Source: Methanomassiliicoccaceae archaeon (GTDB lineage: Archaea; Thermoplasmatota; Thermoplasmata; Methanomassiliicoccales; Methanomassiliicoccaceae). From it: a stretch of DNA of 64,000 nucleotides. Of this stretch, positions 1-64,000 are shown in pieces. Below the pieces are notes generated by a model. It was not told where the DNA came from. It ran no database searches and was given only the letters and a program-made list of their open reading frames with translations. The translations under genes and the position numbers were made by a program. How positions within the stretch are numbered: position 1 is the stretch's first letter; each line of letters starts with the position of its first letter. Where the stretch lies: NCBI GenBank assembly GCA_040776945.1, contig JAXGZN010000001.1, forward strand, positions 1,042,720 through 1,106,719, read 5' to 3'.

Positions 1-902
1 GCCAGCATGCGCTTGATGTTGGTCTGCTGCAGCGCCACCACGTTACCGATGGTCATTGTCAGGATGGCCAAGATGGCGGCCAGAATCTGCCAGTCGGCCT
101 TAAGGGCGATCAGCGCTACAAGGAACACCTTGAACAGCAGCACCATCCCCATCTTCTTGGAGCCGGCCGCTAGCAGGCCTGAGATGGGCGTAGGCGCTCC
201 CTCGTACACGTCCGGGGCCCACTGATGGAAGGGCACTATTGCCACCTTGAACCCGAACCCTGCGAGGAGCATCGCTATGGCTAGCCATGCAGCGGGGTTC
301 AGTCCCGAGGACATAGCGGCAAGGCCTGAGTTGATGCCCTCAAGGTTGGTGGTCCCGGTGATCCCATACAGCAAGGAGATGCCATATAGGGACAGCGCCG
401 ACGACATGCCGCCGATGACCAGGTACTTGACCGCGGCCTCCGCGCCCCGCTTGTCCCTCTTGCGGAAGGCGACCAGTGCGTAGGAGGAGAGCGATGCGGT
501 CTCCAGGCCGACGAACAGAGAGATCAGGTCTACGGCCATGGCCACAACGATCATGCCAGAGGTGGCCAGCATGATGAGGGAGAAGTACTCGGCCTGATGG
601 CGGTCCTTCTCGATGTACCTGGCAGAGGCCAGCACGACATACAGGGCCACGAACTGGAACACCAGCGCGAACAGGGCAGCGAAAACGTCGAGCCGCAGCA
701 GCAGGACGGTCTCCCCGCCCATCATCGCCGGATATCCGTTGAGCATATAGTAGATCACGAAGCCCATGGAGGAAAGGATGCCCACCACGGAGACCCCGGC
801 CAATGACCGGCTGGATTTGGCCACCAGGTTCACCGCGGGCAACGCCGCGGCAAAGATGACCATTACCAGCACAGGATACAACGCACTATAGTCTAGAGCC
901 AT
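1..902 (-). CDS. fpoN: Fpo/NADH-quinone oxidoreductase subunit N (3' end runs off the window)
   Basis: Minus-strand ATG at 902 (MALDYSALYPVLVMVIFAAAL...). Hydrophobic frame containing EAAVKYL and GFKVAIVPFHQWAPDVYEGAPTP. Follows fpoM. Not in the ORF track because it has no stop in the window. Confidence 0.9.
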   Translation of the reverse strand, partial: MALDYSALYPVLVMVIFAAALPAVNLVAKSSRSLAGVSVVGILSSMGFVIYYMLNGYPAMMGGETVLLLRLDVFAALFALVFQFVALYVVLASARYIEKDRHQAEYFSLIMLATSGMIVVAMAVDLISLFVGLETASLSSYALVAFRKRDKRGAEAAVKYLVIGGMSSALSLYGISLLYGITGTTNLEGINSGLAAMSSGLNPAAWLAIAMLLAGFGFKVAIVPFHQWAPDVYEGAPTPISGLLAAGSKKMGMVLLFKVFLVALIALKADWQILAAILAILTMTIGNVVALQQTNIKRML

Positions 903-903
903 T

Positions 904-2400
904 TTAGATCACCCCGGTCAGTATGCGGGGAATCGACGGCACGATGATGTCCATCACCAGTCTAGGATAGATGCCGAACAGTGCGATGAGGCCGATAAGT
1001 ACCGCCAGAGGGACGGTCTCGAACCAGTAGGCATCGTGAATGTGTTCGGTATCTATCTTGGTGGTCAGGCTGCCGAATATCGACCTCTGCATGGCCCATA
1101 TATAGTACGCGGCGGTCAGCGCCACGCTGGCGATGGGGACTATCACCCAAAGGTCGAAGAAGTCGTAGGTGGCGGTGAACACCGAGAACTCGGCCACGAA
1201 CCCCACCAGACCAGGAAGCCCCAGGGAGGCCATGAACCCGATCATCATTACCGTTGACAGTACGGGTACTTTCGGCGCCAGGCCGCCCAGCAGAGGTATC
1301 TCCCTCGTGCCGGCCTTATGCTGGAACATGCCGCAGGTCATGAAGAGGACGGCCGTTATCAATCCATGGGCGAACATCTGGAACACTGCCGCGGCCATAC
1401 CTAGATCGGTCAGGGTGGCGATACCAAGGAGCACTATTCCCATATGGCTGATCGACGAGTATGCGACCATCTTCTTCAGGTCGGTCTGCGCCAGGCAGGC
1501 GAACGCGCCATAGACGATGGACAGTACGCCGATGATCGCAATGAGCACCTGCGCCTCGACCGTGATGTCGGGGAAGGTGAACACGCAGATCCTGATGATA
1601 CCGTACGACCCCATCTTTAGCAGAAGGCCGGCCAGAAGGACCGATCCAGCGGTAGGGGCCTGAACGTGAGCGTCCGGTAGCCAGGTGTGGAAGGGCACCA
1701 TCGGCATCTTGACTATGAAGCCGAAGAACAGCGCAGCATAGATGATCAGCTGCAGGGCATGCCCGATGTCCCCGGACACCGAGGCTATCTCTATCATGTC
1801 GAAGCTGGGGGCTCCCAACAGGGGGCTCGCCGTGAAGTACAGGGCGAATATGCCCAGCAGCATGAACAGCGAGGCCACGTGAGTGTATATGAAGAACTTG
1901 ATGGAAGCATATGCTCGGCTCGGTCCTCCCCATATCGCTATGAGGAAGTACATCGGGATCAGCACGACCTCCCAGAATATGTAGAAGAGGAAGTAGTCCA
2001 GAGCCGTGAACACGCCCAGCACTCCGACGTCCAGCAGCAGCATGAGCCCCATGTACGAGCTGGTCCGCTCCTCGACATCCCACGAGAACAGGATGGCCAG
2101 GAAGACCAGCAGGGCCGAAAGGAACACCATCAGCATGCTTATGCCGTCGACGCCCAGGTGGTAAGATATGCCCAACATGGGCACCCAGTCATATGCCTCA
2201 TCGAACTGGAACTCCGTGCCCAGCGGGGCGCTGAGCGAGAAGTTCATGATAATGAGGGTCGCGATGACCAAGGTGATCCCGGAAAAGACCAGGGCCAGGT
2301 ACCTTGCGGCCTTGGCATGCTTGCCCGCTGCGAACGTCATCATCGATCCGATCAGAGGAACGATCAGCAGCAGGGACAGTATGGGGAAGTTCTCGAACAT
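904..2400 (-). CDS. fpoM: Fpo/Nuo antiporter-like subunit M
   Basis: 498 aa hydrophobic ORF with LGVDGIS, FWEVVLIPMYFLI, VKMPMVPFHTWLPDAHVQAP and KKMVAYSSISHMG. Confidence 0.95.
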   Translation of the reverse strand: MFENFPILSLLLIVPLIGSMMTFAAGKHAKAARYLALVFSGITLVIATLIIMNFSLSAPLGTEFQFDEAYDWVPMLGISYHLGVDGISMLMVFLSALLVFLAILFSWDVEERTSSYMGLMLLLDVGVLGVFTALDYFLFYIFWEVVLIPMYFLIAIWGGPSRAYASIKFFIYTHVASLFMLLGIFALYFTASPLLGAPSFDMIEIASVSGDIGHALQLIIYAALFFGFIVKMPMVPFHTWLPDAHVQAPTAGSVLLAGLLLKMGSYGIIRICVFTFPDITVEAQVLIAIIGVLSIVYGAFACLAQTDLKKMVAYSSISHMGIVLLGIATLTDLGMAAAVFQMFAHGLITAVLFMTCGMFQHKAGTREIPLLGGLAPKVPVLSTVMMIGFMASLGLPGLVGFVAEFSVFTATYDFFDLWVIVPIASVALTAAYYIWAMQRSIFGSLTTKIDTEHIHDAYWFETVPLAVLIGLIALFGIYPRLVMDIIVPSIPRILTGVI

Positions 2401-2401
2401 C

Positions 2402-4372
2402 TTAGATCACGCCTCCGAAGAGGAAGAGGAGGATGACGATGATCGACACCCCCGCTACTACGAGGGCCGCATAGGATTGCACGAAGCCGGTCTGGCCTCT
2501 GCGAACTATGTTGCCCACCTTTATGGTCACAATGGCGAACCCGTTGACGATCCCGTCGATGACCTTCCGGTCGAACCAGTCCACCGCCTTAGCAACTCCG
2601 TAGACGACCTTGAGCCCGATCCAGTCGTAGGCGGCGGTGAAGCCGTACCTCGCCAGGAGCAGACCGTAGATCTTCCGGCGGGCTGGGGTGGCCACGAAAA
2701 CGTCGGGGTTTATGGACCTCTTCCTGTACATCAGGTATGCAAGGAAAATGCCAAGCACGGCCGCGATGATGGATAGGTACGTCAGGACGTCGGTGAACAC
2801 GATCTCCAGGATCTGCGTCCACGTTTCCGCATGGGGGTGGAACATGGTAGGTTGTATGGCCTCGGAGAACCCGAAGAACAAGGCGAACCCGGAACCGAAC
2901 GCCAGCGCGGCGAGTATGGCCAGCGGCACCCACATTACCTTGGGAGACTCATGCGCATGGTCGTACACGTGATGGTCCCTAGGCTCTCCGGCGAAGGTCA
3001 TGTACCATAGGCGGAACATGTAGAAGGCGGTCATGAACGCCGTCAGGATGCCCATTATATAGAGCACATAGAACAGCGGATTCTCCGCGCCAGTCTCGAA
3101 CACCACTGCCAAGATCTCATCCTTGGACCAGAACCCTGACAGTGGCGGTATGCCTGCTATGGATATGCAACCGATCAGCATCACCAAGGAGGTTATCTTC
3201 AGCTTCTTGGACAGTCCTCCCATCAGCCTCATGTCCTCGGTGTGCACAGCGTGTATGACCGCGCCGGCGCTCAGGAAGAGCAGGGCCTTGAAGAACGCAT
3301 GGTTCATCAGGTGGAACATGCCGGACATGAAGCCGGCGTTGGTTTCCTGAGTGTGGAAGAACAGGTATCCGCCGGTGCCCAGCGCTAGGAACATGTAACC
3401 CAGCTGGCTGATGGTCGAGTAGGCGAGCACCCGCTTGATGTTGGGGTTGTTCAACGCCATGGTCGCCGCCATTAGTGCAGTTATGCCTCCGATGATGGCG
3501 ATGATGAGCATCGTGTTCGGCGTCTCCACCATGACAGGGTAGGTCCTCGCCACAAGGTAGACACCGGCCTTGACCATGGTCGCAGCATGGATGAGGGCCG
3601 ACACGGTGGTCGGGCCCTCCATGGCATCCGGCAACCAGTCATGCAGGGGGAACTGCGCGGACTTGCCGATCGCCCCGCCGAAGATGAAGAACGTTCCCAG
3701 GGTGAGCAGGTCGTTCCCCCCGAGGAAGGCGTCCACGTTGTTGAAGATATAACTGAAGTCCAGGTTGCCTTGGAACCCGACGAAGAAGATGAACAGGCCC
3801 AGCATGAACATGATGTCCCCGATCCTGGTCACCAGGAACGCCTTCTTGGCCGCAGAGGCGGCAGAAGGCTTGGTGTTCCAGAAGCCGATGAGCAGGTAGG
3901 AACATAGGCCGACGATCTCCCAGAAGATGAACATCTGCAGGAAGTTCGAAGACAGGACCAGTCCGAGCATTGCGCATATGAAGAGGGAGATCTCCGCGTA
4001 GTAGCGGCGCTTCTTCTCGCCCTCCTCATGCATGTATCCGACGGAATAGATGACGACCAGGGTGGAAATGAAGGACACCACGATCAGCATCAGGGCGGTC
4101 AGCGTGTCGATGTATATGCCCATGTTGAAGGTGAACCCGGGTACTGTCATCCAGTTCATGGACTGTATGAACGTGCCGCCGGGGTAGCCACCGGTCAATA
4201 TCTCGAACGCCACCATTAGGGACAGGAAACAGGCGACCGCAGCCATCAGGATGGCGAAATAACCGCCGTTCTCGATCCTCTTGAACGCCTTGTTGCCCAA
4301 GAACCCGACTACGACGAAGGATATCAGCGGGATGATGGGGATCAACCAGGCCAGCTCGCTCCAGTACATCAT
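2402..4372 (-). CDS. fpoL: Fpo/Nuo antiporter-like subunit L
   Basis: YSVGYM, FWEIVGLCSYLLIGFW, GKSAQFPLHDWLPDAMEGPTTVSALIHAATMV, HAFFKALLFL. ATG at 4372 overlaps the fpoK stop (TAATG). Confidence 0.95.
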   Translation of the reverse strand: MMYWSELAWLIPIIPLISFVVVGFLGNKAFKRIENGGYFAILMAAVACFLSLMVAFEILTGGYPGGTFIQSMNWMTVPGFTFNMGIYIDTLTALMLIVVSFISTLVVIYSVGYMHEEGEKKRRYYAEISLFICAMLGLVLSSNFLQMFIFWEIVGLCSYLLIGFWNTKPSAASAAKKAFLVTRIGDIMFMLGLFIFFVGFQGNLDFSYIFNNVDAFLGGNDLLTLGTFFIFGGAIGKSAQFPLHDWLPDAMEGPTTVSALIHAATMVKAGVYLVARTYPVMVETPNTMLIIAIIGGITALMAATMALNNPNIKRVLAYSTISQLGYMFLALGTGGYLFFHTQETNAGFMSGMFHLMNHAFFKALLFLSAGAVIHAVHTEDMRLMGGLSKKLKITSLVMLIGCISIAGIPPLSGFWSKDEILAVVFETGAENPLFYVLYIMGILTAFMTAFYMFRLWYMTFAGEPRDHHVYDHAHESPKVMWVPLAILAALAFGSGFALFFGFSEAIQPTMFHPHAETWTQILEIVFTDVLTYLSIIAAVLGIFLAYLMYRKRSINPDVFVATPARRKIYGLLLARYGFTAAYDWIGLKVVYGVAKAVDWFDRKVIDGIVNGFAIVTIKVGNIVRRGQTGFVQSYAALVVAGVSIIVILLFLFGGVI

Positions 4373-4674
4373 TACCACCTCAGGAGGTTGACCTCGTCAA
4401 GGCCGATGGTGTCTCTGGCCTTGTACAGGTTCAGCACTATTGCCAAGCCTACCGCGACCTCCGCGGCGGCTATCGCGATCGATACGAGAGCGAACACCAT
4501 GCCGTTCATGTTGCCCGAATAGGCGGAGAACGCCACGAAGTTGATGTTCGCGGCATTCAACATCAGCTCGATGCACATCAGCACGACGATGGCGCTCTTG
4601 CGCGTGAGGACGCCCACCGCTCCGATGATGAACAGGATGGCCGAAAGGCCAATGAAGTACTCTATCGCTATCAT
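4372..4674 (-). CDS. fpoK: Fpo/Nuo subunit K
   Basis: 100 aa with MCIELMLNAANINFV and AAAEVAVGLAI. Confidence 0.95.
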   Translation of the reverse strand: MIAIEYFIGLSAILFIIGAVGVLTRKSAIVVLMCIELMLNAANINFVAFSAYSGNMNGMVFALVSIAIAAAEVAVGLAIVLNLYKARDTIGLDEVNLLRW

Positions 4675-4901
4675 TCGTTCTCCTCCTGGGCGATGAACAC
4701 TCCTCCCAGCATGGACACGAACAGCACGATGCCGACTATGAGGACGGCAAGGCCGTACTCGTTGAACAATATGCTGCTAAGCTCGTTGTTGTCGGTCTCG
4801 ACCAGTGAACCGGCCGGCCATTGAGCGGCCATAAGCGATCCGATCACGAGGACCAGGAACGCCACCAGAGTGATACCGATCAGGACGTTGCGCCTATTCA
4901 T
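4671..4901 (-). CDS. fpoJ: Fpo subunit J, C-terminal half (J2)
   Basis: Two TM helices, ending LFNEYGLAVLIVGIVLFVSMLGGVFIA as in the NuoJ C-terminus. Lies between J1 and K. Confidence 0.8.
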   Translation of the reverse strand: MNRRNVLIGITLVAFLVLVIGSLMAAQWPAGSLVETDNNELSSILFNEYGLAVLIVGIVLFVSMLGGVFIAQEENE

Positions 4902-5166
4902 CTCGGCCACCTCCCAGCAGGCGGCGCTTGGTTAGCATGATACCGAACAGCATCAGGACAGCCACCGCGCCGACGTATATCGTTATCTGGATGATCGCAA
5001 GGTACTCCGCGCCCAGGAAGAGATAGGTGAATGCCACTCCCAGGAAGGCCAGGGTAAGCCACATGACGCTCCTGACGATCTCCTTGGACCATAGCACGGC
5101 CAGGGCCGCGATTATCGTTACCGCGGCAACGAACAGGAAAATGATGAAATCCCATGGCAGCGGCAT
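4894..5166 (-). CDS. fpoJ: Fpo subunit J, N-terminal half (J1)
   Basis: MPLPWDFIIFL... with the NuoJ motif AEYLAIIQITIYVGAVAVLMLFGIML. ATG at 5166 overlaps the fpoI stop. Confidence 0.88.
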   Translation of the reverse strand: MPLPWDFIIFLFVAAVTIIAALAVLWSKEIVRSVMWLTLAFLGVAFTYLFLGAEYLAIIQITIYVGAVAVLMLFGIMLTKRRLLGGGRDE

Positions 5167-5918
5167 CACTGCACCTCCTGCATGGTCAGGGCGTCCTTGG
5201 GACATACTTCGACACAGGTCTCGCAAGAGACGCACTTTTCCTTGTCGAAGACGGGCCTCTTGATCGGCCTGCCCTTCTCGTTTACCCCGACCTCTACCAT
5301 CTTGACTGCCCCCACTGGGCAGTCCTTGGCGCACCGGGAGCAGCTTATGCACTTCTTGTCATCCACAACCGGTAGGTCAACGTGTTCCACGTGCCGCCGG
5401 GGGGCGACCCCCTTGTTAAGCTCCGAGGGCAATATCTCTTCGATATGCACCTCGTTCCCTGGAACCCCTGGGAACTGCAGCTTGTACGGATCGTAGATCA
5501 TTTCCTCCCTAGTGTAGGCGGCCAGCTCATACTCCGGCGTGACGATCATCGCGTCAGTGGGGCAATATTCAGCGCAGAAGCCGCACATCATGCACCTGCC
5601 AACGTTGACCCTGGGGCGCTTGACCTTCTTCGGGGGTTTCCCCTCCTCGTGCTTGAGGTCATCGACCTCAACCAGCTCAATGCACCTGTTTGGGCAAATG
5701 CGCATGCAGATGCCGCACCCGATGCACTTCTCGAATATCAGTCCTGGCCTACCGCGGAACACATCCGGGAGGACAAGCTTCTCCCAGGGGTATTGAACGG
5801 TATTGGGCCGGTTTATGGTGGACTTCAAGGTCTGTTTCGCCGTAACAAGCATGGGCTTCAGGATGTAGGCGGTCAGACCGAACTCCTTCTCTCTTCTTGA
5901 CTTTTCCTTCCTCGCCAT
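5166..5918 (-). CDS. fpoI: Fpo/Nuo subunit I with an extra C-terminal 2x[4Fe-4S] domain
   Basis: TVQYPWEK and FRGRP, plus four CxxCxxCxxxCP motifs (CIGCGICMRICP, CMMCGFCAEYCP, CISCSRCAKDCP, CVSCETCVEVCP). Confidence 0.92.
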   Translation of the reverse strand: MARKEKSRREKEFGLTAYILKPMLVTAKQTLKSTINRPNTVQYPWEKLVLPDVFRGRPGLIFEKCIGCGICMRICPNRCIELVEVDDLKHEEGKPPKKVKRPRVNVGRCMMCGFCAEYCPTDAMIVTPEYELAAYTREEMIYDPYKLQFPGVPGNEVHIEEILPSELNKGVAPRRHVEHVDLPVVDDKKCISCSRCAKDCPVGAVKMVEVGVNEKGRPIKRPVFDKEKCVSCETCVEVCPKDALTMQEVQ

Positions 5919-7018
5919 CAGAATACCCCCGCGGTCTTGAACACGATTGCGATGGCGATGTTGATCGCGGCCAGGGGCAAGAGCCTCTTCCATCCAAGGT
6001 TGAGGATCTGGTCGGTCCTGACCCTGGGCAGAGCGCCCCTGACCCAGATGATTATGCCAAACACCATGAACACCTTAAGCAGGAACCAAAGCCCGACAGG
6101 TATGACGTTCAAGAAATCGGGCATGTCCCATCCTCCAAGGAAGACGAGGGTGATGATGGAAGATCCAACGAACCCCCTGGCATACTCTGACATCATGATA
6201 AGTCCGAACCTCATCCCACCATACTCGGTGCCCCATCCTTCCACCAGCTCGGCTTCCGCCTCCGGCAGGTCGAAAGGGACACGTTCCAGCTCGGCCACCA
6301 TCGATATGACAAAAGTGAAGGCCCCGATGATCATCGGAGCGATGAGCCAGACATTGTCCTGCTGCCATTGCACTATCTCAAAGAAGTTCAGGCTGCCGGT
6401 GAGGATGACCACTCCGACGACCGACAGAAGGAGCGGCACTTCGTAAGCGATAATCTGGGCCGCCGCCCGCATCCCTCCGATGAGGGTGTATTTATTATTA
6501 GAGGCCCAGCCGCCGAGCAGCACGGCGAAGGGCACTATGCCGAACAGCGCCAGCGTGAGCAGGAGGCCCAACTGGGGGTTCGATACATAGAAACCCGGGC
6601 TGTAGGGCAAGGTCACGAACATCATCAGAGAGGTCCCGATGATGACCACGGGAGCAAGGTTGTACACCAAGCTGTCCGCGGCCTCGGGAACGATGTGCTC
6701 CTTCACCAGGACCTTCAAGGCATCAGCGAAGTTCTGGAACAGGCCGATGGGACCTACCTGAGTACCGCGCCGGTCCATCAGCCGGCCGAGGGTCTTCCTC
6801 TCCTGCCAGATCAGAGTGATCGATACCAGCATGCCCACTACGAACACGATGAGCGCCACTATCAAGATGGTGACGAAGTTCAGGACGCCGGGGCTGCCCA
6901 GCCAGGCCTCGAGGCCATGGAATCCGAGCCATCCGACGAACGCTCCGATTATGTCGACCAACAGCCAGTGGATGAGGCCGCCCAATAACTGCCAAATATC
7001 CAGGTACATCGAGATCAC
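5918..7018 (-). CDS. fpoH: Fpo/Nuo subunit H
   Basis: ERKTLGRLMDRRG, GWASNNKYTLIGGMRAAAQIIAYEVP, RVPFDLPEAEAELVEG, PRVRTDQ. Confidence 0.95.
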   Translation of the reverse strand: MISMYLDIWQLLGGLIHWLLVDIIGAFVGWLGFHGLEAWLGSPGVLNFVTILIVALIVFVVGMLVSITLIWQERKTLGRLMDRRGTQVGPIGLFQNFADALKVLVKEHIVPEAADSLVYNLAPVVIIGTSLMMFVTLPYSPGFYVSNPQLGLLLTLALFGIVPFAVLLGGWASNNKYTLIGGMRAAAQIIAYEVPLLLSVVGVVILTGSLNFFEIVQWQQDNVWLIAPMIIGAFTFVISMVAELERVPFDLPEAEAELVEGWGTEYGGMRFGLIMMSEYARGFVGSSIITLVFLGGWDMPDFLNVIPVGLWFLLKVFMVFGIIIWVRGALPRVRTDQILNLGWKRLLPLAAINIAIAIVFKTAGVF

Positions 7019-8100
7019 CGATCCGTCTCGCCCATGCAGACATCGATCATGCCTAGGATCGAGGGGACGTCAGCAACCTTGTGACCTCTCAGCAGGAGAG
7101 GGGTGGCTGACAATATCACATAAAGCGGGCTTCTTACCTTGAGGCGGTAAGGCTCGTCGTCGCCCTTGCCTACCACATATATGAGGCTCTCGCCCCGAGG
7201 GTCCTCCATCCTTGCGAACCCGGTCCCAACCGGCGCGTTCCGAGGAGGCTTGACCCTGATGGGGCCGTCCTTAGGCATCTTCTTCAGGATGTCCCTGACT
7301 ATCTGGACGGACATCCTCATTTCGTCCATGCGCACCCGGTACCGGGCATAGGTGTCGCCCTCGTCGGCAGTGCACATGTGCCAATCGACCTCGTCGTATA
7401 TCTCATAGGGATCGTTGTGCCGGACATCGTACTTCACGCCGCTGGCCCTGAGGACGGGACCGGTGATGCCAAGGTTGATGGCGTCCTTTCCGGACATCGG
7501 GGCGAGGCCCTCCATCCTCATGCGGAAAACCTTGTTGCGATCCACCAGGTCCTCGTACTCATCGATCCTCTTCTCGAAGTAGTCGAGGGTCCTGAGGACG
7601 TCACGCTCCCAGTTTGGAGGCGCGGCGTTCCTCACGCCGCCGATGCGGCAATAATTATAGGTCATCCTTGCGCCGCACAGGCTCTGGAAAAGGTCCAGGA
7701 ACATCTCCCTCTCCCGAATGGCATAGAGGAAGATGGTCAGGTTGCCCAGGTCCGGACCGATGGCGGCCAGCCACATCAAGTGGTTGCCGATCCTCTGCAG
7801 CTCATCGGACATGGCCCGTATCCATTTGGCACGCTCCGGCACCTCGAGGCCCATGAGGTTCTCCACTGCCATGCAGTATACATGGCTCCAGGTGAACGAG
7901 GATCCATAGCACAATCGGTCGGCCATGGGGATGATCTGGGGATACTTGCGGTTCTCCACCATCTTCTCCCAGCCGCGATGCAGATAGCCGATGACGGGCT
8001 CAGCGTCCGTAATGGTCTCTCCGTCGACCTTGACCCTCAGGTTCCACAGCCCATGGGTCATGGGGTGCTGAGGGCCCATGTTGATCCACATCTCTGCCAT
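7015..8100 (-). CDS. fpoD: Fpo/Nuo subunit D
   Basis: MAEMWINMGPQHPMTHG, GYLHRGWEK, GPVLRASG, C-terminal IDVCMGETDR. No complete NiFe CxxC pairs. Confidence 0.95.
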   Translation of the reverse strand: MAEMWINMGPQHPMTHGLWNLRVKVDGETITDAEPVIGYLHRGWEKMVENRKYPQIIPMADRLCYGSSFTWSHVYCMAVENLMGLEVPERAKWIRAMSDELQRIGNHLMWLAAIGPDLGNLTIFLYAIREREMFLDLFQSLCGARMTYNYCRIGGVRNAAPPNWERDVLRTLDYFEKRIDEYEDLVDRNKVFRMRMEGLAPMSGKDAINLGITGPVLRASGVKYDVRHNDPYEIYDEVDWHMCTADEGDTYARYRVRMDEMRMSVQIVRDILKKMPKDGPIRVKPPRNAPVGTGFARMEDPRGESLIYVVGKGDDEPYRLKVRSPLYVILSATPLLLRGHKVADVPSILGMIDVCMGETDR

Positions 8101-8101
8101 C

Positions 8102-8566
8102 TTACGGACCCCCTGTCTTGCAGTCCTTCCGCAAGGGGAAGAAGGTGTAGTCCGCCGGCAGCAGAAGCCTCTCCATCTTCGGATGGTCCTTGAACACGAT
8201 CCCGAACATGTCATAGGCCTCCCTTTCGTGCCAGTTAGCGCCTCCCCAGAGCGGGGTTATCGAATCGATCTCAGGATTGTCGCGGGGGATGTCCACCACT
8301 ATCTCGGCGGTAATGTTGCTCGAATAGGATGTGAGATGATAGACGACCTGCATGCGGTCGCACCAGTCCACACCGGTGACCAGGCTGCATTGGTTGAACC
8401 CTAGCTGGTCCTTCATGAACATGCAGAGCTTCAGCAAGGACCCCTTGTCGGCGGTCATGAACAAACGCCGCGGCTTGACCTTGCTTTCGAACTTAACCGC
8501 AGTTGGGAACGCTTCGGAGATCCTGCTCTTGACCTGTTCTACAGTATAAGTAACGTTGTCTTCCAT
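8102..8566 (-). CDS. fpoC: Fpo/Nuo subunit C
   Basis: SITPLWGGANWHEREAYDMFGIVF and FPLRKD. Confidence 0.93.
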   Translation of the reverse strand: MEDNVTYTVEQVKSRISEAFPTAVKFESKVKPRRLFMTADKGSLLKLCMFMKDQLGFNQCSLVTGVDWCDRMQVVYHLTSYSSNITAEIVVDIPRDNPEIDSITPLWGGANWHEREAYDMFGIVFKDHPKMERLLLPADYTFFPLRKDCKTGGP

Positions 8567-8575
8567 GCTCCCACC

Positions 8576-9139
8576 TCAGTCGTCCATGAACGTGCCGATC
8601 TTCGACTTCTTGATCTTCTGGTGCAGTCTCAGGAACCCGTCTATAAGCGCCTCAGGCCTGGGCGGGCAACCGGGGATGTACACGTCCACGGGGATGAAGG
8701 TGTCTACGCCCTGAACGACATTATATGCATCATACCAGGGGCCGCCGGAGATGGCGCACTCGCCCATGGCGATGACCCACTTGGGCTCGGGCATCTCCTC
8801 GTAGAGGCGCCTCAGGGCCGGCCTCAGCTTCTTGGAGACCCAGCCGTTCACCAGGAGAACATCGCACTGTCGAGGCGAGGACCTGAAGACCAGTCCAAGC
8901 CTTTCATTGTCATATCGAGGCCCGGAACAAGCGGCCATCTCCAGGGCGCAGCAGGCTATGCCGAAGTGCAGCGGGTACATCGAGTTCCTTACGCCCCAGT
9001 TGAGCAATGGGTCCATCACCTTGTCGAGGCCCCTCTTCACACCAGTGGCGCGGACGATATCGTCCATGACGTTCGTGGACCATTCCACGAACTCCTTCGC
9101 GCTCATCGCGATAGCGTTCGGGTACGCGCTCAAATCCAT
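8576..9139 (-). CDS. fpoB: Fpo/Nuo subunit B (cluster N2)
   Basis: [39 protein letters not shown]. Confidence 0.95.
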
Positions 9140-9489
9140 AATCTCTCCTCCTTCCTCAGGGCATAGAACACCCCGACCAGGAGCAATCCAAAGAAGGCAA
9201 GCATCAGCATCTTTGCGTCAAAGGAAAGGTTGACGAAGTTCAAAGCCCAGATCATCAAAAAAACAGTAACGACGTCGAAAGCTACGAAGATGATCGCGAA
9301 CATATAGAACTGGAAGTGGAACTGGACCCGCGCCACCCCGATCGGCACCTCACCGCACTCGTAGGTCTCCCGCTTGAGAGCCGACGGTCTGGTAGGCCGG
9401 AAGAACTTGGTCATCCAGAACGCGAATGCGGGGACTCCTAGAGCTATAACTGCAAAGATTGCTATTGGCAAATAGGTGTCCAAGAGCAT
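9130..9489 (-). CDS. fpoA: Fpo/Nuo subunit A
   Basis: YECGEVPIG and [13 protein letters not shown]; three TM helices; first gene of the operon. Confidence 0.93.
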
Positions 9490-9509
9490 TGATGCGAGAA
9501 TAGTTAGCC

Positions 9510-9522
9510 TCTATAAATACGT
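9510..9522 (-). promoter_or_regulatory. Probable TATA box of the fpo operon
   Basis: Minus strand GTATTTATAG, with TTTATA at 9512-9517, about 25 nt upstream of the fpoA ATG in an AT-rich intergenic region. Confidence 0.55.
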
Positions 9523-9732
9523 TATCAGCCGTTAACTTCACTGGCCTATCTGGACGGTCTCCCATTTAGGCTGAATTTGCCCCTTTTCTACGAAAAAATA
9601 AAATCATGATTATCAAAGAACGGAACATGATAATGACGCACCGTTTTCCGGCTAGCTTCCCCGCAGGCCTATGGAAAGTATATGTTCCCCTACTTGCAAA
9701 CAATCCTATCAATAGGCATAGGAGAGGCGAAC

Positions 9733-10290
9733 ATGAAAGTAGCGATATTCACTGAGGACCTGTACGAGGACGTGGAGTTTTGGTATCCATTCTATCGCCT
9801 TAAAGAGGCAGGACACCAGCCGGTGGTCATCGGCTCGGGGCGGAAGGAGGTCTTTCAGGGGAAGCACGGCGTTCCCAACAGGGCCGACCTGTCCATCAAG
9901 GAGGCCCGGTCCTCGGACTTCGATGCCGTGATAGTGCCGGGAGGTTACGCTCCGGACAAGATGCGGATGTATCCCGAGTTCGCTCAGATGGTCCGTCTCA
10001 TGTATGACGAGGGAAAGCTCGTCGCTTCCATCTGCCACGGGCCGTGGGTCCTGGCCTCGGCGGGCATCCTCAGCGGCCGCAAGGTCACCTGCTGGTCATC
10101 GCTCAAGGATGACATGATGAACGCCGGCGCCCGGTTCCTGGACCAGGAAGTGGTCATCGACGGGAACATAATCACATCACGGATGCCCGACGACCTTCCC
10201 GCCTTCATGAGCGAGGTGCTCCGTCACCTGAGCTCTGGGCGGGACGCTCAGGCGGCGCGCATGGCCGCTGCGTCTGCGACCGGCCGCTGA
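9733..10290 (+). CDS. pfpI: PfpI/DJ-1 family protease/deglycase
   Basis: YEDVEFWYP, FDAVIVPGGYAPDKMR, ASICHGPWVL, TSRMPDDLPAF. Confidence 0.9.
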   Translation: MKVAIFTEDLYEDVEFWYPFYRLKEAGHQPVVIGSGRKEVFQGKHGVPNRADLSIKEARSSDFDAVIVPGGYAPDKMRMYPEFAQMVRLMYDEGKLVASICHGPWVLASAGILSGRKVTCWSSLKDDMMNAGARFLDQEVVIDGNIITSRMPDDLPAFMSEVLRHLSSGRDAQAARMAAASATGR

Positions 10291-10368
10291 GCGGGTGACA
10301 GATTTAAGTTGTCCGGGACCATTAGTGCCCTGTCAGCACGCTCCGCAGCGTCCTTAACAGGTGATACG

Positions 10369-11178
10369 ATGAGCAAGAGGTTCGGCTTCATAGGCGCCGG
10401 CAACATGGCCGAGGCGATGATGAAAGGCATGATATCCGCAGGCGTATGTTCTCCCAGCGAGCTGATCGCCAGCGAGGTCGTCCCGGAACGTAGGGATTAT
10501 ATCGCCCGCACGCTGGGGATATCGGTCACGGCCGACAACGTAGAGGTGGTCCGGGAGGCCAACAACGTCGTGCTGGCGGTGAAGCCGAACATCGTTGCCC
10601 CGGTGCTCGACGAGCTCAAGCCAATGCTTGGATCCGACCACCTGCTGATATCCATCGCCGCCGGCACAAAGATATCGTTCATCGAGGCCCACCTGAACTG
10701 GGGGGTTCGTGTGGTAAGGGTCATGCCCAACCAGCCCTGTCTAGTCGGTGCATCGGCATCGGCCTTTGCCCTCGGCCGATCGGCCAAGAGAGAGGACAAG
10801 GACACCGTGCAGAAGGTGCTCGAGTCCGTAGGCGTCGCGTTCGCGATGGAAGAGAAGCTTTTGGACGCGGTCACCGGACTATCGGGAAGCGGCCCGGCAT
10901 ACATCTACATGGTGATAGAGGCCCTCGCCGACGGCGGCGTTCTGGCCGGTCTCCCCAGAGATGTTGCGCAAACCCTCGCCGCGCAGACGGTGTTCGGCGC
11001 AGCGAAGACGGTCCTCGACATAAAAGGCCATCCGGCCCAGTTCAAGAACATGGTGGAGTCGCCGGCAGGCACGACCATCGAGGGCATCAGGGTCCTGGAG
11101 GAGGCCGGGGTCCGCGGCGCGTTCATCGATGCGGTGGATGCGGCCGCCAAGCGGTCCATCGAGCTTGGCCGGAGCTAA
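10369..11178 (+). CDS. proC: Pyrroline-5-carboxylate reductase
   Basis: [38 protein letters not shown]. Confidence 0.95.
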
Positions 11179-12902
11179 CCGGAGCGAGGCTTGCGGCGGA
11201 ACATGAGGGCATACATCGCCCTGGGTATGCTCCGGAACACGCTGGGCGAGTCCCATTCGAGGTCCCGCTTCTGACAGATGGTCGATTCCATGAGATCCTC
11301 GCCCCTCTGCTTTAGCCGGGCAAGGGTCTCCTCCCTCGATGCCGCGTCCTGCAGCCGCATGGCGCTTTCAACTTCCTTCATAAGCTGGCGGGCGTCCTTG
11401 GACCTTGCTTCCCGGAGCCTCTTCTCCTCGACCGTCATAAGCCCGACCTCGACCCTGACATCGTTGAGGCGGTCCGCTGCGTCATAGGACGCCTGGACGA
11501 TCTGGTCACGGCTAAGGTTAAAGGTCTCATATGACAGCACATCGCGCCAGTTGGGGCTCTCCAGCCTGGAACGGTGCTCTTCAAGTGTGCGAGCGAAGAG
11601 GCGGTAGCCGAACCGCTCAGGGCTCTCGAAGGCCATGCTGCCCGGGTCCAGGAAGGGCGCCAGGGGCGATGTGTACACCAGAAGGCGCTTGTCGTTGTTG
11701 TTCTGAGAATACAGCTTCCGGGTGTATTCCGCCGACCCGATCGCCGAGCCCGAGGTCTGCTCAGGAAGGCCGATCATGAAGAACATATCGAACCGCTGGC
11801 AATCGTTCGATAGCGCGGCGGTGATGCTCTTTTCCATGGAGGTGTTGTCGAACCTGCGCCCCAGCGCATAGCGGACCTTCTCCTCGTGCGAGTCAGGCGA
11901 GAACTGAATGGAATATCGGTGGAACGTCCTCTTCGCTTCCTCGAAGAACGAGGGGGGCGCGGGGGTGAACAGCTCTAGGACCACGTTGCCGTCCACTCCG
12001 AGCTCGCGGCACCGGCGGAAGAACCGTTCCGCATAGTCGTCCCCTTTCTGCCTGACGTCGCCGACCACGAAGACCGGCGCATCGATGTACGCCTGTACAT
12101 CCGCGATGTCTTGGGCCACCTTCTCCGGGCTGCGGAACGCCGGTCGAGAACGGCCGAGGACCCGACCCATCGCCCCGCAGCTGCCGCCGCACACCGCGCA
12201 GCACTGGCTGCAGCCGCGTACGGTGAACACGGCGGTAAGGGGATATCGGTCCCAGTCCTTGAAGGGCTTCGCCCCCTTGAGGTCCCGGTGCCGGATGACC
12301 GACCTGATTATCCACCCATAATCGATCTCCAGGTGATCGAGGTCCTCAGGCACGTGAGCCATGGGGTTCACGATGGTCCGCCCGTCCCTCTTCCAGGTCA
12401 GGTTGGGGACCTTCGAGAGATCATCGCCCTTCTCCAAGGCGGCCATCAGCACCGCCAGCGGCTCCTCGCAGGAATCGCCCCGCAGGACCATGTCCGCCTG
12501 TGGATAGTTGATCAGTTCCTCTTGGAAGTAGGAAGAGGAGAAACCTCCGAACAGCACCTTGGAATCAGGGTGCAGCCGCTTCACCATCTCCGCGATGGCC
12601 AGGGCGCCATGGGCATGCGGAAGCCAATGAAGGTCGATGCCGAAGACGTTTGAGCGCAGCCTGCCGATGAGGGCCTCCACGTCCAGCCTGCGGTCGTTCA
12701 GCATCATGCTCGCGAGGTTGATTATCCGGACCCTGTATCCGTCGCGGTCCAACCGATTGGCCATGGTGGTGAACCCAAAGGGATACATCTCGAAGACCGG
12801 GGTGGACGGCACCAGATCGCTTACCGGTCCGTAGAAGATGGAGCGCTTCCTGAAATCATAGACGCTGGGAGCGTGCAAGAAGATGATGTCTTCCTTGTGC
12901 AT
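11175..12902 (-). CDS. B12-binding domain / radical SAM protein (resembles the TIGR04190/Ta0216 family)
   Basis: N-terminal [10 protein letters not shown]...[10 protein letters not shown] and [13 protein letters not shown]; CxxxCxxC in [13 protein letters not shown]; LAPFLDPGS. Confidence 0.8.
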
Positions 12903-12953
12903 GCGGTCACCTCATGGCCCTACCGGCTAAGGTCGGTCGCTACAAATAGGTTG

Positions 12954-13769
12954 TCATTTCCCGAACCTTCGCTGCCGGAGCTGGTACGAGCGTATGGCGC
13001 GCAGGAAGTCGATCTTCCTGAAGCCTGGCCAATATACGTCGGTGAAGTATAGCTCGGCATAGGCCAGCTGCCATAGCAGGAAATTGGAGATCCGCTCCTC
13101 CCCGGACGTTCTAAGTATTAGATCGGGGTCGGGGAAGTCTGCGGTGTACAGGTAGTTGGAGAAGGTCCGCTCATCTATATCGCCCACCTCCAGCTGGCCG
13201 TCCTTGACCTTCTGGGCGATCTGTTTGATAGCCTGGATTATCTCCTGACGGGAGCCGTAGGCGGTGGCGATGTTATAATAATAACTGGAATAGCCAGCGG
13301 TCCTCTTCTCGGCGTAGTCGATGGCCTCCTTGACGCTCTCAGGCAGCAGGTCCTTCTGTCCCAGCACGGTGACCTTGATCTTATGGCGGTGGACGCGCTC
13401 GTCGTCCCCCAGGCGATAGAAGTTCTCCTCGAACAGCCTCATCAGGCTCTCGACCTCATCGGTGTCCCGCTTAAGGTTCTCGGTGGAGAACGCATACACC
13501 GTGAGCACCTTGATCCCAAGTTCCATGCACCAGTCCAAGAGCTCCTCCAGTTTGTCCTTTCCCTTGGCGTGCCCCTCGGCGGCGGTAAGCCCGAACTCCT
13601 TGGCGAAGCGCCGGTTGCCATCCATGATCACCGCCACATGGTTGGGCATCTTGCTCTCCCGGACCTCCTTCATCAGGCGCTTCTCATATGTATTATAGGC
13701 GGTGCTGGCTATGACCCTGGATATCTCGTTCTTTATCGCCTTGCCCTCTTCCCCGTTGTCTTCGGACAT
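12954..13769 (-). CDS. uppS: cis-prenyltransferase (undecaprenyl-diphosphate synthase)
   Basis: HVAVIMDGNRRFA, YAFSTENLKR, PDLILRTSGEERISNFLLWQ, RRFG. Confidence 0.95.
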   Translation of the reverse strand: MSEDNGEEGKAIKNEISRVIASTAYNTYEKRLMKEVRESKMPNHVAVIMDGNRRFAKEFGLTAAEGHAKGKDKLEELLDWCMELGIKVLTVYAFSTENLKRDTDEVESLMRLFEENFYRLGDDERVHRHKIKVTVLGQKDLLPESVKEAIDYAEKRTAGYSSYYYNIATAYGSRQEIIQAIKQIAQKVKDGQLEVGDIDERTFSNYLYTADFPDPDLILRTSGEERISNFLLWQLAYAELYFTDVYWPGFRKIDFLRAIRSYQLRQRRFGK

Positions 13770-13791
13770 GACGTTACCAGAAGCCCTATGG

Positions 13792-14745
13792 TTATCGAAG
13801 TTCGTCCTCGGGCAGCGCGGCCGCTTCAAGGCCTAGGTCGAAGCACCCTATTCCCGCGACCGCGCCGATTGTGCCGCGCTTTCCTGTGACCTCGATCAGT
13901 TGCACGCCGTTGCGCTCCGCCACTTCCCTTGCATCTGCGATCTTGAAGATCTCTTTCTTGGCCCTTCTGCCGTAATCGGTGACCTCCGCGGGCACCCTGA
14001 GGCCCTGGAAGACCGCCAGGGTGGTGTTATCGCTGTATGTATGCTCTTTGATGAACTTAACAACCTGCTCCGTGAGCTTGGGAACATCGCTCTCCGCGAC
14101 GGCAAAGGAGACGCCCACCGCGACGCAGTTGGTGGTCTTCTCCGGAACGTTGGGGTTCAGCTGCACGATCTTATGCTCCAGATAGTGGCCGCACTTGATC
14201 TCGCGGGCCATCTGCAACATCAGGACCCAGGAGGCCCCCTTCTCCTTGGTGTCCGTATCGTCCACGGCATAGATGACCCGTACCAGCTTGGGGGTCACCA
14301 CGCTCACTTCCACGCGGTGAGCGCCCCCGATCTTGGCATCATCGGCATACACGGCCTCGATGGTCCCGGGGCCTTGAGGCATGCACGCCCCTATACCCAC
14401 ACTGGCCCCTGCCAGTCCGACCCAGGTCGTTATCACGCGATCGCCGTCCACCCTCAGAGCCTTGAGCCCCTGCCCGCCCACGTCCTTGGACGCCGGGCCG
14501 AAGCTGACCTCCCGTTCCCCGATAATGGCTTCCATGATCAGGGTAGTGCCCTCAACTCGGACATCGGTAATCGCACCGCCGGCCCTCCGGCGGTTGGCCG
14601 CATCCCACTCCACCGGCCCCTTGGCGATGCACTCCTCTATGATGGTGGCCACTCCGTTCTTCTCATCAACCAGGGTATAGATGCCCTTGCAGAACAACTT
14701 TCCATACTTGCTGGTTATCTGGTCTGGTGTCAACACAACGGACAT
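13792..14745 (-). CDS. Methanogenesis marker protein 11 (TiaS N-terminal-like)
   Basis: GPVEWDAANRRRAGG, GLAGASVG, VDDTDTKEKGASW, HKIVQLNPNVPEKTTNCV. Confidence 0.8.
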   Translation of the reverse strand: MSVVLTPDQITSKYGKLFCKGIYTLVDEKNGVATIIEECIAKGPVEWDAANRRRAGGAITDVRVEGTTLIMEAIIGEREVSFGPASKDVGGQGLKALRVDGDRVITTWVGLAGASVGIGACMPQGPGTIEAVYADDAKIGGAHRVEVSVVTPKLVRVIYAVDDTDTKEKGASWVLMLQMAREIKCGHYLEHKIVQLNPNVPEKTTNCVAVGVSFAVAESDVPKLTEQVVKFIKEHTYSDNTTLAVFQGLRVPAEVTDYGRRAKKEIFKIADAREVAERNGVQLIEVTGKRGTIGAVAGIGCFDLGLEAAALPEDELR

Positions 14746-14834
14746 GAGGACATGCTCTCCAGGGTAACGGCCTTTAATACTGATTTCTGTAAAAAGACTT
14801 TCCGTAGCCGCAGGGCCTACCGCCTCTGCCATGT

Positions 14835-15677
14835 TCAATGGTCCAGGAACCCGACGTTCCTGGTCTGGAGATCGCTAAGGTCCAGCAGTCTCGGCCGCCC
14901 CATCCTATCACGGAACAACATGTGGCGGCCCTTGATGCCCATCACCTCGCCTCGATGCGCTCCGGGGGTCGGAACGGATAGAGGCGGTGACCTAGGCAGC
15001 TCCCTCACCGGATATCGGTCCAGGAATATGATCTCCGCCTTGGCCGGCTCTTTCCACCTTGAGATGCGCTCCAGATAGTGCTCGTGAACGTGCCTGATGG
15101 CCTCCGCGGAGGGTTTCCCCGTCCAGGCCTTCGTGAACCTGGCGGCCCTGATCTCCTGAGGGATCTTATATCTCCTGGAGGTCTCCTTCTCCAGGGTCCT
15201 CGCCTCCTTTCGGTCCTGGCACTCGAACAGCGGCCGGACGGCGTCCGCCCCCTGCTCTATCGCCCTCTCCTTGAGCCTGGATGCGCTGGTCATGCCCACC
15301 TTGATCAAGTTGCCGAAGGAGGCGAGGTACACCACGTGCCTTCGGGAGCAGAACTCCGGCCGATCGCAAAGACCGCCGTCGCACCGGGGCTCGAACACAC
15401 AGCCGAGGACCGGTATCCACGGCTCCGCGCAGGCCTGGCAGGTCTCGAACCTTCCTACCGCCCTCTGCGCCGGGCAGGGCTGATATCCATGCTCGCTGAA
15501 ACGGCCGACGCAGGTCCGCCCCTCGCCCACCGCCAGGGCGAGGCGGTCCAACGGTAGCTCGTCCACCTTGCGCGCCGTACGGTCATAGAGCAGCAGATGG
15601 GGATCGAAACCATCCCAATGAAAGGACAGGACGTGCTTGTCCAGCGTGACCTCGGCCTTCCGGTCGGAGCGCTCCAT
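14835..15677 (-). CDS. DUF2797-like protein
   Basis: Cys-rich N-terminal part; HVVYLASFGNLIKVGMT...ERAIEQGAD; C-terminal GEVMGIKG. Confidence 0.7.
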   Translation of the reverse strand: MERSDRKAEVTLDKHVLSFHWDGFDPHLLLYDRTARKVDELPLDRLALAVGEGRTCVGRFSEHGYQPCPAQRAVGRFETCQACAEPWIPVLGCVFEPRCDGGLCDRPEFCSRRHVVYLASFGNLIKVGMTSASRLKERAIEQGADAVRPLFECQDRKEARTLEKETSRRYKIPQEIRAARFTKAWTGKPSAEAIRHVHEHYLERISRWKEPAKAEIIFLDRYPVRELPRSPPLSVPTPGAHRGEVMGIKGRHMLFRDRMGRPRLLDLSDLQTRNVGFLDH

Positions 15678-15723
15678 GCACAAGGAGTGAGCGTGAACGA
15701 TAATCAGATTTTCGGTAGGAGGT

Positions 15724-16389
15724 TCAGCTCTCTGCCTCGTTCATCTCCTCTTCCTCCGCGCGGTGAAGGAACTCTGCGGGAACCTCTCGTACCAAGTAAA
15801 CTGTACGTGCCGCACGTTGGACCTCCACCCCTGAAGCGATAAGGCTGGCCGTATCGATCTCCAGTATTATTGGCTCCTCCGTCCGCACCTGCCCAGCCTT
15901 GACCGCGTCGGCATAGGTCTTAGACAGATGCACCATTTTGCGGTCCGAGGGCTTGAGGCCGGTCTCCAGGATGATGTCCGCCTCCTCTGGCGTCGTAGGA
16001 TAGAAAAGGGCCCTTGGGATGTTGTCCGTCGGCAATCTGAGGTCAAGGTTCAGCGAGTGCCCGTACGTCGCTCGGATCAGGTCGTTGCTCACCTGATATC
16101 TGCCCTTGGGGTCGGTCTCGATGAGGGCGATGATGTGGTGGGGCCGCAACCAATGATACCTAGGATTGTACTTCTTTACCGCGGCGATGAAGTCACGGAG
16201 TGGGACGAAGCCCTGGTCGTCCATTCTAAGGCTGAACTTGTCAGGGAAATGGCGTAGAGCTCCGGCCATGGTCCTCCCGATGCGCTCCAGCTCCTCATCG
16301 CTCATCAGGAACCTGCCTTCCTCGCCGCAAACCGGGCATCTCTCACCCCGGAAGTAGCCATGCTCAGTGCACTCTCTCAGCATCTTCAT
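15724..16389 (-). CDS. kptA: RNA 2'-phosphotransferase (Tpt1/KptA)
   Basis: N-terminal Zn ribbon CTEHGYFRGERCPVC; LRHFP, KGRYQ, IRATYGHS, RKMVHLS. Confidence 0.92.
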   Translation of the reverse strand: MKMLRECTEHGYFRGERCPVCGEEGRFLMSDEELERIGRTMAGALRHFPDKFSLRMDDQGFVPLRDFIAAVKKYNPRYHWLRPHHIIALIETDPKGRYQVSNDLIRATYGHSLNLDLRLPTDNIPRALFYPTTPEEADIILETGLKPSDRKMVHLSKTYADAVKAGQVRTEEPIILEIDTASLIASGVEVQRAARTVYLVREVPAEFLHRAEEEEMNEAES

Positions 16390-16492
16390 GGGGTATGAAC
16401 GAGAATTGTTAATAGTTTTGCATGGACCGAACGAGCTGAACCATATCGGCGGAAAAATAATCTTCTAATATTATTATAAATGACTACGAAAA

Positions 16493-16510
16493 TATATAGA
16501 AATCTATATA
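16493..16510. promoter_or_regulatory. Inverted repeat in an AT-rich divergent promoter region
   Basis: TATATAGA-AA-TCTATATA. Confidence 0.4.
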
Positions 16511-16535
16511 CGGGTCCTGTTATCAAGCATGTACG

Positions 16536-17150
16536 ATGTTCGGGTCAGAGACCGTTCCATCTAGCGCCCCGCTTAGAAGCGGCGGGAATGCATCTGGACA
16601 CATAAGAGCGTTGCCATCCCAGCTGATACGTTGGTTGTCGGTGGACCGCGCGACCATGGGCCGGGCCTTCCGGGGGAACAGGCCATCGGACCGCTCCATG
16701 CGTCCAGGCAGCGTGCAGGTGATGCTTCCCTCTTCGCCGCTCGTTCCTGACAGCTTGTTCACAGCAAGCATGGGGCCGCTTCCCCGCGAGGACATCATCG
16801 GAGAGTTCACCGACCTCTTTCGAGACGCTTGCCGGAGGAAGGACCCTGAAGTGAGGTCGGAGTCTGCACTGTGGTTCTACTCCGATCCGCGCAATTTCGA
16901 CCAGTCGTCCATCGGAGGCATCGTCCCTTCGGCCGTCTCCCCCAGGACCAGCAGGGTGTCAGCAGGTTCGCTGGTCATATTGGGCGGGCCTCCAGAGATC
17001 CAAGGCCTGCAGGTCTTCGGGACCATCGAGGTCCTGGGCCCCGGCGATGAGGTATACGAGTTCCTCTTGCAGGCGGAAAGACTTTTTATGAAGGACGAGG
17101 CCACCGCTCGTTGCTCCCCCGGCAGCGCTTTACTGTTCCGCGTAGGTTGA
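16536..17150 (+). CDS. Hypothetical protein, possibly a degenerate split-barrel (PNPOx-like) fold
   Basis: 204 aa ORF after an AT-rich promoter. The C-terminal SLVILGGPPEIQGLQVFGTIEVL...YEFL...ALLFRV pattern resembles archaeal PNPOx-like proteins. Confidence 0.45.
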   Translation: MFGSETVPSSAPLRSGGNASGHIRALPSQLIRWLSVDRATMGRAFRGNRPSDRSMRPGSVQVMLPSSPLVPDSLFTASMGPLPREDIIGEFTDLFRDACRRKDPEVRSESALWFYSDPRNFDQSSIGGIVPSAVSPRTSRVSAGSLVILGGPPEIQGLQVFGTIEVLGPGDEVYEFLLQAERLFMKDEATARCSPGSALLFRVG

Positions 17151-17189
17151 ACACGAACGCCGGAGGAAGGCTCGAGGCCGGTCATGGGG

Positions 17190-18080
17190 TCAGCGCTCGA
17201 TCCCGGCGGCGCGGCAGGCCGCCGTGACGGTGTTCTTCATCAACATCACTATGGTCATCGGACCAACGCCCCCCGGCACCGGAGTTATCGCGGAGGCCTT
17301 GACCGATACCGCATCGAAGTCCACGTCCCCGACCCACCGATAACCTCTCTTGGCCGAGGGATCGTCCACCCTGTTGGTTCCGACGTCGATGACCACTGCC
17401 CCCTCCTTGATCATGTCCGCGGTGATGAACCCCGGGGACCCGATGGCAGCCACGACAATGTCCCCTGTACGCACGATATCGGCCAACCCTCGAGTGCGGG
17501 AATGGCACACCGTGACCGTGGCGTTCGCGCCCTTCTTCTTCTGCATGAGGATGGCCGCAAGGGGCTTTCCCACTATGTTGCTGCGGCCGACTATGACCAC
17601 GTGCTTCCCATCGGGATCGTTCCCGGAGCGCAGCAGCATCTCCTGGATGCCGCTCGGTGTGGCCGGCAGGAACACTGGATCGCCTATGAGCATCCTGCCA
17701 ACGTTGATGGGGTGGAACCCATCGGCATCCTTTGACGGGTCGATGCGCATGATCACCTTGTTCTCGTCGATATGTTTCGGGAGAGGCAGCTGAACCAGGA
17801 AGCCGTGGATAGCAGGGTCCGAGTTCAGTTCGTCCACCGCGTTAAGCACATCGGCCTCGGAGGCATCGTCCGGCAGAAGGACCGTGCGGGAGTGGAGGCC
17901 GAGCTCCTGACAAGCCTTGACCTTGTTGCGCACATACTGCTGCGAGGCCGGGTCCTCCCCCGCCAGCACCACTGCCAGCCCGGGGACGGTCCCCCTCTCC
18001 TTAAGTTGTGCGATCTTGACCCTGAGCTCCTGCCTTATCTGTTCCGCGACCTCTGGACCGTGTATGACCTTCGCAGCCAT
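17190..18080 (-). CDS. folD: Methylene-H4folate dehydrogenase/cyclohydrolase
   Basis: YVRNK, VQLPLP, KDADGFHP, VGRSNIVGKP, VIDVG, TPVPGGVGPMTIVMLM. Confidence 0.96.
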   Translation of the reverse strand: MAAKVIHGPEVAEQIRQELRVKIAQLKERGTVPGLAVVLAGEDPASQQYVRNKVKACQELGLHSRTVLLPDDASEADVLNAVDELNSDPAIHGFLVQLPLPKHIDENKVIMRIDPSKDADGFHPINVGRMLIGDPVFLPATPSGIQEMLLRSGNDPDGKHVVIVGRSNIVGKPLAAILMQKKKGANATVTVCHSRTRGLADIVRTGDIVVAAIGSPGFITADMIKEGAVVIDVGTNRVDDPSAKRGYRWVGDVDFDAVSVKASAITPVPGGVGPMTIVMLMKNTVTAACRAAGIER

Positions 18081-18737
18081 TTGCCAAACCTTCTCGGAGT
18101 AGTGGTGAGAGGGGCTATAACCTTGGCGATGACCGGCGGTCTTTTGGCCGGCCGATCCCTTGCCATTCCGAGACTTGGGGCGGTGCATCGCCGAGGTTTC
18201 GGCAAGGACTTGGAAGAGCAATACCTATGCCGCCCGCATTGAGGGACCATATCGCGGGGACGCCTCTCCCCATCACCGGCCCGGCCAAATTAGGTTCAAA
18301 AGATCGATCGGACGCTGGCGGTGGTTGCCATGGAGAACATCACCGTCATCGTGCGGCCCACGCCGCTCCGTCGCTTTCCGCCCGCCCGGCGGTCGACAAT
18401 CCCAGTGCGAACATGATCGACCCCGCGATCGCCGAGAGGAACGAGAACATCGTCGCTGCAGGAATGCGGGTCGATGCGCACTATACAGAAGGCCGGTTCG
18501 ATCGGGGCGCTGGTCACAGCGTCCCAGGGGGCATCATTGTCACTTTCTCCTATGGGAGCGCCGATCGAGCGCTCAGCGACAATGACCTGGCCATCGATCG
18601 ATCTTTACCCGGACCGGTGGAACAGTGCCGGTAAGAGGCCCGGCCCGCATGGGGCCTGGATGGGGCAAGGACCGCCAAGACCTCTACGGCCGCTCCCACG
18701 TCCCGAACGGTTTTTAAGTCTCCCTTGACTTCCCCCG

Positions 18738-20429
18738 ATGACCAAGATGAAGGCCGACATCGATATTGCCCAGGAGGCCATCGTGCGCCCGATAGAGGAG
18801 GTGGCCGCCGCCATGGGTCTGTCCAGGGACGACCTGGAGCTGCACGGACGTTACATGGCCAAGGTCCCGCTTTCCGTCCTGCGCCGAATGGACGACCGCG
18901 AGGACGGGAAGCTTGTCCTGGTGACCGCGATCACCGCGACCAAGGCCGGGGAGGGGAAGACCGTCACCTCCATCGGCCTCATGGAGGCGCTGGGACACAT
19001 CGGCGTGAAGGTGATGGGCGCTCTGCGGGAACCGTCCATGGGTCCGGTGTTCGGCATCAAGGGCGGCGCCACCGGGGGAGGTCTGGCGCAGGTCTACCCC
19101 ATGTGGGACATCGACCTGCACTTCACCGGGGACATCCATGCCGTGACCTCCGCCCACAACCTGCTCTCGGCCATGGTGGAGAACCATATAGCCCACCGCA
19201 ACGAGCTGGAGATCGACCCGACCAGGGTGGTATGGAAGAAGGCGATCGACATGAACTGCCGCGAGCTGAGGGACATCGTGGTGGGCCTAGGCGGACGCAC
19301 TGTGGGAGGGGTTCCGCGAGAGAGCGGGTTCTTGATCACCGCGGCATCCGAGATCAGCGCCATCCTTGCATTGGCCACCTCCATGGACGACCTGAGGTCG
19401 CGGCTTGGACGCATGGTCGTCGCGTACAACGTCCGGGGAGAGCCGGTCCGCGCCTCGCAGCTGGAATGCGTCGGCGCGATGCTGGTGCTGCTGAAGGATG
19501 CCATCAAACCCAATCTGGTGCAAACGCTGGAAGGCCAGCCCGTGTTCGTGCACGGCTTCCCATTCGCCAATATAGCTCACGGCAGCAACAGCCTGCTGGC
19601 CACTAGGTACGCGCTGAAGATGGCTGACGTGGTGGTCACCGAGGGAGGCTTCGCCTCCGACCTGGGGGCGGAGAAGTTCTTCGACATCGTTTGCCGACAG
19701 GCGGGTTTCAGGCCGGACTGCGCGGTCATTGTGGCGTCGATAAGGGCGCTGGCGATGCACGGGGGGGCGTGCCTGGACGATGCCGTCACCTGTGAAGGAG
19801 CGGACCTGGCCTCCCTGCAGAAAGGCTTCGCCAACCTGGACAAGCACATAGAGAACATCCGCAAGTATGGCGTGCCTGCGGTGGTCGCCCTCAACCGATT
19901 CACCACAGATGCCGAGGAAGAGATAGAGGCGGTCCGCGAGCATTGCGCAGAGCTTGGGGTGCCCTGCGCCGTCTCTGAGGTCTATTCGCTGGGAGGCAAA
20001 GGAGGAAGGGACCTGGCCGAGACGGTCATGCGCGTCCTGGGAACACAGCGCAGCGACTTTCGCCCGCTCTACGATACCGCCCTGAGCATCGAGGAGAAGA
20101 TACGCCTCATCGCCACCGAGATCTACGGGGCCAAGGACGTGAGGTACGTCGGCACCGCCAAGAGGGACATTAGAGCGATCGAGCTTGCCGGGAACAACAA
20201 GCTGCCGATATGCATGGCCAAGACCCAGCTTTCCATCACCGACGATCCGAAGCTGAAGGGCGCTCCCCGGGGGTGGACCCTCACGGTGAAGGAGGTCATA
20301 GTGGCCGCCGGGGCAGGGTTCGTGATCCCCCTATGCGGGGACATCATGCTCATTCCCGGACTGCCGTCGGAACCGTCGGCCAAGCGGATCGACCACACCG
20401 ATGATGGGCGTATCGTCGGGCTGAGCTGA
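18738..20429 (+). CDS. fhs: Formate--tetrahydrofolate ligase
   Basis: AGEGKTVTSIGL, REPSMGPVFGIKGGATGGG, LHFTGDIHA, FPFANIAHG, DLGAEKFFDI, CMAKTQLS. Confidence 0.96.
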   Translation: MTKMKADIDIAQEAIVRPIEEVAAAMGLSRDDLELHGRYMAKVPLSVLRRMDDREDGKLVLVTAITATKAGEGKTVTSIGLMEALGHIGVKVMGALREPSMGPVFGIKGGATGGGLAQVYPMWDIDLHFTGDIHAVTSAHNLLSAMVENHIAHRNELEIDPTRVVWKKAIDMNCRELRDIVVGLGGRTVGGVPRESGFLITAASEISAILALATSMDDLRSRLGRMVVAYNVRGEPVRASQLECVGAMLVLLKDAIKPNLVQTLEGQPVFVHGFPFANIAHGSNSLLATRYALKMADVVVTEGGFASDLGAEKFFDIVCRQAGFRPDCAVIVASIRALAMHGGACLDDAVTCEGADLASLQKGFANLDKHIENIRKYGVPAVVALNRFTTDAEEEIEAVREHCAELGVPCAVSEVYSLGGKGGRDLAETVMRVLGTQRSDFRPLYDTALSIEEKIRLIATEIYGAKDVRYVGTAKRDIRAIELAGNNKLPICMAKTQLSITDDPKLKGAPRGWTLTVKEVIVAAGAGFVIPLCGDIMLIPGLPSEPSAKRIDHTDDGRIVGLS

Positions 20430-20524
20430 TCGCCGCTCGGCGCCCATGGCCCCGCCTTCGCGTGGACAACGGCGTGCGGTAGTCGCGAAGGGACATGCGC
20501 CAATCTGTGGCGGCTAGGTCTCAG

Positions 20525-21355
20525 CTAAGGCTTCCCCTCGCCCACATGGCAAGAGCTCAGGTACTCGCTCACGGTCATGAACCTATGGCCCATGCACAGC
20601 GCCTTCTGCAGCACCTTCCTCACGTTCTCGATCTCCCTCTCGGCGCGGTCCCTGCTCAGTTCCCCTCCAAGCGACTCGGCGATATGCCAGCTGTGGTCCG
20701 CAAGGACCAGAAGCCCCTCGCTGTGAGCCGACAGCAAGCGATCGTAGTCCTCTGGGGATCTCCGGCCCTCGTGCAGAGGCCACAGATAGGATTGGAGAAA
20801 GCGCCCCCGAGGGTCCCGGCACTGAGCCAGCGGCACCTCCAGGAGGTTCCCCGCAAGGCGGTAGGGACGAAGCCCCTCGCCGATCTCGCCGAAAAGGGTG
20901 GAATCGTACCTCAGGCCGCGTCGCATGAGCACTCTGGACACGCCCTCATCGATGTGCAGGTACGGGCAACGGAAACCTTCAGGACGCGTGCCGAAAACTG
21001 CTTCCAGGGAGGAAAGGGACCGACCTACGATGGCATCGGCCCATTCTTCGGATGGTCGGAAACCGGTGGCATGGCCAGTCAGGTCCTCATGGTCATATCC
21101 GTGCGCTGCCACCTCATGACCGCGCATCAGCTCCTTCAGGTCGTGATCCGCGGAAAGCACTTCGGCGGCCCTGCCTTCCCAGAAGAAGGTCGCCTTGATG
21201 TCCAGGTCACCAAGCAGACGGACCAGCCGCTCCAGCCCGTCCATCGTCGACGAGAACCTGAGGCCGTCCGCACCGCGGCAGCGGCCTTCCACATGGCCGG
21301 CCCGAGGCTCGTTCACGTCCCGGTCGACGTCCACGGTGAACGAGGCAAAGCTCAT
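20525..21355 (-). CDS. Polysaccharide deacetylase (NodB/CE4) family protein
   Basis: FTVDVD, KATFFWEG, HEVAAHGYDHE, GFRCPYL, RYDST. Confidence 0.8.
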   Translation of the reverse strand: MSFASFTVDVDRDVNEPRAGHVEGRCRGADGLRFSSTMDGLERLVRLLGDLDIKATFFWEGRAAEVLSADHDLKELMRGHEVAAHGYDHEDLTGHATGFRPSEEWADAIVGRSLSSLEAVFGTRPEGFRCPYLHIDEGVSRVLMRRGLRYDSTLFGEIGEGLRPYRLAGNLLEVPLAQCRDPRGRFLQSYLWPLHEGRRSPEDYDRLLSAHSEGLLVLADHSWHIAESLGGELSRDRAEREIENVRKVLQKALCMGHRFMTVSEYLSSCHVGEGKP

Positions 21356-21460
21356 GCCGATGCATGGATGCAATGTCTATTAACAGTTATACTCGACGAA
21401 CAATCACCATTTTTAAATAGGCAAAACAGATGAGAAAGGCCAGACTCGCCAGGTGAGACA

Positions 21461-22465
21461 ATGAAGCAGGTTCTTGTTCTGGGCGGCGGCGCAGCCGGTC
21501 TCGCTGCCGCGATCGAACTGTCCCACCGAGGCATACCAACGACGGTGGTGGACAGCGCGCCTCCCCCCGGCGGTCAGGCCTTCCAGCTCGCCTGCAAGGG
21601 CTCACCGGCCTGCCTGAACTGCGATGCCTGCCGGCCTCATGACCTGAGGAGGGAAGCTCTCCGTGACCCGATGATCGACCTTCTCGCCGGCTCGGAACTG
21701 GGCTATGTGGCCCCTTGCAGGGACGGCTTCCAGGCGACCGTCAGGAGGCCGGAGGGGTGCGAGGACCACGAGTTCGCAGCGGTGATTCTGGCCGTCGGCG
21801 CGATGCCGTTCAATGCTGCTATGGACGTCAGATATCGCTACGGGGAGTGCGCCGATGTCCTGACCTCACTGGATGTCGAAAGGGCCCTGCTCGAGACCAA
21901 CGCTCTGGCGGTGCCCTCCACGGGGCGGGACCCAGAGAGCATCGCCGTTGTTCAGTGCGTCGGGTCCCGCGACGTCCACCGGGGCGTGCCGTACTGCTCT
22001 AAGGCGTGCTGCAAATACGCGTCCAAGCTCGGAAGGAGGCTCCGCCACCTGTACCCTGAGATGGAGCTGACCTTCTTCTTCATGGACTGGAGGCCTCTGG
22101 AAGCCTCCGAGCGATCGGTGGGGGATTGGGCCGCCGGGGACCGCATGGTAAAGACCGTGCGGTCCAGACCGTCAGAGGTCGTTCCTGGCGACCGCCCATT
22201 GGTCCGCTATGCGACCGAGGCGGAGGACGTGGCCGAGAAGGCCTTCGACATCGTCATGCTGACCGTGGGCATGGTCCCCCGGCCGGACAATCCGCGGCTG
22301 GCCGAGGCCTTGGGGATAAGTTTGGACGACCAAGGCTTCCTCCGCTCCGCTCGTGACGATGTGCTCGTGGCGGGCACCTGCGCCGGGCCCAAGGACCTGA
22401 AGGAGAGCATAGAGGAGGGCATTGCGGCCGCCGGACGGGCCGCGTCGTTCCTGGAGGCGAAGTGA
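21461..22465 (+). CDS. Minimal HdrA-like flavoprotein (FAD plus [4Fe-4S])
   Basis: GGGAAGLAAA Rossmann motif, CxxxxxCxxCxxC, VQCVGSRD...YCSKACC, GTCAGPKDLKESI. Confidence 0.85.
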   Translation: MKQVLVLGGGAAGLAAAIELSHRGIPTTVVDSAPPPGGQAFQLACKGSPACLNCDACRPHDLRREALRDPMIDLLAGSELGYVAPCRDGFQATVRRPEGCEDHEFAAVILAVGAMPFNAAMDVRYRYGECADVLTSLDVERALLETNALAVPSTGRDPESIAVVQCVGSRDVHRGVPYCSKACCKYASKLGRRLRHLYPEMELTFFFMDWRPLEASERSVGDWAAGDRMVKTVRSRPSEVVPGDRPLVRYATEAEDVAEKAFDIVMLTVGMVPRPDNPRLAEALGISLDDQGFLRSARDDVLVAGTCAGPKDLKESIEEGIAAAGRAASFLEAK

Positions 22466-23538
22466 TGACCGTCCCCTCGGTTCTGGTCGTAGGCTCAGGC
22501 CGTATGGCCTTGGATGCCGCGAGGGAGATCGTCGCTCAAGGCGGGAGGGCCATCCTTGCACGGTCCGGGGGAACGAGACGGCAGTGCGCCCTTCGGGTCC
22601 CTGGGGGCATCGAGGTCATCGATGCTATGCTAGTATCGTTGGAAGGGTCCCCCGGAAGGTTCAGGGCCAACCTCCGCTCCGATGAGGACATGACAGTGGA
22701 ATGCTCCTCGGTTATCCTCGCTCCCGGCCCGGACGACCGTCCCACGCCCCAGGGGACCGTGGACCTCAAAGACCTCGCCGGGCTGGCGGTTTCGGAGGAC
22801 GCGAAAAGCGTGGCCATAGTGGTACGTCCCGGCGCCCCGAGGAGCTCGTTCATCCATGCAATAAGGGCAGCCAGGGAGCTGCGTTCCAGGTCCAGGGCGG
22901 TCGCGGTGTTCGCCGACGAGATGTCAGCCTTCGGCATAGATGAGCTGGAGTACCGCAGCGCACAGGCCGAGGGCGTGATGTTCTTTCGCACGCAAGAGGC
23001 CGTCGTCTCGGCCGGTCCATCGAAGATAATGGCGACGGACCTCGTGGCCGGAAGCGTGGTCAACATAGCCCCGGACATGCTGGCCGTGGTGACGCCCGCA
23101 CCGTTGCGGAACAGAGAGGTACGCATATCCCATCTTTTTTCCGAGGTCCGAGGTTCGCCGAGCATGGGCGCCTCGAGCACGGCCACCGAAGGCGTGCTCT
23201 TCGCAGGCCATGAGGACGAGCTCCTGGAGGAGGAGGCCGTTACCGCCGCGAGGGCCGCGGCGACAAAGGCCATGACGGTCGCCCGATCCCCTCCGGACAG
23301 GAGGGACCAGGCCGCCATTGTGGACCGCGAGAGGTGCTCGGCATGCCTGACTTGCCTCCGGGTCTGCCCCTTCGGAGCTGCAAGGCCGGGGGAGGAGGGC
23401 AAGGCGATCATTGACGGCGCGCGGTGCCAGGCATGCGGGATATGCGTAGGCGCCTGTCCTGGGCGAGCCATCTCGCTGCCCAGCCTCGTCTCCGCGGCCA
23501 ATGGGCGAGAGGCGATATCCATGGGGAGATGCTCATGA
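22462..23538 (+). CDS. Degenerate HdrA-like protein with C-terminal 2x[4Fe-4S]
   Basis: Eroded Rossmann motif (VLVVGSG); LEGSPGRFRA and YRSAQAEGVMF resemble HdrA; CSACLTCLRVCP and CQACGICVGACP. Confidence 0.75.
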   Translation: MMTVPSVLVVGSGRMALDAAREIVAQGGRAILARSGGTRRQCALRVPGGIEVIDAMLVSLEGSPGRFRANLRSDEDMTVECSSVILAPGPDDRPTPQGTVDLKDLAGLAVSEDAKSVAIVVRPGAPRSSFIHAIRAARELRSRSRAVAVFADEMSAFGIDELEYRSAQAEGVMFFRTQEAVVSAGPSKIMATDLVAGSVVNIAPDMLAVVTPAPLRNREVRISHLFSEVRGSPSMGASSTATEGVLFAGHEDELLEEEAVTAARAAATKAMTVARSPPDRRDQAAIVDRERCSACLTCLRVCPFGAARPGEEGKAIIDGARCQACGICVGACPGRAISLPSLVSAANGREAISMGRCS

Positions 23539-23942
23539 GCGAGCCGACGATAGCCATGTTCATCTGCCGGAACGCCAGGGCCGCCCTGACCTCCGCGGAC
23601 GGCACAGAAATGCCGCTCGCCGGTGTGCAGGTCATCGAGTTACCCTGCTCCGGGCGGGTGGACGAGGTCATGGTCCTCAGGGCCCTGCGGCAGGGGGCCT
23701 GGGCGGCGATAGTGGTGGCCTGCCTCGATGGCAATTGCAGGAACTTGACCGGCAACTATCAGGCAAGAAAACGAGTGGATGAGGTCCGCTCTCTGTTGCT
23801 CCAGCTCGGCCTGGGGCCCGATAGGGTCAAGATGTTCAGCGTGGCCTCGAACCAGCGAGCGGTCCTGGCCGAGGCGGTCCGCAAAGTGATGGACGAAGCA
23901 CGAGAAAGAGGGCCGATAAGGATACTGGAAGGTGACCGATGA
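23535..23942 (+). CDS. mvhD: MvhD/FlpD [2Fe-2S] subunit
   Basis: FICRN, IELPCSGRVD, VACLDGNCRNLTGNY, GLGPDRV. Confidence 0.88.
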   Translation: MSEPTIAMFICRNARAALTSADGTEMPLAGVQVIELPCSGRVDEVMVLRALRQGAWAAIVVACLDGNCRNLTGNYQARKRVDEVRSLLLQLGLGPDRVKMFSVASNQRAVLAEAVRKVMDEARERGPIRILEGDR

Positions 23943-24640
23943 TAATCGCCGAGCGCAAGGACCTGAAGCAGATAACTGAGATGCTGGAGGGCCGGAAGCG
24001 CGTCCTGGTGGCGGGGTGCCGGTCCTGCGTTTCGATCTGCCACGCGGGAGGGGAGAAGGAGGTCGCCATCATGGCCGAGGCCCTGAGGCTGAAAGCAGAG
24101 CGTGAAGGCCGGGAGATGGAGGTCAGCGAGGTAGCGGTCGAGAGGCAGTGCGAGAAGGAATGGGTCAGAGGGATCGAACGCCAGGTGGCGGCCGGCGATA
24201 TCGTGCTGAGCATGGCTTGCGGAGTGGGCGTCCAGACCATGCAGGAGGTGTACCCTTCGGTATTGGTCGTACCGGGGCTTAACACCACCAGCATGGGCGC
24301 CCCGGAGGAGGACGGCATATTTGTGGAAAAGTGCGGTGGCTGCGGGGACTGCGTGCTGCATCTCACCGGAGGGGTCTGCCCGATCGCAAGGTGCGCGAAG
24401 TCCCTGCTCAACGGGCCTTGCGGCGGTTCACAGGACGGCAGATGCGAGGTGGACCGGGAAACGCCTTGCGGCTGGGAACAGATATATCAAAGCCTTGGAA
24501 GGCTGGGACGTCTCGACCTGTTGGAGGTGAACATCCCTCCCAGGAGCTGGCTCCCCTCCCGTTCCGGAGGCCCCCGCAGGACCGTCCGGCCTTCAGTGGC
24601 AAAGGGGGCGGAGGAGAGGGCGGCGGAGGTCAGGAGATGA
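23939..24640 (+). CDS. metV: MetV, Fe-S/Zn subunit of methylene-H4F reductase
   Basis: GCRSCVSICHAGG, ERQC, ACGVGVQ, CGGCGDCVLHLTGGVCPIARCAKSLLNGPCGG...CEVD...CGW. Confidence 0.9.
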   Translation: MIIAERKDLKQITEMLEGRKRVLVAGCRSCVSICHAGGEKEVAIMAEALRLKAEREGREMEVSEVAVERQCEKEWVRGIERQVAAGDIVLSMACGVGVQTMQEVYPSVLVVPGLNTTSMGAPEEDGIFVEKCGGCGDCVLHLTGGVCPIARCAKSLLNGPCGGSQDGRCEVDRETPCGWEQIYQSLGRLGRLDLLEVNIPPRSWLPSRSGGPRRTVRPSVAKGAEERAAEVRR

Positions 24641-25548
24641 GGTCAGGCAGCAATCTGGAAAGGGTCTTGGAGAGCGGACGCTTCGCCGTCACCGCGGAGA
24701 TCGGGCCGCCAAGATCGGCAAGCTCCGAAGCGGTCAGGAGGAAGGCAAGGCTGCTGAAGGGGAGCGCCGATGCGTTCAACCTCACCGACAATCAGACGGC
24801 CATCGTCCGTCTCTCGAGCATGGCATCGTCGGTGGCATGCCTGCAGGAGGGCGTGGAACCGGTCATGCAGATGACCTGCCGTGACCGGAACAGGATCGCC
24901 ATGCAGGCCGACCTCCTCGGCGCCTGCTCGCTGGGGATCAGGAACGTGCTGTGCATCTCCGGCGACCACCAGACCTTCGGCAATCAGAAGGAGGCGAAGA
25001 ACGTGTGGGACATCGATCCCATACAGCAGCTGATGGTGTTCCGCCAGATGCGCGACCTCGGCCAGACGTGGGGAGGCGACGGTCTGGAGGAACGGCCGCA
25101 AGTGCTCCTGGGCGCCGCCGCCAACCCGTTCGCCGACCCCTTCGAGCTCCGGGTCGTCCGCCTAGCGAAGAAGGTCAACGCCGGCGCCGACTTCATCCAG
25201 ACGCAGGCGATCTTCGACCTCGACAGGTTCGAGAGGTTCATGGGCATGGTCCGCGAGCGCGGGCTCGATCGCAGGACCCACATAATTGCCGGAGTGATAC
25301 CACTGCGATCGGCCAATGCCGCCAGGTACATGAAGGCCAAAGTGGCGGGGATGAGAGTACCGGATGAGATAGTGGACCGAATGAGCAGAGCCACAGACCC
25401 TAAGAAGGAAGGGGCCAGGATCTGCGTGGAGACGATCGACCGACTAAGAGCGATGGAAGGCGTGCACGGCGTGCACATCATGGCCATCGGGTGGGAGGAG
25501 ATAGTGCCGGAGATCGTAAGGGAGTGCGGCCTGGACCACCGCCCCTAA
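24637..25548 (+). CDS. metF: Methylene-tetrahydrofolate reductase
   Basis: VTAEIGPP, NLTDNQTA, QMTCRDRNRIAMQ, ISGDH, KKVNAGADFIQTQ, GVHIMAI. Confidence 0.94.
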   Translation: MRSGSNLERVLESGRFAVTAEIGPPRSASSEAVRRKARLLKGSADAFNLTDNQTAIVRLSSMASSVACLQEGVEPVMQMTCRDRNRIAMQADLLGACSLGIRNVLCISGDHQTFGNQKEAKNVWDIDPIQQLMVFRQMRDLGQTWGGDGLEERPQVLLGAAANPFADPFELRVVRLAKKVNAGADFIQTQAIFDLDRFERFMGMVRERGLDRRTHIIAGVIPLRSANAARYMKAKVAGMRVPDEIVDRMSRATDPKKEGARICVETIDRLRAMEGVHGVHIMAIGWEEIVPEIVRECGLDHRP

Positions 25549-25648
25549 GTAAGGGCGAAAGGATCGGGGAGCTCCATATCGACCAATATTATTCACAGCG
25601 AACAATGCCAAAGATATATCCATGCTCCAGCATATTCACCCTGTTACC

Positions 25649-26443
25649 ATGGATGAGAAACGTTGCTGGTTTTGCCGCCGCGGAAGAAGGGAACTGTTGG
25701 AGGAGCTCCCTGATGGGTTCTGGGACGAGCAACAGGAGATGTTCTTCGATGTCGAGGTCATCGGCAGGGTCAGCGGCGTGGACAAGGTGCGTCCAGGGGA
25801 CGTTCCGCACAGTCGCCGTTTCCGGCGAAAGGGGGCCCCTGAGGATGAAGTGCATGCCTTCGACGACAAGCGCTTCGCCATCGTCGGAAGGAAATGCTCG
25901 AAGGTGAGCGTGTGCCGGATCTGCAGGAGCCTTGAGACCGCGATCACATCGATCTCAGAGGATGGAAGAGGTGCGGTCCCGTACCGAGCGATATATCCGC
26001 CAACGGCCGAGGAGATGGCGGTCGCAAGGTACTGGGAGAAGTACCGCTCCGAGGAGAAGAAGCTGGAGGCGGACTATCCGGACGATGCGTATCGAGTACT
26101 GCTCGCGATCCAGCGTATGTATGTCGGCGCACCCATAACCCTATGGGACCTGTCCCAGGAGATGAACGTGTTCAACCACCGCTCGCTCGAACGGCCAGTG
26201 TCCCACTTGCTGGAACAACTGCCTGGACTGGGGATGTTGGACCGCAAGACGTTGACCGTGTATATGAACGAAGGGAAGGAGGGGATGTCGATGATCGAAG
26301 AGTTGGTCGAAAGGTATGAGGATTTCTACCGCCAAAGGGATGTGAGCGTAGCGGTCCCAGAGGCCCCGGCCCGAAGCTACGAGGTGCTTGCCAAAATAAG
26401 GAAGCTGAACTATTCGGACGATGGCAGATATTCAAAGTGGTAG
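25649..26443 (+). CDS. Hypothetical protein with CxxC pairs
   Basis: 264 aa ORF with CWFC and CRIC, and a possible HTH-like segment (ITLWDLSQEM). Confidence 0.6.
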   Translation: MDEKRCWFCRRGRRELLEELPDGFWDEQQEMFFDVEVIGRVSGVDKVRPGDVPHSRRFRRKGAPEDEVHAFDDKRFAIVGRKCSKVSVCRICRSLETAITSISEDGRGAVPYRAIYPPTAEEMAVARYWEKYRSEEKKLEADYPDDAYRVLLAIQRMYVGAPITLWDLSQEMNVFNHRSLERPVSHLLEQLPGLGMLDRKTLTVYMNEGKEGMSMIEELVERYEDFYRQRDVSVAVPEAPARSYEVLAKIRKLNYSDDGRYSKW

Positions 26444-26826
26444 GGAAGAAAAAGCTGACGGGAGGCCCTTGCGACCCGCCATTGGGTTTCACCGTGCAGG
26501 GAGCGGAGCAAGCTCAACTGCGTCCGCGTCCGCCCGCCCTTATCCGGACATAGGTCCAGCATGCCGCAAAGAATACAACGGATCCGCTGAAGTATACCAG
26601 CTCGTACAATGCGTTCACCTCCTTCCATTTAACCCCCCTCGGGGCCTGAAACAACTTTGGACCAGGCAGTATTTATTGTTATCTAAATAGATAATTGTAA
26701 ACATTTTATTAATGATTTCTTACATTCGGCAACGCGCCCGACCCCCTGATTTATGTTTGGAAAGTAAAGCTTGCACGTTCAATAATCCCACTCACGTGAA
26801 AATCCAAGAAGGCCATCGACCGAGCG

Positions 26827-26855
26827 GAAATAAAAGAAAGGAAAAAAGAGGTTTT
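26827..26855 (-). terminator. Oligo-T archaeal terminator after the Cys-rich gene
   Basis: Minus strand AAAACCTCTTTTTTCCTTTCTTTTATTTC, about 25 nt after the stop at 26877. Confidence 0.6.
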
Positions 26856-26876
26856 ACGTGACGCAGGCGCGTCGTC

Positions 26877-28886
26877 TCAGTCAGGCATCTGTTCCTCGTC
26901 CTCGGGCATCTCGAAGCAGGCATAGGCCCCATAGAACATCATTTGCTTGTTGGTGACAGCAAAGCCATCATCACCATGCATGACGCTCACAGAGTTGCCG
27001 GCAACGAGCAGGCCGCGGATATTGACGTCCACAGGCTCGCAGTGAACGCAGATCGTCATGCAATCGTCGTCACGGTCGATGGACCGGAAGGAGACCTCAG
27101 CGCAAGCATCCTCTCCCGTGACCTTGGAGCAGCCCTCGTAATGGATGGCCGTAACGACATCAGCGCACCTGGTGCAGCCTTCGCCTCTGTAGATCACTTC
27201 CGACCTGGCGGCGACATCACAGAAGACACTGAGCCTTACCGACCCGTCGCAGAAGACCATCTCCACGAGCTGGTGGTAGCTCACCTCGGTGCGGAAGGTC
27301 ATGGTCGAGCCATGACAGCCTTCGAGCGGAACGCAGTTCTCGCAGGAGTAGGCCGCGGAGGTCTCCATCGTCACCTTATCAGGCAGGAAGGGGACCTCCA
27401 GTGGCAGGCAGTAGTATGCTCCGTCCAGCTCCGAGTCATCGTCCCAGTTGCAGGCGCCCGCATAAGCGACGTTCTGGAGAGGGTTCTCGCAGAAATCGAT
27501 CATCGCCGCTCCGTCCAGGCAGAATGCGACCTGGTAATGGTAAGTATAGCTCTGCCCTGGGCAGAGGACCGGCATGCAGGACAGGTCCACATCAACGCAG
27601 GCAACGTCTATCCAGCAGGACCCGTCCCACCACTGTACGGTGTCAGTGACGAACAGCCCCTCAGTAGAGTAGTCGCCGCAGTTGGTCACGGTTATGGAGC
27701 CACAGACGACGAAATGGCCCTTGTCGCTTATCACGTACTGTTCGACAAGAACGGGCTGGGCATCATCGGCGAACTGCATGATCTGTGGCTGTACGACCTC
27801 TTCTGTGCAATCAGAGGGGAAGTTCAGCCCCAGCTTGATGTCCTCGGTCCATCTGACATCCGCCGTCTTGCAGACCTCCAACATGGTCTCGAACGCCCCG
27901 CTGTATATGCACAGGGACACACAATCGCTCACGACGGTGCAGCTATCGCACGCGGTCAGAACGGCCTCGTTGTTGAGCAGGTAGGCCGAATCACGAGGTG
28001 CGCAAACATTGGAGATCTCCAGGTTCACGCAGACCTCGAAGTGACTGCACTTGTCGTCGAGCATCCAAGGTCCAGTATCGGTCAGGGCCCTGACCTTGAA
28101 CCCACAGGGAACGTTGAACACGTCGACAAGGCTGGCGCGGTCATCGATAACGGTACGATCGGGTTCGCAGGGCAGGTCGAACTCAGCGCAGGCCCTGACC
28201 CCGGAAGGCTCACCGCAATCGTCGGCGAAGTTGGAGATCGTGACATCAGCGACGTTACGATAGATGGCTCCCTCGCAGGGCTCGAACTCATACTCGTAAT
28301 AATAGGTATAGCACTCCCCGGCCGCTAGCACTGGATGGCAGGAAGTGTCCACCTCGAAGGACGCATGGTCAGTGAACGCGCCGCACTCCCTAGATATCTG
28401 GATGGTATCGCAGATCGCCAGGTCGACCGTATCGAAACAACCGGTATTGGTCACCACAACGGCCCCTCTGACCCCGAAGACCTCATCTACGCAGGCCTTT
28501 GAGCGCTCGGCCGTTATGATATAGGATATGCATGAGGTCTCGCCCGGCTCGACCTGTATCCTGCCGGCGCCCATGTTCGCAAGCGCTCCCCTATCGTTGG
28601 CATTCAGCTCCTTGACGACGCTCCAAGAGTATCTGGTGGCCATCTCCCAGAAACCGGTAGCGGTCTTGCAAACCGTGATCGTCGTATCGCAAGGCGCTAG
28701 TTCTTTGGCATCGCCGTCCATATCGTTGCAATCGTCTTTCTCAGCAGGGCATTGCTCGCCTCCGTTCGGGCGTTCGTCCTGCGGGTCGTTCCCCTGGTCC
28801 GCGAGCACCAAGGTAGTAGGACCTTTCAAGGCAACTATGGCAACCGCACTGATCATTATGATCAGGGCTACCGCTAACGCTATCAT
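26877..28886 (-). CDS. Secreted/anchored cysteine-rich repeat protein (DUF11-like Ig repeats)
   Basis: N-terminal hydrophobic segment; 48 Cys in 669 aa (manual count); two internal repeats VCKTA...VTN[T/C]G...DT[I/V]Q...PVL...YTY.Y...NVA. Confidence 0.75.
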   Translation of the reverse strand: MIALAVALIIMISAVAIVALKGPTTLVLADQGNDPQDERPNGGEQCPAEKDDCNDMDGDAKELAPCDTTITVCKTATGFWEMATRYSWSVVKELNANDRGALANMGAGRIQVEPGETSCISYIITAERSKACVDEVFGVRGAVVVTNTGCFDTVDLAICDTIQISRECGAFTDHASFEVDTSCHPVLAAGECYTYYYEYEFEPCEGAIYRNVADVTISNFADDCGEPSGVRACAEFDLPCEPDRTVIDDRASLVDVFNVPCGFKVRALTDTGPWMLDDKCSHFEVCVNLEISNVCAPRDSAYLLNNEAVLTACDSCTVVSDCVSLCIYSGAFETMLEVCKTADVRWTEDIKLGLNFPSDCTEEVVQPQIMQFADDAQPVLVEQYVISDKGHFVVCGSITVTNCGDYSTEGLFVTDTVQWWDGSCWIDVACVDVDLSCMPVLCPGQSYTYHYQVAFCLDGAAMIDFCENPLQNVAYAGACNWDDDSELDGAYYCLPLEVPFLPDKVTMETSAAYSCENCVPLEGCHGSTMTFRTEVSYHQLVEMVFCDGSVRLSVFCDVAARSEVIYRGEGCTRCADVVTAIHYEGCSKVTGEDACAEVSFRSIDRDDDCMTICVHCEPVDVNIRGLLVAGNSVSVMHGDDGFAVTNKQMMFYGAYACFEMPEDEEQMPD

Positions 28887-29035
28887 CTTCGTGTTTCCTC
28901 TCGTATCAAACCCCCCAATAGGTTTCCGCGATTATTTGACAACCAAATATTATTAATACTTTCTATTCGTTTACTTTTATTATAACATTATAGATATTTA
29001 TTTTATAGAAAAATATTATCTCCAATAATAATGAC

Positions 29036-29051
29036 TGGCCTATATAGGCCA
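29036..29051. promoter_or_regulatory. 16-bp perfect palindrome in the AT-rich region upstream of the Cys-rich gene
   Basis: TGGCCTATATAGGCCA; ATAACATTAT direct repeats at 28982 and 29051. Confidence 0.4.
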
Positions 29052-29067
29052 TAACATTATTGAACGA

Positions 29068-29841
29068 TCATTTTTGACATAGTCCCTGAAATTCGCACCA
29101 ATGGCACAGAGGGCCGCTGCGGCAATGGAAATCATCGGCAGCCTCGATGTCATCTATGAGATGGGACATTCGAACCTCAAGTTCCTGCAGTTCTTTCAAG
29201 GTCCGGGAGGACGTAAGCTCCTTGTCATGCGCTAGATAATGCCACTTCAGACGTACCTCTTGGACCTCAGGGACGTTCTGCCTTACCCCTATCTCGTAAA
29301 GGGCCAGCTGGCGATCGCCATTCACCTCTCTGGAGGATGGGAGCCGGCGGCCGGTCTTGAAGTCGTGGATCTCGTACACGCCGTCGCCCATGCACCTGAG
29401 CATATCGATGAAGCCGATGAACCTATGCCTCTCTCCGATAATGAACCGCAGCTCATGCTCGACCCCTATTATCTTTCCTCCAGTGAACGGCTGGTGACGG
29501 CGATGGTAGGCCTGCAGGCCGGCTCTTGCGGCCATTCGATGGTCAGAGACAGTCTCGCCCCTCTTCACTATCCTCACCAAGGAACCCTCATAATTGTCTT
29601 CCCAAACCTTGTCGAAGTGCTCCATCAGCTCTGCCGCCGTCAGCACATGGCCCTTAGCGGCATTCTCATGAAGATGCTGGAGCGAGAGATGGACCATGGT
29701 GCCGGTAAAAGCCTCGATCCCTCGGACCTCGTCCACCTCGACCTTGTCCACGTATTTGTACTGGTACCTTCTGGGGCATTGCTCATAACAGCTCAGCCGT
29801 GAGTGCGAGTACACCTCGGCGCTAAGCGTCCCATCTTTCAT
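29068..29841 (-). CDS. PD-(D/E)XK RecB/Cas4-like nuclease with Fe-S cluster
   Basis: YSHSRLSCYEQCPRRY, GTMVH, GFIDML, IHDFKTG, QLALY, CHWCEFQGLC. Confidence 0.85.
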   Translation of the reverse strand: MKDGTLSAEVYSHSRLSCYEQCPRRYQYKYVDKVEVDEVRGIEAFTGTMVHLSLQHLHENAAKGHVLTAAELMEHFDKVWEDNYEGSLVRIVKRGETVSDHRMAARAGLQAYHRRHQPFTGGKIIGVEHELRFIIGERHRFIGFIDMLRCMGDGVYEIHDFKTGRRLPSSREVNGDRQLALYEIGVRQNVPEVQEVRLKWHYLAHDKELTSSRTLKELQELEVRMSHLIDDIEAADDFHCRSGPLCHWCEFQGLCQK

Positions 29842-29914
29842 ATCGCTCTCTTTCCTGGCGCGCTTGAGCGCCCTTGATCTCAGCTAGGGCAAACGTCCTA
29901 ATGGTCCTTTCCTT

Positions 29915-30691
29915 TCAATCCCTGAGGAAATCGTCGCAGTACAGCCTCTCGTTCAGCAGTACCCGCCCGGCTTTGATGGTGGCCATAAGCTCAGGGTCCT
30001 CGGGATCGCATATCGCGGCCGATAGGCCGGCCCCGAGAAGCATCGCCAGATAGGTCCGGTTCAGCAGACTGCGCTGCTTGGCACCGTTGGAGACATTGCT
30101 CAGGCCCACCACCGTGCGGGGGGCGGGCTCGTCAAGCGTCTGGAACATCTGCACCGCCTGAACCACCTTGCGGCCCTGGTCCTGGGCCGCCGAGGTCGGA
30201 AGCACCAGAGGGTCGAGGTACAGTCGGTCGGGCATGATGTCGTGCTCCATGGCCTTGGTCATCATGAGCATGGCCATCTCCGCCCGGGCGTCCGCCGAGT
30301 TCGGAACGCCCCTTTCGTCCATGCATAGGCATATGATCTCTGCGCCGTGCTCTCGGCACAACGGGAAGAACCTGTCCATTCGTTTTTCCTCAGCGGTGGT
30401 GGAGTTCATGATGACCCTGTTCTTGGCGGCCTTTAGCCCAGCCTCCATGGTCCGGGGGCCGGAGGTATCAAGGGACAGCGGTGCCGTGGTGACCTCCTGC
30501 ACTGTCGACACCAGCCATTCCATCGCCGCCGGCCCGTCATCGCGTCCCGGTCCAACGTTGATGTCCAAGGCCTCGGCGCCATGCTCCAGCTGGCGAACGG
30601 CGAGCTCCTGGATGAATCTGGCGTCCCGGCGGTCTATCGCTCTACCTACCGATGCGAACTGTCCATTGATCCTCTCAGAGATGATGAGCAT
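29915..30691 (-). CDS. acsE: Methyl-H4folate:corrinoid Fe-S protein methyltransferase
   Basis: MLIISERING, LDINVG, LSLDT, IMNSTTAE, YLDPLVLP, TVVGLSNVSNG, LLNRTYLAML. Confidence 0.9.
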   Translation of the reverse strand: MLIISERINGQFASVGRAIDRRDARFIQELAVRQLEHGAEALDINVGPGRDDGPAAMEWLVSTVQEVTTAPLSLDTSGPRTMEAGLKAAKNRVIMNSTTAEEKRMDRFFPLCREHGAEIICLCMDERGVPNSADARAEMAMLMMTKAMEHDIMPDRLYLDPLVLPTSAAQDQGRKVVQAVQMFQTLDEPAPRTVVGLSNVSNGAKQRSLLNRTYLAMLLGAGLSAAICDPEDPELMATIKAGRVLLNERLYCDDFLRD

Positions 30692-30831
30692 GCTTCCGGT
30701 GCGAAAAAGGCCGCAATGTGATAAAAGCATATCTGCCGCCGGCCGATGGCCAGCGCGGCCATAGGGAAAGCTGCCGTCCAATCCCAAAGTAGTTAATGCC
30801 GATGAAGGATAGGAGCACCCTGTGAGGCACG

Positions 30832-31167
30832 ATGAAGCGCGACTTTGAGGAAGAAGAACGTGATGAGGAAGAGGACCTGGAAGCAGATGAGGAGGGGTTC
30901 GATGAGGAGGAGCCGATCATGGCCGAGAACGCCGTTGTGGACGTGGCGTTCGGCGAGCCCGACGACGGACCCGAGGAAGAGCAGAGGGTCATTGACTGGG
31001 TGTCGAGCTTTCCTCCAGGTGAGTTCCAGAGGCAGGTGGCCGACCTGTTCCTCTCGGACGGGGAGATCTACGTCATGATGGACAAGATGACCGTCGTGCT
31101 CCCCCTTGTGGAGCTGTTCAGGCTCCTGCAGAGCTCGGGGGCGGTCCGGGAAATGGAAGAGCAGTGA
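30832..31167 (+). CDS. Acidic hypothetical protein
   Basis: 111 aa with an E/D-rich N-terminus, GC3-biased codons, and a downstream hairpin. Confidence 0.6.
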   Translation: MKRDFEEEERDEEEDLEADEEGFDEEEPIMAENAVVDVAFGEPDDGPEEEQRVIDWVSSFPPGEFQRQVADLFLSDGEIYVMMDKMTVVLPLVELFRLLQSSGAVREMEEQ

Positions 31168-31174
31168 GGGCCCA

Positions 31175-31197
31175 GGCCGCCGGGTGGCCCGGCGGCC
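31175..31197 (+). terminator. GC hairpin
   Basis: GGCCGCCGGG-TGG-CCCGGCGGCC, a perfect 10-bp stem just after the stop at 31167. Confidence 0.45.
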
Positions 31198-31279
31198 GAG
31201 AACATTCATTAACAACCTCGGGATATTCCCTTGGCAAACTGTTCTCTCAGCTTGCCTCACTCGCTTTGGAGGCTATGAT

Positions 31280-32836
31280 TTGGTCAAGATCGAACGCGCC
31301 CTGATAAGCGTGTCCAACAAGGACGGCATCGTCGATTTCGCCCGTAGGCTAAAGGACCATGGGGTCGAGATCATCTCCACCGGGGGCACCGCGCTACTGC
31401 TGGAACGAAATGGAATAAAGACGACCAGCATCTCCGACGTCACTGGATTCCCGGAGATGATGGACGGCCGGGTGAAGACGCTGCACCCCAACATCCACGC
31501 GGCGCTGTTGGCCCGAAGGGACCACCCGGAGCACATGAGGCAGCTTGAGAGGATCAAGGTCAAGAAGATCGACATGGTGGTGGTGAACCTCTATCCCTTC
31601 CGCGACACCGTGAAAAAGCCGGGGGTCACGCTGGATGAGGTGATCGAGAACATCGACATCGGCGGGCCGTCGATGATAAGGGCCGCGGCCAAGAACTATG
31701 AGGCCGTGGCAGTGGTCACCGAGCCGGCGCGCTACGGGCCTCTGCTCGAGGAGATGAGCGTGAACGGGGGCAGCATCGGAAAGGAGACGCTCAAGGCATT
31801 GATGCTGGAGGCGTTCCGCTCCACCGCGAACTATGACGCGATGATCGCTCAGCATCTTGCCGGGGAGTTCCCGGGGCCCCTGTTCCCCTCTACGCTCACG
31901 ATAGGCATGGAGAAGGTCCAGGACCTCCGGTACGGCGAGAACCCAAGCCAGAAGGCGGCCTTCTATGGCGATCCCTTCGTTACAGGCGTCGCCGTCTCCA
32001 GAATGAAGCAGCTTCATGGCAAGGAACTGTCGTTCAACAACATCCTGGACATCGAGTCCGCGCTCTCTCTGCTCAGGGAGTTCGAGGACCGAGCCTGCGC
32101 AGTGGTGATCAAGCACACCAACCCTTGCGGCATCGCCTGCGATGACGACATATATGACGCGTTCATGGTCGCCTACAACGTGGACCCCATCGCTGCGTTC
32201 GGCTGCGTCATCGGCCTCAACCGGGAGTGCGATGTGAGGACCGCGGAGGAGATATCCAAGCACTTCGTGGAGATAGTTTTCGCGCCCTCCTTCGAGCCGG
32301 CGGCTCTGGAGCTTCTAAGCAAGAAGAAGAACATCCGCCTGATGACCACCCCTGGCCCCATAACCCTCGCGGACGCGCCTAAGATCAAACTGAAGCATGT
32401 CAAGGGCGGCATGCTGGTGCAGACCGCTGACAACTACCAGGTCACAGAGGAGAACCTGAAGGTCGTGACCAAGCGCGCCCCGACCCCTGAGGAGATCAAG
32501 ACAATGCTTTTCGCCAACCGGATATGCAAGCACATATGGTCCAACACCGTCATCCTCGCGAAGGGAGAGAGGGCGGTAGGGATCGGGGCCGGGCAGATGT
32601 CTAGGGTGGACTCGTCGTTCATCGCCGCCCACAAGGCCGGCGAGAACGCCAAGGGCTCGGTCATCGCCTCGGACGCCTTCTTCCCCTTCCGCGACGGCGT
32701 GGACGAAGCTGCAAAGGCTGGGGCCACGGCGATCATACAGCCTGGGGGCAGCATCCGGGACCAGGAGGTAATCGACGCAGCAAACGAGCACAACATGGCG
32801 ATGGTGTTCACCGGGGTCCGGGTTTTCCGGCACTGA
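31280..32836 (+). CDS. purH: Bifunctional AICAR transformylase/IMP cyclohydrolase
   Basis: RALISVSNK, GRVKTLHP, ENIDIGGPSMIRAAAKN, LRYGENP, KHTNPCG, GAGQMSRVDS, ASDAFFPF, TGVRVFRH. Probable TTG start. Confidence 0.95.
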   Translation: MVKIERALISVSNKDGIVDFARRLKDHGVEIISTGGTALLLERNGIKTTSISDVTGFPEMMDGRVKTLHPNIHAALLARRDHPEHMRQLERIKVKKIDMVVVNLYPFRDTVKKPGVTLDEVIENIDIGGPSMIRAAAKNYEAVAVVTEPARYGPLLEEMSVNGGSIGKETLKALMLEAFRSTANYDAMIAQHLAGEFPGPLFPSTLTIGMEKVQDLRYGENPSQKAAFYGDPFVTGVAVSRMKQLHGKELSFNNILDIESALSLLREFEDRACAVVIKHTNPCGIACDDDIYDAFMVAYNVDPIAAFGCVIGLNRECDVRTAEEISKHFVEIVFAPSFEPAALELLSKKKNIRLMTTPGPITLADAPKIKLKHVKGGMLVQTADNYQVTEENLKVVTKRAPTPEEIKTMLFANRICKHIWSNTVILAKGERAVGIGAGQMSRVDSSFIAAHKAGENAKGSVIASDAFFPFRDGVDEAAKAGATAIIQPGGSIRDQEVIDAANEHNMAMVFTGVRVFRH

Positions 32837-33332
32837 CCGGGGCCCCGGTCATCTCCAGGAGGTCGTTGGGCCGCATGGTGCGCACCGACCGCACATGCGA
32901 GAACCTGCCCTCATTGGAGCACACCACCGCGCCGGGTATGCTGCGGCCGATTGCAAGTATGAGGGAATCGACCATGGACAGCCCCTCCCCCCGGCGGCTG
33001 AGCTTGTCCCCCTTTCCAATACGGACGTAATTGGCCTCCCTGATGAGGTCCATGGCGATCATGGCGTGCTCCTCCTCCACCGACTGGACCCGGATGTGCG
33101 GGAGTGCCAGGAGCTTCCTTAAGGTCTTTCTGGCCCGGTCCGGGTCCTTTGTGACGTCCAGGACAACATAGAAGACCTCGACCAGGACCGGGGTCGGCAA
33201 TATGCCGGTGAACTCGCCCTGCTCCACCCTTTGGAGCAGCTCGACCGAGCCGCGGCTCCGGGCATCGCGGGAGCGGACGAATGCGTCGATGATCACGTTC
33301 GTGTCAACGATCACCGGCCTAGGAGCGGACAT
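32808..33332 (-). CDS. vapC: PIN-domain (VapC-like) toxin
   Basis: VIVDTNVII, PVLVEV, LSMVDSLILA. Confidence 0.85.
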   Translation of the reverse strand: MSAPRPVIVDTNVIIDAFVRSRDARSRGSVELLQRVEQGEFTGILPTPVLVEVFYVVLDVTKDPDRARKTLRKLLALPHIRVQSVEEEHAMIAMDLIREANYVRIGKGDKLSRRGEGLSMVDSLILAIGRSIPGAVVCSNEGRFSHVRSVRTMRPNDLLEMTGAPVSAGKPGPR

Positions 33333-33570
33333 CCCTCACCTTCTTTCTCAGCTCGCGGACGTCTATTGCGCAGTCTTCCAGGCAGCCGATGATGTCGCTG
33401 CATCGAGAGATGTCCTGCTCCCTGCCCTCCTCGCCGCGCACAGGCAACAGCCGTTCAAGGGCATCGACCCTTGCCTCCAGCGCATCCAGGCGCCTCTCGG
33501 TGGAGCCTATGGTCCTTGGTCCCCGGTCTCGGGACCTACGCTTTCCAGTTGCTCTCTCGGCCATGAGCAC
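33319..33570 (-). CDS. Putative antitoxin
   Basis: Small ORF overlapping the vapC start; coiled-coil RLDALEARVDALE; C-terminal IIGCL...DVRELRKKVR. Confidence 0.6.
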   Translation of the reverse strand: MLMAERATGKRRSRDRGPRTIGSTERRLDALEARVDALERLLPVRGEEGREQDISRCSDIIGCLEDCAIDVRELRKKVRDVRS

Positions 33571-33617
33571 CGGCCCTCAGATGGCAGTTGTAGGGATAAA
33601 TGATGTTGGGCCGCGGG

Positions 33618-35333
33618 TCATGCCGGGCCGCCCTGTACCTTCTGCTCGCCCTCCATCTTCCTCGATGCAAGATGGAGCGCTCCGCCGGCGATCATAAGCA
33701 CGCCGGCAACGACCAGCAGGTACGCTCCCAGGCCTATCCCCCATTGCACGCCAACGGTCCCGAGGTCCGAGGTTGTCACGCTCTTCTCTCCGCCGAACGG
33801 GCTGGAGGCCATAACGTCGATGATGGTCTCTATCGAACGGTCTTCGGCAGGCGCGAGGGAGGCCACTACGCTGCCCACGGAGGCTATGGCGATCACCACA
33901 GCGATCAGGGGAAGGAACATCGCAATGCCCCTGGTTATGCTCTTGCGGCCGATCCTTGTCCGCTCAGCTGCCACTGTGGACATGACGAAGGCCAGCAGGC
34001 CGACGACGATGAACGCCCATAGGGGCACTGGCAGCGCACCTATCTGTACGACCCCCATCTCCAGGTCGAGGGTGTTGATCTGGATGCCGGATATGCCGTC
34101 GATGTTGAGCACCTTCTCATATCCAGTGGTGGTGAACTCCGAGGTGTTGGCGTCGATCGATGCTGTGTAGAACGGCATGAACGCCGCCACCAGGCCGATG
34201 ATGATCCCGGCGATGACCAGCACATTCGCGATCCCCCGGCGGCCTCTGAGGTCCAGCAGCTCCACGTACGGGGGGCGCAGCTCCCCGGCACGTCGCTTCC
34301 TCACCGCTCTCCGGACCATGAGGAAGAGCGGCACAAGCAGTAGGGCGATCAGGATGAGGGCGAGATATGAAAGGACCAGTTCCACGGTCAGCATGGTGCC
34401 GTCCAGCGCAGCACGCGAATCCGCCCACGCGATGCTCCACATCTGTCCGTCCATGCGGAATGCCGGTCCGAACGGGCCGCGCTGCCCCATGGCCTCCGAC
34501 GCCGGGGCGCCCCAGTCCCCCCACCTTCCTGAGTAGTCTATCCAAGACTGTGATGCAGGATGGTTGCCTGCCCCAAGCTCTCCGAGTAGCACGAGATCGT
34601 AGTCTGCGGACCTCAGCACCTTGCCGTTGCCGCCCACCACATCCTGAGCCGGCCCCATGGTGCCCTGGTACGGACGATAATAGTTGGCGTGGCTTCCCCT
34701 CGCGACGTAAACGACCGGAGCGGAGCCGTCCTTCTCCACCTGGCCCCAGGCGGCCTTCTGGCCCTGTTCGTGCTGGCTGTAGGCGGCATATGAAGGGACC
34801 TTGGAGGCATCGAGGACGACCTCGACCATCTCCCAATCACCCTCATGGTTGTTGAACGTGCCTCCATTGAACACGTAGAAGAACCAATACTGGATGCCGA
34901 TCCCCGTCGAGTCCGAGGTGACCCGGGCATAGACAGTGTGGCCCGCACCAGACCCGTTGGCCCTGTATTCGTCTATTATGCCCCCATCGGTCAGGTTGCC
35001 GGCGCGATGGTCGAGATAGTAGTTCCGGGACGGATCGGCGTATCCGCCCAGCGTCGTCGCGCTGGGCGTTGACGTCACCAGAACAGACGAGCTCCCAACG
35101 GCCTCCTTGAGGTCGCATCGATCGATGAAGTAGGAGACATCGACAGGGAAGACCTGCTCCCCGGAATTGAACTTCAGGACGGGGGCGTACAAGGCAGCAA
35201 GGTCGCGCTTCTCTTGGTCCGTGAGAGCCGGAGCGGCCGAGACGTTCATCATAGGGACGAGCAATGCGGATGACAGCAGGATCGCCGCAACGATCGCGAT
35301 GGTCAGGGCTACAGTTCTCTTGGACTTGGACAT
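33618..35333 (-). CDS. Vps62/DUF946-like secreted domain fused to a multi-TM C-terminus
   Basis: Signal peptide; YAPVLKF...EQVFPV, QYWFFYVFN, HEGDWE, AYSQH, PVVYVARGSHANY, YSGRWG; about five C-terminal TM segments. Confidence 0.75.
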   Translation of the reverse strand: MSKSKRTVALTIAIVAAILLSSALLVPMMNVSAAPALTDQEKRDLAALYAPVLKFNSGEQVFPVDVSYFIDRCDLKEAVGSSSVLVTSTPSATTLGGYADPSRNYYLDHRAGNLTDGGIIDEYRANGSGAGHTVYARVTSDSTGIGIQYWFFYVFNGGTFNNHEGDWEMVEVVLDASKVPSYAAYSQHEQGQKAAWGQVEKDGSAPVVYVARGSHANYYRPYQGTMGPAQDVVGGNGKVLRSADYDLVLLGELGAGNHPASQSWIDYSGRWGDWGAPASEAMGQRGPFGPAFRMDGQMWSIAWADSRAALDGTMLTVELVLSYLALILIALLLVPLFLMVRRAVRKRRAGELRPPYVELLDLRGRRGIANVLVIAGIIIGLVAAFMPFYTASIDANTSEFTTTGYEKVLNIDGISGIQINTLDLEMGVVQIGALPVPLWAFIVVGLLAFVMSTVAAERTRIGRKSITRGIAMFLPLIAVVIAIASVGSVVASLAPAEDRSIETIIDVMASSPFGGEKSVTTSDLGTVGVQWGIGLGAYLLVVAGVLMIAGGALHLASRKMEGEQKVQGGPA

Positions 35334-35584
35334 GGTACTCTCCACCCGGCGTTCTGAACAGAGGGATGATGGAGCCAGTAATTAACATTATTCTCTTAGA
35401 TGATAAATATCCATAGAAAGGCCGCCTGCATGGATAAGGGCAGCGCTCGAGCGCATTAAAGTGCCGGTGATGGGGCCGCGGCCTGGAGCTGGACGAGCGC
35501 CGCTCCGTGCCATTGCCAGAAGGCCGTCGGATTAGGAAGACAGCATAAAAACCGATCACGAAATCGTGGACGGTGCGGTCCAAG

Positions 35585-35628
35585 ATAATCATCATAATTA
35601 TTCATAATCTATCATAATCTTTAATAAC
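35585..35628. repeat. 10-bp-phased ATAAT array upstream of the gamma-CA operon
   Basis: ATAAT at 35585, 35594, 35604 and 35614, and ATAAC at 35624 (consensus about ATCATAATCT). Confidence 0.6.
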
Positions 35629-35649
35629 AAAGAACGGATAGGCAAAGCG

Positions 35650-36204
35650 ATGAGGACAGCGGTGGAGATCGGGATGCCGAAGATCAGCCGCAGCGCGTTC
35701 GTGGACCGCTCCGCCGCCGTCATCGGGGACGTGACCATAGGTGACGATGTGTACATCGCTCCTAACGCCTCCATCCGCGCGGACGAGCCTGGCTCGAAGA
35801 TGATCATTGGGGAAGAATGCAACGTCCAGGACAACGCAGTGCTTCACGCGGTGAGCGGCTCCGAGCTGCGCGTTGGGAAAGGGAGCACGTTGGCCCATGG
35901 ATGCATTGTCCATGGGCCATGCACCGTCGGCGAGGGCCGTTCCATCGGTTTCGGCAGCGTGGTGTTCCAAAGCGCCCTGATGGACGGCTGCGTGGTCATG
36001 CACCGCGCTTTCGTCCACGGGGCGACAGTGCCCGCAGAGCGCCTCATCGCCGGCGGGGCCATCATCGACGGTCATCTGGGTCATAGCGATCACTTCGAGG
36101 TGCCGGAGGACATAGCACGGTTCGTGGGATCGGTGCGGTACGCCAATGTCGAGCTGGGCCTCAGGTACCGACAGGGCGAGCGGCGCGGTCCTAGGGATGG
36201 ATAG
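35650..36204 (+). CDS. Gamma-class carbonic anhydrase family protein
   Basis: Hexapeptide repeats; SIRADE, NVQDNAVLHA, TLAHGCIVHGP (three His ligands). Confidence 0.85.
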   Translation: MRTAVEIGMPKISRSAFVDRSAAVIGDVTIGDDVYIAPNASIRADEPGSKMIIGEECNVQDNAVLHAVSGSELRVGKGSTLAHGCIVHGPCTVGEGRSIGFGSVVFQSALMDGCVVMHRAFVHGATVPAERLIAGGAIIDGHLGHSDHFEVPEDIARFVGSVRYANVELGLRYRQGERRGPRDG

Positions 36205-36526
36205 TGGTGAAGCAGAAATGTTAAATCAGGAAAACCGCTCATCGCCAATGAAGGCATTGGAGGAAGATACGAAATGGGTCCTGGGCGTGGACCGGCGCCT
36301 GGTCGTGATAAGGGCGCTGGACACCGATGGCGCGTTCAGCGCTTCAGAGGTGGCCGAGAGGACAGGCCGCTCCGTTCAGAACGTCAGCCGGGCAATGGAC
36401 GAGATGGAGACCATGGGCCTGATCGAGTGCCTGACCCCTGAGAAGCATAGCTGGAAGCGCTATATCCTGACCGAAAGAGGGAAGAAGGTCATCCACGACC
36501 TCAAAGGCAGGAAGATGATACACTGA
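36197..36526 (+). CDS. Winged-helix transcriptional regulator
   Basis: SASEVAERTGRSVQNVSRAMDEMETMGLIEC...YILTERG. Confidence 0.8.
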   Translation: MDSGEAEMLNQENRSSPMKALEEDTKWVLGVDRRLVVIRALDTDGAFSASEVAERTGRSVQNVSRAMDEMETMGLIECLTPEKHSWKRYILTERGKKVIHDLKGRKMIH

Positions 36527-36563
36527 CGGCCCATATGATGGCAAAGGAAGGAGCGAGAACACC

Positions 36564-38030
36564 ATGATCCCCAAGATACCACGCTGCATGAGCACCCAGC
36601 ACCCAGATAATGTCAACGCGCCCTTCTTCGCTGAGAGCTCGGAGATGGGAGGGGAGGACGAGATACAGGAGGCGTACTATGTGTTCTCGCACCTGGACTG
36701 TGAGGAGCAGATGTGGGACTGCGAGGGCAAGGAGGTCGACAACTACGTGGTCAAGAAGCTCCTCTCCAAGTACGATTGGTACTTCAAGGAGAAACAGCTG
36801 GGAAAGGACGTGTTCCTCACCCTTAGGGTCCCGAACCCATCGGTGGAGAAGGACGAGGCAAAGATCCTGCTGGAGACGCTGGAGTCGATACCCCGCTCCT
36901 TCGACACGGCCAAGCTGTTCTACGCCAACGACATCCCGCCCATATTCGAGGTCATCCTCCCGATGGCCGCCTCGGCGACCTCCCTGGACCGCATCTACCG
37001 CTACTACCACGACTTCGTCATCGGCAAGCAGCACATGACCTTCGGCAAGACCAAGGGCACGCTCGCCGACTGGATCGGCACATTCGAGCCTGACAACATC
37101 AACGTCATCCCGCTGTTCGAGGACCTCGAACACATGATGGACGCGCACAACATCACCCGCGACTACATGAAGGACAAGGAGCTAGAACACCAACGGGTGT
37201 TCCTCGCCCGCTCCGACCCGGCAATGAACTATGGGCAGGCAAGTGCCATACTCATGAACAAGATCGCGCTGTACAACTTCCAGCTGCTGGAAGAGGAGAC
37301 CGGGGTCAGCATCCAGCCGATCATCGGGGTCGGCTCCGCGCCGTTCCGGGGCAATCTGAAGCCATCGAACGTGGACCATATCATGGGAGAGTACCCCTCG
37401 GTGCAGACCTTTACCGTCCAGTCCGCGTTCAAGTACGACTATTCACACGACGATGTACGCGAAGGCATCCGGGCGATCAACGACGGCTCGAGATCGAAGG
37501 CCATGGAGGTCGATCCCCAGCGGTGCAAGGAGATAATATCCAAATGCTCCGCTTCCTACCGGGAGAAGATCATCAAGCTCGCGCCGCTCATCAATGAGGC
37601 GGCGAGCTATGTCCCGAGGAGGAGGAAGAGGAAGCTGCACATCGGGCTGTTCGGATACTCCCGCAGCCTTGAGGGCGTCGTTCTTCCCCGGGCAATCGGC
37701 TTCTGCTGCGCCTTCTATTCTGTAGGCATACCCCCGGAGATCCTTGGCCTTGATGCGCTGGACGACAGCGACCTGGATTACTTGAGACAGGTCAGCCCTC
37801 ATTTCGATGACAACATGAAGGACGCGTTGCGGTTCATGAACCCCGCATCCCTAAAGACCCTGCCCCTGAAGGTCCGCATGTCCATAGACAACCTGGACCT
37901 CGACTACGAAACGGACGAGGAACATTGCGCGATAACCTCACTGATCATGGACAATCTGAAGAACAGCACCGGCAAGGGGATGGAGGAGTCGGTCCTGCGG
38001 GCCGCGCATTTAAGAGGGTTCCTGGGCTGA
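36564..38030 (+). CDS. ppcA: Archaeal-type phosphoenolpyruvate carboxylase
   Basis: IPRCMSTQHPDN, MWDCEGKEVD, IPLFED, RVFLARSDPAMNYG, GSAPFRG, LPRAIGF, RGFLG. Confidence 0.95.
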   Translation: MIPKIPRCMSTQHPDNVNAPFFAESSEMGGEDEIQEAYYVFSHLDCEEQMWDCEGKEVDNYVVKKLLSKYDWYFKEKQLGKDVFLTLRVPNPSVEKDEAKILLETLESIPRSFDTAKLFYANDIPPIFEVILPMAASATSLDRIYRYYHDFVIGKQHMTFGKTKGTLADWIGTFEPDNINVIPLFEDLEHMMDAHNITRDYMKDKELEHQRVFLARSDPAMNYGQASAILMNKIALYNFQLLEEETGVSIQPIIGVGSAPFRGNLKPSNVDHIMGEYPSVQTFTVQSAFKYDYSHDDVREGIRAINDGSRSKAMEVDPQRCKEIISKCSASYREKIIKLAPLINEAASYVPRRRKRKLHIGLFGYSRSLEGVVLPRAIGFCCAFYSVGIPPEILGLDALDDSDLDYLRQVSPHFDDNMKDALRFMNPASLKTLPLKVRMSIDNLDLDYETDEEHCAITSLIMDNLKNSTGKGMEESVLRAAHLRGFLG

Positions 38031-38086
38031 GCTTGGAGCGGTCAGGTCGGTGCATTTAATAGCTGCGCCGGGCCTTTCGCCCACTC

Positions 38087-39955
38087 ATGGGCCACACGGT
38101 CACCTTCTACCCGGGCGGCACGGTAGTAGAGGTTCAGGACGGGGAGACAGTGCTGGACGCGGCCGTGGCCGCGGGAGTGCAGGTCAACAGCGTATGCGGC
38201 GGCAAGGGCACCTGCGGCAAATGCCTTGTCATCGTGGACGGGCCGACCGGATCAGAGACCAGGAAGCTGAGCCCTGAAGAGCACCAGCTGGGCTACCGCC
38301 TCGCTTGCCAGACCACGGTGCGGGGCGATATCACGGTGTTCATACCCGAGGAGGCACAGGTCAGCGAGCATCAGATACTCGCCGGATACCACGGTCGTCA
38401 GGCACCGGACCTAACGCCGCTCACGGAGGTGATGAGGCTCGACCTTAACGCGCCATCACTGGAGGATAATCTGGCGGACCTGGAACGGGTCGCCTGTGCG
38501 CTCGGGGAGAAAGGGATTGCCATCTCCCTTCCGCTCCTCAGAGAGCTGCCAAGACTCCTGCGCGAAGGGGGCTGGCAGCTCTCGGTCATGTTGACCCGCC
38601 TGGGAGGAAACGCTCGACTGCTGGCATTGGAGAAGGGCGCGAAAGGGATCCCCAATTATGGGATGGCCATCGACATTGGGACCACTACGGTGGCCGCGGA
38701 GCTGGTGGACCTCAACAATGGAAAGGTGGTGGCGCAAGCATCGGACTACAACCGTCAGTTGGTGTGCGGGGAGGACATCCTGTCGCGCATCGCCTATGCC
38801 GAGGAGAAGGGGCTCACGAGGCTGACGGAGCTTGTATTGGACACCGTGAACGGCCTGATCGCCCAATTATGCGCGGAAAGGGACAAGCAGCGAAAGTACC
38901 ACTCCGGCACCTGCAGCGATGACGTCGCGTCCATCGTTGTCAGCGCCAACACCGCCATGGTGCACATGCTGCTGGGCCTCGACCCGAAGAACATCCGATA
39001 CTCGCCTTACATACCGATCGCCAATGTTCCGCCCTCCCTTTCCGCGTCGGACATAGGCCTGCGGGCGCTCCCCGATGCCCCGGTCCACATCGTTCCGGGC
39101 CGGGCTGCGTACGTGGGCGGGGACATAACCTCGGACATACTGCTCTCCGGCATGCACACGAGCGATGAGCTGGCCTTGCTCATAGACGTGGGCACCAACG
39201 GCGAGGTCGTCCTGGGCGGGAAGGACTGGATCGTAGGCTGCTCGACATCCGCGGGACCGGCCTTCGAGGGAGGGGAGGTCTCCTGCGGCATGCGGGCCAT
39301 GACCGGGGCCATAGATAAGGTGTGCATCTCCGAGAGAGAGATCAGCATCTCCACCATAGGGAACGCCAAGCCCCGGGGCATATGCGGCTCGGGACTTATC
39401 GACCTCATCGCCCAGATGTTCCTCCATGGGTACTTGGACAAGAAGGGCAGGATCAACGCCAGCCACGCAGAGAGAGTGCGGGCCAGCGGCGAGGGCATGG
39501 AGTTCATCGTGAACCGGCCGAACGGGTCAAGGCCGATAGCGGTCAGTGACGATGACATCGCCAGCGTCATCCGGACCAAGGCGGCGATATACGCGGGATG
39601 CTCGGTCCTCCTCCAGTCCGTGGACAAGAGGTTCACGGACCTAGACAAGGTGTACATCGCCGGAGGGTTCGGCAGCTACATCAACATCGAGAACGCCCAG
39701 ACCATCGGCCTGTTGCCCGACATCCCCCGCGGCAAGTTCAAGCTATTGGGCAACGGTTCTCTGGGCGGCGCAAGGCTGTGCCTGCAGTCCCAGACTATGA
39801 GGGCCGAGGCCTTCGACATCTACTCAATGATGACCTACCTCGACCTCTCATCCTCCAAGGAGTTCTTCGACCAGTACTCCTCCGCGCTTTTCTTGCCGCA
39901 CACCGAGATAGACCAGTTCCCGATGGTGAGGGAGCGGTTGGATGCGAACAGGTGA
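38087..39955 (+). CDS. Reductive activator of corrinoid proteins (RACo/AcsV; ASKHA ATPase with [2Fe-2S])
   Basis: CGGKGTCGKC...RLACQ, AIDIGTTT, YVGGDI, LIDVGTNGE, SAGPAFEG, GICGSG, IAGGFG. Confidence 0.9.
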   Translation: MGHTVTFYPGGTVVEVQDGETVLDAAVAAGVQVNSVCGGKGTCGKCLVIVDGPTGSETRKLSPEEHQLGYRLACQTTVRGDITVFIPEEAQVSEHQILAGYHGRQAPDLTPLTEVMRLDLNAPSLEDNLADLERVACALGEKGIAISLPLLRELPRLLREGGWQLSVMLTRLGGNARLLALEKGAKGIPNYGMAIDIGTTTVAAELVDLNNGKVVAQASDYNRQLVCGEDILSRIAYAEEKGLTRLTELVLDTVNGLIAQLCAERDKQRKYHSGTCSDDVASIVVSANTAMVHMLLGLDPKNIRYSPYIPIANVPPSLSASDIGLRALPDAPVHIVPGRAAYVGGDITSDILLSGMHTSDELALLIDVGTNGEVVLGGKDWIVGCSTSAGPAFEGGEVSCGMRAMTGAIDKVCISEREISISTIGNAKPRGICGSGLIDLIAQMFLHGYLDKKGRINASHAERVRASGEGMEFIVNRPNGSRPIAVSDDDIASVIRTKAAIYAGCSVLLQSVDKRFTDLDKVYIAGGFGSYINIENAQTIGLLPDIPRGKFKLLGNGSLGGARLCLQSQTMRAEAFDIYSMMTYLDLSSSKEFFDQYSSALFLPHTEIDQFPMVRERLDANR

Positions 39956-40036
39956 TCCCCGGCCCGCTCCCCCCGCCCCCGCGAAGCGCTGCTCACAGGC
40001 CACAGTATTTGAGGTCGGGAGAGAATAGCCGCGCCG

Positions 40037-40807
40037 ATGCCGGACCGCCCACCCGCCCGCCCGGAGGAAGTGTTCTCCTGCCGCGCGGCGAGATATGCCA
40101 CCAGCAAGGTGCACGACGACAGGATGACATTGTCCTGGTTGGTGGACGCCGCGGCCCCCTCGGCGGAAGAGATCGCCCTGGACGTGGGCACCGGAGCGGG
40201 CCACACAGCGTTTGCCCTTGCTCCTCGGGTGAGAGCGGTGGAGGCGGTAGACCTCACCGAGGAGATGCTGGAGGAGGCCCGCAAGCTCGCGAGGAAGCGC
40301 GGCATCCGCAACGTACGATTCAGCTTGGCCGATGCGATGTCCCTCCCGTTCGGGGACCGAAGCTTCGACATCGTGACCTGTCGCCGGGCGGCCCATCATT
40401 TCACCGACCTGGAGAGGGCGCTGGCGGAGATGGCCCGGGTCCTCAGGCTAGGCGGCAGGCTAGTGATCGATGACCGAAGCGTGCCGGACGACGAGGACAC
40501 GGCAGCGTTGATCAATCGGCTGGACGCGATCCATGACCCGTCGCACGTGAAGGACCGGAGCCCCTGCGAATGGTCATCGCTCATCCAGGGGACCGGGCTG
40601 GAGCTTTTGGGGATGCGCCCTTACCGAAGAAGGATGCCCCTCTCCCATTTCACCGACATGACGGACCCGCCGACAGAACGGGCGATGCGCGACCTGATAA
40701 TGAACGCGCCGGATCGCGTCAAGAGGACCATGCGCGTGGAGATAAGCGACGACTGCATTTCCATGGACAACTTCTTCGTGCTCATCTCCGCCTTCAGGTC
40801 CAGGTGA
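40037..40807 (+). CDS. Class I SAM-dependent methyltransferase
   Basis: LDVGTGAGHTA, LPFGDRSFDIVTCRRAAHHF, DPSHV. Confidence 0.88.
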   Translation: MPDRPPARPEEVFSCRAARYATSKVHDDRMTLSWLVDAAAPSAEEIALDVGTGAGHTAFALAPRVRAVEAVDLTEEMLEEARKLARKRGIRNVRFSLADAMSLPFGDRSFDIVTCRRAAHHFTDLERALAEMARVLRLGGRLVIDDRSVPDDEDTAALINRLDAIHDPSHVKDRSPCEWSSLIQGTGLELLGMRPYRRRMPLSHFTDMTDPPTERAMRDLIMNAPDRVKRTMRVEISDDCISMDNFFVLISAFRSR

Positions 40808-41086
40808 GCACGCCCTTATCTCGGAAAGCGCCAGCGCCGCGCCGGCAAATGGAGAGGGCTTGGGAATGTCCACGGCGCGCCCGACAGGACGTCGGAGGCC
40901 CTGGTGCGAATGGAGCGACCGACCTCGCGCTGCCACCCGGCCTGACGGACGCAAAGGAATGGCGGCATATCGGCATGCCGGACGGAAAATAGCAAGCTTA
41001 TTATAGAAGTGCTGATACTATACTAGCTAAACAACTTCGGGTTGTATAGTGGATCAGAGCAGGATCTACATGCAAAGGTGACCGTG

Positions 41087-43225
41087 ATGAAAGCAAGTGA
41101 CAAGGTACTGCGCGTGGCGGAAGCGCGCTCCAAGGAGGCGGGAAGGGGGATCGCCCGCATCGACTCCGCAGTGATGGACGCTCTCGGCATCACCGCCGGG
41201 GACGTGATAGAGCTGGAGGGCAAGAAAAGAACGGCCGCTCTGGCCTGGCCGGGTCTTCCCGAGGACACCAACAAGGGAATGGTCCGCATCGATGGCACGG
41301 TGAGGCGGAACGCTCAGGTGGGCATCGATGACAAGGTCGGCATTCGCAAGATCTCGGCCAAGGATGCCGTGAAGGTGACGGTAGCGCCGACCATGCCGCT
41401 GCGCATCGTCGGCGGGGAGAGGTATTTGCAGGACATGCTCGTGGGCCGCGTCCTGGTCAAGGGAGACATCGTCGAGGTCAATACCCTGGAGGGCCGCATC
41501 GACCTGGTGGTGACGGCCGCGTCCCCGTCGGCGGACGCATTGCTGGTCAAGCGGACCACCGAGTTCGTGGTGAGCGAGAAGCCGGCCGGCGAGGTCCCGT
41601 CGGTGCCGAGAGTGTCCTACGAGGACATCGGAGGTCTGCGCGACGAGGTCAAGCGCGTCCGGGAGATGATCGAGCTGCCGCTCCGCCACCCCGAGGTGTT
41701 CGAGCGCCTGGGAGTGGAAGCGCCCAAGGGCGTGCTGCTGCACGGACCTCCGGGCACCGGAAAGACGCTCCTGGCCAGAGCTGTGGCCTCAGAGACCAAC
41801 GCCAATTTCGTATCCATCGGAGGGCCGGAGATAATGTCCAAGTACCACGGCCAGTCGGAGGAGCAGCTGCGGGAGATCTTCAAGCAGGCCCAGGAGAACG
41901 CCCCGACCATCATGTTCATCGATGAGATCGACTCCATCGCCCCCAAGCGCGAGGAGGTCACCGGGGAGACCGAGAGGCGGGTGGTCGCGCAGCTCCTTTC
42001 TTTAATGGACGGTCTCAAGTCCAGGGGGAAGGTGGTGGTCATCGGAGCGACCAACAGGCCGGACGCTCTGGACCCCGCCCTTAGGAGGCCGGGGCGTTTC
42101 GACCGGGAGATCGAGATAGGCGTGCCCGACCGCGATGGAAGGCTGGAAATACTTCAGATCCACACTCGCGGAATGCCGCTGGCGGACGATGTCGAGCTGG
42201 AGCGGTACGCCGCCCTCACACATGGGTACGTCGGCGCGGACCTTTCGGCGCTGGCCAAGGAGGCGGCGATGATCTCGCTGCGCCGCGTCCTTCCGGACCT
42301 GGACCTTGAGGCCGATTCCATCCCCCGAGAGGTGCTGGAGAAGATAATCATAACCGACGACGACTTCCGTGCGGCGCTGAGGGAGATGCAGCCGTCCTCC
42401 ATGCGGGAGGTGCTGGTGGAGCGCCCGGACGTCCACTGGAACGAGATCGGCGGACTGGAGGGGGCGAAGCGCGAACTCCGAGAGGCGGTGGAATGGCCGC
42501 TAAAGTATGGCCGCCTGTTCGAGCGCATGGGCGCAACGCCCCCCAAAGGGGTCCTCGTCCACGGCCCCCCAGGGACCGGGAAGACGATGCTGGCCAAGGC
42601 CGTGGCCACGGAGTCGGAGGCCAACTTCATCTCTATCAAAGGACCGGAGTTCCTCAGCAAGTGGGTCGGCGAGTCGGAGAAGGCGGTCCGCGAAACGTTC
42701 CGCAAGGCCAGGCAGGCCGCCCCTTGCGTGATATTCCTGGATGAGATCGACTCCATAGCTCCAGTAAGGGGCGGGGGCGAGGGGGACTCACACGTCACCG
42801 AGCGGGTGATATCTCAAATGCTCACCGAGATGGACGGGCTGGAAGGCCTAAGGGATGTGGTGGTGGTCGCGGCGACCAACAGGCTGGACATCATCGACCC
42901 GGCGCTCCTGCGTCCAGGGCGGTTCGATCGCCTGGTAGCGATACCGGAACCCGACCTCGAGGCTAGGAAGCAGATCTGGCGCATACACACTTCCAAGAAG
43001 CCCCTGGCCGAGGATGTCGACATCGATGAGCTGGCCAAGCGGACCGAGGGCTTCAGCGGAGCGGACATCGCCGCCGCGGCCAACGAGGCGGTCATGGCCA
43101 CCATGCGCTCGATGATCGAGAGCGGCCAGGAGATCGCGGAGAAGGACATAGACGAGGCCAAGGTGCCGATGAGCGCCTTCCTCGAGGCGGCGGACAAGCT
43201 CGACCCGATCAAGAGGAGGTCATGA
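41087..43225 (+). CDS. CDC48/VAT AAA+ ATPase
   Basis: Two AAA modules ([11 protein letters not shown] and [11 protein letters not shown]), [14 protein letters not shown]-domain GRGIARID. Confidence 0.95.
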
Positions 43226-43252
43226 GGGTCCGGCGCAGCCTAATGGTCCTTA

Positions 43253-43271
43253 AGGCCGCTAGAGGCGGCCT
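43253..43271 (+). terminator. Hairpin after CDC48
   Basis: AGGCCGC-TAGAG-GCGGCCT. Confidence 0.4.
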
Positions 43272-43476
43272 CGAAACCATTTCCGATCATCATTCTCTAA
43301 CTTCAGGGCGCCTCGCCGGCAACCCTCATCTCGGGCCGTGAACGCCCGGCATATCAGGAGAGCGAGGCCCGGTCCCCGCCCCTGCCGAACGCACCATCCG
43401 CTCCACCATCCGCGCAAAGGTCCCAACAGGCGGAGATGTCCTAATGTTTATTAGACGAGGGAGAGGTACGGCAACC

Positions 43477-44505
43477 ATGGTCTGGAACTGTGCGCCCAGT
43501 GTTATCGGGTCGTTGCCGCACACCGACCCCGCGAGAGCGGTCGACCTCATAATTGACAGCCTGCGGACGATCCCCACGTGGCCGCAGCTGCCGAACCTGG
43601 GCTTCCGGGAGAACATGTACGCGCAATACGCCCGTTATCTGCCGGGAGCGCAGATCGACGAGGCGAGGAAGAAGATCAGGGTGGACCTCAGCAGCTACGA
43701 TCCAGAGGACATCTACATGAGGATCGTCTCCGAGGACGTCGACTCCTTCTCCCTGCCGGAGGACAGCTTCGCCGGGTTCCACGAGCTCATGTCCCGGGAG
43801 TTGCCGGGGAGCGTGAGAGCGATCAAGGGCCAGGTGACCGGGCCGCTTTCCATGGGCCTGCAGCTCACCGACCAGAACGACCGGCCGGTGCTTTACGACG
43901 AAGCATATGCGGAGATCATCCGCAAGTGCCTGAACCTCATGGCCAGATGGCAGGAGCGGGAGCTTCTCAAGAAGTGCTCGACGGCCATAACCTTCCTGGA
44001 CGAGCCGTACCTGTCGATGATGGGCACGCCGTTCGCCAGCGTGTGCCCGGACGATGTCAGGACGTGGATCGCGGACGTGAAGGGCGGGCTGGAAGGCCTG
44101 ACCGGCATCCACTGCTGCGCCAATACCGACTGGCCGTTCGTCATGTCCCTGGACATCGACTTCCTGTCGTTCGACGCCTACGATTACGGGTACACCATGC
44201 TCCTATATCCCGAGGAAGTTCAGCGGTACCTCGAGGACGGCGGCTCCCTGGCCTGGGGCCTGGTGCCGAACAGCGAGGAGAAGCTGGGGAAGGAGAACGT
44301 GGACACCTTGGTCGCATCCATGGAGAGCATGCTTTCCTCCCTGGCCTCCAAGGGCGTGGACGCCGAGCTCCTGGCAAGGCAGAGCATCATCACCCCTCAG
44401 TGCGGCCTCAGCGGCCTGAGCGAGGATAGCGCCGGCCACGTGCTCCAACTGCTGACCGGCGTGTCCGACGCGCTGGCCGCCAAGCTCTCGCTGGAGCGGC
44501 CATGA
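43477..44505 (+). CDS. Core (folate-independent, MesB/MesC-like) methionine synthase
   Basis: Single MetE C-terminal barrel of about 340 aa: IGSLPH, WPQLP, KGQVTGP, FLDEP; Zn ligands in GIHCC and ITPQCGL. Confidence 0.8.
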   Translation: MVWNCAPSVIGSLPHTDPARAVDLIIDSLRTIPTWPQLPNLGFRENMYAQYARYLPGAQIDEARKKIRVDLSSYDPEDIYMRIVSEDVDSFSLPEDSFAGFHELMSRELPGSVRAIKGQVTGPLSMGLQLTDQNDRPVLYDEAYAEIIRKCLNLMARWQERELLKKCSTAITFLDEPYLSMMGTPFASVCPDDVRTWIADVKGGLEGLTGIHCCANTDWPFVMSLDIDFLSFDAYDYGYTMLLYPEEVQRYLEDGGSLAWGLVPNSEEKLGKENVDTLVASMESMLSSLASKGVDAELLARQSIITPQCGLSGLSEDSAGHVLQLLTGVSDALAAKLSLERP

Positions 44506-45251
44506 CCAGCATCATCGCGGTAGCGGGAAAGGGCGGCGTTGGGAAATCAACGCTCGCCGCGCTCCTCGTCCGTGAGCTCGCCTCTCGGTCCGGAAAGGTG
44601 GTTCTGGCGGTGGACGCGGACCCCAACTCCAATCTTGGAGAGAAACTGGGGGTCGAGGTGGAGAGGACCATCGGCGACCTGCGGGAGGACCTGCTGAAGC
44701 GCTCCGATGAGGTGACGGCCGGCGGCTCGAAACAGGAAGCGATGCAATACCAACTGCGCCTGGCAATGGTAGAGGGCCGGGACTTCGACCTGCTGACCAT
44801 GGGACGTTCCGAAGGCCGCGGGTGCTACTGCTACATCAACAACCTGCTCCGTACGTACCTGGACTCGATCATGAGCGACTATCCGTACGTGGTCATCGAC
44901 AACGAGGCGGGCATGGAGCACCTGTCCCGGCGGACCTGCCAGCGCATGGACGCGCTGATCATCGTCACCGATGCCACGAAGGTCGGCCTGATGACGGCGG
45001 GCAGGATACTCGCCCTGGCCAGGGAGATGGAGCTCGAGATAGGGTCGGCGGTCCTGGTGGTCAACCGGGTGAAGGGAGAGCTGCCGCGGCCGCTGAAGGA
45101 CGCCATCCCTGAGGGCTTTGCGCGCGTCGCCCTGGTGCCCCACGACCAAGCGATCGAGGACCTCGCGTCGTCCGGGGGGCCGCTGACCTCGCTGCCCAGG
45201 AACAGCACGGCCGCGCAGGCGGTGCGCGAGCTGGCCGGCGAGCTGAGGTAG
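44502..45251 (+). CDS. cooC: CooC/AcsF nickel-insertion ATPase
   Basis: AGKGGVGKST, VDADPNSNL, MGRSEGRGCYCYIN, DNEAGMEHLSR. Confidence 0.9.
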   Translation: MTSIIAVAGKGGVGKSTLAALLVRELASRSGKVVLAVDADPNSNLGEKLGVEVERTIGDLREDLLKRSDEVTAGGSKQEAMQYQLRLAMVEGRDFDLLTMGRSEGRGCYCYINNLLRTYLDSIMSDYPYVVIDNEAGMEHLSRRTCQRMDALIIVTDATKVGLMTAGRILALAREMELEIGSAVLVVNRVKGELPRPLKDAIPEGFARVALVPHDQAIEDLASSGGPLTSLPRNSTAAQAVRELAGELR

Positions 45252-45336
45252 CGCAGCGTTCTCCGCGGCCGTCCAGCTCTCGGAACCTTTATGCTCCCGC
45301 ATTTATTAACTTCCATGAATAGGTGGGGTCAAGTGC

Positions 45337-46230
45337 ATGAGGCTCAAGGGCAAGTTCGTGGCGCTGATCGCCGTGGTCATGATAGTTCTCACCGCCGTTC
45401 TGGCCTCCTGGATCGTGGGCTCGGTGCAGGGGAGCAGGGTCGCCTACGTCGCGGTGCGCGCGGATAGGGCGAGCTACAGCATAGGGGAGAACGTGACCTT
45501 CTCCCTGGTCCCGCTGTCACAGGACGTGCAGTTCACCGTGGATGGCGGGGAGGGCGGCGGCGTGTACATAATCCGCCTGCCGGACGACATCGACCCGGAG
45601 ACCTACCTCGACGACCCGAACGTGCTGAACGACCTCATGGGCCTGAGCTTCTACCATACGGGCGGGGAGACCAAGGTCCCCCTGCCTCGGTTCAGCTCTT
45701 CCGGGGAGCCTCTGCAGATGAGCTGGAACGGGACGATCAATTCCATCTATTCCGGGAACAGGAGCTGGGAGCAGGCCACCGCCGGGCACTACCTTCTGTA
45801 CCCGGCCTACAGCTGGGAGTACGGGCACGCCACCAAGTTCATGCTCGAGCGGGCCTCCATCTTCCGCCTCGACGGCCTCGGGGTCAAGATGAACATCTCG
45901 CTGGAGAGCTCGGTATATACCATCCGCGCCGATCTCACGCTCCCCGCCGGAGCGGCGCCGGTGAGCGGCCTCTTCACCACGGCCCTGCCTGACTGCGGCG
46001 AAGGCTACAATCTCACCACGGTCTATCACAACGAGACCCTGGACCTGAGGCCCGGGGAGACCTCAACGGTCACACTGACCTATGCCGCCCAGGACAGCGG
46101 CCACGGGCCGACGACCACGAGCCTGATAGCCAGGTTCATCACCGATGAGAGGACCTACCTCTTCGGCTTCGACTCGTACATCCGCTACAGTAACAGCGGC
46201 GCGTGGGAGGTGCACTATGTCCGGTACTGA
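45337..46230 (+). CDS. Hypothetical membrane-anchored/secreted protein, first gene of an ABC operon
   Basis: N-terminal TM, then a beta-rich body (DRASYSIGENVTF, MSWNG). Confidence 0.7.
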   Translation: MRLKGKFVALIAVVMIVLTAVLASWIVGSVQGSRVAYVAVRADRASYSIGENVTFSLVPLSQDVQFTVDGGEGGGVYIIRLPDDIDPETYLDDPNVLNDLMGLSFYHTGGETKVPLPRFSSSGEPLQMSWNGTINSIYSGNRSWEQATAGHYLLYPAYSWEYGHATKFMLERASIFRLDGLGVKMNISLESSVYTIRADLTLPAGAAPVSGLFTTALPDCGEGYNLTTVYHNETLDLRPGETSTVTLTYAAQDSGHGPTTTSLIARFITDERTYLFGFDSYIRYSNSGAWEVHYVRY

Positions 46231-47130
46231 CGTCCTCAGGGGAACGGACCTCTCTAAGACCTACGGGAACCGGTTCACCAGGGGCAACATCCGCGCCCTG
46301 GACCGCGCCTCCTTCTCCATCCAGGAGGGGGAGATCTGCGGGCTGGTGGGTCCCAACGGCGCCGGGAAGAGCACCCTGATCAAGCTGGTCATGGGCATCG
46401 AGCCGAGGGACGAGGGCGCGGTGGAGATGAACGGCTCGGACCCCCGCGTGGCGCTGGGGTACGTGCCGGAGAGGCCCACCTTCTTCGAGGACCTCTCCGC
46501 CTACTACAACATCCTGTACTTCGCCCGGCTGACCGGCGCGGCGGACCCCGAGGGCACCAGCCGCAGGCTGATCGACGAGTTCGGGCTCAAGGGCCGCGGC
46601 GATGACCGCGTCTCCTCCTTCTCCAAGGGCATGAAGCAGCGCCTGGCCATCGCCCGGGCGGTGGTCCATCGTCCTAAGGTGCTCATCATGGACGAGCCCT
46701 TCTCCGGCCTCGACCCAGGCATGATGATCGAGCTCCGGGGCCTGCTCAAGGGCCTCAGGGCACGGGCATGGCCATGCTCCTGTCCTCGCACGAGCTCAAC
46801 GAGATCGACCAGCTGTGCGACTCCATCCTGTTCATCAAGAGCGGGAAGATCATCCGCCGCGAGGACCTGGACCGCCCCCGGCCCCGGGCGGTGGTGCAGC
46901 TGATGCTGGAGGAGGCGAGCGACGCGGTGACGGAAGCGCTGTCCCGCTGGAGCAAGGTGTCGCTCTCCGCCGACCGCAGAACGATCACCGTGGAGGCGTC
47001 CAGGGAGGAGGTCCCCGAGGTCGTGGCCGCGGCGGTGAAGGCCGGCGGGAGGGTGCTGGAGTTCCGTCCGGCGCAGGTGAAGGCCGAGGACCTGTACGCC
47101 GAGGTCTTCCGCTCGGAGGTGACCACGTGA
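46217..47130 (+). pseudogene. ABC transporter ATP-binding protein with a frameshift near 46765
   Basis: GPNGAGKST, FSKGMKQRL and IMDEPFSGLD lie in one frame; the H-loop LLSSHELNEI continues in another. One G appears missing in CACGGGCATG. Confidence 0.8.
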
Positions 47131-48047
47131 ACGAGTTCCTCATCCACCTGAGAAAGGACCTCAAGCTGCTAACGTCGGACTCTATGTTCGTCATCTTCCT
47201 GCTGGTGATGGCGGTGGCCTCGTTCATCATCGCCCTCTCCACCTGCGCCGGCTACGTGCAGGGCAACACCTACGGCAGCTCGGTGGTCACCCGGGCGTCG
47301 CTGGAGCTTGCCCAGAAGAGCGCGCTGGTCAACTACTGGAGCGTCGTGGGCGGGCTGCTGACGGCGATGCTCATGGGCGCTGCGGCGATGGCCATGGGCT
47401 CGGAGAAGGAGAGCGGGATGGGCCGCTACACGATGAGCCACAGGGTCCGGGGGTCGCTGTTCTACCTGAGCAAGCTGCTCCTGGTGGTGGCGATGGTGGC
47501 CATGGCGATGGCCATCGCTCTCGCGGCATACCTCATCGTGTTCTCCTTCATGGACGTGCCCATGCTCGACCTCGGCAGCCTGGCCCTGTCCATGGCCTTC
47601 CCCTTCCTGGCCATGATGGTGTTCGCCTCCCTCGGCCTGGCGCTGTCCACCCTGGGCACCAAGAAGGGAGCGATGGTGGCCATGGCGGTGGTGCTGTTCA
47701 TCGCGCTGTCCGCGGTCTCGTCCATCACCGTCAACATGGCCCCCTACGCGGCCATGCAGGCCGATCCCAGCGTCAACTTGGGCAACTACACCGAAGCCCT
47801 GCCGCTAGAGTACGCGATGGCGATCTACGCCAACCCCATGGTGCTCTCCTACGGGAGCATGTACGTGCTGGGGACCGCCGATGCCGGCGTCGCCCCGCTG
47901 TACGATGCCGGCGGAGCCATCCTGCTGGCCGCGGTCTTCTTCATCGCCTTCACCGCGCTGGGCCTGGTGCTGATGTCCCGGGAGCGCATGGAACGCTCCT
48001 GGTCGGCGCGGGCCATGGAGCTGCTGGGAAGGGCCAGGGGAGGTTAG
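47127..48047 (+). CDS. ABC-2 type permease
   Basis: GTG start overlapping the upstream stop; six TM segments; SEKESG and FYLSKLL. Confidence 0.8.
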   Translation: MNEFLIHLRKDLKLLTSDSMFVIFLLVMAVASFIIALSTCAGYVQGNTYGSSVVTRASLELAQKSALVNYWSVVGGLLTAMLMGAAAMAMGSEKESGMGRYTMSHRVRGSLFYLSKLLLVVAMVAMAMAIALAAYLIVFSFMDVPMLDLGSLALSMAFPFLAMMVFASLGLALSTLGTKKGAMVAMAVVLFIALSAVSSITVNMAPYAAMQADPSVNLGNYTEALPLEYAMAIYANPMVLSYGSMYVLGTADAGVAPLYDAGGAILLAAVFFIAFTALGLVLMSRERMERSWSARAMELLGRARGG

Positions 48048-49369
48048 AGCGAGCGCAGCATCTTGGAGATGCCGGACGATTCCCGCGGGCCGACGATGAT
48101 CTTGACCCCGACGAGCTCCTGCAGCTTGCCTGACATCCTGGCCAGCATCCCGGGGATGATGAGCATCTCCCGCCTGCTCTTCTCCAACGCTCCGCTGGAC
48201 CTCATCGCCTCGGCCACGCTCTCGGCCGTCAGCTTCCCGGCGGAGTAGGCGGTCATGACCGAGAGGCCCTCGGCGTCCACCACCAGGAGCCATGCCGGCA
48301 TCCGGCTCTTCTCGATGTCCGCGGCCACGGTGAAGTAGGTCAGCGAGAAGTTGGTGGTGAAGAGCACCGGCGAGCTCTCTCCGGGATTGTTTATGGGATA
48401 AAGGCCGGCCTTCACCTGCAGAGGGACCTGGGGGTCGGTGTAGATGTTCTGACGGAGCGTGAACAACGGCAGCGCGTGCGCCGGGTCAAGGTCGTCCATG
48501 AGGACTATGCCGCCGTACTTCATGGTCGAGACCATGGCCATCAGCACCGCCTGCCCGTTCCCGCAGGCGTTGGTGATTATTGGATAGCCAAGGCCGCGGA
48601 AGGTCCTCTTCACCGCGTTCTTCCGGACGATGGTGTTCCTCTCCACCACCTGCTGAAGCCCTTCGGGGCAAAGGTCGAGCACCATGTCCTCGACGCCGGA
48701 AGCATGCACCTTCTCAACAAGGGCGGCCAATCCGTTCAGGTCGGCATGCCTTACGGCCAACGGGAACCTCAGCTCCTTGGCCGCTGCGGCCAGGGCCTCC
48801 CAGTTGCTCTCGTCCGCTGCGTAGATCAGCGGCCTGGAGAGGTTCGCCGCCGACGCCGCGGCCCTGACCGCTGCGGCGTCCGGGCTCATGAGCACCAGGG
48901 GCAGCGCCGACTCCCTCGCCACCCTGGCGACCACGGACGCGAACCTGGCAGCGTCGCCGGAATCGTTACGGACCCCTAGCATGTCCACCGCCAGCATCTG
49001 TCCGACGCGCTCGAACCTAAGGTCCGCGGCCCGCCTCAGCTTTGCGGCTATCTCCTTGTCCGCGGCGCGGTCCGAGATGACGATGGCGTACCTGGTCTGG
49101 TGGAAGAACTTCTTGTCGTGGCGGTAAAGCTCCGTCTCGTCCCCTATCTCGACCTTATTGCTTCCGGCGCCGATTGAGACCAGTCTAATCGGCGGGGCCG
49201 AGGACGCCTCCAGCTTGGCCTTCGCTTCGTCCGAGACGTACGGGCAGTCAGCGAGCTTGGCCTTGGAGTTTGCCAGCTGCATCGCGAACGCCAGGCATGT
49301 CGGGAAGCCGCACTTCCCGCAGTTCTTCTTCGGGAGGAACTTGAAGAACTCGATGGCCGTGGGCATCAC
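48044..49369 (-). CDS. acsC: Corrinoid Fe-S protein large subunit (AcsC/CdhE)
   Basis: LPKKNCGKCGFPTCLAFAM...CPY, RQNIYTDPQ, TTNFSLTYFTV, GLSVMTA, VGPRES. Confidence 0.94.
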   Translation of the reverse strand: MMPTAIEFFKFLPKKNCGKCGFPTCLAFAMQLANSKAKLADCPYVSDEAKAKLEASSAPPIRLVSIGAGSNKVEIGDETELYRHDKKFFHQTRYAIVISDRAADKEIAAKLRRAADLRFERVGQMLAVDMLGVRNDSGDAARFASVVARVARESALPLVLMSPDAAAVRAAASAANLSRPLIYAADESNWEALAAAAKELRFPLAVRHADLNGLAALVEKVHASGVEDMVLDLCPEGLQQVVERNTIVRKNAVKRTFRGLGYPIITNACGNGQAVLMAMVSTMKYGGIVLMDDLDPAHALPLFTLRQNIYTDPQVPLQVKAGLYPINNPGESSPVLFTTNFSLTYFTVAADIEKSRMPAWLLVVDAEGLSVMTAYSAGKLTAESVAEAMRSSGALEKSRREMLIIPGMLARMSGKLQELVGVKIIVGPRESSGISKMLRSL

Positions 49370-50289
49370 TGACCACCTCTCAGTCCGTCGATCGCTTCCC
49401 GGAGTATTCCCATGGCCTCAGGGCTGCGGACGATGAGGATCTCGGCCCCGGACACCAGGGCCGCGAGCCCGGTGGTCGCCTCCCACCATGCGCCCCGCTC
49501 CCCCGCTTCGCCCCACAGGGCGTTCTCCTCCGTGGCCTCGCGGGCCTCCCAGGATGAGGTAACGTCGCACAGCATCGGCACCTGGAGCATGCGGTCCCCC
49601 ATCAGCGCGGCGATGCGGATGCGCTCGTTGACCGAGTAGGAGTACTCAAGGCCCATGCCCAGGCAGGCCATGAGGGGGTCCATGAGCACGTTGTCGAGCT
49701 TGACGCCGAAATCGGCGAGCAGGATGTTCATCTGCTTAGCCAGATTGATGTCCAGGTTGGAGAAGGCGATCAGCGCGTGGCGGTTGGCCATCGCCGCGGC
49801 GGAGATGGTCTTGTACGCCGTCTCCTCGGCCTGTCCCAATATGATGCGTTCCCCCGCGCAGGCGTTGCTCACCGCCTCCATGGTCTTGGCGTCCTTCTCC
49901 TCCTGGCCGCAGCCATAGACGATCACTGGCACACTGACGGCCTTGATCACGTCGACGACCGTCCTGGCAGCATCCTCCGGTGACGCGTCCATCCCCTCGG
50001 GGTTGGTGCTTCTCAGCTTCAGGCACACGAGGTCCGCCCCGAGGTCGGAGGCCCACCTCTTCGCCCACTCCACCGGGTCCTTTACAGCGTCGCCGAACTT
50101 GCGGACCGCCAGTTCCGTGAGAAGGGAGGGATCGTCGATGATCTCTCCGGCCAGAAGCTGTCTCCGGCCGAGGCCTTCGTAGGAAAGGAAGGGCATTCCC
50201 GTCGCGCCCCCCACTTCTGCGGACGCGCCGAGCGCGACAGTCCCGATCTTCCCTGACCACTTTTCCTTGGGGATTGGTACATCGACCAT
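49366..50289 (-). CDS. acsD: Corrinoid Fe-S protein small subunit (AcsD/CdhD)
   Basis: DPVEWAK, DINLAKQMN, MDP...LGMGLEYSYSVNERIRIAALMGD. Confidence 0.92.
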   Translation of the reverse strand: MVDVPIPKEKWSGKIGTVALGASAEVGGATGMPFLSYEGLGRRQLLAGEIIDDPSLLTELAVRKFGDAVKDPVEWAKRWASDLGADLVCLKLRSTNPEGMDASPEDAARTVVDVIKAVSVPVIVYGCGQEEKDAKTMEAVSNACAGERIILGQAEETAYKTISAAAMANRHALIAFSNLDINLAKQMNILLADFGVKLDNVLMDPLMACLGMGLEYSYSVNERIRIAALMGDRMLQVPMLCDVTSSWEAREATEENALWGEAGERGAWWEATTGLAALVSGAEILIVRSPEAMGILREAIDGLRGGQ

Positions 50290-50304
50290 TTTGATTCCTC
50301 TCGA

Positions 50305-52446
50305 TCACGATAGCAATGGGGGCATCCTCAGCGCCGGGTGGTCGACCTTGACCATCCACTCCATGAGGCCCTCGGCGTCGGTGGTAACGGTCTCGTCGGC
50401 GATCTTGTCCACGAAGTCCGGCTCTCCGAGCTCCTCGGCCCGCTTCTGGAGCGCGTCGCGCATCGCCTCCTTCAGCTCCCTGGGCATCCAGGCGATCCTC
50501 AGGAACCCGCCGTCGGCAGAGATGAACTTCCGGCTGGTAATATATTTTCTTCCAATGCCGATGAAGCCGGGCGTCTGTCTCCCGCCGCCGACCGAGCCGG
50601 CGAGGGAGGAGAACTTCATGCCGATCGGCGTCATCCCGGCATACTCGCGGTTGACGGCGATGACCGCCTGGGCGTCGGCGGTCATGGCCACGATCACCTC
50701 GAAACAACCGCAGGAGGTCATAGGGTCCTCCATCATGGTGTAGGCGTTGAACCTCTCGATCTTGTGGTGCGTCCCCTCGAACACCGCCTCGTTTATCCCG
50801 CGCCACTGGCCCTTGGTCTCGTCGAGGCATTCCCCCTTGAGGATGCCCCGGTTCGGCCCGTTGGGGTCGATCTCCTCCGCCGCCTTGGCATCCAGCCAGT
50901 TGACGGCGCCGCACAGCCCCAGGCGCTCCGGGGTTATGATGCAGATATGGTCCGGCGCGAAGGAGCTGCACAATGTGCAGACATACAAGGTGTCCACGCT
51001 CTCGTCGGTCAACCCAGCGACGCGGGCGTCTCGCTGCGCATAGACCTCCAAAGCCTCAGGCAGGCGCTTCCGCACTTCGTTCTCATCGGTGACGATGGTG
51101 ACCTGCACCCGGGACACGATGTTGCCGAACTCCTCCTTGAGCTTGGTGATTAGGATGTCCCCGAAGTGCTTGAACCTGAGCCCGGCGGCCACGGCCGGCT
51201 TGCTCAGCCGGATCCACAGGATGTTCCTCTGCCCAGTGTGCCACGCTCCCTCTGCATAGTTTACGAAGAGGTGGATGCGCCTCTCCAACACGCCCTCGAA
51301 ATCCTCACTCATCCGCTTGCCGTAAACGTCCACGAGGATGGCGATCGGGGTCTTGCCGCCTTCGGGCATCGCGTCCACGTCCGGGCCGATGACCTCGATG
51401 CGGCCATCCTGGACCTCGTCCTCCGGGCGGACGCGAAGAAGCTCGAACGCCAACGTCTTGGACGCTCCCCCCGCCTCGGTATAGGTGTCCGGCCTGCGGA
51501 CCACCTCGCCCTCGAACGCGGGGCCGTAGGCGACGGGGATGTTCACCGGCGCCAGCTTCACCTTGATGCCCCGGAGCTCGATGGCCTCCTGGACCATCTT
51601 GCCCGGCTCCGTGACCTGCACCAGCTTCTCCGGTATGCCCTCTACGGGCTGGTCGGTGACGATGCACGCGCCGTTGAGCACCGCCGCGAAGGCCGCCCCC
51701 GCGAGGACCGGGTCCAGAGGGCCGAACTCAAGGACGAATACCTTTGGCCGCTTTGCCAGGTATGAGGCGGTTCCTTCGCGGTCGCCTCTCTGCACCCCCC
51801 CGAAGGAGAGCGCGGCACGGATGGCGAAATTGAGGGCGTGGACGATCTGGGTCCCGTGACCTACCGGGTACAGCCTCGAGCGCTCCCCCATCTGCACGTT
51901 CTTCGAAGCGAGCTGCTCGATGACCTCGCCCGACGCGATGATCAGGATGCCTTTGGACTGGAGGTCACGAACGATGCGCACCAGCGCGTCCGCGTCCGGG
52001 TACCTGCCGACGATGACCGCCGCTCCGGGGATGGTGTCATCGACGAAGGCGAACCCCAGCTCCCGGATGATCTTGTCCGGGATGAACCCCATGTACGGCG
52101 TGCCCTCATATGGCCGCCGGCCGCCAACGTACTTGAGCGCCTCGATGACCTCGGCCGCGATCATGGTGACCTCGCCGGCCGCCAGCGCGTTGGCCGCTGT
52201 CGGCTCGTACGCCAGCTTGGAGCGGCACGAGCTCAGGATGGGGACGAGCTGCCCCAGTGTCCTGGCCTCCCGCCCGTCCCAGGCGTACACCGCCGGCAGC
52301 TCGTAGCAGGTCTCCGGATACTCCACCGGATGCTCGGTCCCATGCTTGGAAAGCGCTTCCTCTAGCGCGGAATCTGCAAGGTCCAGGGCCGCATGCCCTC
52401 CCTGGATGGCGAGGGCGAACAGGTCATGATTGGAGATCTGGTTCAC
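50305..52446 (-). CDS. acsB: Acetyl-CoA synthase, bacterial-type with N-terminal domain
   Basis: 713 aa; YPETCYELP, GPAFEGE, VLERRIH; A-cluster ligands CTLCSSFAPDHIC...LCGA and PMTSCGCFE. Confidence 0.93.
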   Translation of the reverse strand: MNQISNHDLFALAIQGGHAALDLADSALEEALSKHGTEHPVEYPETCYELPAVYAWDGREARTLGQLVPILSSCRSKLAYEPTAANALAAGEVTMIAAEVIEALKYVGGRRPYEGTPYMGFIPDKIIRELGFAFVDDTIPGAAVIVGRYPDADALVRIVRDLQSKGILIIASGEVIEQLASKNVQMGERSRLYPVGHGTQIVHALNFAIRAALSFGGVQRGDREGTASYLAKRPKVFVLEFGPLDPVLAGAAFAAVLNGACIVTDQPVEGIPEKLVQVTEPGKMVQEAIELRGIKVKLAPVNIPVAYGPAFEGEVVRRPDTYTEAGGASKTLAFELLRVRPEDEVQDGRIEVIGPDVDAMPEGGKTPIAILVDVYGKRMSEDFEGVLERRIHLFVNYAEGAWHTGQRNILWIRLSKPAVAAGLRFKHFGDILITKLKEEFGNIVSRVQVTIVTDENEVRKRLPEALEVYAQRDARVAGLTDESVDTLYVCTLCSSFAPDHICIITPERLGLCGAVNWLDAKAAEEIDPNGPNRGILKGECLDETKGQWRGINEAVFEGTHHKIERFNAYTMMEDPMTSCGCFEVIVAMTADAQAVIAVNREYAGMTPIGMKFSSLAGSVGGGRQTPGFIGIGRKYITSRKFISADGGFLRIAWMPRELKEAMRDALQKRAEELGEPDFVDKIADETVTTDAEGLMEWMVKVDHPALRMPPLLS

Positions 52447-52595
52447 GATGCATCCTCTCCCGGCGGCGCCGTTTCATTTGACCGGAATGCCGTCGGCTCT
52501 ATTTGCTTCGAGCGGATAGGACCGCTGCGGAGGCCACCAATCATTGACCTGCAATACTTCAAGCCTTCGCTGCCCGTCATCTTGTTGGCCGACGG

Positions 52596-53528
52596 TCAGA
52601 GGTCGATGCTCTCCAGCTGGTCAACGAAGTACCTGCCCTTCTCCATGGTAAAGGTCTCTTCCAGCGCGGACTTCAGCATCTCCGGCCCGATGCCCGCGGC
52701 GCTGATGTCGGCGACGATGTCCAGTGTCATGCTCTCGTAGAACACCAGCACCTCGCTTTCCAGCGACACCATGTTGACGCCGTTCCTTTGCATGACCTCG
52801 GCCACCCGGGCAATGGCCCCGGGCTTGTCCGGGATGACCAGCGAGACCCGCACCAGCCTCGTCTGGGGATGGAGCAGCGTGACCGAGAGGATATACGATT
52901 CCATGTCCCCCACCATCATCAGCGGCTGCCCGTCGGCGATGCCCTCGACCTCGTCCAGGAACTCCTGTGGCACCTCGAACTCGCCGTTGGCGATGATGGT
53001 GGAGGCCTTATGCCTACGCTTTATAGGCTTCGTCCTCACGGTCTTGGACCCTGCGGCCGCGCCCTTGGTATAGCGGTCGGCGATGTGCGACTCCTGGATG
53101 TCCATGGTGTCCACCAGGTCCAGCGATGAGCTCCTCGCCTTCTTCAGCGCGTCGAACTCGGCCCTCAGCTCAGCTGGCTCTCCGTAGTAGGAGAGGTCGG
53201 CCAGCATCTTCCAGGTCATGGACACTCCAGAGATGTTGCTCAGGGACACGGAGTTAAGGATGTCGACGTTGCGGTCGGACAGGAACTTCGCGGCTTGAGC
53301 ACAGGCACCGGGCCGGTCTATCATCTGGATCGTCAACTGGCACAACTGCCGGTAGTTCTCCGGCCCGAAGGTGGAAAGCACTATCTCATAGGAGGTCGCT
53401 TCACCGTGATCGTAGCGGAACATGGCGCTGAACACCTGGCTCCCGTTGACCAGTCCCAGGGCCTGGCCCAGGTCCTTGTCGATCACGATCTTGTTCCCGC
53501 GCAACCTTCCGAACTGCCAGAGCCTCAT
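52596..53528 (-). CDS. Tandem (AbrB-like + ACT) x2 regulatory protein
   Basis: ACT motifs MIDRPGACAQAAKFLSDRNVDIL and IPDKPGAIARVAEVMQRNGVNMV, each preceded by a swapped-hairpin-like segment (GNKIVIDKDLGQALGL; NGEFEVPQEFLDEV). Confidence 0.7.
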   Translation of the reverse strand: MRLWQFGRLRGNKIVIDKDLGQALGLVNGSQVFSAMFRYDHGEATSYEIVLSTFGPENYRQLCQLTIQMIDRPGACAQAAKFLSDRNVDILNSVSLSNISGVSMTWKMLADLSYYGEPAELRAEFDALKKARSSSLDLVDTMDIQESHIADRYTKGAAAGSKTVRTKPIKRRHKASTIIANGEFEVPQEFLDEVEGIADGQPLMMVGDMESYILSVTLLHPQTRLVRVSLVIPDKPGAIARVAEVMQRNGVNMVSLESEVLVFYESMTLDIVADISAAGIGPEMLKSALEETFTMEKGRYFVDQLESIDL

Positions 53529-53750
53529 GTGCTGACCGGGAACGCCAAATATCCTCGACCTTGATAAAGTTTGGCAAGCGGGAACGGCGGGGCAATGACG
53601 GCCGCATCGCCAACCGCGGACCAGTTGCCTGAGGGCGGCGATCATTGACAACGGGGCGGGACGACCTTGGATCCCATGTGTTCCGGCGACCGATGGGGAG
53701 GTCAGCTTCCGGGGCCCAAGGGCGATAGGAGAACGGCCAGCTGTAGTTGA

Positions 53751-53800
53751 GTTGATTAGAGCTGATTAGAGCTAATTTTGGCTAAATCAGTGATAATTAG
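53751..53800. repeat. 10-bp-phased degenerate tandem repeat
   Basis: GTTGATTAGA GCTGATTAGA GCTAATTTTG GCTAAATCAG TGATAATTAG. Confidence 0.5.
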
Positions 53801-53835
53801 TTAAGTCGGCATCCATGCCCATTCAAGACGCGAAC

Positions 53836-54394
53836 ATGAAAATGCCTCAACGGCCAAAACCATTGTAACAGTACTCAGTTAGAAGGGGGCACCAATCACC
53901 GAGCTGCTAAAGGGCCCAGCAAGCTCTCGGCTGGTGAAACGATGCTATGAGGAACACGCCCGTTGGGACGATATTCGCAGGAAGGACATCGAGCAGGGTC
54001 CCGAGGCCATCTGGGGACCGATGAAGGTCCTGAGGTCATCGCGATACAAGCAGATCATACCCAACGACCTAGTCCCATCTCACATCACGACGGACTCGAC
54101 GCAACAGATACTGCACCTTCTCGATACTGGGGCATCCGGCCTTCTGGTCTGCCCGATGAACCGCCGAGGAGGCAAGAGTTGGACAGGCACATCATCAGCA
54201 GCCTGATGGAAGAGGCCATTGCATCAAGCCAGATCGAGGGTGCCGTGACCACGACAAAGGCCACCAAGTTCAATGTGGCCCGTCCGACCGCTAGAACGGA
54301 CCCGCTCTTGCTGAACAAACTAGGGCTCCTTGATATGAAAAGGATGGGCGAGAGGAAGATTGCCCATACATGCAAGGAAGGGCCAAAAAGGTGA
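53836..54394 (+). pseudogene. Fic-family pseudogene with internal deletion
   Basis: MKMPQRP followed by a stop and frameshifts; fragments WDDIRRK, QQILHLLD and ISSLMEEAIASSQIEGAVTT join directly to the C-terminal HTH KFNVARPTARTD..L..LGLL. The HPFxDGNGR core is absent. Confidence 0.75.
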
Positions 54395-54565
54395 AGATCC
54401 AGAAGATCGGCGATCAGCAAGCCCATAGTACATCTGGTTGGTATCGCTTATCCCCGCCGATCGTTGCTCGTCCATCTCGGATACTCATCCGATACCACAT
54501 GAATGAAGGGCTGCCGCAAGAGCTCTTTCGCAAGAAAAACCGTGAGGCCGCCGAACGAACGATCG

Positions 54566-54591
54566 TATAAATATAAGTAGAGAGCTACTTA
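54566..54591 (+). promoter_or_regulatory. TATA box plus palindromic operator upstream of padR
   Basis: TATAAATA (54566-54573) directly followed by TAAGTAG-AGAG-CTACTTA; extra half-site GTACTTAG at 54601. Confidence 0.6.
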
Positions 54592-54626
54592 GGTAGCCCG
54601 GTACTTAGCTAGGCAAGGGGCGAAGC

Positions 54627-55166
54627 ATGTTCGGCAAAGGTCACGATTTCCATGGAAAGAAGATAAGCCCCATGCAGGTGGCGATCCTCATCCTTCTTCG
54701 GCGCCGGCCGATGTACGGCTACGAGGTGCTGACGGAGCTTAGGCAGTGGTTCGAGGGAGCGTGGACCCCGCAGACGGGGTCCATATATCCGGCGTTGAAG
54801 CGCCTGGACGAGCACGGCCTGGTCGTCTCGGAGAAGAGGGATGAGACCGACTACTATCATATCACCGAGGCCGGGAACAGGTGGGTGCTCGAGGCGCTCG
54901 CCATGTCCCCGAGGGACATCAAACTGATGACCCGGTACTTCGAGCTCATCGGCATCGCCGCGGATGACGTCATCAGGATGGACACTGGGCGGCCGGGTCC
55001 GTTCGCCCAGATGTTCGAGGACGAGGGCGCGGACGCCGATGAGAGGCGGAGGAAGCTGGAGGCAGCCCGGGAGCGCATCGCCCGGCATCTCGCAGAGATA
55101 GACCGCGAGCTGAGGAAGCTCGAAGACGAGGGAAGAGAGGAGGGACGCGATGACCGCGATCGTTGA
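54627..55166 (+). CDS. PadR family transcriptional regulator
   Basis: ILILLRRRPMYGYEVL, GSIYPALKRL, YYHITEAG. Confidence 0.9.
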   Translation: MFGKGHDFHGKKISPMQVAILILLRRRPMYGYEVLTELRQWFEGAWTPQTGSIYPALKRLDEHGLVVSEKRDETDYYHITEAGNRWVLEALAMSPRDIKLMTRYFELIGIAADDVIRMDTGRPGPFAQMFEDEGADADERRRKLEAARERIARHLAEIDRELRKLEDEGREEGRDDRDR

Positions 55167-56148
55167 AGTCGAGAACCTGGTCAAGAGGTTCAACGAGGAC
55201 GTGCTGGCGGTGGACGGCGTATCGTTCACCGTGGAGGAAGGAGAGATCTTCGGGTTCCTGGGCCCGAACGGGGCCGGGAAGTCGACAACCATCAACATGC
55301 TGACCACGCTGCTGAGGCCGACCAGCGGGAAGGCCTCGATAGCCGGCCTGGACATCATGACCCAGCAGGATGAGGTGCGCAGGGTCATCGGCCTCGTTCC
55401 CCAGGACCTCACGGTCGACGACGAACTGTCCGGCCGGGAGAACATGTACCTCCAGGCCGACCTCTACGACGTGCCAAGGGACGAGGCCAGGAAAAGCATC
55501 GAGGACCTCTTGGAGGTGGTCGACCTGCAGGATGCCGCTGACCGGCTGGTGAAGACATACTCCGGCGGCATGCGCAAGCGGCTGGAGCTCGCTGAAGGCC
55601 TCATACACCATCCCCGCATCCTGTTCCTTGACGAGCCCACATTGGGTCTGGACATCCAGACCCGGGCGGCGATCTGGGACTACATCAAGGACCTCAAGGC
55701 CAAGCACAACATCACCGTGTTCCTGACGACGCACTACCTGGAGGAGGCGGACGGGCTGTGCGACCGCATTGGGATCATCGACCACGGGAAGATAGTCGCG
55801 CTGGACTCGCCGGCCACGCTGAAGCGCTCGGTGGGCGGGGACGTGCTGACCATCGGCGTCAGGTCGGAGGAGGACCTGACCGACCTGATCTCTTCACGGC
55901 CGGGGATAATCAGCGTGAGGAAGGAGGACGGCGTGTACCGGGCCAAGGCGGTCCACGGCGAGGCCGCCACGCCCGAGGTGCTCAAGGCCATATGGGAGAA
56001 GGGGATCGCGGTCACCTCGGTGGAGCTGAGCCGTCCGACGCTGGACCAGGCCTTCCTGGAGTACACCGGGCGCTCGATGAGGGACGCCGAGCAGAGCGGC
56101 TCGTTCGACAAGGCCGCGGCCGCCCGGGCCATGCGCAGGAGGCGGTAA
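55150..56148 (+). CDS. ABC exporter ATP-binding protein (DrrA-like)
   Basis: GPNGAGKSTT, YSGGMRKRL, LFLDEPTLGLD, LTTHYLEEAD, PTLDQAFL. Confidence 0.92.
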   Translation: MTAIVEVENLVKRFNEDVLAVDGVSFTVEEGEIFGFLGPNGAGKSTTINMLTTLLRPTSGKASIAGLDIMTQQDEVRRVIGLVPQDLTVDDELSGRENMYLQADLYDVPRDEARKSIEDLLEVVDLQDAADRLVKTYSGGMRKRLELAEGLIHHPRILFLDEPTLGLDIQTRAAIWDYIKDLKAKHNITVFLTTHYLEEADGLCDRIGIIDHGKIVALDSPATLKRSVGGDVLTIGVRSEEDLTDLISSRPGIISVRKEDGVYRAKAVHGEAATPEVLKAIWEKGIAVTSVELSRPTLDQAFLEYTGRSMRDAEQSGSFDKAAAARAMRRRR

Positions 56149-56149
56149 G

Positions 56150-56983
56150 ATGCTCTGGCAGACCCTGGCGCTCACCAAGCGCGAACTGAAGCACTGGTAC
56201 CGCGTCAAGGTCCAGATCTTCATGACCATCATCCAGCCGGTGGTGTGGCTAGGACTGTTCGGCCAGGCCTTCAACATCGGCCGGCTGTTCAGCGCCCCCG
56301 GGATGCCGCCGGGCCTCTTCCAGCAGGCGTTCTCCGGAGCGCCCAACTACTTCTCGTTCATGGCCATAGGCATGCTCGCGGTGAACGTGCTGTTCACCTG
56401 CATGTTCTCCGGCATGAGCATCGTGTGGGACCGGAGGTTCGGGTTCCTGAACAAGCTCAAGGTGTCTCCGATACCCAGAGGGGTCATCCCGGTCTCAAGG
56501 ATCTTTAGCACGGTCATCCGGGCGATGATCCAGGTAGTGATCGTCTTCGCCATCGCCATCGCCTTCAACTACGTCCCCGGCCTCACCGGCCTCGGCCTGA
56601 AAGAAGGCTTCGGGGCCATCGAGGTCCTCGGTTCGTTCGCCATGCTCTTCCTGCTGGCGGTCGGCTTCGCCTCGCTGTTCACCACGATCGCGCTCGCCGT
56701 CGAGAACCAGGAGACCCTGTTCGGGGTCATCAACCTGATCAACCTCCCGCTGATGTTCGCCTCCGCAGCCCTGTTCCCCACGGCCCTTATGCCCGATTGG
56801 CTCAAGGGGGTGGCGGAGTACAACCCCCTCACACTGGCCGCGGACGGACTGAGGCAGCTGGCGTTCGTAGATGCTGCGCCGATACACTCGATGTGGTTCA
56901 ACATAATCGGCCTGCTGCTGTTCTCAGGAGCGCTGATATCCCTGAGCGTCCTGACCTCCAGGAGGCTTCTGAGCAACCGGTGA
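56150..56983 (+). CDS. ABC-2 permease (DrrB-like)
   Basis: WDRRFGFLNKLKVSP, PLMFASAALFP, YNPLT. Confidence 0.9.
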   Translation: MLWQTLALTKRELKHWYRVKVQIFMTIIQPVVWLGLFGQAFNIGRLFSAPGMPPGLFQQAFSGAPNYFSFMAIGMLAVNVLFTCMFSGMSIVWDRRFGFLNKLKVSPIPRGVIPVSRIFSTVIRAMIQVVIVFAIAIAFNYVPGLTGLGLKEGFGAIEVLGSFAMLFLLAVGFASLFTTIALAVENQETLFGVINLINLPLMFASAALFPTALMPDWLKGVAEYNPLTLAADGLRQLAFVDAAPIHSMWFNIIGLLLFSGALISLSVLTSRRLLSNR

Positions 56984-57428
56984 ACCATCGGGCGGGGACC
57001 ACCGCGCGTGCTCGAGCAGGGGCGCTCTCCGCACCTCGTGAGGGAAGCTCCTTCCGAGGCGGAAGTCCTCTGTCCTTTCGAGCCCTAGCGGGCGTGGCGC
57101 GGCCCCGAGACCTTCTGACGGGGCCCAGGCTCAAGGTCTTCCCCCCTCATTGGCGGGAACGACCCTAGGCTCGGAGCACCATCTCGGCCATCATGGTTCG
57201 ACCACCATGATCTCGCCTCCCTCGATCTTTGCGACCTTGCCGAGCGCGTCCATGAGGACCCCCTTGTTCTCCTTGACCTTGGCCTTCATTAAGTTCCTTT
57301 CCGCCTATCGCGCTGTTCCAATATACCGCGATCCATAAGCCATCCTCATTGAACAGCGGCGAAAGGTCCGTTGAACTATAATGACCGGGATCGAGGCCTC
57401 ACGCTCCCTTCCATTATTTTCAGCCCGG

Positions 57429-57869
57429 TCAAAGTTTCCTCTGTGCCGTCTCGCGCTCCTTCTTGCAGCCCGCGTTCGGCAGAGCGGCATGGAATATGTA
57501 CTTCACCGGTACGCGCAACGTCGTGCCCATCTTGTACGAGCAGGAGGCGCATCGGTATCCCAAGATGACCGAGCCGCCGTAGATGGTGCGGTTCCTTATC
57601 TTGCGAAGCCTCGCGTTGCACACCGGGCACCGCCCGCCCTTGACCTTGATGCCGGTATCGCGCGTCTCCACTTCCATCCTTGCCATTCCGGACTGGACGG
57701 CGGTCCGGCGAACCCGCTCCTCGGTTATGCCATAGCTCCGGTCGACGCAATGCAGCTTCTCCCGGACAAAATGAGCGAGCAGGCGTTGGGAGGAGATGGT
57801 CCCATGCTCGCGGAGCACGTCGGCGATGGCCACCGCTAGGACCTCGGCGCTCGGCACGCGGTAGCTCAT
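57429..57869 (-). CDS. Hypothetical protein with C-terminal zinc ribbon
   Basis: CPVC...CASCSY; N-terminal ISSQRLL; 146 aa. Confidence 0.7.
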   Translation of the reverse strand: MSYRVPSAEVLAVAIADVLREHGTISSQRLLAHFVREKLHCVDRSYGITEERVRRTAVQSGMARMEVETRDTGIKVKGGRCPVCNARLRKIRNRTIYGGSVILGYRCASCSYKMGTTLRVPVKYIFHAALPNAGCKKERETAQRKL

Positions 57870-58530
57870 GCTACTCCATCGTCAGGTACCTTAATGAATC
57901 TAGCTGTCGGACATCATTTCCGAACGTCGGCCAGAGCCTTTTTAAGACATCTCGGGCCAGCGGCATGGCGTCCGGGCCCGGGGACCCCGCATGCCTGAGA
58001 CCGCGAAGCGCAGGGCCTGCAAGTGGAGGCGCAGGCCCCGGCCGATGGCGACGTGGTCCATCCTGGAGGCGGCGTCACCACGCCTGCTTATGACCATCTC
58101 CAGCCTCCTCCTCCGCTCGTCCTCTTCAACGTACAGCGGATGGCATGGAACGTGTACATGGACCGTTCCTTCCGCTGCCCGACATGATGCGTCTCTAAGA
58201 TCCTCGCCTCTTGGTCGAGCATCCCCGCCGGTCTGGTCGGAGGGCCGATGGACAGCCGTCCCCGGGCCACGGCCCCGGCCGCCTGCCTTGCATTGCCGCT
58301 CACGCCGCCGAAGGCCGCGGTCCTCCTTGTGCCACCTCGGCCCCTGAGGCCCGACCTCGGTCGGCCCTCATGAACGGCCATCTTGCTGGGTAGTACCACC
58401 TTCGGTGGATTCATCACCTCTCGGGTCATGCCCTCCGCGCCCACTTGGCGTTCCCGCGGACCGCTTCGCAGTCCGAGCCGGTGCGCAATGATTATCTCCA
58501 ACGAGAAATAATCATCATGTGGTGGACAAG

Positions 58531-58815
58531 ATGCCGGAATACGTCATACTATCCAGACTGACCGCGGACGGGCGCAAGACACTGAGGAGCAACCCCGAGA
58601 GGCTGTTCGAAGTGAACGAGGAGATCGAGGCCATGGGGGCCAAGGTCATGAGGCAGTACGCCCTCCTGGGCAAGTTCGATTTCCTGACCATCCTGGAGGC
58701 GCCGAACAACGAAACGGTGGGCAAGGTCATGGTGGAGCTGGGGGCCAGAGGAAGCCTGGAAACGGTGACCCTTCCGGCCATGAGCGTCGACTCCTTCCTC
58801 GACTCGCTGAAGTGA
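58531..58815 (+). CDS. GYD-domain protein
   Basis: YVILSRLTADG...QYALLGKFDFLTILEAP...TVTLPA. Confidence 0.8.
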   Translation: MPEYVILSRLTADGRKTLRSNPERLFEVNEEIEAMGAKVMRQYALLGKFDFLTILEAPNNETVGKVMVELGARGSLETVTLPAMSVDSFLDSLK

Positions 58816-58904
58816 GGCCGGGCCGATGGCCCCGCTCCTCCTCGCGGGGGCCGCTCCAAAGCGAATATTAACCGCGGGGCCCGTACCCGAATGGAGGAGA
58901 TAGC

Positions 58905-60248
58905 GTGGTCAAGGTCATCATAATGGGCGCGGCGGGGCGGGACTTCCACAACTTCAACACATACTTCCGGGGGAACGATGACTATGATGTCATCGCCTTC
59001 ACCGCGGCGCAGATCCCGGATATCGAGGGCCGATGCTACCCGAAAAAGCTGGCCGGGGACCGTTATCCGCACGGAATACCGATCGTGGCCGAGGACGAGC
59101 TGCCGGAGCTTATCCGCGAGCACGGCGTGGAGCAGGTGGTCCTGGCTTACTCCGACCTGTCGTACGGGGAGGTGATGCACAAGGCCTCGAAGGTCATCGC
59201 CTCCGGAGCGGACTTCCGGCTCATGGGGAACCCGAGGATAATGCTGGAAGCGAAGGTGCCGGTGGTGAGCATCTGCGCGGTGCGCACCGGGTCGGGCAAA
59301 TCGCCGACCACCCGGAAGGTGTGCCGGATCCTAAAGGACCTGGGACTCAGGGTCGTGGCCGTCCGCCACCCCATGCCCTACGGGGACCTGTGCAAACAGA
59401 TCTCGCAGCGGTACGCCTCGTACGATGACCTCGACCGCTTCGAGACCACCATCGAGGAGCGCGAGGAATACGAGCCGCTGATCGACAACGGCATCGTGGT
59501 GTACGCCGGGGTGGATTATGAGGTGATACTGCACGAGGCCGAGAAGGAGGCCGACGTCATCGTATGGGACGGGGGGAACAACGACTTCCCGTTCTACCGC
59601 AGCGACCTGAAGCTCGTAATAGCGGACCCCCACCGCCCAGGCCACGAGTCGTCCTACTACCCGGGCGAGGTGAACGTTCTCACCGCCGACGTCATCATAA
59701 TCAATAAGGTGCAGACCGCGGACCGCGGGGACATCCTCAAGGTCAAGGAGAACTGCAAGCGGCTGAACCCGCGGGCGTTGATCATAGAGGCCGCCTCGCC
59801 GATCACGATCGATGAGGGAGCGAGCGTCCGGGGCAAGAGGACGCTGGTGGTGGAGGACGGACCGACGGTGACGCACGGCGGCATGGCCTTCGGCGCCGGG
59901 CTCATCGCCGCCGAGGACCACGGAGCGATCATATGCGACCCCCGGCCGAGCGCGGTCGGCTCGATCCTCGAGACCATGGACAGGTTCCCCCACCTTACCC
60001 AGGTGCTCCCGGCCATGGGCTATTCTCCAGAGCAGGTACGCGAGCTGGAGAGCTCGATCAACAACGCCAAGTGCGACGTGGTGATCACCGGCACCCCGAT
60101 AGACCTGAGGCGCATCCTCAAGGTGAACAAGCCGCTCGTGCGCGCTAGGTACGAGATCGCGGAGATCGGACGGCCGGACCTCGAAGAGATAGTGAAGGGA
60201 TGGTGGGAGCGGACGAGGGCGCGGGAGAGGCGTCCGCCCGCCCCATAG
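58905..60248 (+). CDS. ArcE-like arginine synthetase / cDPGS-like P-loop protein
   Basis: IMGAAGRDFHNFN, AVRTGSGKS, RHPMPYGDL, TIEEREEYEP, WDGGNND, VEDGPTVTHGGM, LPAMGY. Confidence 0.75.
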   Translation: MVKVIIMGAAGRDFHNFNTYFRGNDDYDVIAFTAAQIPDIEGRCYPKKLAGDRYPHGIPIVAEDELPELIREHGVEQVVLAYSDLSYGEVMHKASKVIASGADFRLMGNPRIMLEAKVPVVSICAVRTGSGKSPTTRKVCRILKDLGLRVVAVRHPMPYGDLCKQISQRYASYDDLDRFETTIEEREEYEPLIDNGIVVYAGVDYEVILHEAEKEADVIVWDGGNNDFPFYRSDLKLVIADPHRPGHESSYYPGEVNVLTADVIIINKVQTADRGDILKVKENCKRLNPRALIIEAASPITIDEGASVRGKRTLVVEDGPTVTHGGMAFGAGLIAAEDHGAIICDPRPSAVGSILETMDRFPHLTQVLPAMGYSPEQVRELESSINNAKCDVVITGTPIDLRRILKVNKPLVRARYEIAEIGRPDLEEIVKGWWERTRARERRPPAP

Positions 60249-60264
60249 CGCCACCGGCCGCCCT

Positions 60265-60657
60265 TCAGGACTTGACGAACTTGATGTACTCCAGCGTATC
60301 GTCCCGCTGGAACGCGGCCAGCATGTCCTTGATCTGCTCTGCCGGCCCGTCCACCAGGAACACGTCCAGGCACTTGCCGTTCTTCAAGTGCGAGTGAACC
60401 TGGGTCTTGATGTTTTCCTTGAACCGGTGCCTCAGCTCGTCAGGACCATGGCCCTCGTCGGTCTTGTGGACGGAGATCATGATGCCCTCGACATCTCCCT
60501 CCATCTTCTCCCTTTCCCTTATCTCCTCCTCGGCCGAGCGGAGGCAGACCCTGATGGTCTCGCTCCGGCCGGCCAGTCCCAGGATGTCCTGCAGCCGGTC
60601 CAGGTCCTGGATGTTCCTGTCGGTGAGGGAGACGCTGATGACGGTCATGTTGCGCAT
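60265..60657 (-). CDS. nikR: NikR-like ribbon-helix-helix metalloregulator
   Basis: VISVSL...GRSETIR; metal-site-like LRH...VHSHL...CLDVF. Confidence 0.78.
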   Translation of the reverse strand: MRNMTVISVSLTDRNIQDLDRLQDILGLAGRSETIRVCLRSAEEEIREREKMEGDVEGIMISVHKTDEGHGPDELRHRFKENIKTQVHSHLKNGKCLDVFLVDGPAEQIKDMLAAFQRDDTLEYIKFVKS

Positions 60658-60669
60658 CGGCCATCCATT

Positions 60670-60729
60670 GTTAATAGTGTATTTATAAAATGATGATAAC
60701 AAGTTAATAGTTACATCTTTATTTGTTAT
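60670..60729. promoter_or_regulatory. Divergent nikR/znuA promoter with operator-like repeats
   Basis: ATAACAA (60696)-N20-TTGTTAT (60723) inverted repeat; GTTAATAGT direct repeat at 60670 and 60703. Confidence 0.5.
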
Positions 60730-60759
60730 TATTCTTGTCATAGCCATCGGGAAACTCGC

Positions 60760-62091
60760 ATGAACCTCAGCAGAAGAGCAAGAACGATGCTGGCCGTCGT
60801 CCTGGTGGCAGCGGTCATCGTGGCCGGATCGGCGGCTATACTGTCGACGGCCGAAGAGCCTGGCTCGGATAAGCTGCGGGTGGTGGCCACGATCTATCCA
60901 TTGTACTACTTCTCATCCGAGGTCGGCGGCGACCGGACGGAGGTGTCCAAGCTCATCCCGGACAACGCGGAGCCGCACTCCTGGGAGCCGACCGCATCGG
61001 ACATGATCAAGGTGAGCAAGGCCCGCGTCCTGGTGTACAACGGGGCGGGCCTCGAGCCCTGGCTCGGAACGGTGATGAGCGCCGTCAGCTCCTCGGACCT
61101 GGTGGCGGTCGACAGCAGCAGGAACGTCCATCTCATGTTGTCCGGCGAGGTGGAGGAGATGTACGAAAGGGCGGCAGAGGCGCTCAACGGCACCGCCATC
61201 TCGCTCTCCGCATCGCCCGCGCGCTCGGACGCGCCGGCCATCGATGAAACTGGCTACTACGACGTGGCCCTCGCGGACATCGAGGGGGGCAAGGGCGGCC
61301 ACCTAAGGCTCGTGCCCGCCGAGGATATGGACCTGAGGTTCTTCGTGACCAGCTCCGCCGACCTGACGATCTCATTGCTGGACGGCACCAAGGTGGAGTG
61401 CGGGATGGAGAGCGGAGCGGTGCCCTCGCACCCCATGTTCGGCGAGGTCAAGTTCGTAGAGCTAAAGGCAGGGACCGAGTATGTGCTCGAGCTCCGCTCC
61501 AGCTCCGACCGCGCCGGCCTGGTGGTGGTCAGGGCCGAGCACGATGGCGGCGAGAAGCATGAGCACGGGCTGAACGACCCGCACTTCTGGCTCGACCCGC
61601 TGAGCGCCAAGGTGCAGGTCCGGAACATTATGGAGGGGTTCATAGAGGCCGATCCCGAGCATGCTGATGAGTACCGCGCGAACGCGGCCGGCCTGATGGA
61701 GCGTCTGGACGCGCTGGACCGGGCCTACGCCCAGGGGCTGGAGGGCCGCACCAAGAACGCCATAATCACCACCCACGAGGCCTTCAACTACCTGGCAGCT
61801 CGCTACGGCTTCGAGGCGTACGCGGCCACCGGCATCTCCGCCGACGCGCAGCCGAGCGCCAAGGACATGGCCGCGCTGGTGAAGATGGTGCAGGACCACG
61901 GCCTTCACTACGTGTTCTCCGATCCCGCCTACAGCGACGCGGAGATGCGCACCATCGCCTCGGAGACCGGGGCCACTGTGCTTATCCTCGACACCGCCGC
62001 GGGGCGCTCCGGCATCCACGCGGGAATGGACTACTTCGGCATAATGTACGCCAACCTGGAGCAGCTGAGGATCGGGCTGGAGGCCGCCTGA
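60760..62091 (+). CDS. znuA: Metal ABC substrate-binding protein (ZnuA/cluster A-I) with an inserted domain
   Basis: VVATIYP, EPHSWEP, NGAGLEPW, DPHFWLDP, TTHEAFNYLA. Confidence 0.85.
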   Translation: MNLSRRARTMLAVVLVAAVIVAGSAAILSTAEEPGSDKLRVVATIYPLYYFSSEVGGDRTEVSKLIPDNAEPHSWEPTASDMIKVSKARVLVYNGAGLEPWLGTVMSAVSSSDLVAVDSSRNVHLMLSGEVEEMYERAAEALNGTAISLSASPARSDAPAIDETGYYDVALADIEGGKGGHLRLVPAEDMDLRFFVTSSADLTISLLDGTKVECGMESGAVPSHPMFGEVKFVELKAGTEYVLELRSSSDRAGLVVVRAEHDGGEKHEHGLNDPHFWLDPLSAKVQVRNIMEGFIEADPEHADEYRANAAGLMERLDALDRAYAQGLEGRTKNAIITTHEAFNYLAARYGFEAYAATGISADAQPSAKDMAALVKMVQDHGLHYVFSDPAYSDAEMRTIASETGATVLILDTAAGRSGIHAGMDYFGIMYANLEQLRIGLEAA

Positions 62092-62114
62092 CCGGAGGAC
62101 GAGAGGTCGTTAGG

Positions 62115-62891
62115 ATGACGGAAAAGATAATCGAGGTCAAGGACATCGTCGTGCGGTTCAACGGCACACCTGTGCTGGACCACGTGTCCCTGGACGTGAT
62201 GCGCGGTGATTTCCTGGGGATAGTCGGGCCCAACGGCGGAGGCAAGACCACCCTGCTCAACGCGATCCTGGGGAACGTGAAGGTCACCTCGGGAGAGGTA
62301 CGGCTCTTCGGCACCGAGCTGTCGCGGTTCCGGGACTTTCACCGCATCGGGTACGTGGCGCAGCATGCCATCCAGTTCGATCCGCTGTTCCCGGCAACGG
62401 TAGAGGAGATCGTCCGGCTGGGGTGCGTGTCCCAGACCAATATCGGGCGCAGGCTCTCCGCGCAGGACCGCAAAGCGGTCGATGAGGTCATGGAGCTGGT
62501 GGGGATCGGGGACATCCGGAGGCGGAAGATAAGCGAGCTATCCGGCGGACAGAAGCAGCGCATCTTCATAGCAAAGGCCCTGGTGCGGCGGCCAGAGCTT
62601 TTAGTGCTGGACGAGGCCGCCAGCGGCCTCGACGTGTCCATCCAGGACCGCTTCGTCAGCCTGCTGAAGCACCTTAGCGAAGAGACCGGGGTGACCATCG
62701 TAACGGTGTCCCACGACCTCTCCGGAGTGATGTGCCAGGCCAACAAGCTCGCCGTCGTGAACCGCCGCATCGAGGTAACCGAGATCACCGAGGGGATGGA
62801 CGTCAGCGGCGCGCTGCGCGACGCTTATGGGGAACACTTCACCTTCGTGTTCCATGACCACCGCGACAAATGCCTGATCCGCAACGGGTGA
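62115..62891 (+). CDS. znuC: Metal ABC ATP-binding protein
   Basis: GPNGGGKTT, IGYVAQ, LSGGQKQR, LDE, VSHDL. Confidence 0.88.
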   Translation: MTEKIIEVKDIVVRFNGTPVLDHVSLDVMRGDFLGIVGPNGGGKTTLLNAILGNVKVTSGEVRLFGTELSRFRDFHRIGYVAQHAIQFDPLFPATVEEIVRLGCVSQTNIGRRLSAQDRKAVDEVMELVGIGDIRRRKISELSGGQKQRIFIAKALVRRPELLVLDEAASGLDVSIQDRFVSLLKHLSEETGVTIVTVSHDLSGVMCQANKLAVVNRRIEVTEITEGMDVSGALRDAYGEHFTFVFHDHRDKCLIRNG

Positions 62892-62895
62892 CATC

Positions 62896-63738
62896 ATGAT
62901 CGACCTTCTCTCGATGTTCGACTACGCGTTCTTCCAACGGGCCTTCCTGGGCGGACTGTGCGCCGCGGTGCTGTGTTCGATCCTCGGCGTCTTCATCGTG
63001 CTCAGGCGCTCGGCGCTGATCGGCGAGGGGCTCGCACATCTCTCCTTCGGGGGCATCGCCCTAGGGCTGTTCCTCTCGGTGTATCCGCTGGACACCGCTC
63101 TTTTGCTGTCGCTCCTGGGGACCCTGGGCATTGCCTATATGCAGCGCAAGCGGATCGTGTACTCGGAGATGGCCATAGGGATCGTGATCTCCTTCGGCCT
63201 GGGCCTCGGGGCGGTGCTTGCCAGCATGGCCGGGGGATTCAGCGTCGACCTGTTCTCTTACCTCTTCGGTTCCATCCTTACGATATCGAGGGACGACCTC
63301 CTCCTCATCCTGGCGCTTTCGGCGGTATCGCTGTTCTTCGTCTCCCTTCTTTACAAAGAGCTGATGTACATGACCTTCGATGAAACGGGAGCGAGGCTCT
63401 CGGGCATCCCGGTGGGCGCGATCGACACGATCTTCAACGTCATGCTAGCGCTCACGGTCGTGGTCTCCATCAAGATCGTCGGCTCCCTGCTGGTCTCAGC
63501 GCTGCTCATAATCCCAGCGTCCTCGGCGATGCAGCTCTCGCGCTCTTTCCGGGGCACGGTCATGATCAGCGTGGCGATGGGCATAATCGCGGTGATGCTC
63601 GGTCTGGTGCTCTCCTTCCTTTACGACGTTGCCACCGGCGGAGCTATCGTGCTGATAAGCATCTCCATCTTCCTGCTTTGCGTGGTGCTGAAGAAGGTAC
63701 TGCACATGCCGGACGATGCAGATCCTCAGCAGCAATAG
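62896..63738 (+). CDS. znuB: Metal ABC permease
   Basis: LGVFIVLRRSALIGEGLAHLSFGG, SYLFGSIL, VGSLLVSALLIIP. Confidence 0.9.
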   Translation: MIDLLSMFDYAFFQRAFLGGLCAAVLCSILGVFIVLRRSALIGEGLAHLSFGGIALGLFLSVYPLDTALLLSLLGTLGIAYMQRKRIVYSEMAIGIVISFGLGLGAVLASMAGGFSVDLFSYLFGSILTISRDDLLLILALSAVSLFFVSLLYKELMYMTFDETGARLSGIPVGAIDTIFNVMLALTVVVSIKIVGSLLVSALLIIPASSAMQLSRSFRGTVMISVAMGIIAVMLGLVLSFLYDVATGGAIVLISISIFLLCVVLKKVLHMPDDADPQQQ

Positions 63739-63905
63739 CGCCGGGACGTATGGACGCCGGCCGGCGGGGCGGGAGCACACGATCTGAACGTCGGCGCGCA
63801 CTTGGGGTCTCGACGGGACGAATGGACAGGCCGACATCGATCTGAGGAGTGCTCTCCGCCAGCCACCAAAGGATAAAATAATCTTCTCGCCATGGAAGGC
63901 CGCCT

Positions 63906-63989
63906 GCGGGGGTAGTCAAGCATGGCCAACGGCGCGGGACTTAAGATCCCGTCCTTAGTGGTTCGTGGGTTCAAATCCCTCCCCCCGCA
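63906..63989 (+). tRNA. tRNA-Leu(TAA)
   Basis: Acceptor GCGGGGG/CCCCCGC plus A; anticodon arm CGGGA-CTTAAGA-TCCCG; long variable arm; T-loop GGTTCAAATCC; no intron. Confidence 0.93.
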
Positions 63990-64000
63990 CCCATAATAAT

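Follow-up and report, generated by a model that had tools for sequence, protein, structure and literature searches.

A bacterial-type tetrahydrofolate and acetyl-CoA synthase gene block in a methanogen of the order Methanomassiliicoccales, with CO dehydrogenase encoded elsewhere in the genome

What could a tetrahydrofolate (H4F) route between formate and acetyl-CoA accomplish in an archaeal methanogen, if no CO dehydrogenase (CODH) is encoded with it? The question is raised by a stretch of 64,000 nucleotides (hereafter, the window; contig JAXGZN010000001.1 of assembly GCA_040776945.1) from a Methanomassiliicoccaceae archaeon, where a preliminary description, made from the sequence alone, had seen a dispersed and "CODH-less" C1 hub. 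Profile matches recovered all 15 of the genes listed in that description within positions 17190-52446, in the order given; the window encodes each step of the folate route that leads from formate to acetyl-CoA, with every enzyme apparently intact. The block is the conserved bacterial-type H4F C1/acetyl-CoA block of Methanomassiliicoccales. It has already been described for this order, and the available excerpts of three papers contain both the pathway and proposed roles that match the hub idea (PMC6147122, PMC10804542, PMC7857596).

The block is not a chance grouping, because the same gene order recurs in two congeners and in a member of a different family (G054, G051 and G065). "Dispersed" is a fair label, since unrelated genes are interspersed within 17190-52446, namely those for a polysaccharide deacetylase, a PD-(D/E)XK nuclease, a PIN protein, an archaeal PEP carboxylase, a SAM methyltransferase, Cdc48 and an ABC-2 permease.

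The genome (2.17 Mb in 2 contigs, 99.84% complete) encodes McrA, which excludes an absence of mcr, and two MtmB proteins of the Pyl type, each with an in-frame TAG; unlike MtmB, MtaB was not found in the genome. Genome searches returned no formate dehydrogenase (Fdh) and no Mch, Mer, Mtd or Ftr, and the window holds no enzyme of the H4MPT pathway, as had been stated. McrA and MtmB, together with the lack of these five enzymes, therefore indicate a methyl-reducing methanogen whose C1 branch runs on folate, in line with the organism type initially supposed. Subunits of a Nuo/Fpo-like complex are encoded at 904-8214 of the window; the combination of McrA, a substrate methyltransferase and an Fpo-like complex with no H4MPT methyl branch is that of the H2-dependent methyl-reducing methanogens of the Methanomassiliicoccales type. 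MtrA and MtrH are encoded in the genome, their membrane subunits being absent, and GlyA is also present. A search of the genome for formate transporters (FocA/FdhC family) gave no match. Two homologues of AMP-forming synthetases (524 and 499 bits, below the AcsA cut-off of 725) are candidates for acetate activation.

The folate branch, with one consumer of formyl-H4F, is encoded as follows:

17190..18221, minus strand: FolD, methylene-H4F dehydrogenase/cyclohydrolase (PF02882, 220 bits; PF00763, 143 bits)
18738..20429, plus strand: Fhs, formate-H4F ligase (PF01268, 819 bits, full length)
21461..22465, plus strand: HdrA-like flavoprotein (Pyr_redox_2), first of the row hdrA'-hdrA''-mvhD-metV-metF
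22462..23538, plus strand: second HdrA-like protein, with a 2x[4Fe-4S] ferredoxin domain (Fer4 families; partial HdrA2 match, 64 bits)
23424..23942, plus strand: MvhD-like protein (PF02662, 96 bits; VhuD NF045873, 73 bits)
23939..24640, plus strand: MetV, small subunit of methylene-H4F reductase (PF12225, 115 bits)
about 24643..25548, plus strand: MetF, methylene-H4F reductase (PF02219, 141 bits; MTHFR part of NF006396, 209 bits)
31106..32836, plus strand: PurH, AICAR formyltransferase/IMP cyclohydrolase, which consumes formyl-H4F (PF01808, 372 bits; PF02142)

The two HdrA-like proteins, MvhD, MetV and MetF are encoded as one row with 4-base overlaps, such as that between the two HdrA-like genes, and the row is kept in the same three syntenic genomes; the real start of the MvhD-like gene is probably near 23535. 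Moorella thermoacetica has a methylene-H4F reductase of the MetFV type with Hdr-like and MvhD partners, a type in which MetF, MetV, MvhD, HdrA and HdrBC are encoded together. Compared with it, HdrA is represented here by two shorter paralogous genes, each matching HdrA profiles in part (the first matches HdrA2 NF040770 partially, at 155 bits, far below the cut-off), and the scanned neighbours of the row include no homologue of HdrB or HdrC.

The corrinoid protein, its partners and a second consumer of C1 units, a methionine synthase, follow:

29915..30787, minus strand: AcsE, methyl-H4F:corrinoid Fe-S protein methyltransferase (Pterin_bind; NF005719, 281 bits against a cut-off of 259)
38087..39955, plus strand: RACo/AcsV, reductive activase of the corrinoid protein (RACo_C_ter, Raco_middle, RACo_linker, Fer2)
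43444..44505, plus strand: MesB-type core methionine synthase, with the corrinoid protein as methyl donor (weak match to PRK00957, E 9e-5)
44502..45251, plus strand: Ni-insertion ATPase of the CooC/AcsF type (CbiA/ParA families; P-loop, CxC motif at residue 108)
48044..49369, minus strand: AcsC, large subunit of the corrinoid Fe-S protein (PF03599, 345 bits; PF04060 FeS domain)
49366..50289, minus strand: AcsD, small subunit of the corrinoid Fe-S protein (PF03599, 116 bits)

The set comprises two CdhD-family subunits, with an Fe-S domain on the larger one, plus a pterin-binding methyltransferase and an ASKHA-type activase bearing a 2Fe-2S domain, although it scored below the cut-offs of two stricter models (NF040758, 169 bits against 370; for RACo, NF040756, 573 bits against 800). 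The ATPase gene, whose product is presumably the protein named AcsF, is kept beside acsC in relatives. MesB lies 3.5 kb from acsC, in a neighbourhood shared by archaeal and Actinomycetota loci. Its putative Zn ligands H223, C225, D244 and C320 (offsets +2, +21 and +97) have the same spacing as ligands 214/216/235/311 of the Dehalococcoides mccartyi enzyme, according to the excerpts of PMC7857596. The same source sets a MesB threshold of 173 bits or more to DET0516, credits Methanomassiliicoccales with MesB only and proposes that MesB draws methyl groups from the corrinoid protein (CoFeSP).

At the end of the block lies the acetyl-CoA synthase (ACS) gene, preceded by a gene of another kind:

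50305..52446, minus strand: AcsB, three-domain bacterial-type acetyl-CoA synthase, without a CODH module upstream (NF040764)
52596..53651, minus strand: ACT-domain protein, in the position that acsA occupies upstream of acsB in sister lineages

AcsB scored 938.8 bits against NF040764 (cut-off 800, model positions 1-704 of 705) and has the domains PF18537, PF03598 and PF19436. Its N-terminal A1 domain (PF18537, 83 bits, residues 26-107), which archaeal CdhC lacks, falls within the residues (9-295) that align to 9fu4_B, a chain with the N-domain only. Over its full length AcsB matches the CODH/ACS enzymes of acetogens and carboxydotrophs at 776-788 bits (PDB 1mjg/1oao and 7zkj, which we take to be the Moorella and Carboxydothermus enzymes), with 788 bits to 7zkj_B over residues 9-712. 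The A-cluster motifs C-x2-C-x8-C-x9-C (490-513) and S-C-G-C-F (578-582) are identical in 7zkj_B; the four Cys presumably ligate the cubane, and Cys-Gly-Cys would form the Ni site. The corrinoid protein, AcsE, RACo and a CooC-type maturation ATPase are likewise shared with the bacterial systems, and a similar gene neighbourhood occurs in Sporomusa and Actinomycetota loci. In bacterial loci, however, acsB and the CODH gene are immediate neighbours, whereas here acsB has no CODH gene next to it: no cognate CODH was found beside or fused to AcsB in the window, including the 11.5 kb upstream. The ACT-domain gene is kept at the acsB-upstream position in three relatives (G054, G051 and G006). In bacteria, CODH and ACS associate in a complex traversed by a CO tunnel, and the N-terminal domain of AcsB docks CODH (PMC13370988, in excerpt). 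Since this domain is still conserved here, no less than in relatives with a fused enzyme, a partner for AcsB may exist.

A Prismane family profile and tblastn agreed that the window itself encodes no CODH. The only Prismane family matches in the genome are at C2:14675-16339 and C1:416629-417900, and tblastn with two CODH types found nothing beyond these loci. The former belongs to a stand-alone CooS (C2:14462-16396; 670 bits against TIGR01702, cut-off 478), with its own CooC-like gene, bearing a CxC motif, directly upstream (together, C2:13.6-16.4 kb). Thus "CODH-less" is true of the window only; the pathway, the methanogen type and the hub stood, while this part of the initial interpretation did not. 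The other neighbours of cooS are an F420/NADP oxidoreductase-like and a nitroreductase-like gene, with no ACS genes among them. The right edge of the window is a contig end and cooS is on the other contig; by collinearity with a congener (G045), cooS probably lies about 26 kb or more past acsB. On single contigs, the distance between the two genes is 50 kb (G066), 64 kb (G069) or 89 kb (G045).

Whether this CODH is co-expressed with the block, a point that bore on the original reading, is answered in part: cooS is present in the genome, and both cooC and cooS are partly covered by contigs from four RNA libraries, which is weak evidence of transcription. The same four runs hold 72-92% of the ACS-stretch words; overall, six RNA libraries hold 56-92% of the words sampled from window positions 44400-52500.

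The CooS of this genome is closest to PDB 6b6v (698 bits, versus 474 to 1mjg_A), which we take to be a stand-alone CODH. In sister lineages, CODH is fused or adjacent to AcsB, with acsA fused in frame to acsB, and the fused CODH module (that of L020) scores 704 bits to 1su6, 662 to 1mjg_A and 520 to 6b6v. Judging from these scores, the CooS belongs to another CODH class than the fused module. Own-type CooS and fused AcsAB occur together in many genomes of family f3.

In the AcsB tree, the stand-alone proteins form a clade (support 0.999) nested among the acsA-acsB fusions (supports 0.96 and 1.0), so that the CODH module was lost secondarily. The family of the window's genome has thus lost the acsA module that sister lineages keep fused to AcsB, and no remnant of it was found in this genome. 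Among 151 genomes sampled from the order, the 23 other members of the family, some of them drafts, all have AcsB and mostly MetF (20 of 23), whereas a match at Ni-CODH level occurs in only 14 and MtrH in 6. Nine combine AcsB with no Ni-CODH match; in five of these, two being single-contig genomes, a renewed PF03063 search gave short or Hcp-like matches or none. The retention of ACS in genomes that showed neither CODH nor MtrAH fits a role needing neither.

These data could be taken to mean, in keeping with the preliminary description, that ACS is truly independent of CODH, exchanging CO with the medium only, while CooS has an unrelated job, for instance detoxifying CO or drawing on external CO for the electrons that reduce heterodisulfide. 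The complete disappearance of the fused module, the class and gene neighbours of CooS, and the near-equal similarity of AcsB (787 bits) to PDB 1ru3, named "Acetyl-CoA synthase" and presumably a monomeric ACS form active without CODH, would all agree with this. Even so, we judge it improbable: CO uptake from outside is a proposal only, and cooS is in the neighbourhood of the block in the three congeners mentioned above. Moreover, the idea shades into the explanation that we prefer, where CO likewise diffuses freely.

Our preferred explanation, to which we give about an even chance, is that the block and the outlying CooS together constitute a reversible, mainly biosynthetic C1 hub, with acetate-derived acetyl-CoA as the most likely source of the flow. 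Starting from acetyl-CoA made from acetate, AcsB would split the molecule and pass the methyl group to the corrinoid protein AcsCD, kept active by RACo. MesB could form methionine directly from the AcsCD-borne methyl, while AcsE would yield methyl-H4F, to be converted by MetFV with the HdrA-like proteins and MvhD, and then by FolD and Fhs, to methylene-H4F, formyl-H4F and formate, for purines and other needs. The freed CO would be oxidised by CooS to CO2 and reduced ferredoxin, which could feed the Fpo-like complex encoded at the start of the window. In genomes with CooS, the same enzymes could also make acetyl-CoA from a methyl group and CO2. Because GlyA, MtrA/MtrH and MtmB are encoded, C1 units could come from serine or substrate methyls as well, without acetyl-CoA cleavage. 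According to the excerpts of PMC6147122, the order has ACS/CODH and a full C1-tetrahydrofolate pathway with no Fdh, and an oxidative use for purine synthesis was proposed by Lang et al.

Synthesis is as compatible as cleavage with the presence of CooS, CooC, the AcsF-like ATPase and RACo. The block might thus be the carbonyl branch of an ordinary Wood-Ljungdahl pathway for assimilation: CooS would reduce CO2 to CO, and AcsB would join it with CoA and a methyl group to give acetyl-CoA for biomass. The methyl source would be either methylamine, by way of corrinoid proteins or of MtrAH and methyl-H4F, or formate, by way of Fhs, FolD and MetF. With CooS, CooC, AcsB, AcsCD, AcsE, RACo and the AcsF-like ATPase all encoded, cooS probably in the chromosomal neighbourhood of acsB, the N-terminal domain of AcsB retained and RNA contigs touching cooC/cooS in runs rich in ACS-stretch words, this deserves consideration, but we hold it to be rather unlikely. 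The nine of 23 family genomes with AcsB and no Ni-CODH match imply that the conserved role of ACS cannot depend on intracellular CO; the CooS is not of the ACS-linked class and coexists with fused AcsAB in relatives; and without Fdh, CO2 cannot enter the methyl branch. In addition, cultured relatives are grown with acetate supplied. The medium of a Hg-methylation assay lists 20 mM acetate (PMC4646819).

A catabolic role appears doubtful to a greater degree. Here ACS would split acetate and the methyl would reach coenzyme M, and then methane, through AcsE and MtrAH; or else substrate methyls would be oxidised via methyl-H4F to formate, gaining ATP at Fhs and lowering the need for H2. Speth and Orphan printed such a proposal for a related draft genome but, in the available text, called both routes "highly uncertain" (PMC6147122). 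MtrA and MtrH encoded without membrane subunits, and the Fpo-like complex, would be compatible with it. Within the genus of the window's genome, MtrH was found only with own-type CooS (in this genome, G037, G045, G066, G069 and G075), one genome (G029) having CooS without MtrH and four having neither; this co-occurrence is weak, because related genomes are not independent. Against a catabolic use, MtrH and AcsB do not form a fixed module: in genus g11, MtrH occurs in 5/5 genomes and a real AcsB in 0/5 (one shows a weak 25-residue match, E 2.9e-4), while MtrH occurs in 0/4 genomes of g2 and, weakly, in 1/6 of g3 (E 6.6e-21), all of which carry AcsB. The lack of Fdh and of a FocA/FdhC-family transporter also argues against it, and the HdrA-like proteins and MvhD are a putative partner of MetFV.

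The closest known system, from the same order, is the C1-tetrahydrofolate and ACS/CODH set of the MALP draft (Speth and Orphan 2018, PMC6147122) and of a 243-genome survey (PMC10804542). The excerpts of these papers share with our case the folate enzymes from formate to methyl-H4F, ACS with its corrinoid protein, soluble MtrAH, and the lack of Fdh and an H4MPT branch, as well as the hypotheses of acetate cleavage, methyl oxidation to formate and purine-precursor supply. They speak of "acetyl-CoA synthase/CO dehydrogenase", wording that leaves unspecified whether CODH is fused, adjacent or apart, whereas in our case AcsB is unfused with no CODH gene next to it, and the sole CODH, a distinct CooS, is encoded beyond the block. 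The present genome has MtmB and no MtaB, while MALP is said to use methanol only (PMC6147122). The closest AcsB records are from Methanomassiliicoccus sp.

The analogy with Dehalococcoides, drawn in the preliminary description, is apt for the family, because the fused CODH module was lost and AcsB occurs without a Ni-CODH match in several relatives, but it fails for this particular genome. As in D. mccartyi, a bacterium whose incomplete Wood-Ljungdahl pathway has ACS, a corrinoid protein and MesB without a cognate CODH (PMC7857596, in excerpt, citing Zhuang et al. 2014), acetyl-CoA cleavage, proposed there as the methyl source for methionine, could supply MesB. D. mccartyi lacks MetF and AcsE according to the same excerpt, while this archaeal methanogen has both, plus CooS.

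The long open reading frames of the window were scanned against Pfam and NCBIfam, and every gene that the preliminary description had listed for a folate-based Wood–Ljungdahl region was recovered, in the order claimed for it.

Genes of the block recovered in the Pfam and NCBIfam scans (window coordinates)
17190-18221, minus strand: FolD
18738-20429, plus strand: Fhs
21461-22465 and 22462-23538, plus strand: two HdrA-like genes
ending at 23942, plus strand: MvhD
23939-24640, plus strand: MetV
24643-25548, plus strand: MetF
29915-30787, minus strand: AcsE
31106-32836, plus strand: PurH
38087-39955, plus strand: RACo
43444-44505, plus strand: short MetE-like protein, overlapping the CooC-like ATPase gene
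44502-45251, plus strand: CooC-like ATPase
48044-49369, minus strand: acsC
49366-50289, minus strand: acsD
50305-52446, minus strand: acsB

The two HdrA-like genes, mvhD, metV and metF formed a five-gene row with 4-base overlaps. AcsB was a full-length protein of the three-domain bacterial kind (NF040764, 939 bits against a cut-off of 800), with the N-terminal domain PF18537, the Cys motifs of the metal centre and a score of 788 bits to PDB 7zkj_B. The short MetE-like protein contained H223, C225, D244 and C320, whose spacing is identical to that of the zinc ligands given for Dehalococcoides MesB in PMC7857596, and we read it as a putative MesB core methionine synthase. Unrelated genes were interspersed (deacetylase, nuclease, PIN, archaeal PEP carboxylase, SAM methyltransferase, Cdc48 and ABC-2 permease). 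The ~35-kb block, comprising FolD, Fhs, the MetFV row, AcsE, PurH, RACo, MesB, the CooC-like ATPase and AcsCDB, kept its synteny in two congeners without a Ni-CODH match, and also in one genome of another family of the order (f3), there with a fused AcsAB.

Between fhs and the HdrA-like genes, the ORF at 20495-21433 (plus strand) is probably spurious, with no family and an odd composition; the opposite-strand ORF at 20525-21373 (minus) encodes a polysaccharide deacetylase conserved at the same place in relatives. Directly 3′ of metF, 25622-26443 (plus) encodes a protein of 273 residues that has two CxxC pairs but matches no Pfam or NCBIfam family; its only counterpart among the syntenic blocks compared was in the congener G051. 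The stretches 33618-36093 and 41042-43225 hold a weakly Vps62/NPP1-like 575-residue protein, two family-less small ORFs and a Cdc48 ATPase; these genes were not matched in the corresponding blocks of the congeners G054 and G051 or of the f3 genome G065, and are likely local insertions.

The genome (2,166,111 bases in two contigs, 99.84% complete, no N) encodes McrA, and the nearest relatives of its AcsB in named records are titled Methanomassiliicoccus sp. (90, 89 and 84% identity). Genome-wide searches found neither Fdh-alpha nor Mch, Mer, Mtd or Ftr; MtrA and MtrH were found together at C1:328714-330378 (locus L005:712-2376; C1 and C2 are the two contigs). Two MtmB genes with an in-frame TAG were located at C2:361129-362478 (minus) and C2:370070-371419 (plus), and window 904-8214 (minus) encodes two Proton_antipo_M proteins, NADHdh and Complex1_49kDa, all of them subunits of an Fpo/Nuo-like membrane complex. 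McrA, MtmB, the Fpo-like subunits and the missing H4MPT enzymes together bear out the earlier view of the host as a probable methyl-reducing methanogen without an H4MPT branch.

Since MtmB was present in only two genes and MtaB, MttB and MtbB were not found in a genome-wide search, the organism looks like a monomethylamine specialist; MtaB occurred in one to four copies in all ten other genomes of the genus. The failure to find MtaB, MttB and MtbB had raised the idea that methyl-CoM is formed solely via MtrAH from methyl-H4F, which the two MtmB genes rule out. The MtrA–MtrH pair matches that described in PMC6147122. The soluble MtrA, directly upstream of MtrH, has 256 residues with PF04208 restricted to residues 6-140, and thus a long C-terminal extension. 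A pyrrolysine in MtrH, considered on account of a TAG within the match, was dismissed, because translation showed this TAG to be the stop after residue 296.

The preliminary description's interpretation is partly supported; what does not hold for this genome is the label "CODH-less", mainly because the window ends before cooS is reached. The Prismane family matched at two places in the genome: the first is a hybrid-cluster protein (NF003658, 687 bits), and the second, at C2:14462-16396, is CooS (TIGR01702, 670 bits against a cut-off of 478), with a CooC-like gene, which carries a CxC motif, directly upstream. The window ends with contig C1, 11,554 bases past acsB. The last part of C1 was collinear with the congener G045 as far as position 482.6 kb of the latter, and the beginning of C2 (3.9-21.6 kb, with cooC–cooS) was collinear with, and oriented like, G045 522.7-540 kb, so that the two contigs are probably chromosomal neighbours. 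The distance of cooS from acsB is then probably about 26 kb or more, a lower bound that does not include the gap between the contigs; in three congeners with both genes on one contig it was 50, 64 and 89 kb.

Logan contigs of four RNA libraries partly covered cooC and cooS, with bin 12007-12673 of locus L098 nearly empty in all four runs. These four libraries and two others each contained 56-92% of the words sampled from the ACS stretch. This gives weak support to transcription of both regions, as such contigs carry neither depth (level) nor strand and DNA carry-over is possible.

When the window proteins were compared by tblastn with 80 loci found with AcsB, no CODH was detected near acsB in ten Methanomassiliicoccus-like loci, each with 6.9 kb or more of sequence upstream. 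In 28 loci of lower AcsB identity (53-69%; one of them, L041, from a record whose title names a bacterium) and in the majority of bacterial loci, the start of acsB coincides with the end of a CODH. Among 18 such archaeal loci examined, acsA and acsB formed one open frame of 1218-1429 residues in 16 and were separate but adjacent in two. Fusion is the state in most related Thermoplasmata and Methanomassiliicoccales, the loci concerned lying among L017-L044, L052, L083 and L085 (e.g., L020:8054-12133). An order-wide search likewise placed a CODH class of ~40% identity in open frames of ~1365-1390 residues that also hold AcsB. The position of acsA in relatives is occupied in the window by an ACT-domain protein (52596-53651, minus; PRK08577-like, 97 bits, under the cut-off), whose position was conserved in G054, G051 and G006.

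A tree of 49 AcsB sequences (711 columns, FastTree LG+gamma) placed the stand-alone AcsB clade of the family (support 0.999) within the fused clade (0.96 and 1.0), and on this topology the CODH module was lost secondarily in Methanomassiliicoccaceae. Tree and identity ratios were based on full-length matches from a hand-picked 48 of the 80 loci, leaving out the fragmentary archaeal L011, L016, L021, L025, L037, L040, L041, L045, L046, L077 and L083 and 21 further bacterial loci. A genome search found no acsA remnant in our organism. We also considered faster evolution of the AcsB N-terminal domain after loss of the module, and found no difference: when identity to 14 bacterial AcsB was taken separately for the two domains, the N-domain/C-domain ratio was 0.617-0.667 for 10 stand-alone members of the family versus 0.612-0.678 for 21 fused proteins (the fused frame held for these 21 loci; in L029, L030, L032 and L034 the genes are adjacent and separate).

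The CooS of this genome is not a displaced acsA. The fused module of L020 scored 704 bits to 1su6, 662 to 1mjg_A and 520 to 6b6v, versus 483, 474 and 698 bits for CooS, scores that assign the two to different CODH classes. A CooS of the latter type and a fused AcsAB were found together in many f3 genomes, and CooS is a paralogue with its own history. In genus g8 of f3 (L116:2825-3664 and L114), AcsB carries a conserved N-terminal extension of ~280 residues with no Pfam family and no CODH similarity; here the CODH module may have been replaced a second time, in a different way.

Across 151 genomes sampled from the order, AcsB was found in 101, MetF in 77 and MtrH in 62; the corresponding counts for Methanomassiliicoccaceae, excluding the present genome, were 23, 20 and 6 out of 23. 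A CODH-level match to CooS was obtained in 14 of these 23, whereas AcsB was present in all; ACS is therefore retained in genomes of the family where no Ni-CODH was found. Of the nine genomes concerned (completeness 94-99% in eight), three gave weak hits only (E 8e-5 to 2e-4) and the remaining six gave none. Re-searching five of them with PF03063, two being single contigs, gave either nothing or matches at the weak-hit sites; these matches showed a two-piece pattern like that of the hybrid-cluster protein described above. As related genomes are not independent and are samples only, we call Ni-CODH "not found" in them rather than "absent".

Starting from what was observed directly, namely the genes, their motifs, the conserved neighbourhood and the distribution, we infer both function and direction and read the block as a mainly biosynthetic, reversible C1 hub. 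This reading is favored by the location of MesB and PurH inside the block, and by the fact that genomes keep ACS, the corrinoid protein, MesB and the folate branch whether or not CODH and MtrAH are found in them. Acetyl-CoA would be cleaved, or made, at AcsB, with the methyl group carried on AcsCD; MesB would pass this methyl to methionine and AcsE to H4F. Methyl-H4F would be connected to formyl-H4F, purines and formate through MetFV, working with the HdrA-like and MvhD proteins, and through FolD and Fhs. CO would be exchanged freely, and in the present genome handled by CooS. Several points speak against settling firmly on one direction: GlyA, MtrAH and MtmB offer alternative sources of C1 units; this genome, in contrast to Dehalococcoides, encodes MetF and AcsE; the acetate-activating enzyme is uncertain; and the N-terminal domain of AcsB shows no less conservation than in the fused relatives.

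A bolder proposal is that the family harbors an orphaned bacterial-type ACS: the fused CODH module was deleted, yet AcsB, the corrinoid protein and the folate branch were kept across the sample, including single-contig genomes without a Ni-CODH match, and ACS runs on free CO. We consider this unlikely as a whole. If true, the enzyme would either cleave acetyl-CoA for methyl groups with release of CO, as in Dehalococcoides, or scavenge outside CO.

Methanomassiliicoccales are regarded as methyl reducers that depend strictly on H2, and they are targets for methane lowering in ruminants and digesters. Were the orphaned-ACS proposal correct, genomes that add a stand-alone CooS and soluble MtrAH might use these parts to connect acetate or CO with methane production, which would relax the strict need for H2 assumed for the group. 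Whether the C1 hub serves biosynthesis only or moves carbon and electrons among acetate, CO, formate and methane bears on carbon needs, partners and niche. The fused, separate and missing states of CODH also offer a natural series for testing ACS without a docked CODH, and the orphaned pattern in the family somewhat raises an otherwise modest interest.

The three roles suggested in the preliminary description are already in print in close form. Speth and Orphan (PMC6147122) describe a Methanomassiliicoccales draft genome with ACS/CODH, a full C1-THF pathway, soluble MtrAH and no Fdh, and propose acetate cleavage and methyl oxidation to formate, calling both uncertain; PMC10804542, a survey of 243 genomes, reports an H4F branch that runs from formate to acetyl-CoA, and a 2026 preprint (PMC13370988) lists AcsB in Methanomassiliicoccales and Thermoplasmatota. 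Our analysis leaves this printed picture of the pathway itself unchanged. The acsA–acsB fusion, or its loss in Methanomassiliicoccaceae, was not found in the literature searched, which is not proof of novelty.

Elsewhere in the window, a methanogenesis-marker-11-like protein is encoded at 13792-14838 (minus; 221 bits, under the cut-off of 256) and a B12-binding radical SAM protein at 11175-12902 (minus; TIGR04190, 636 bits, above the cut-off of 500).
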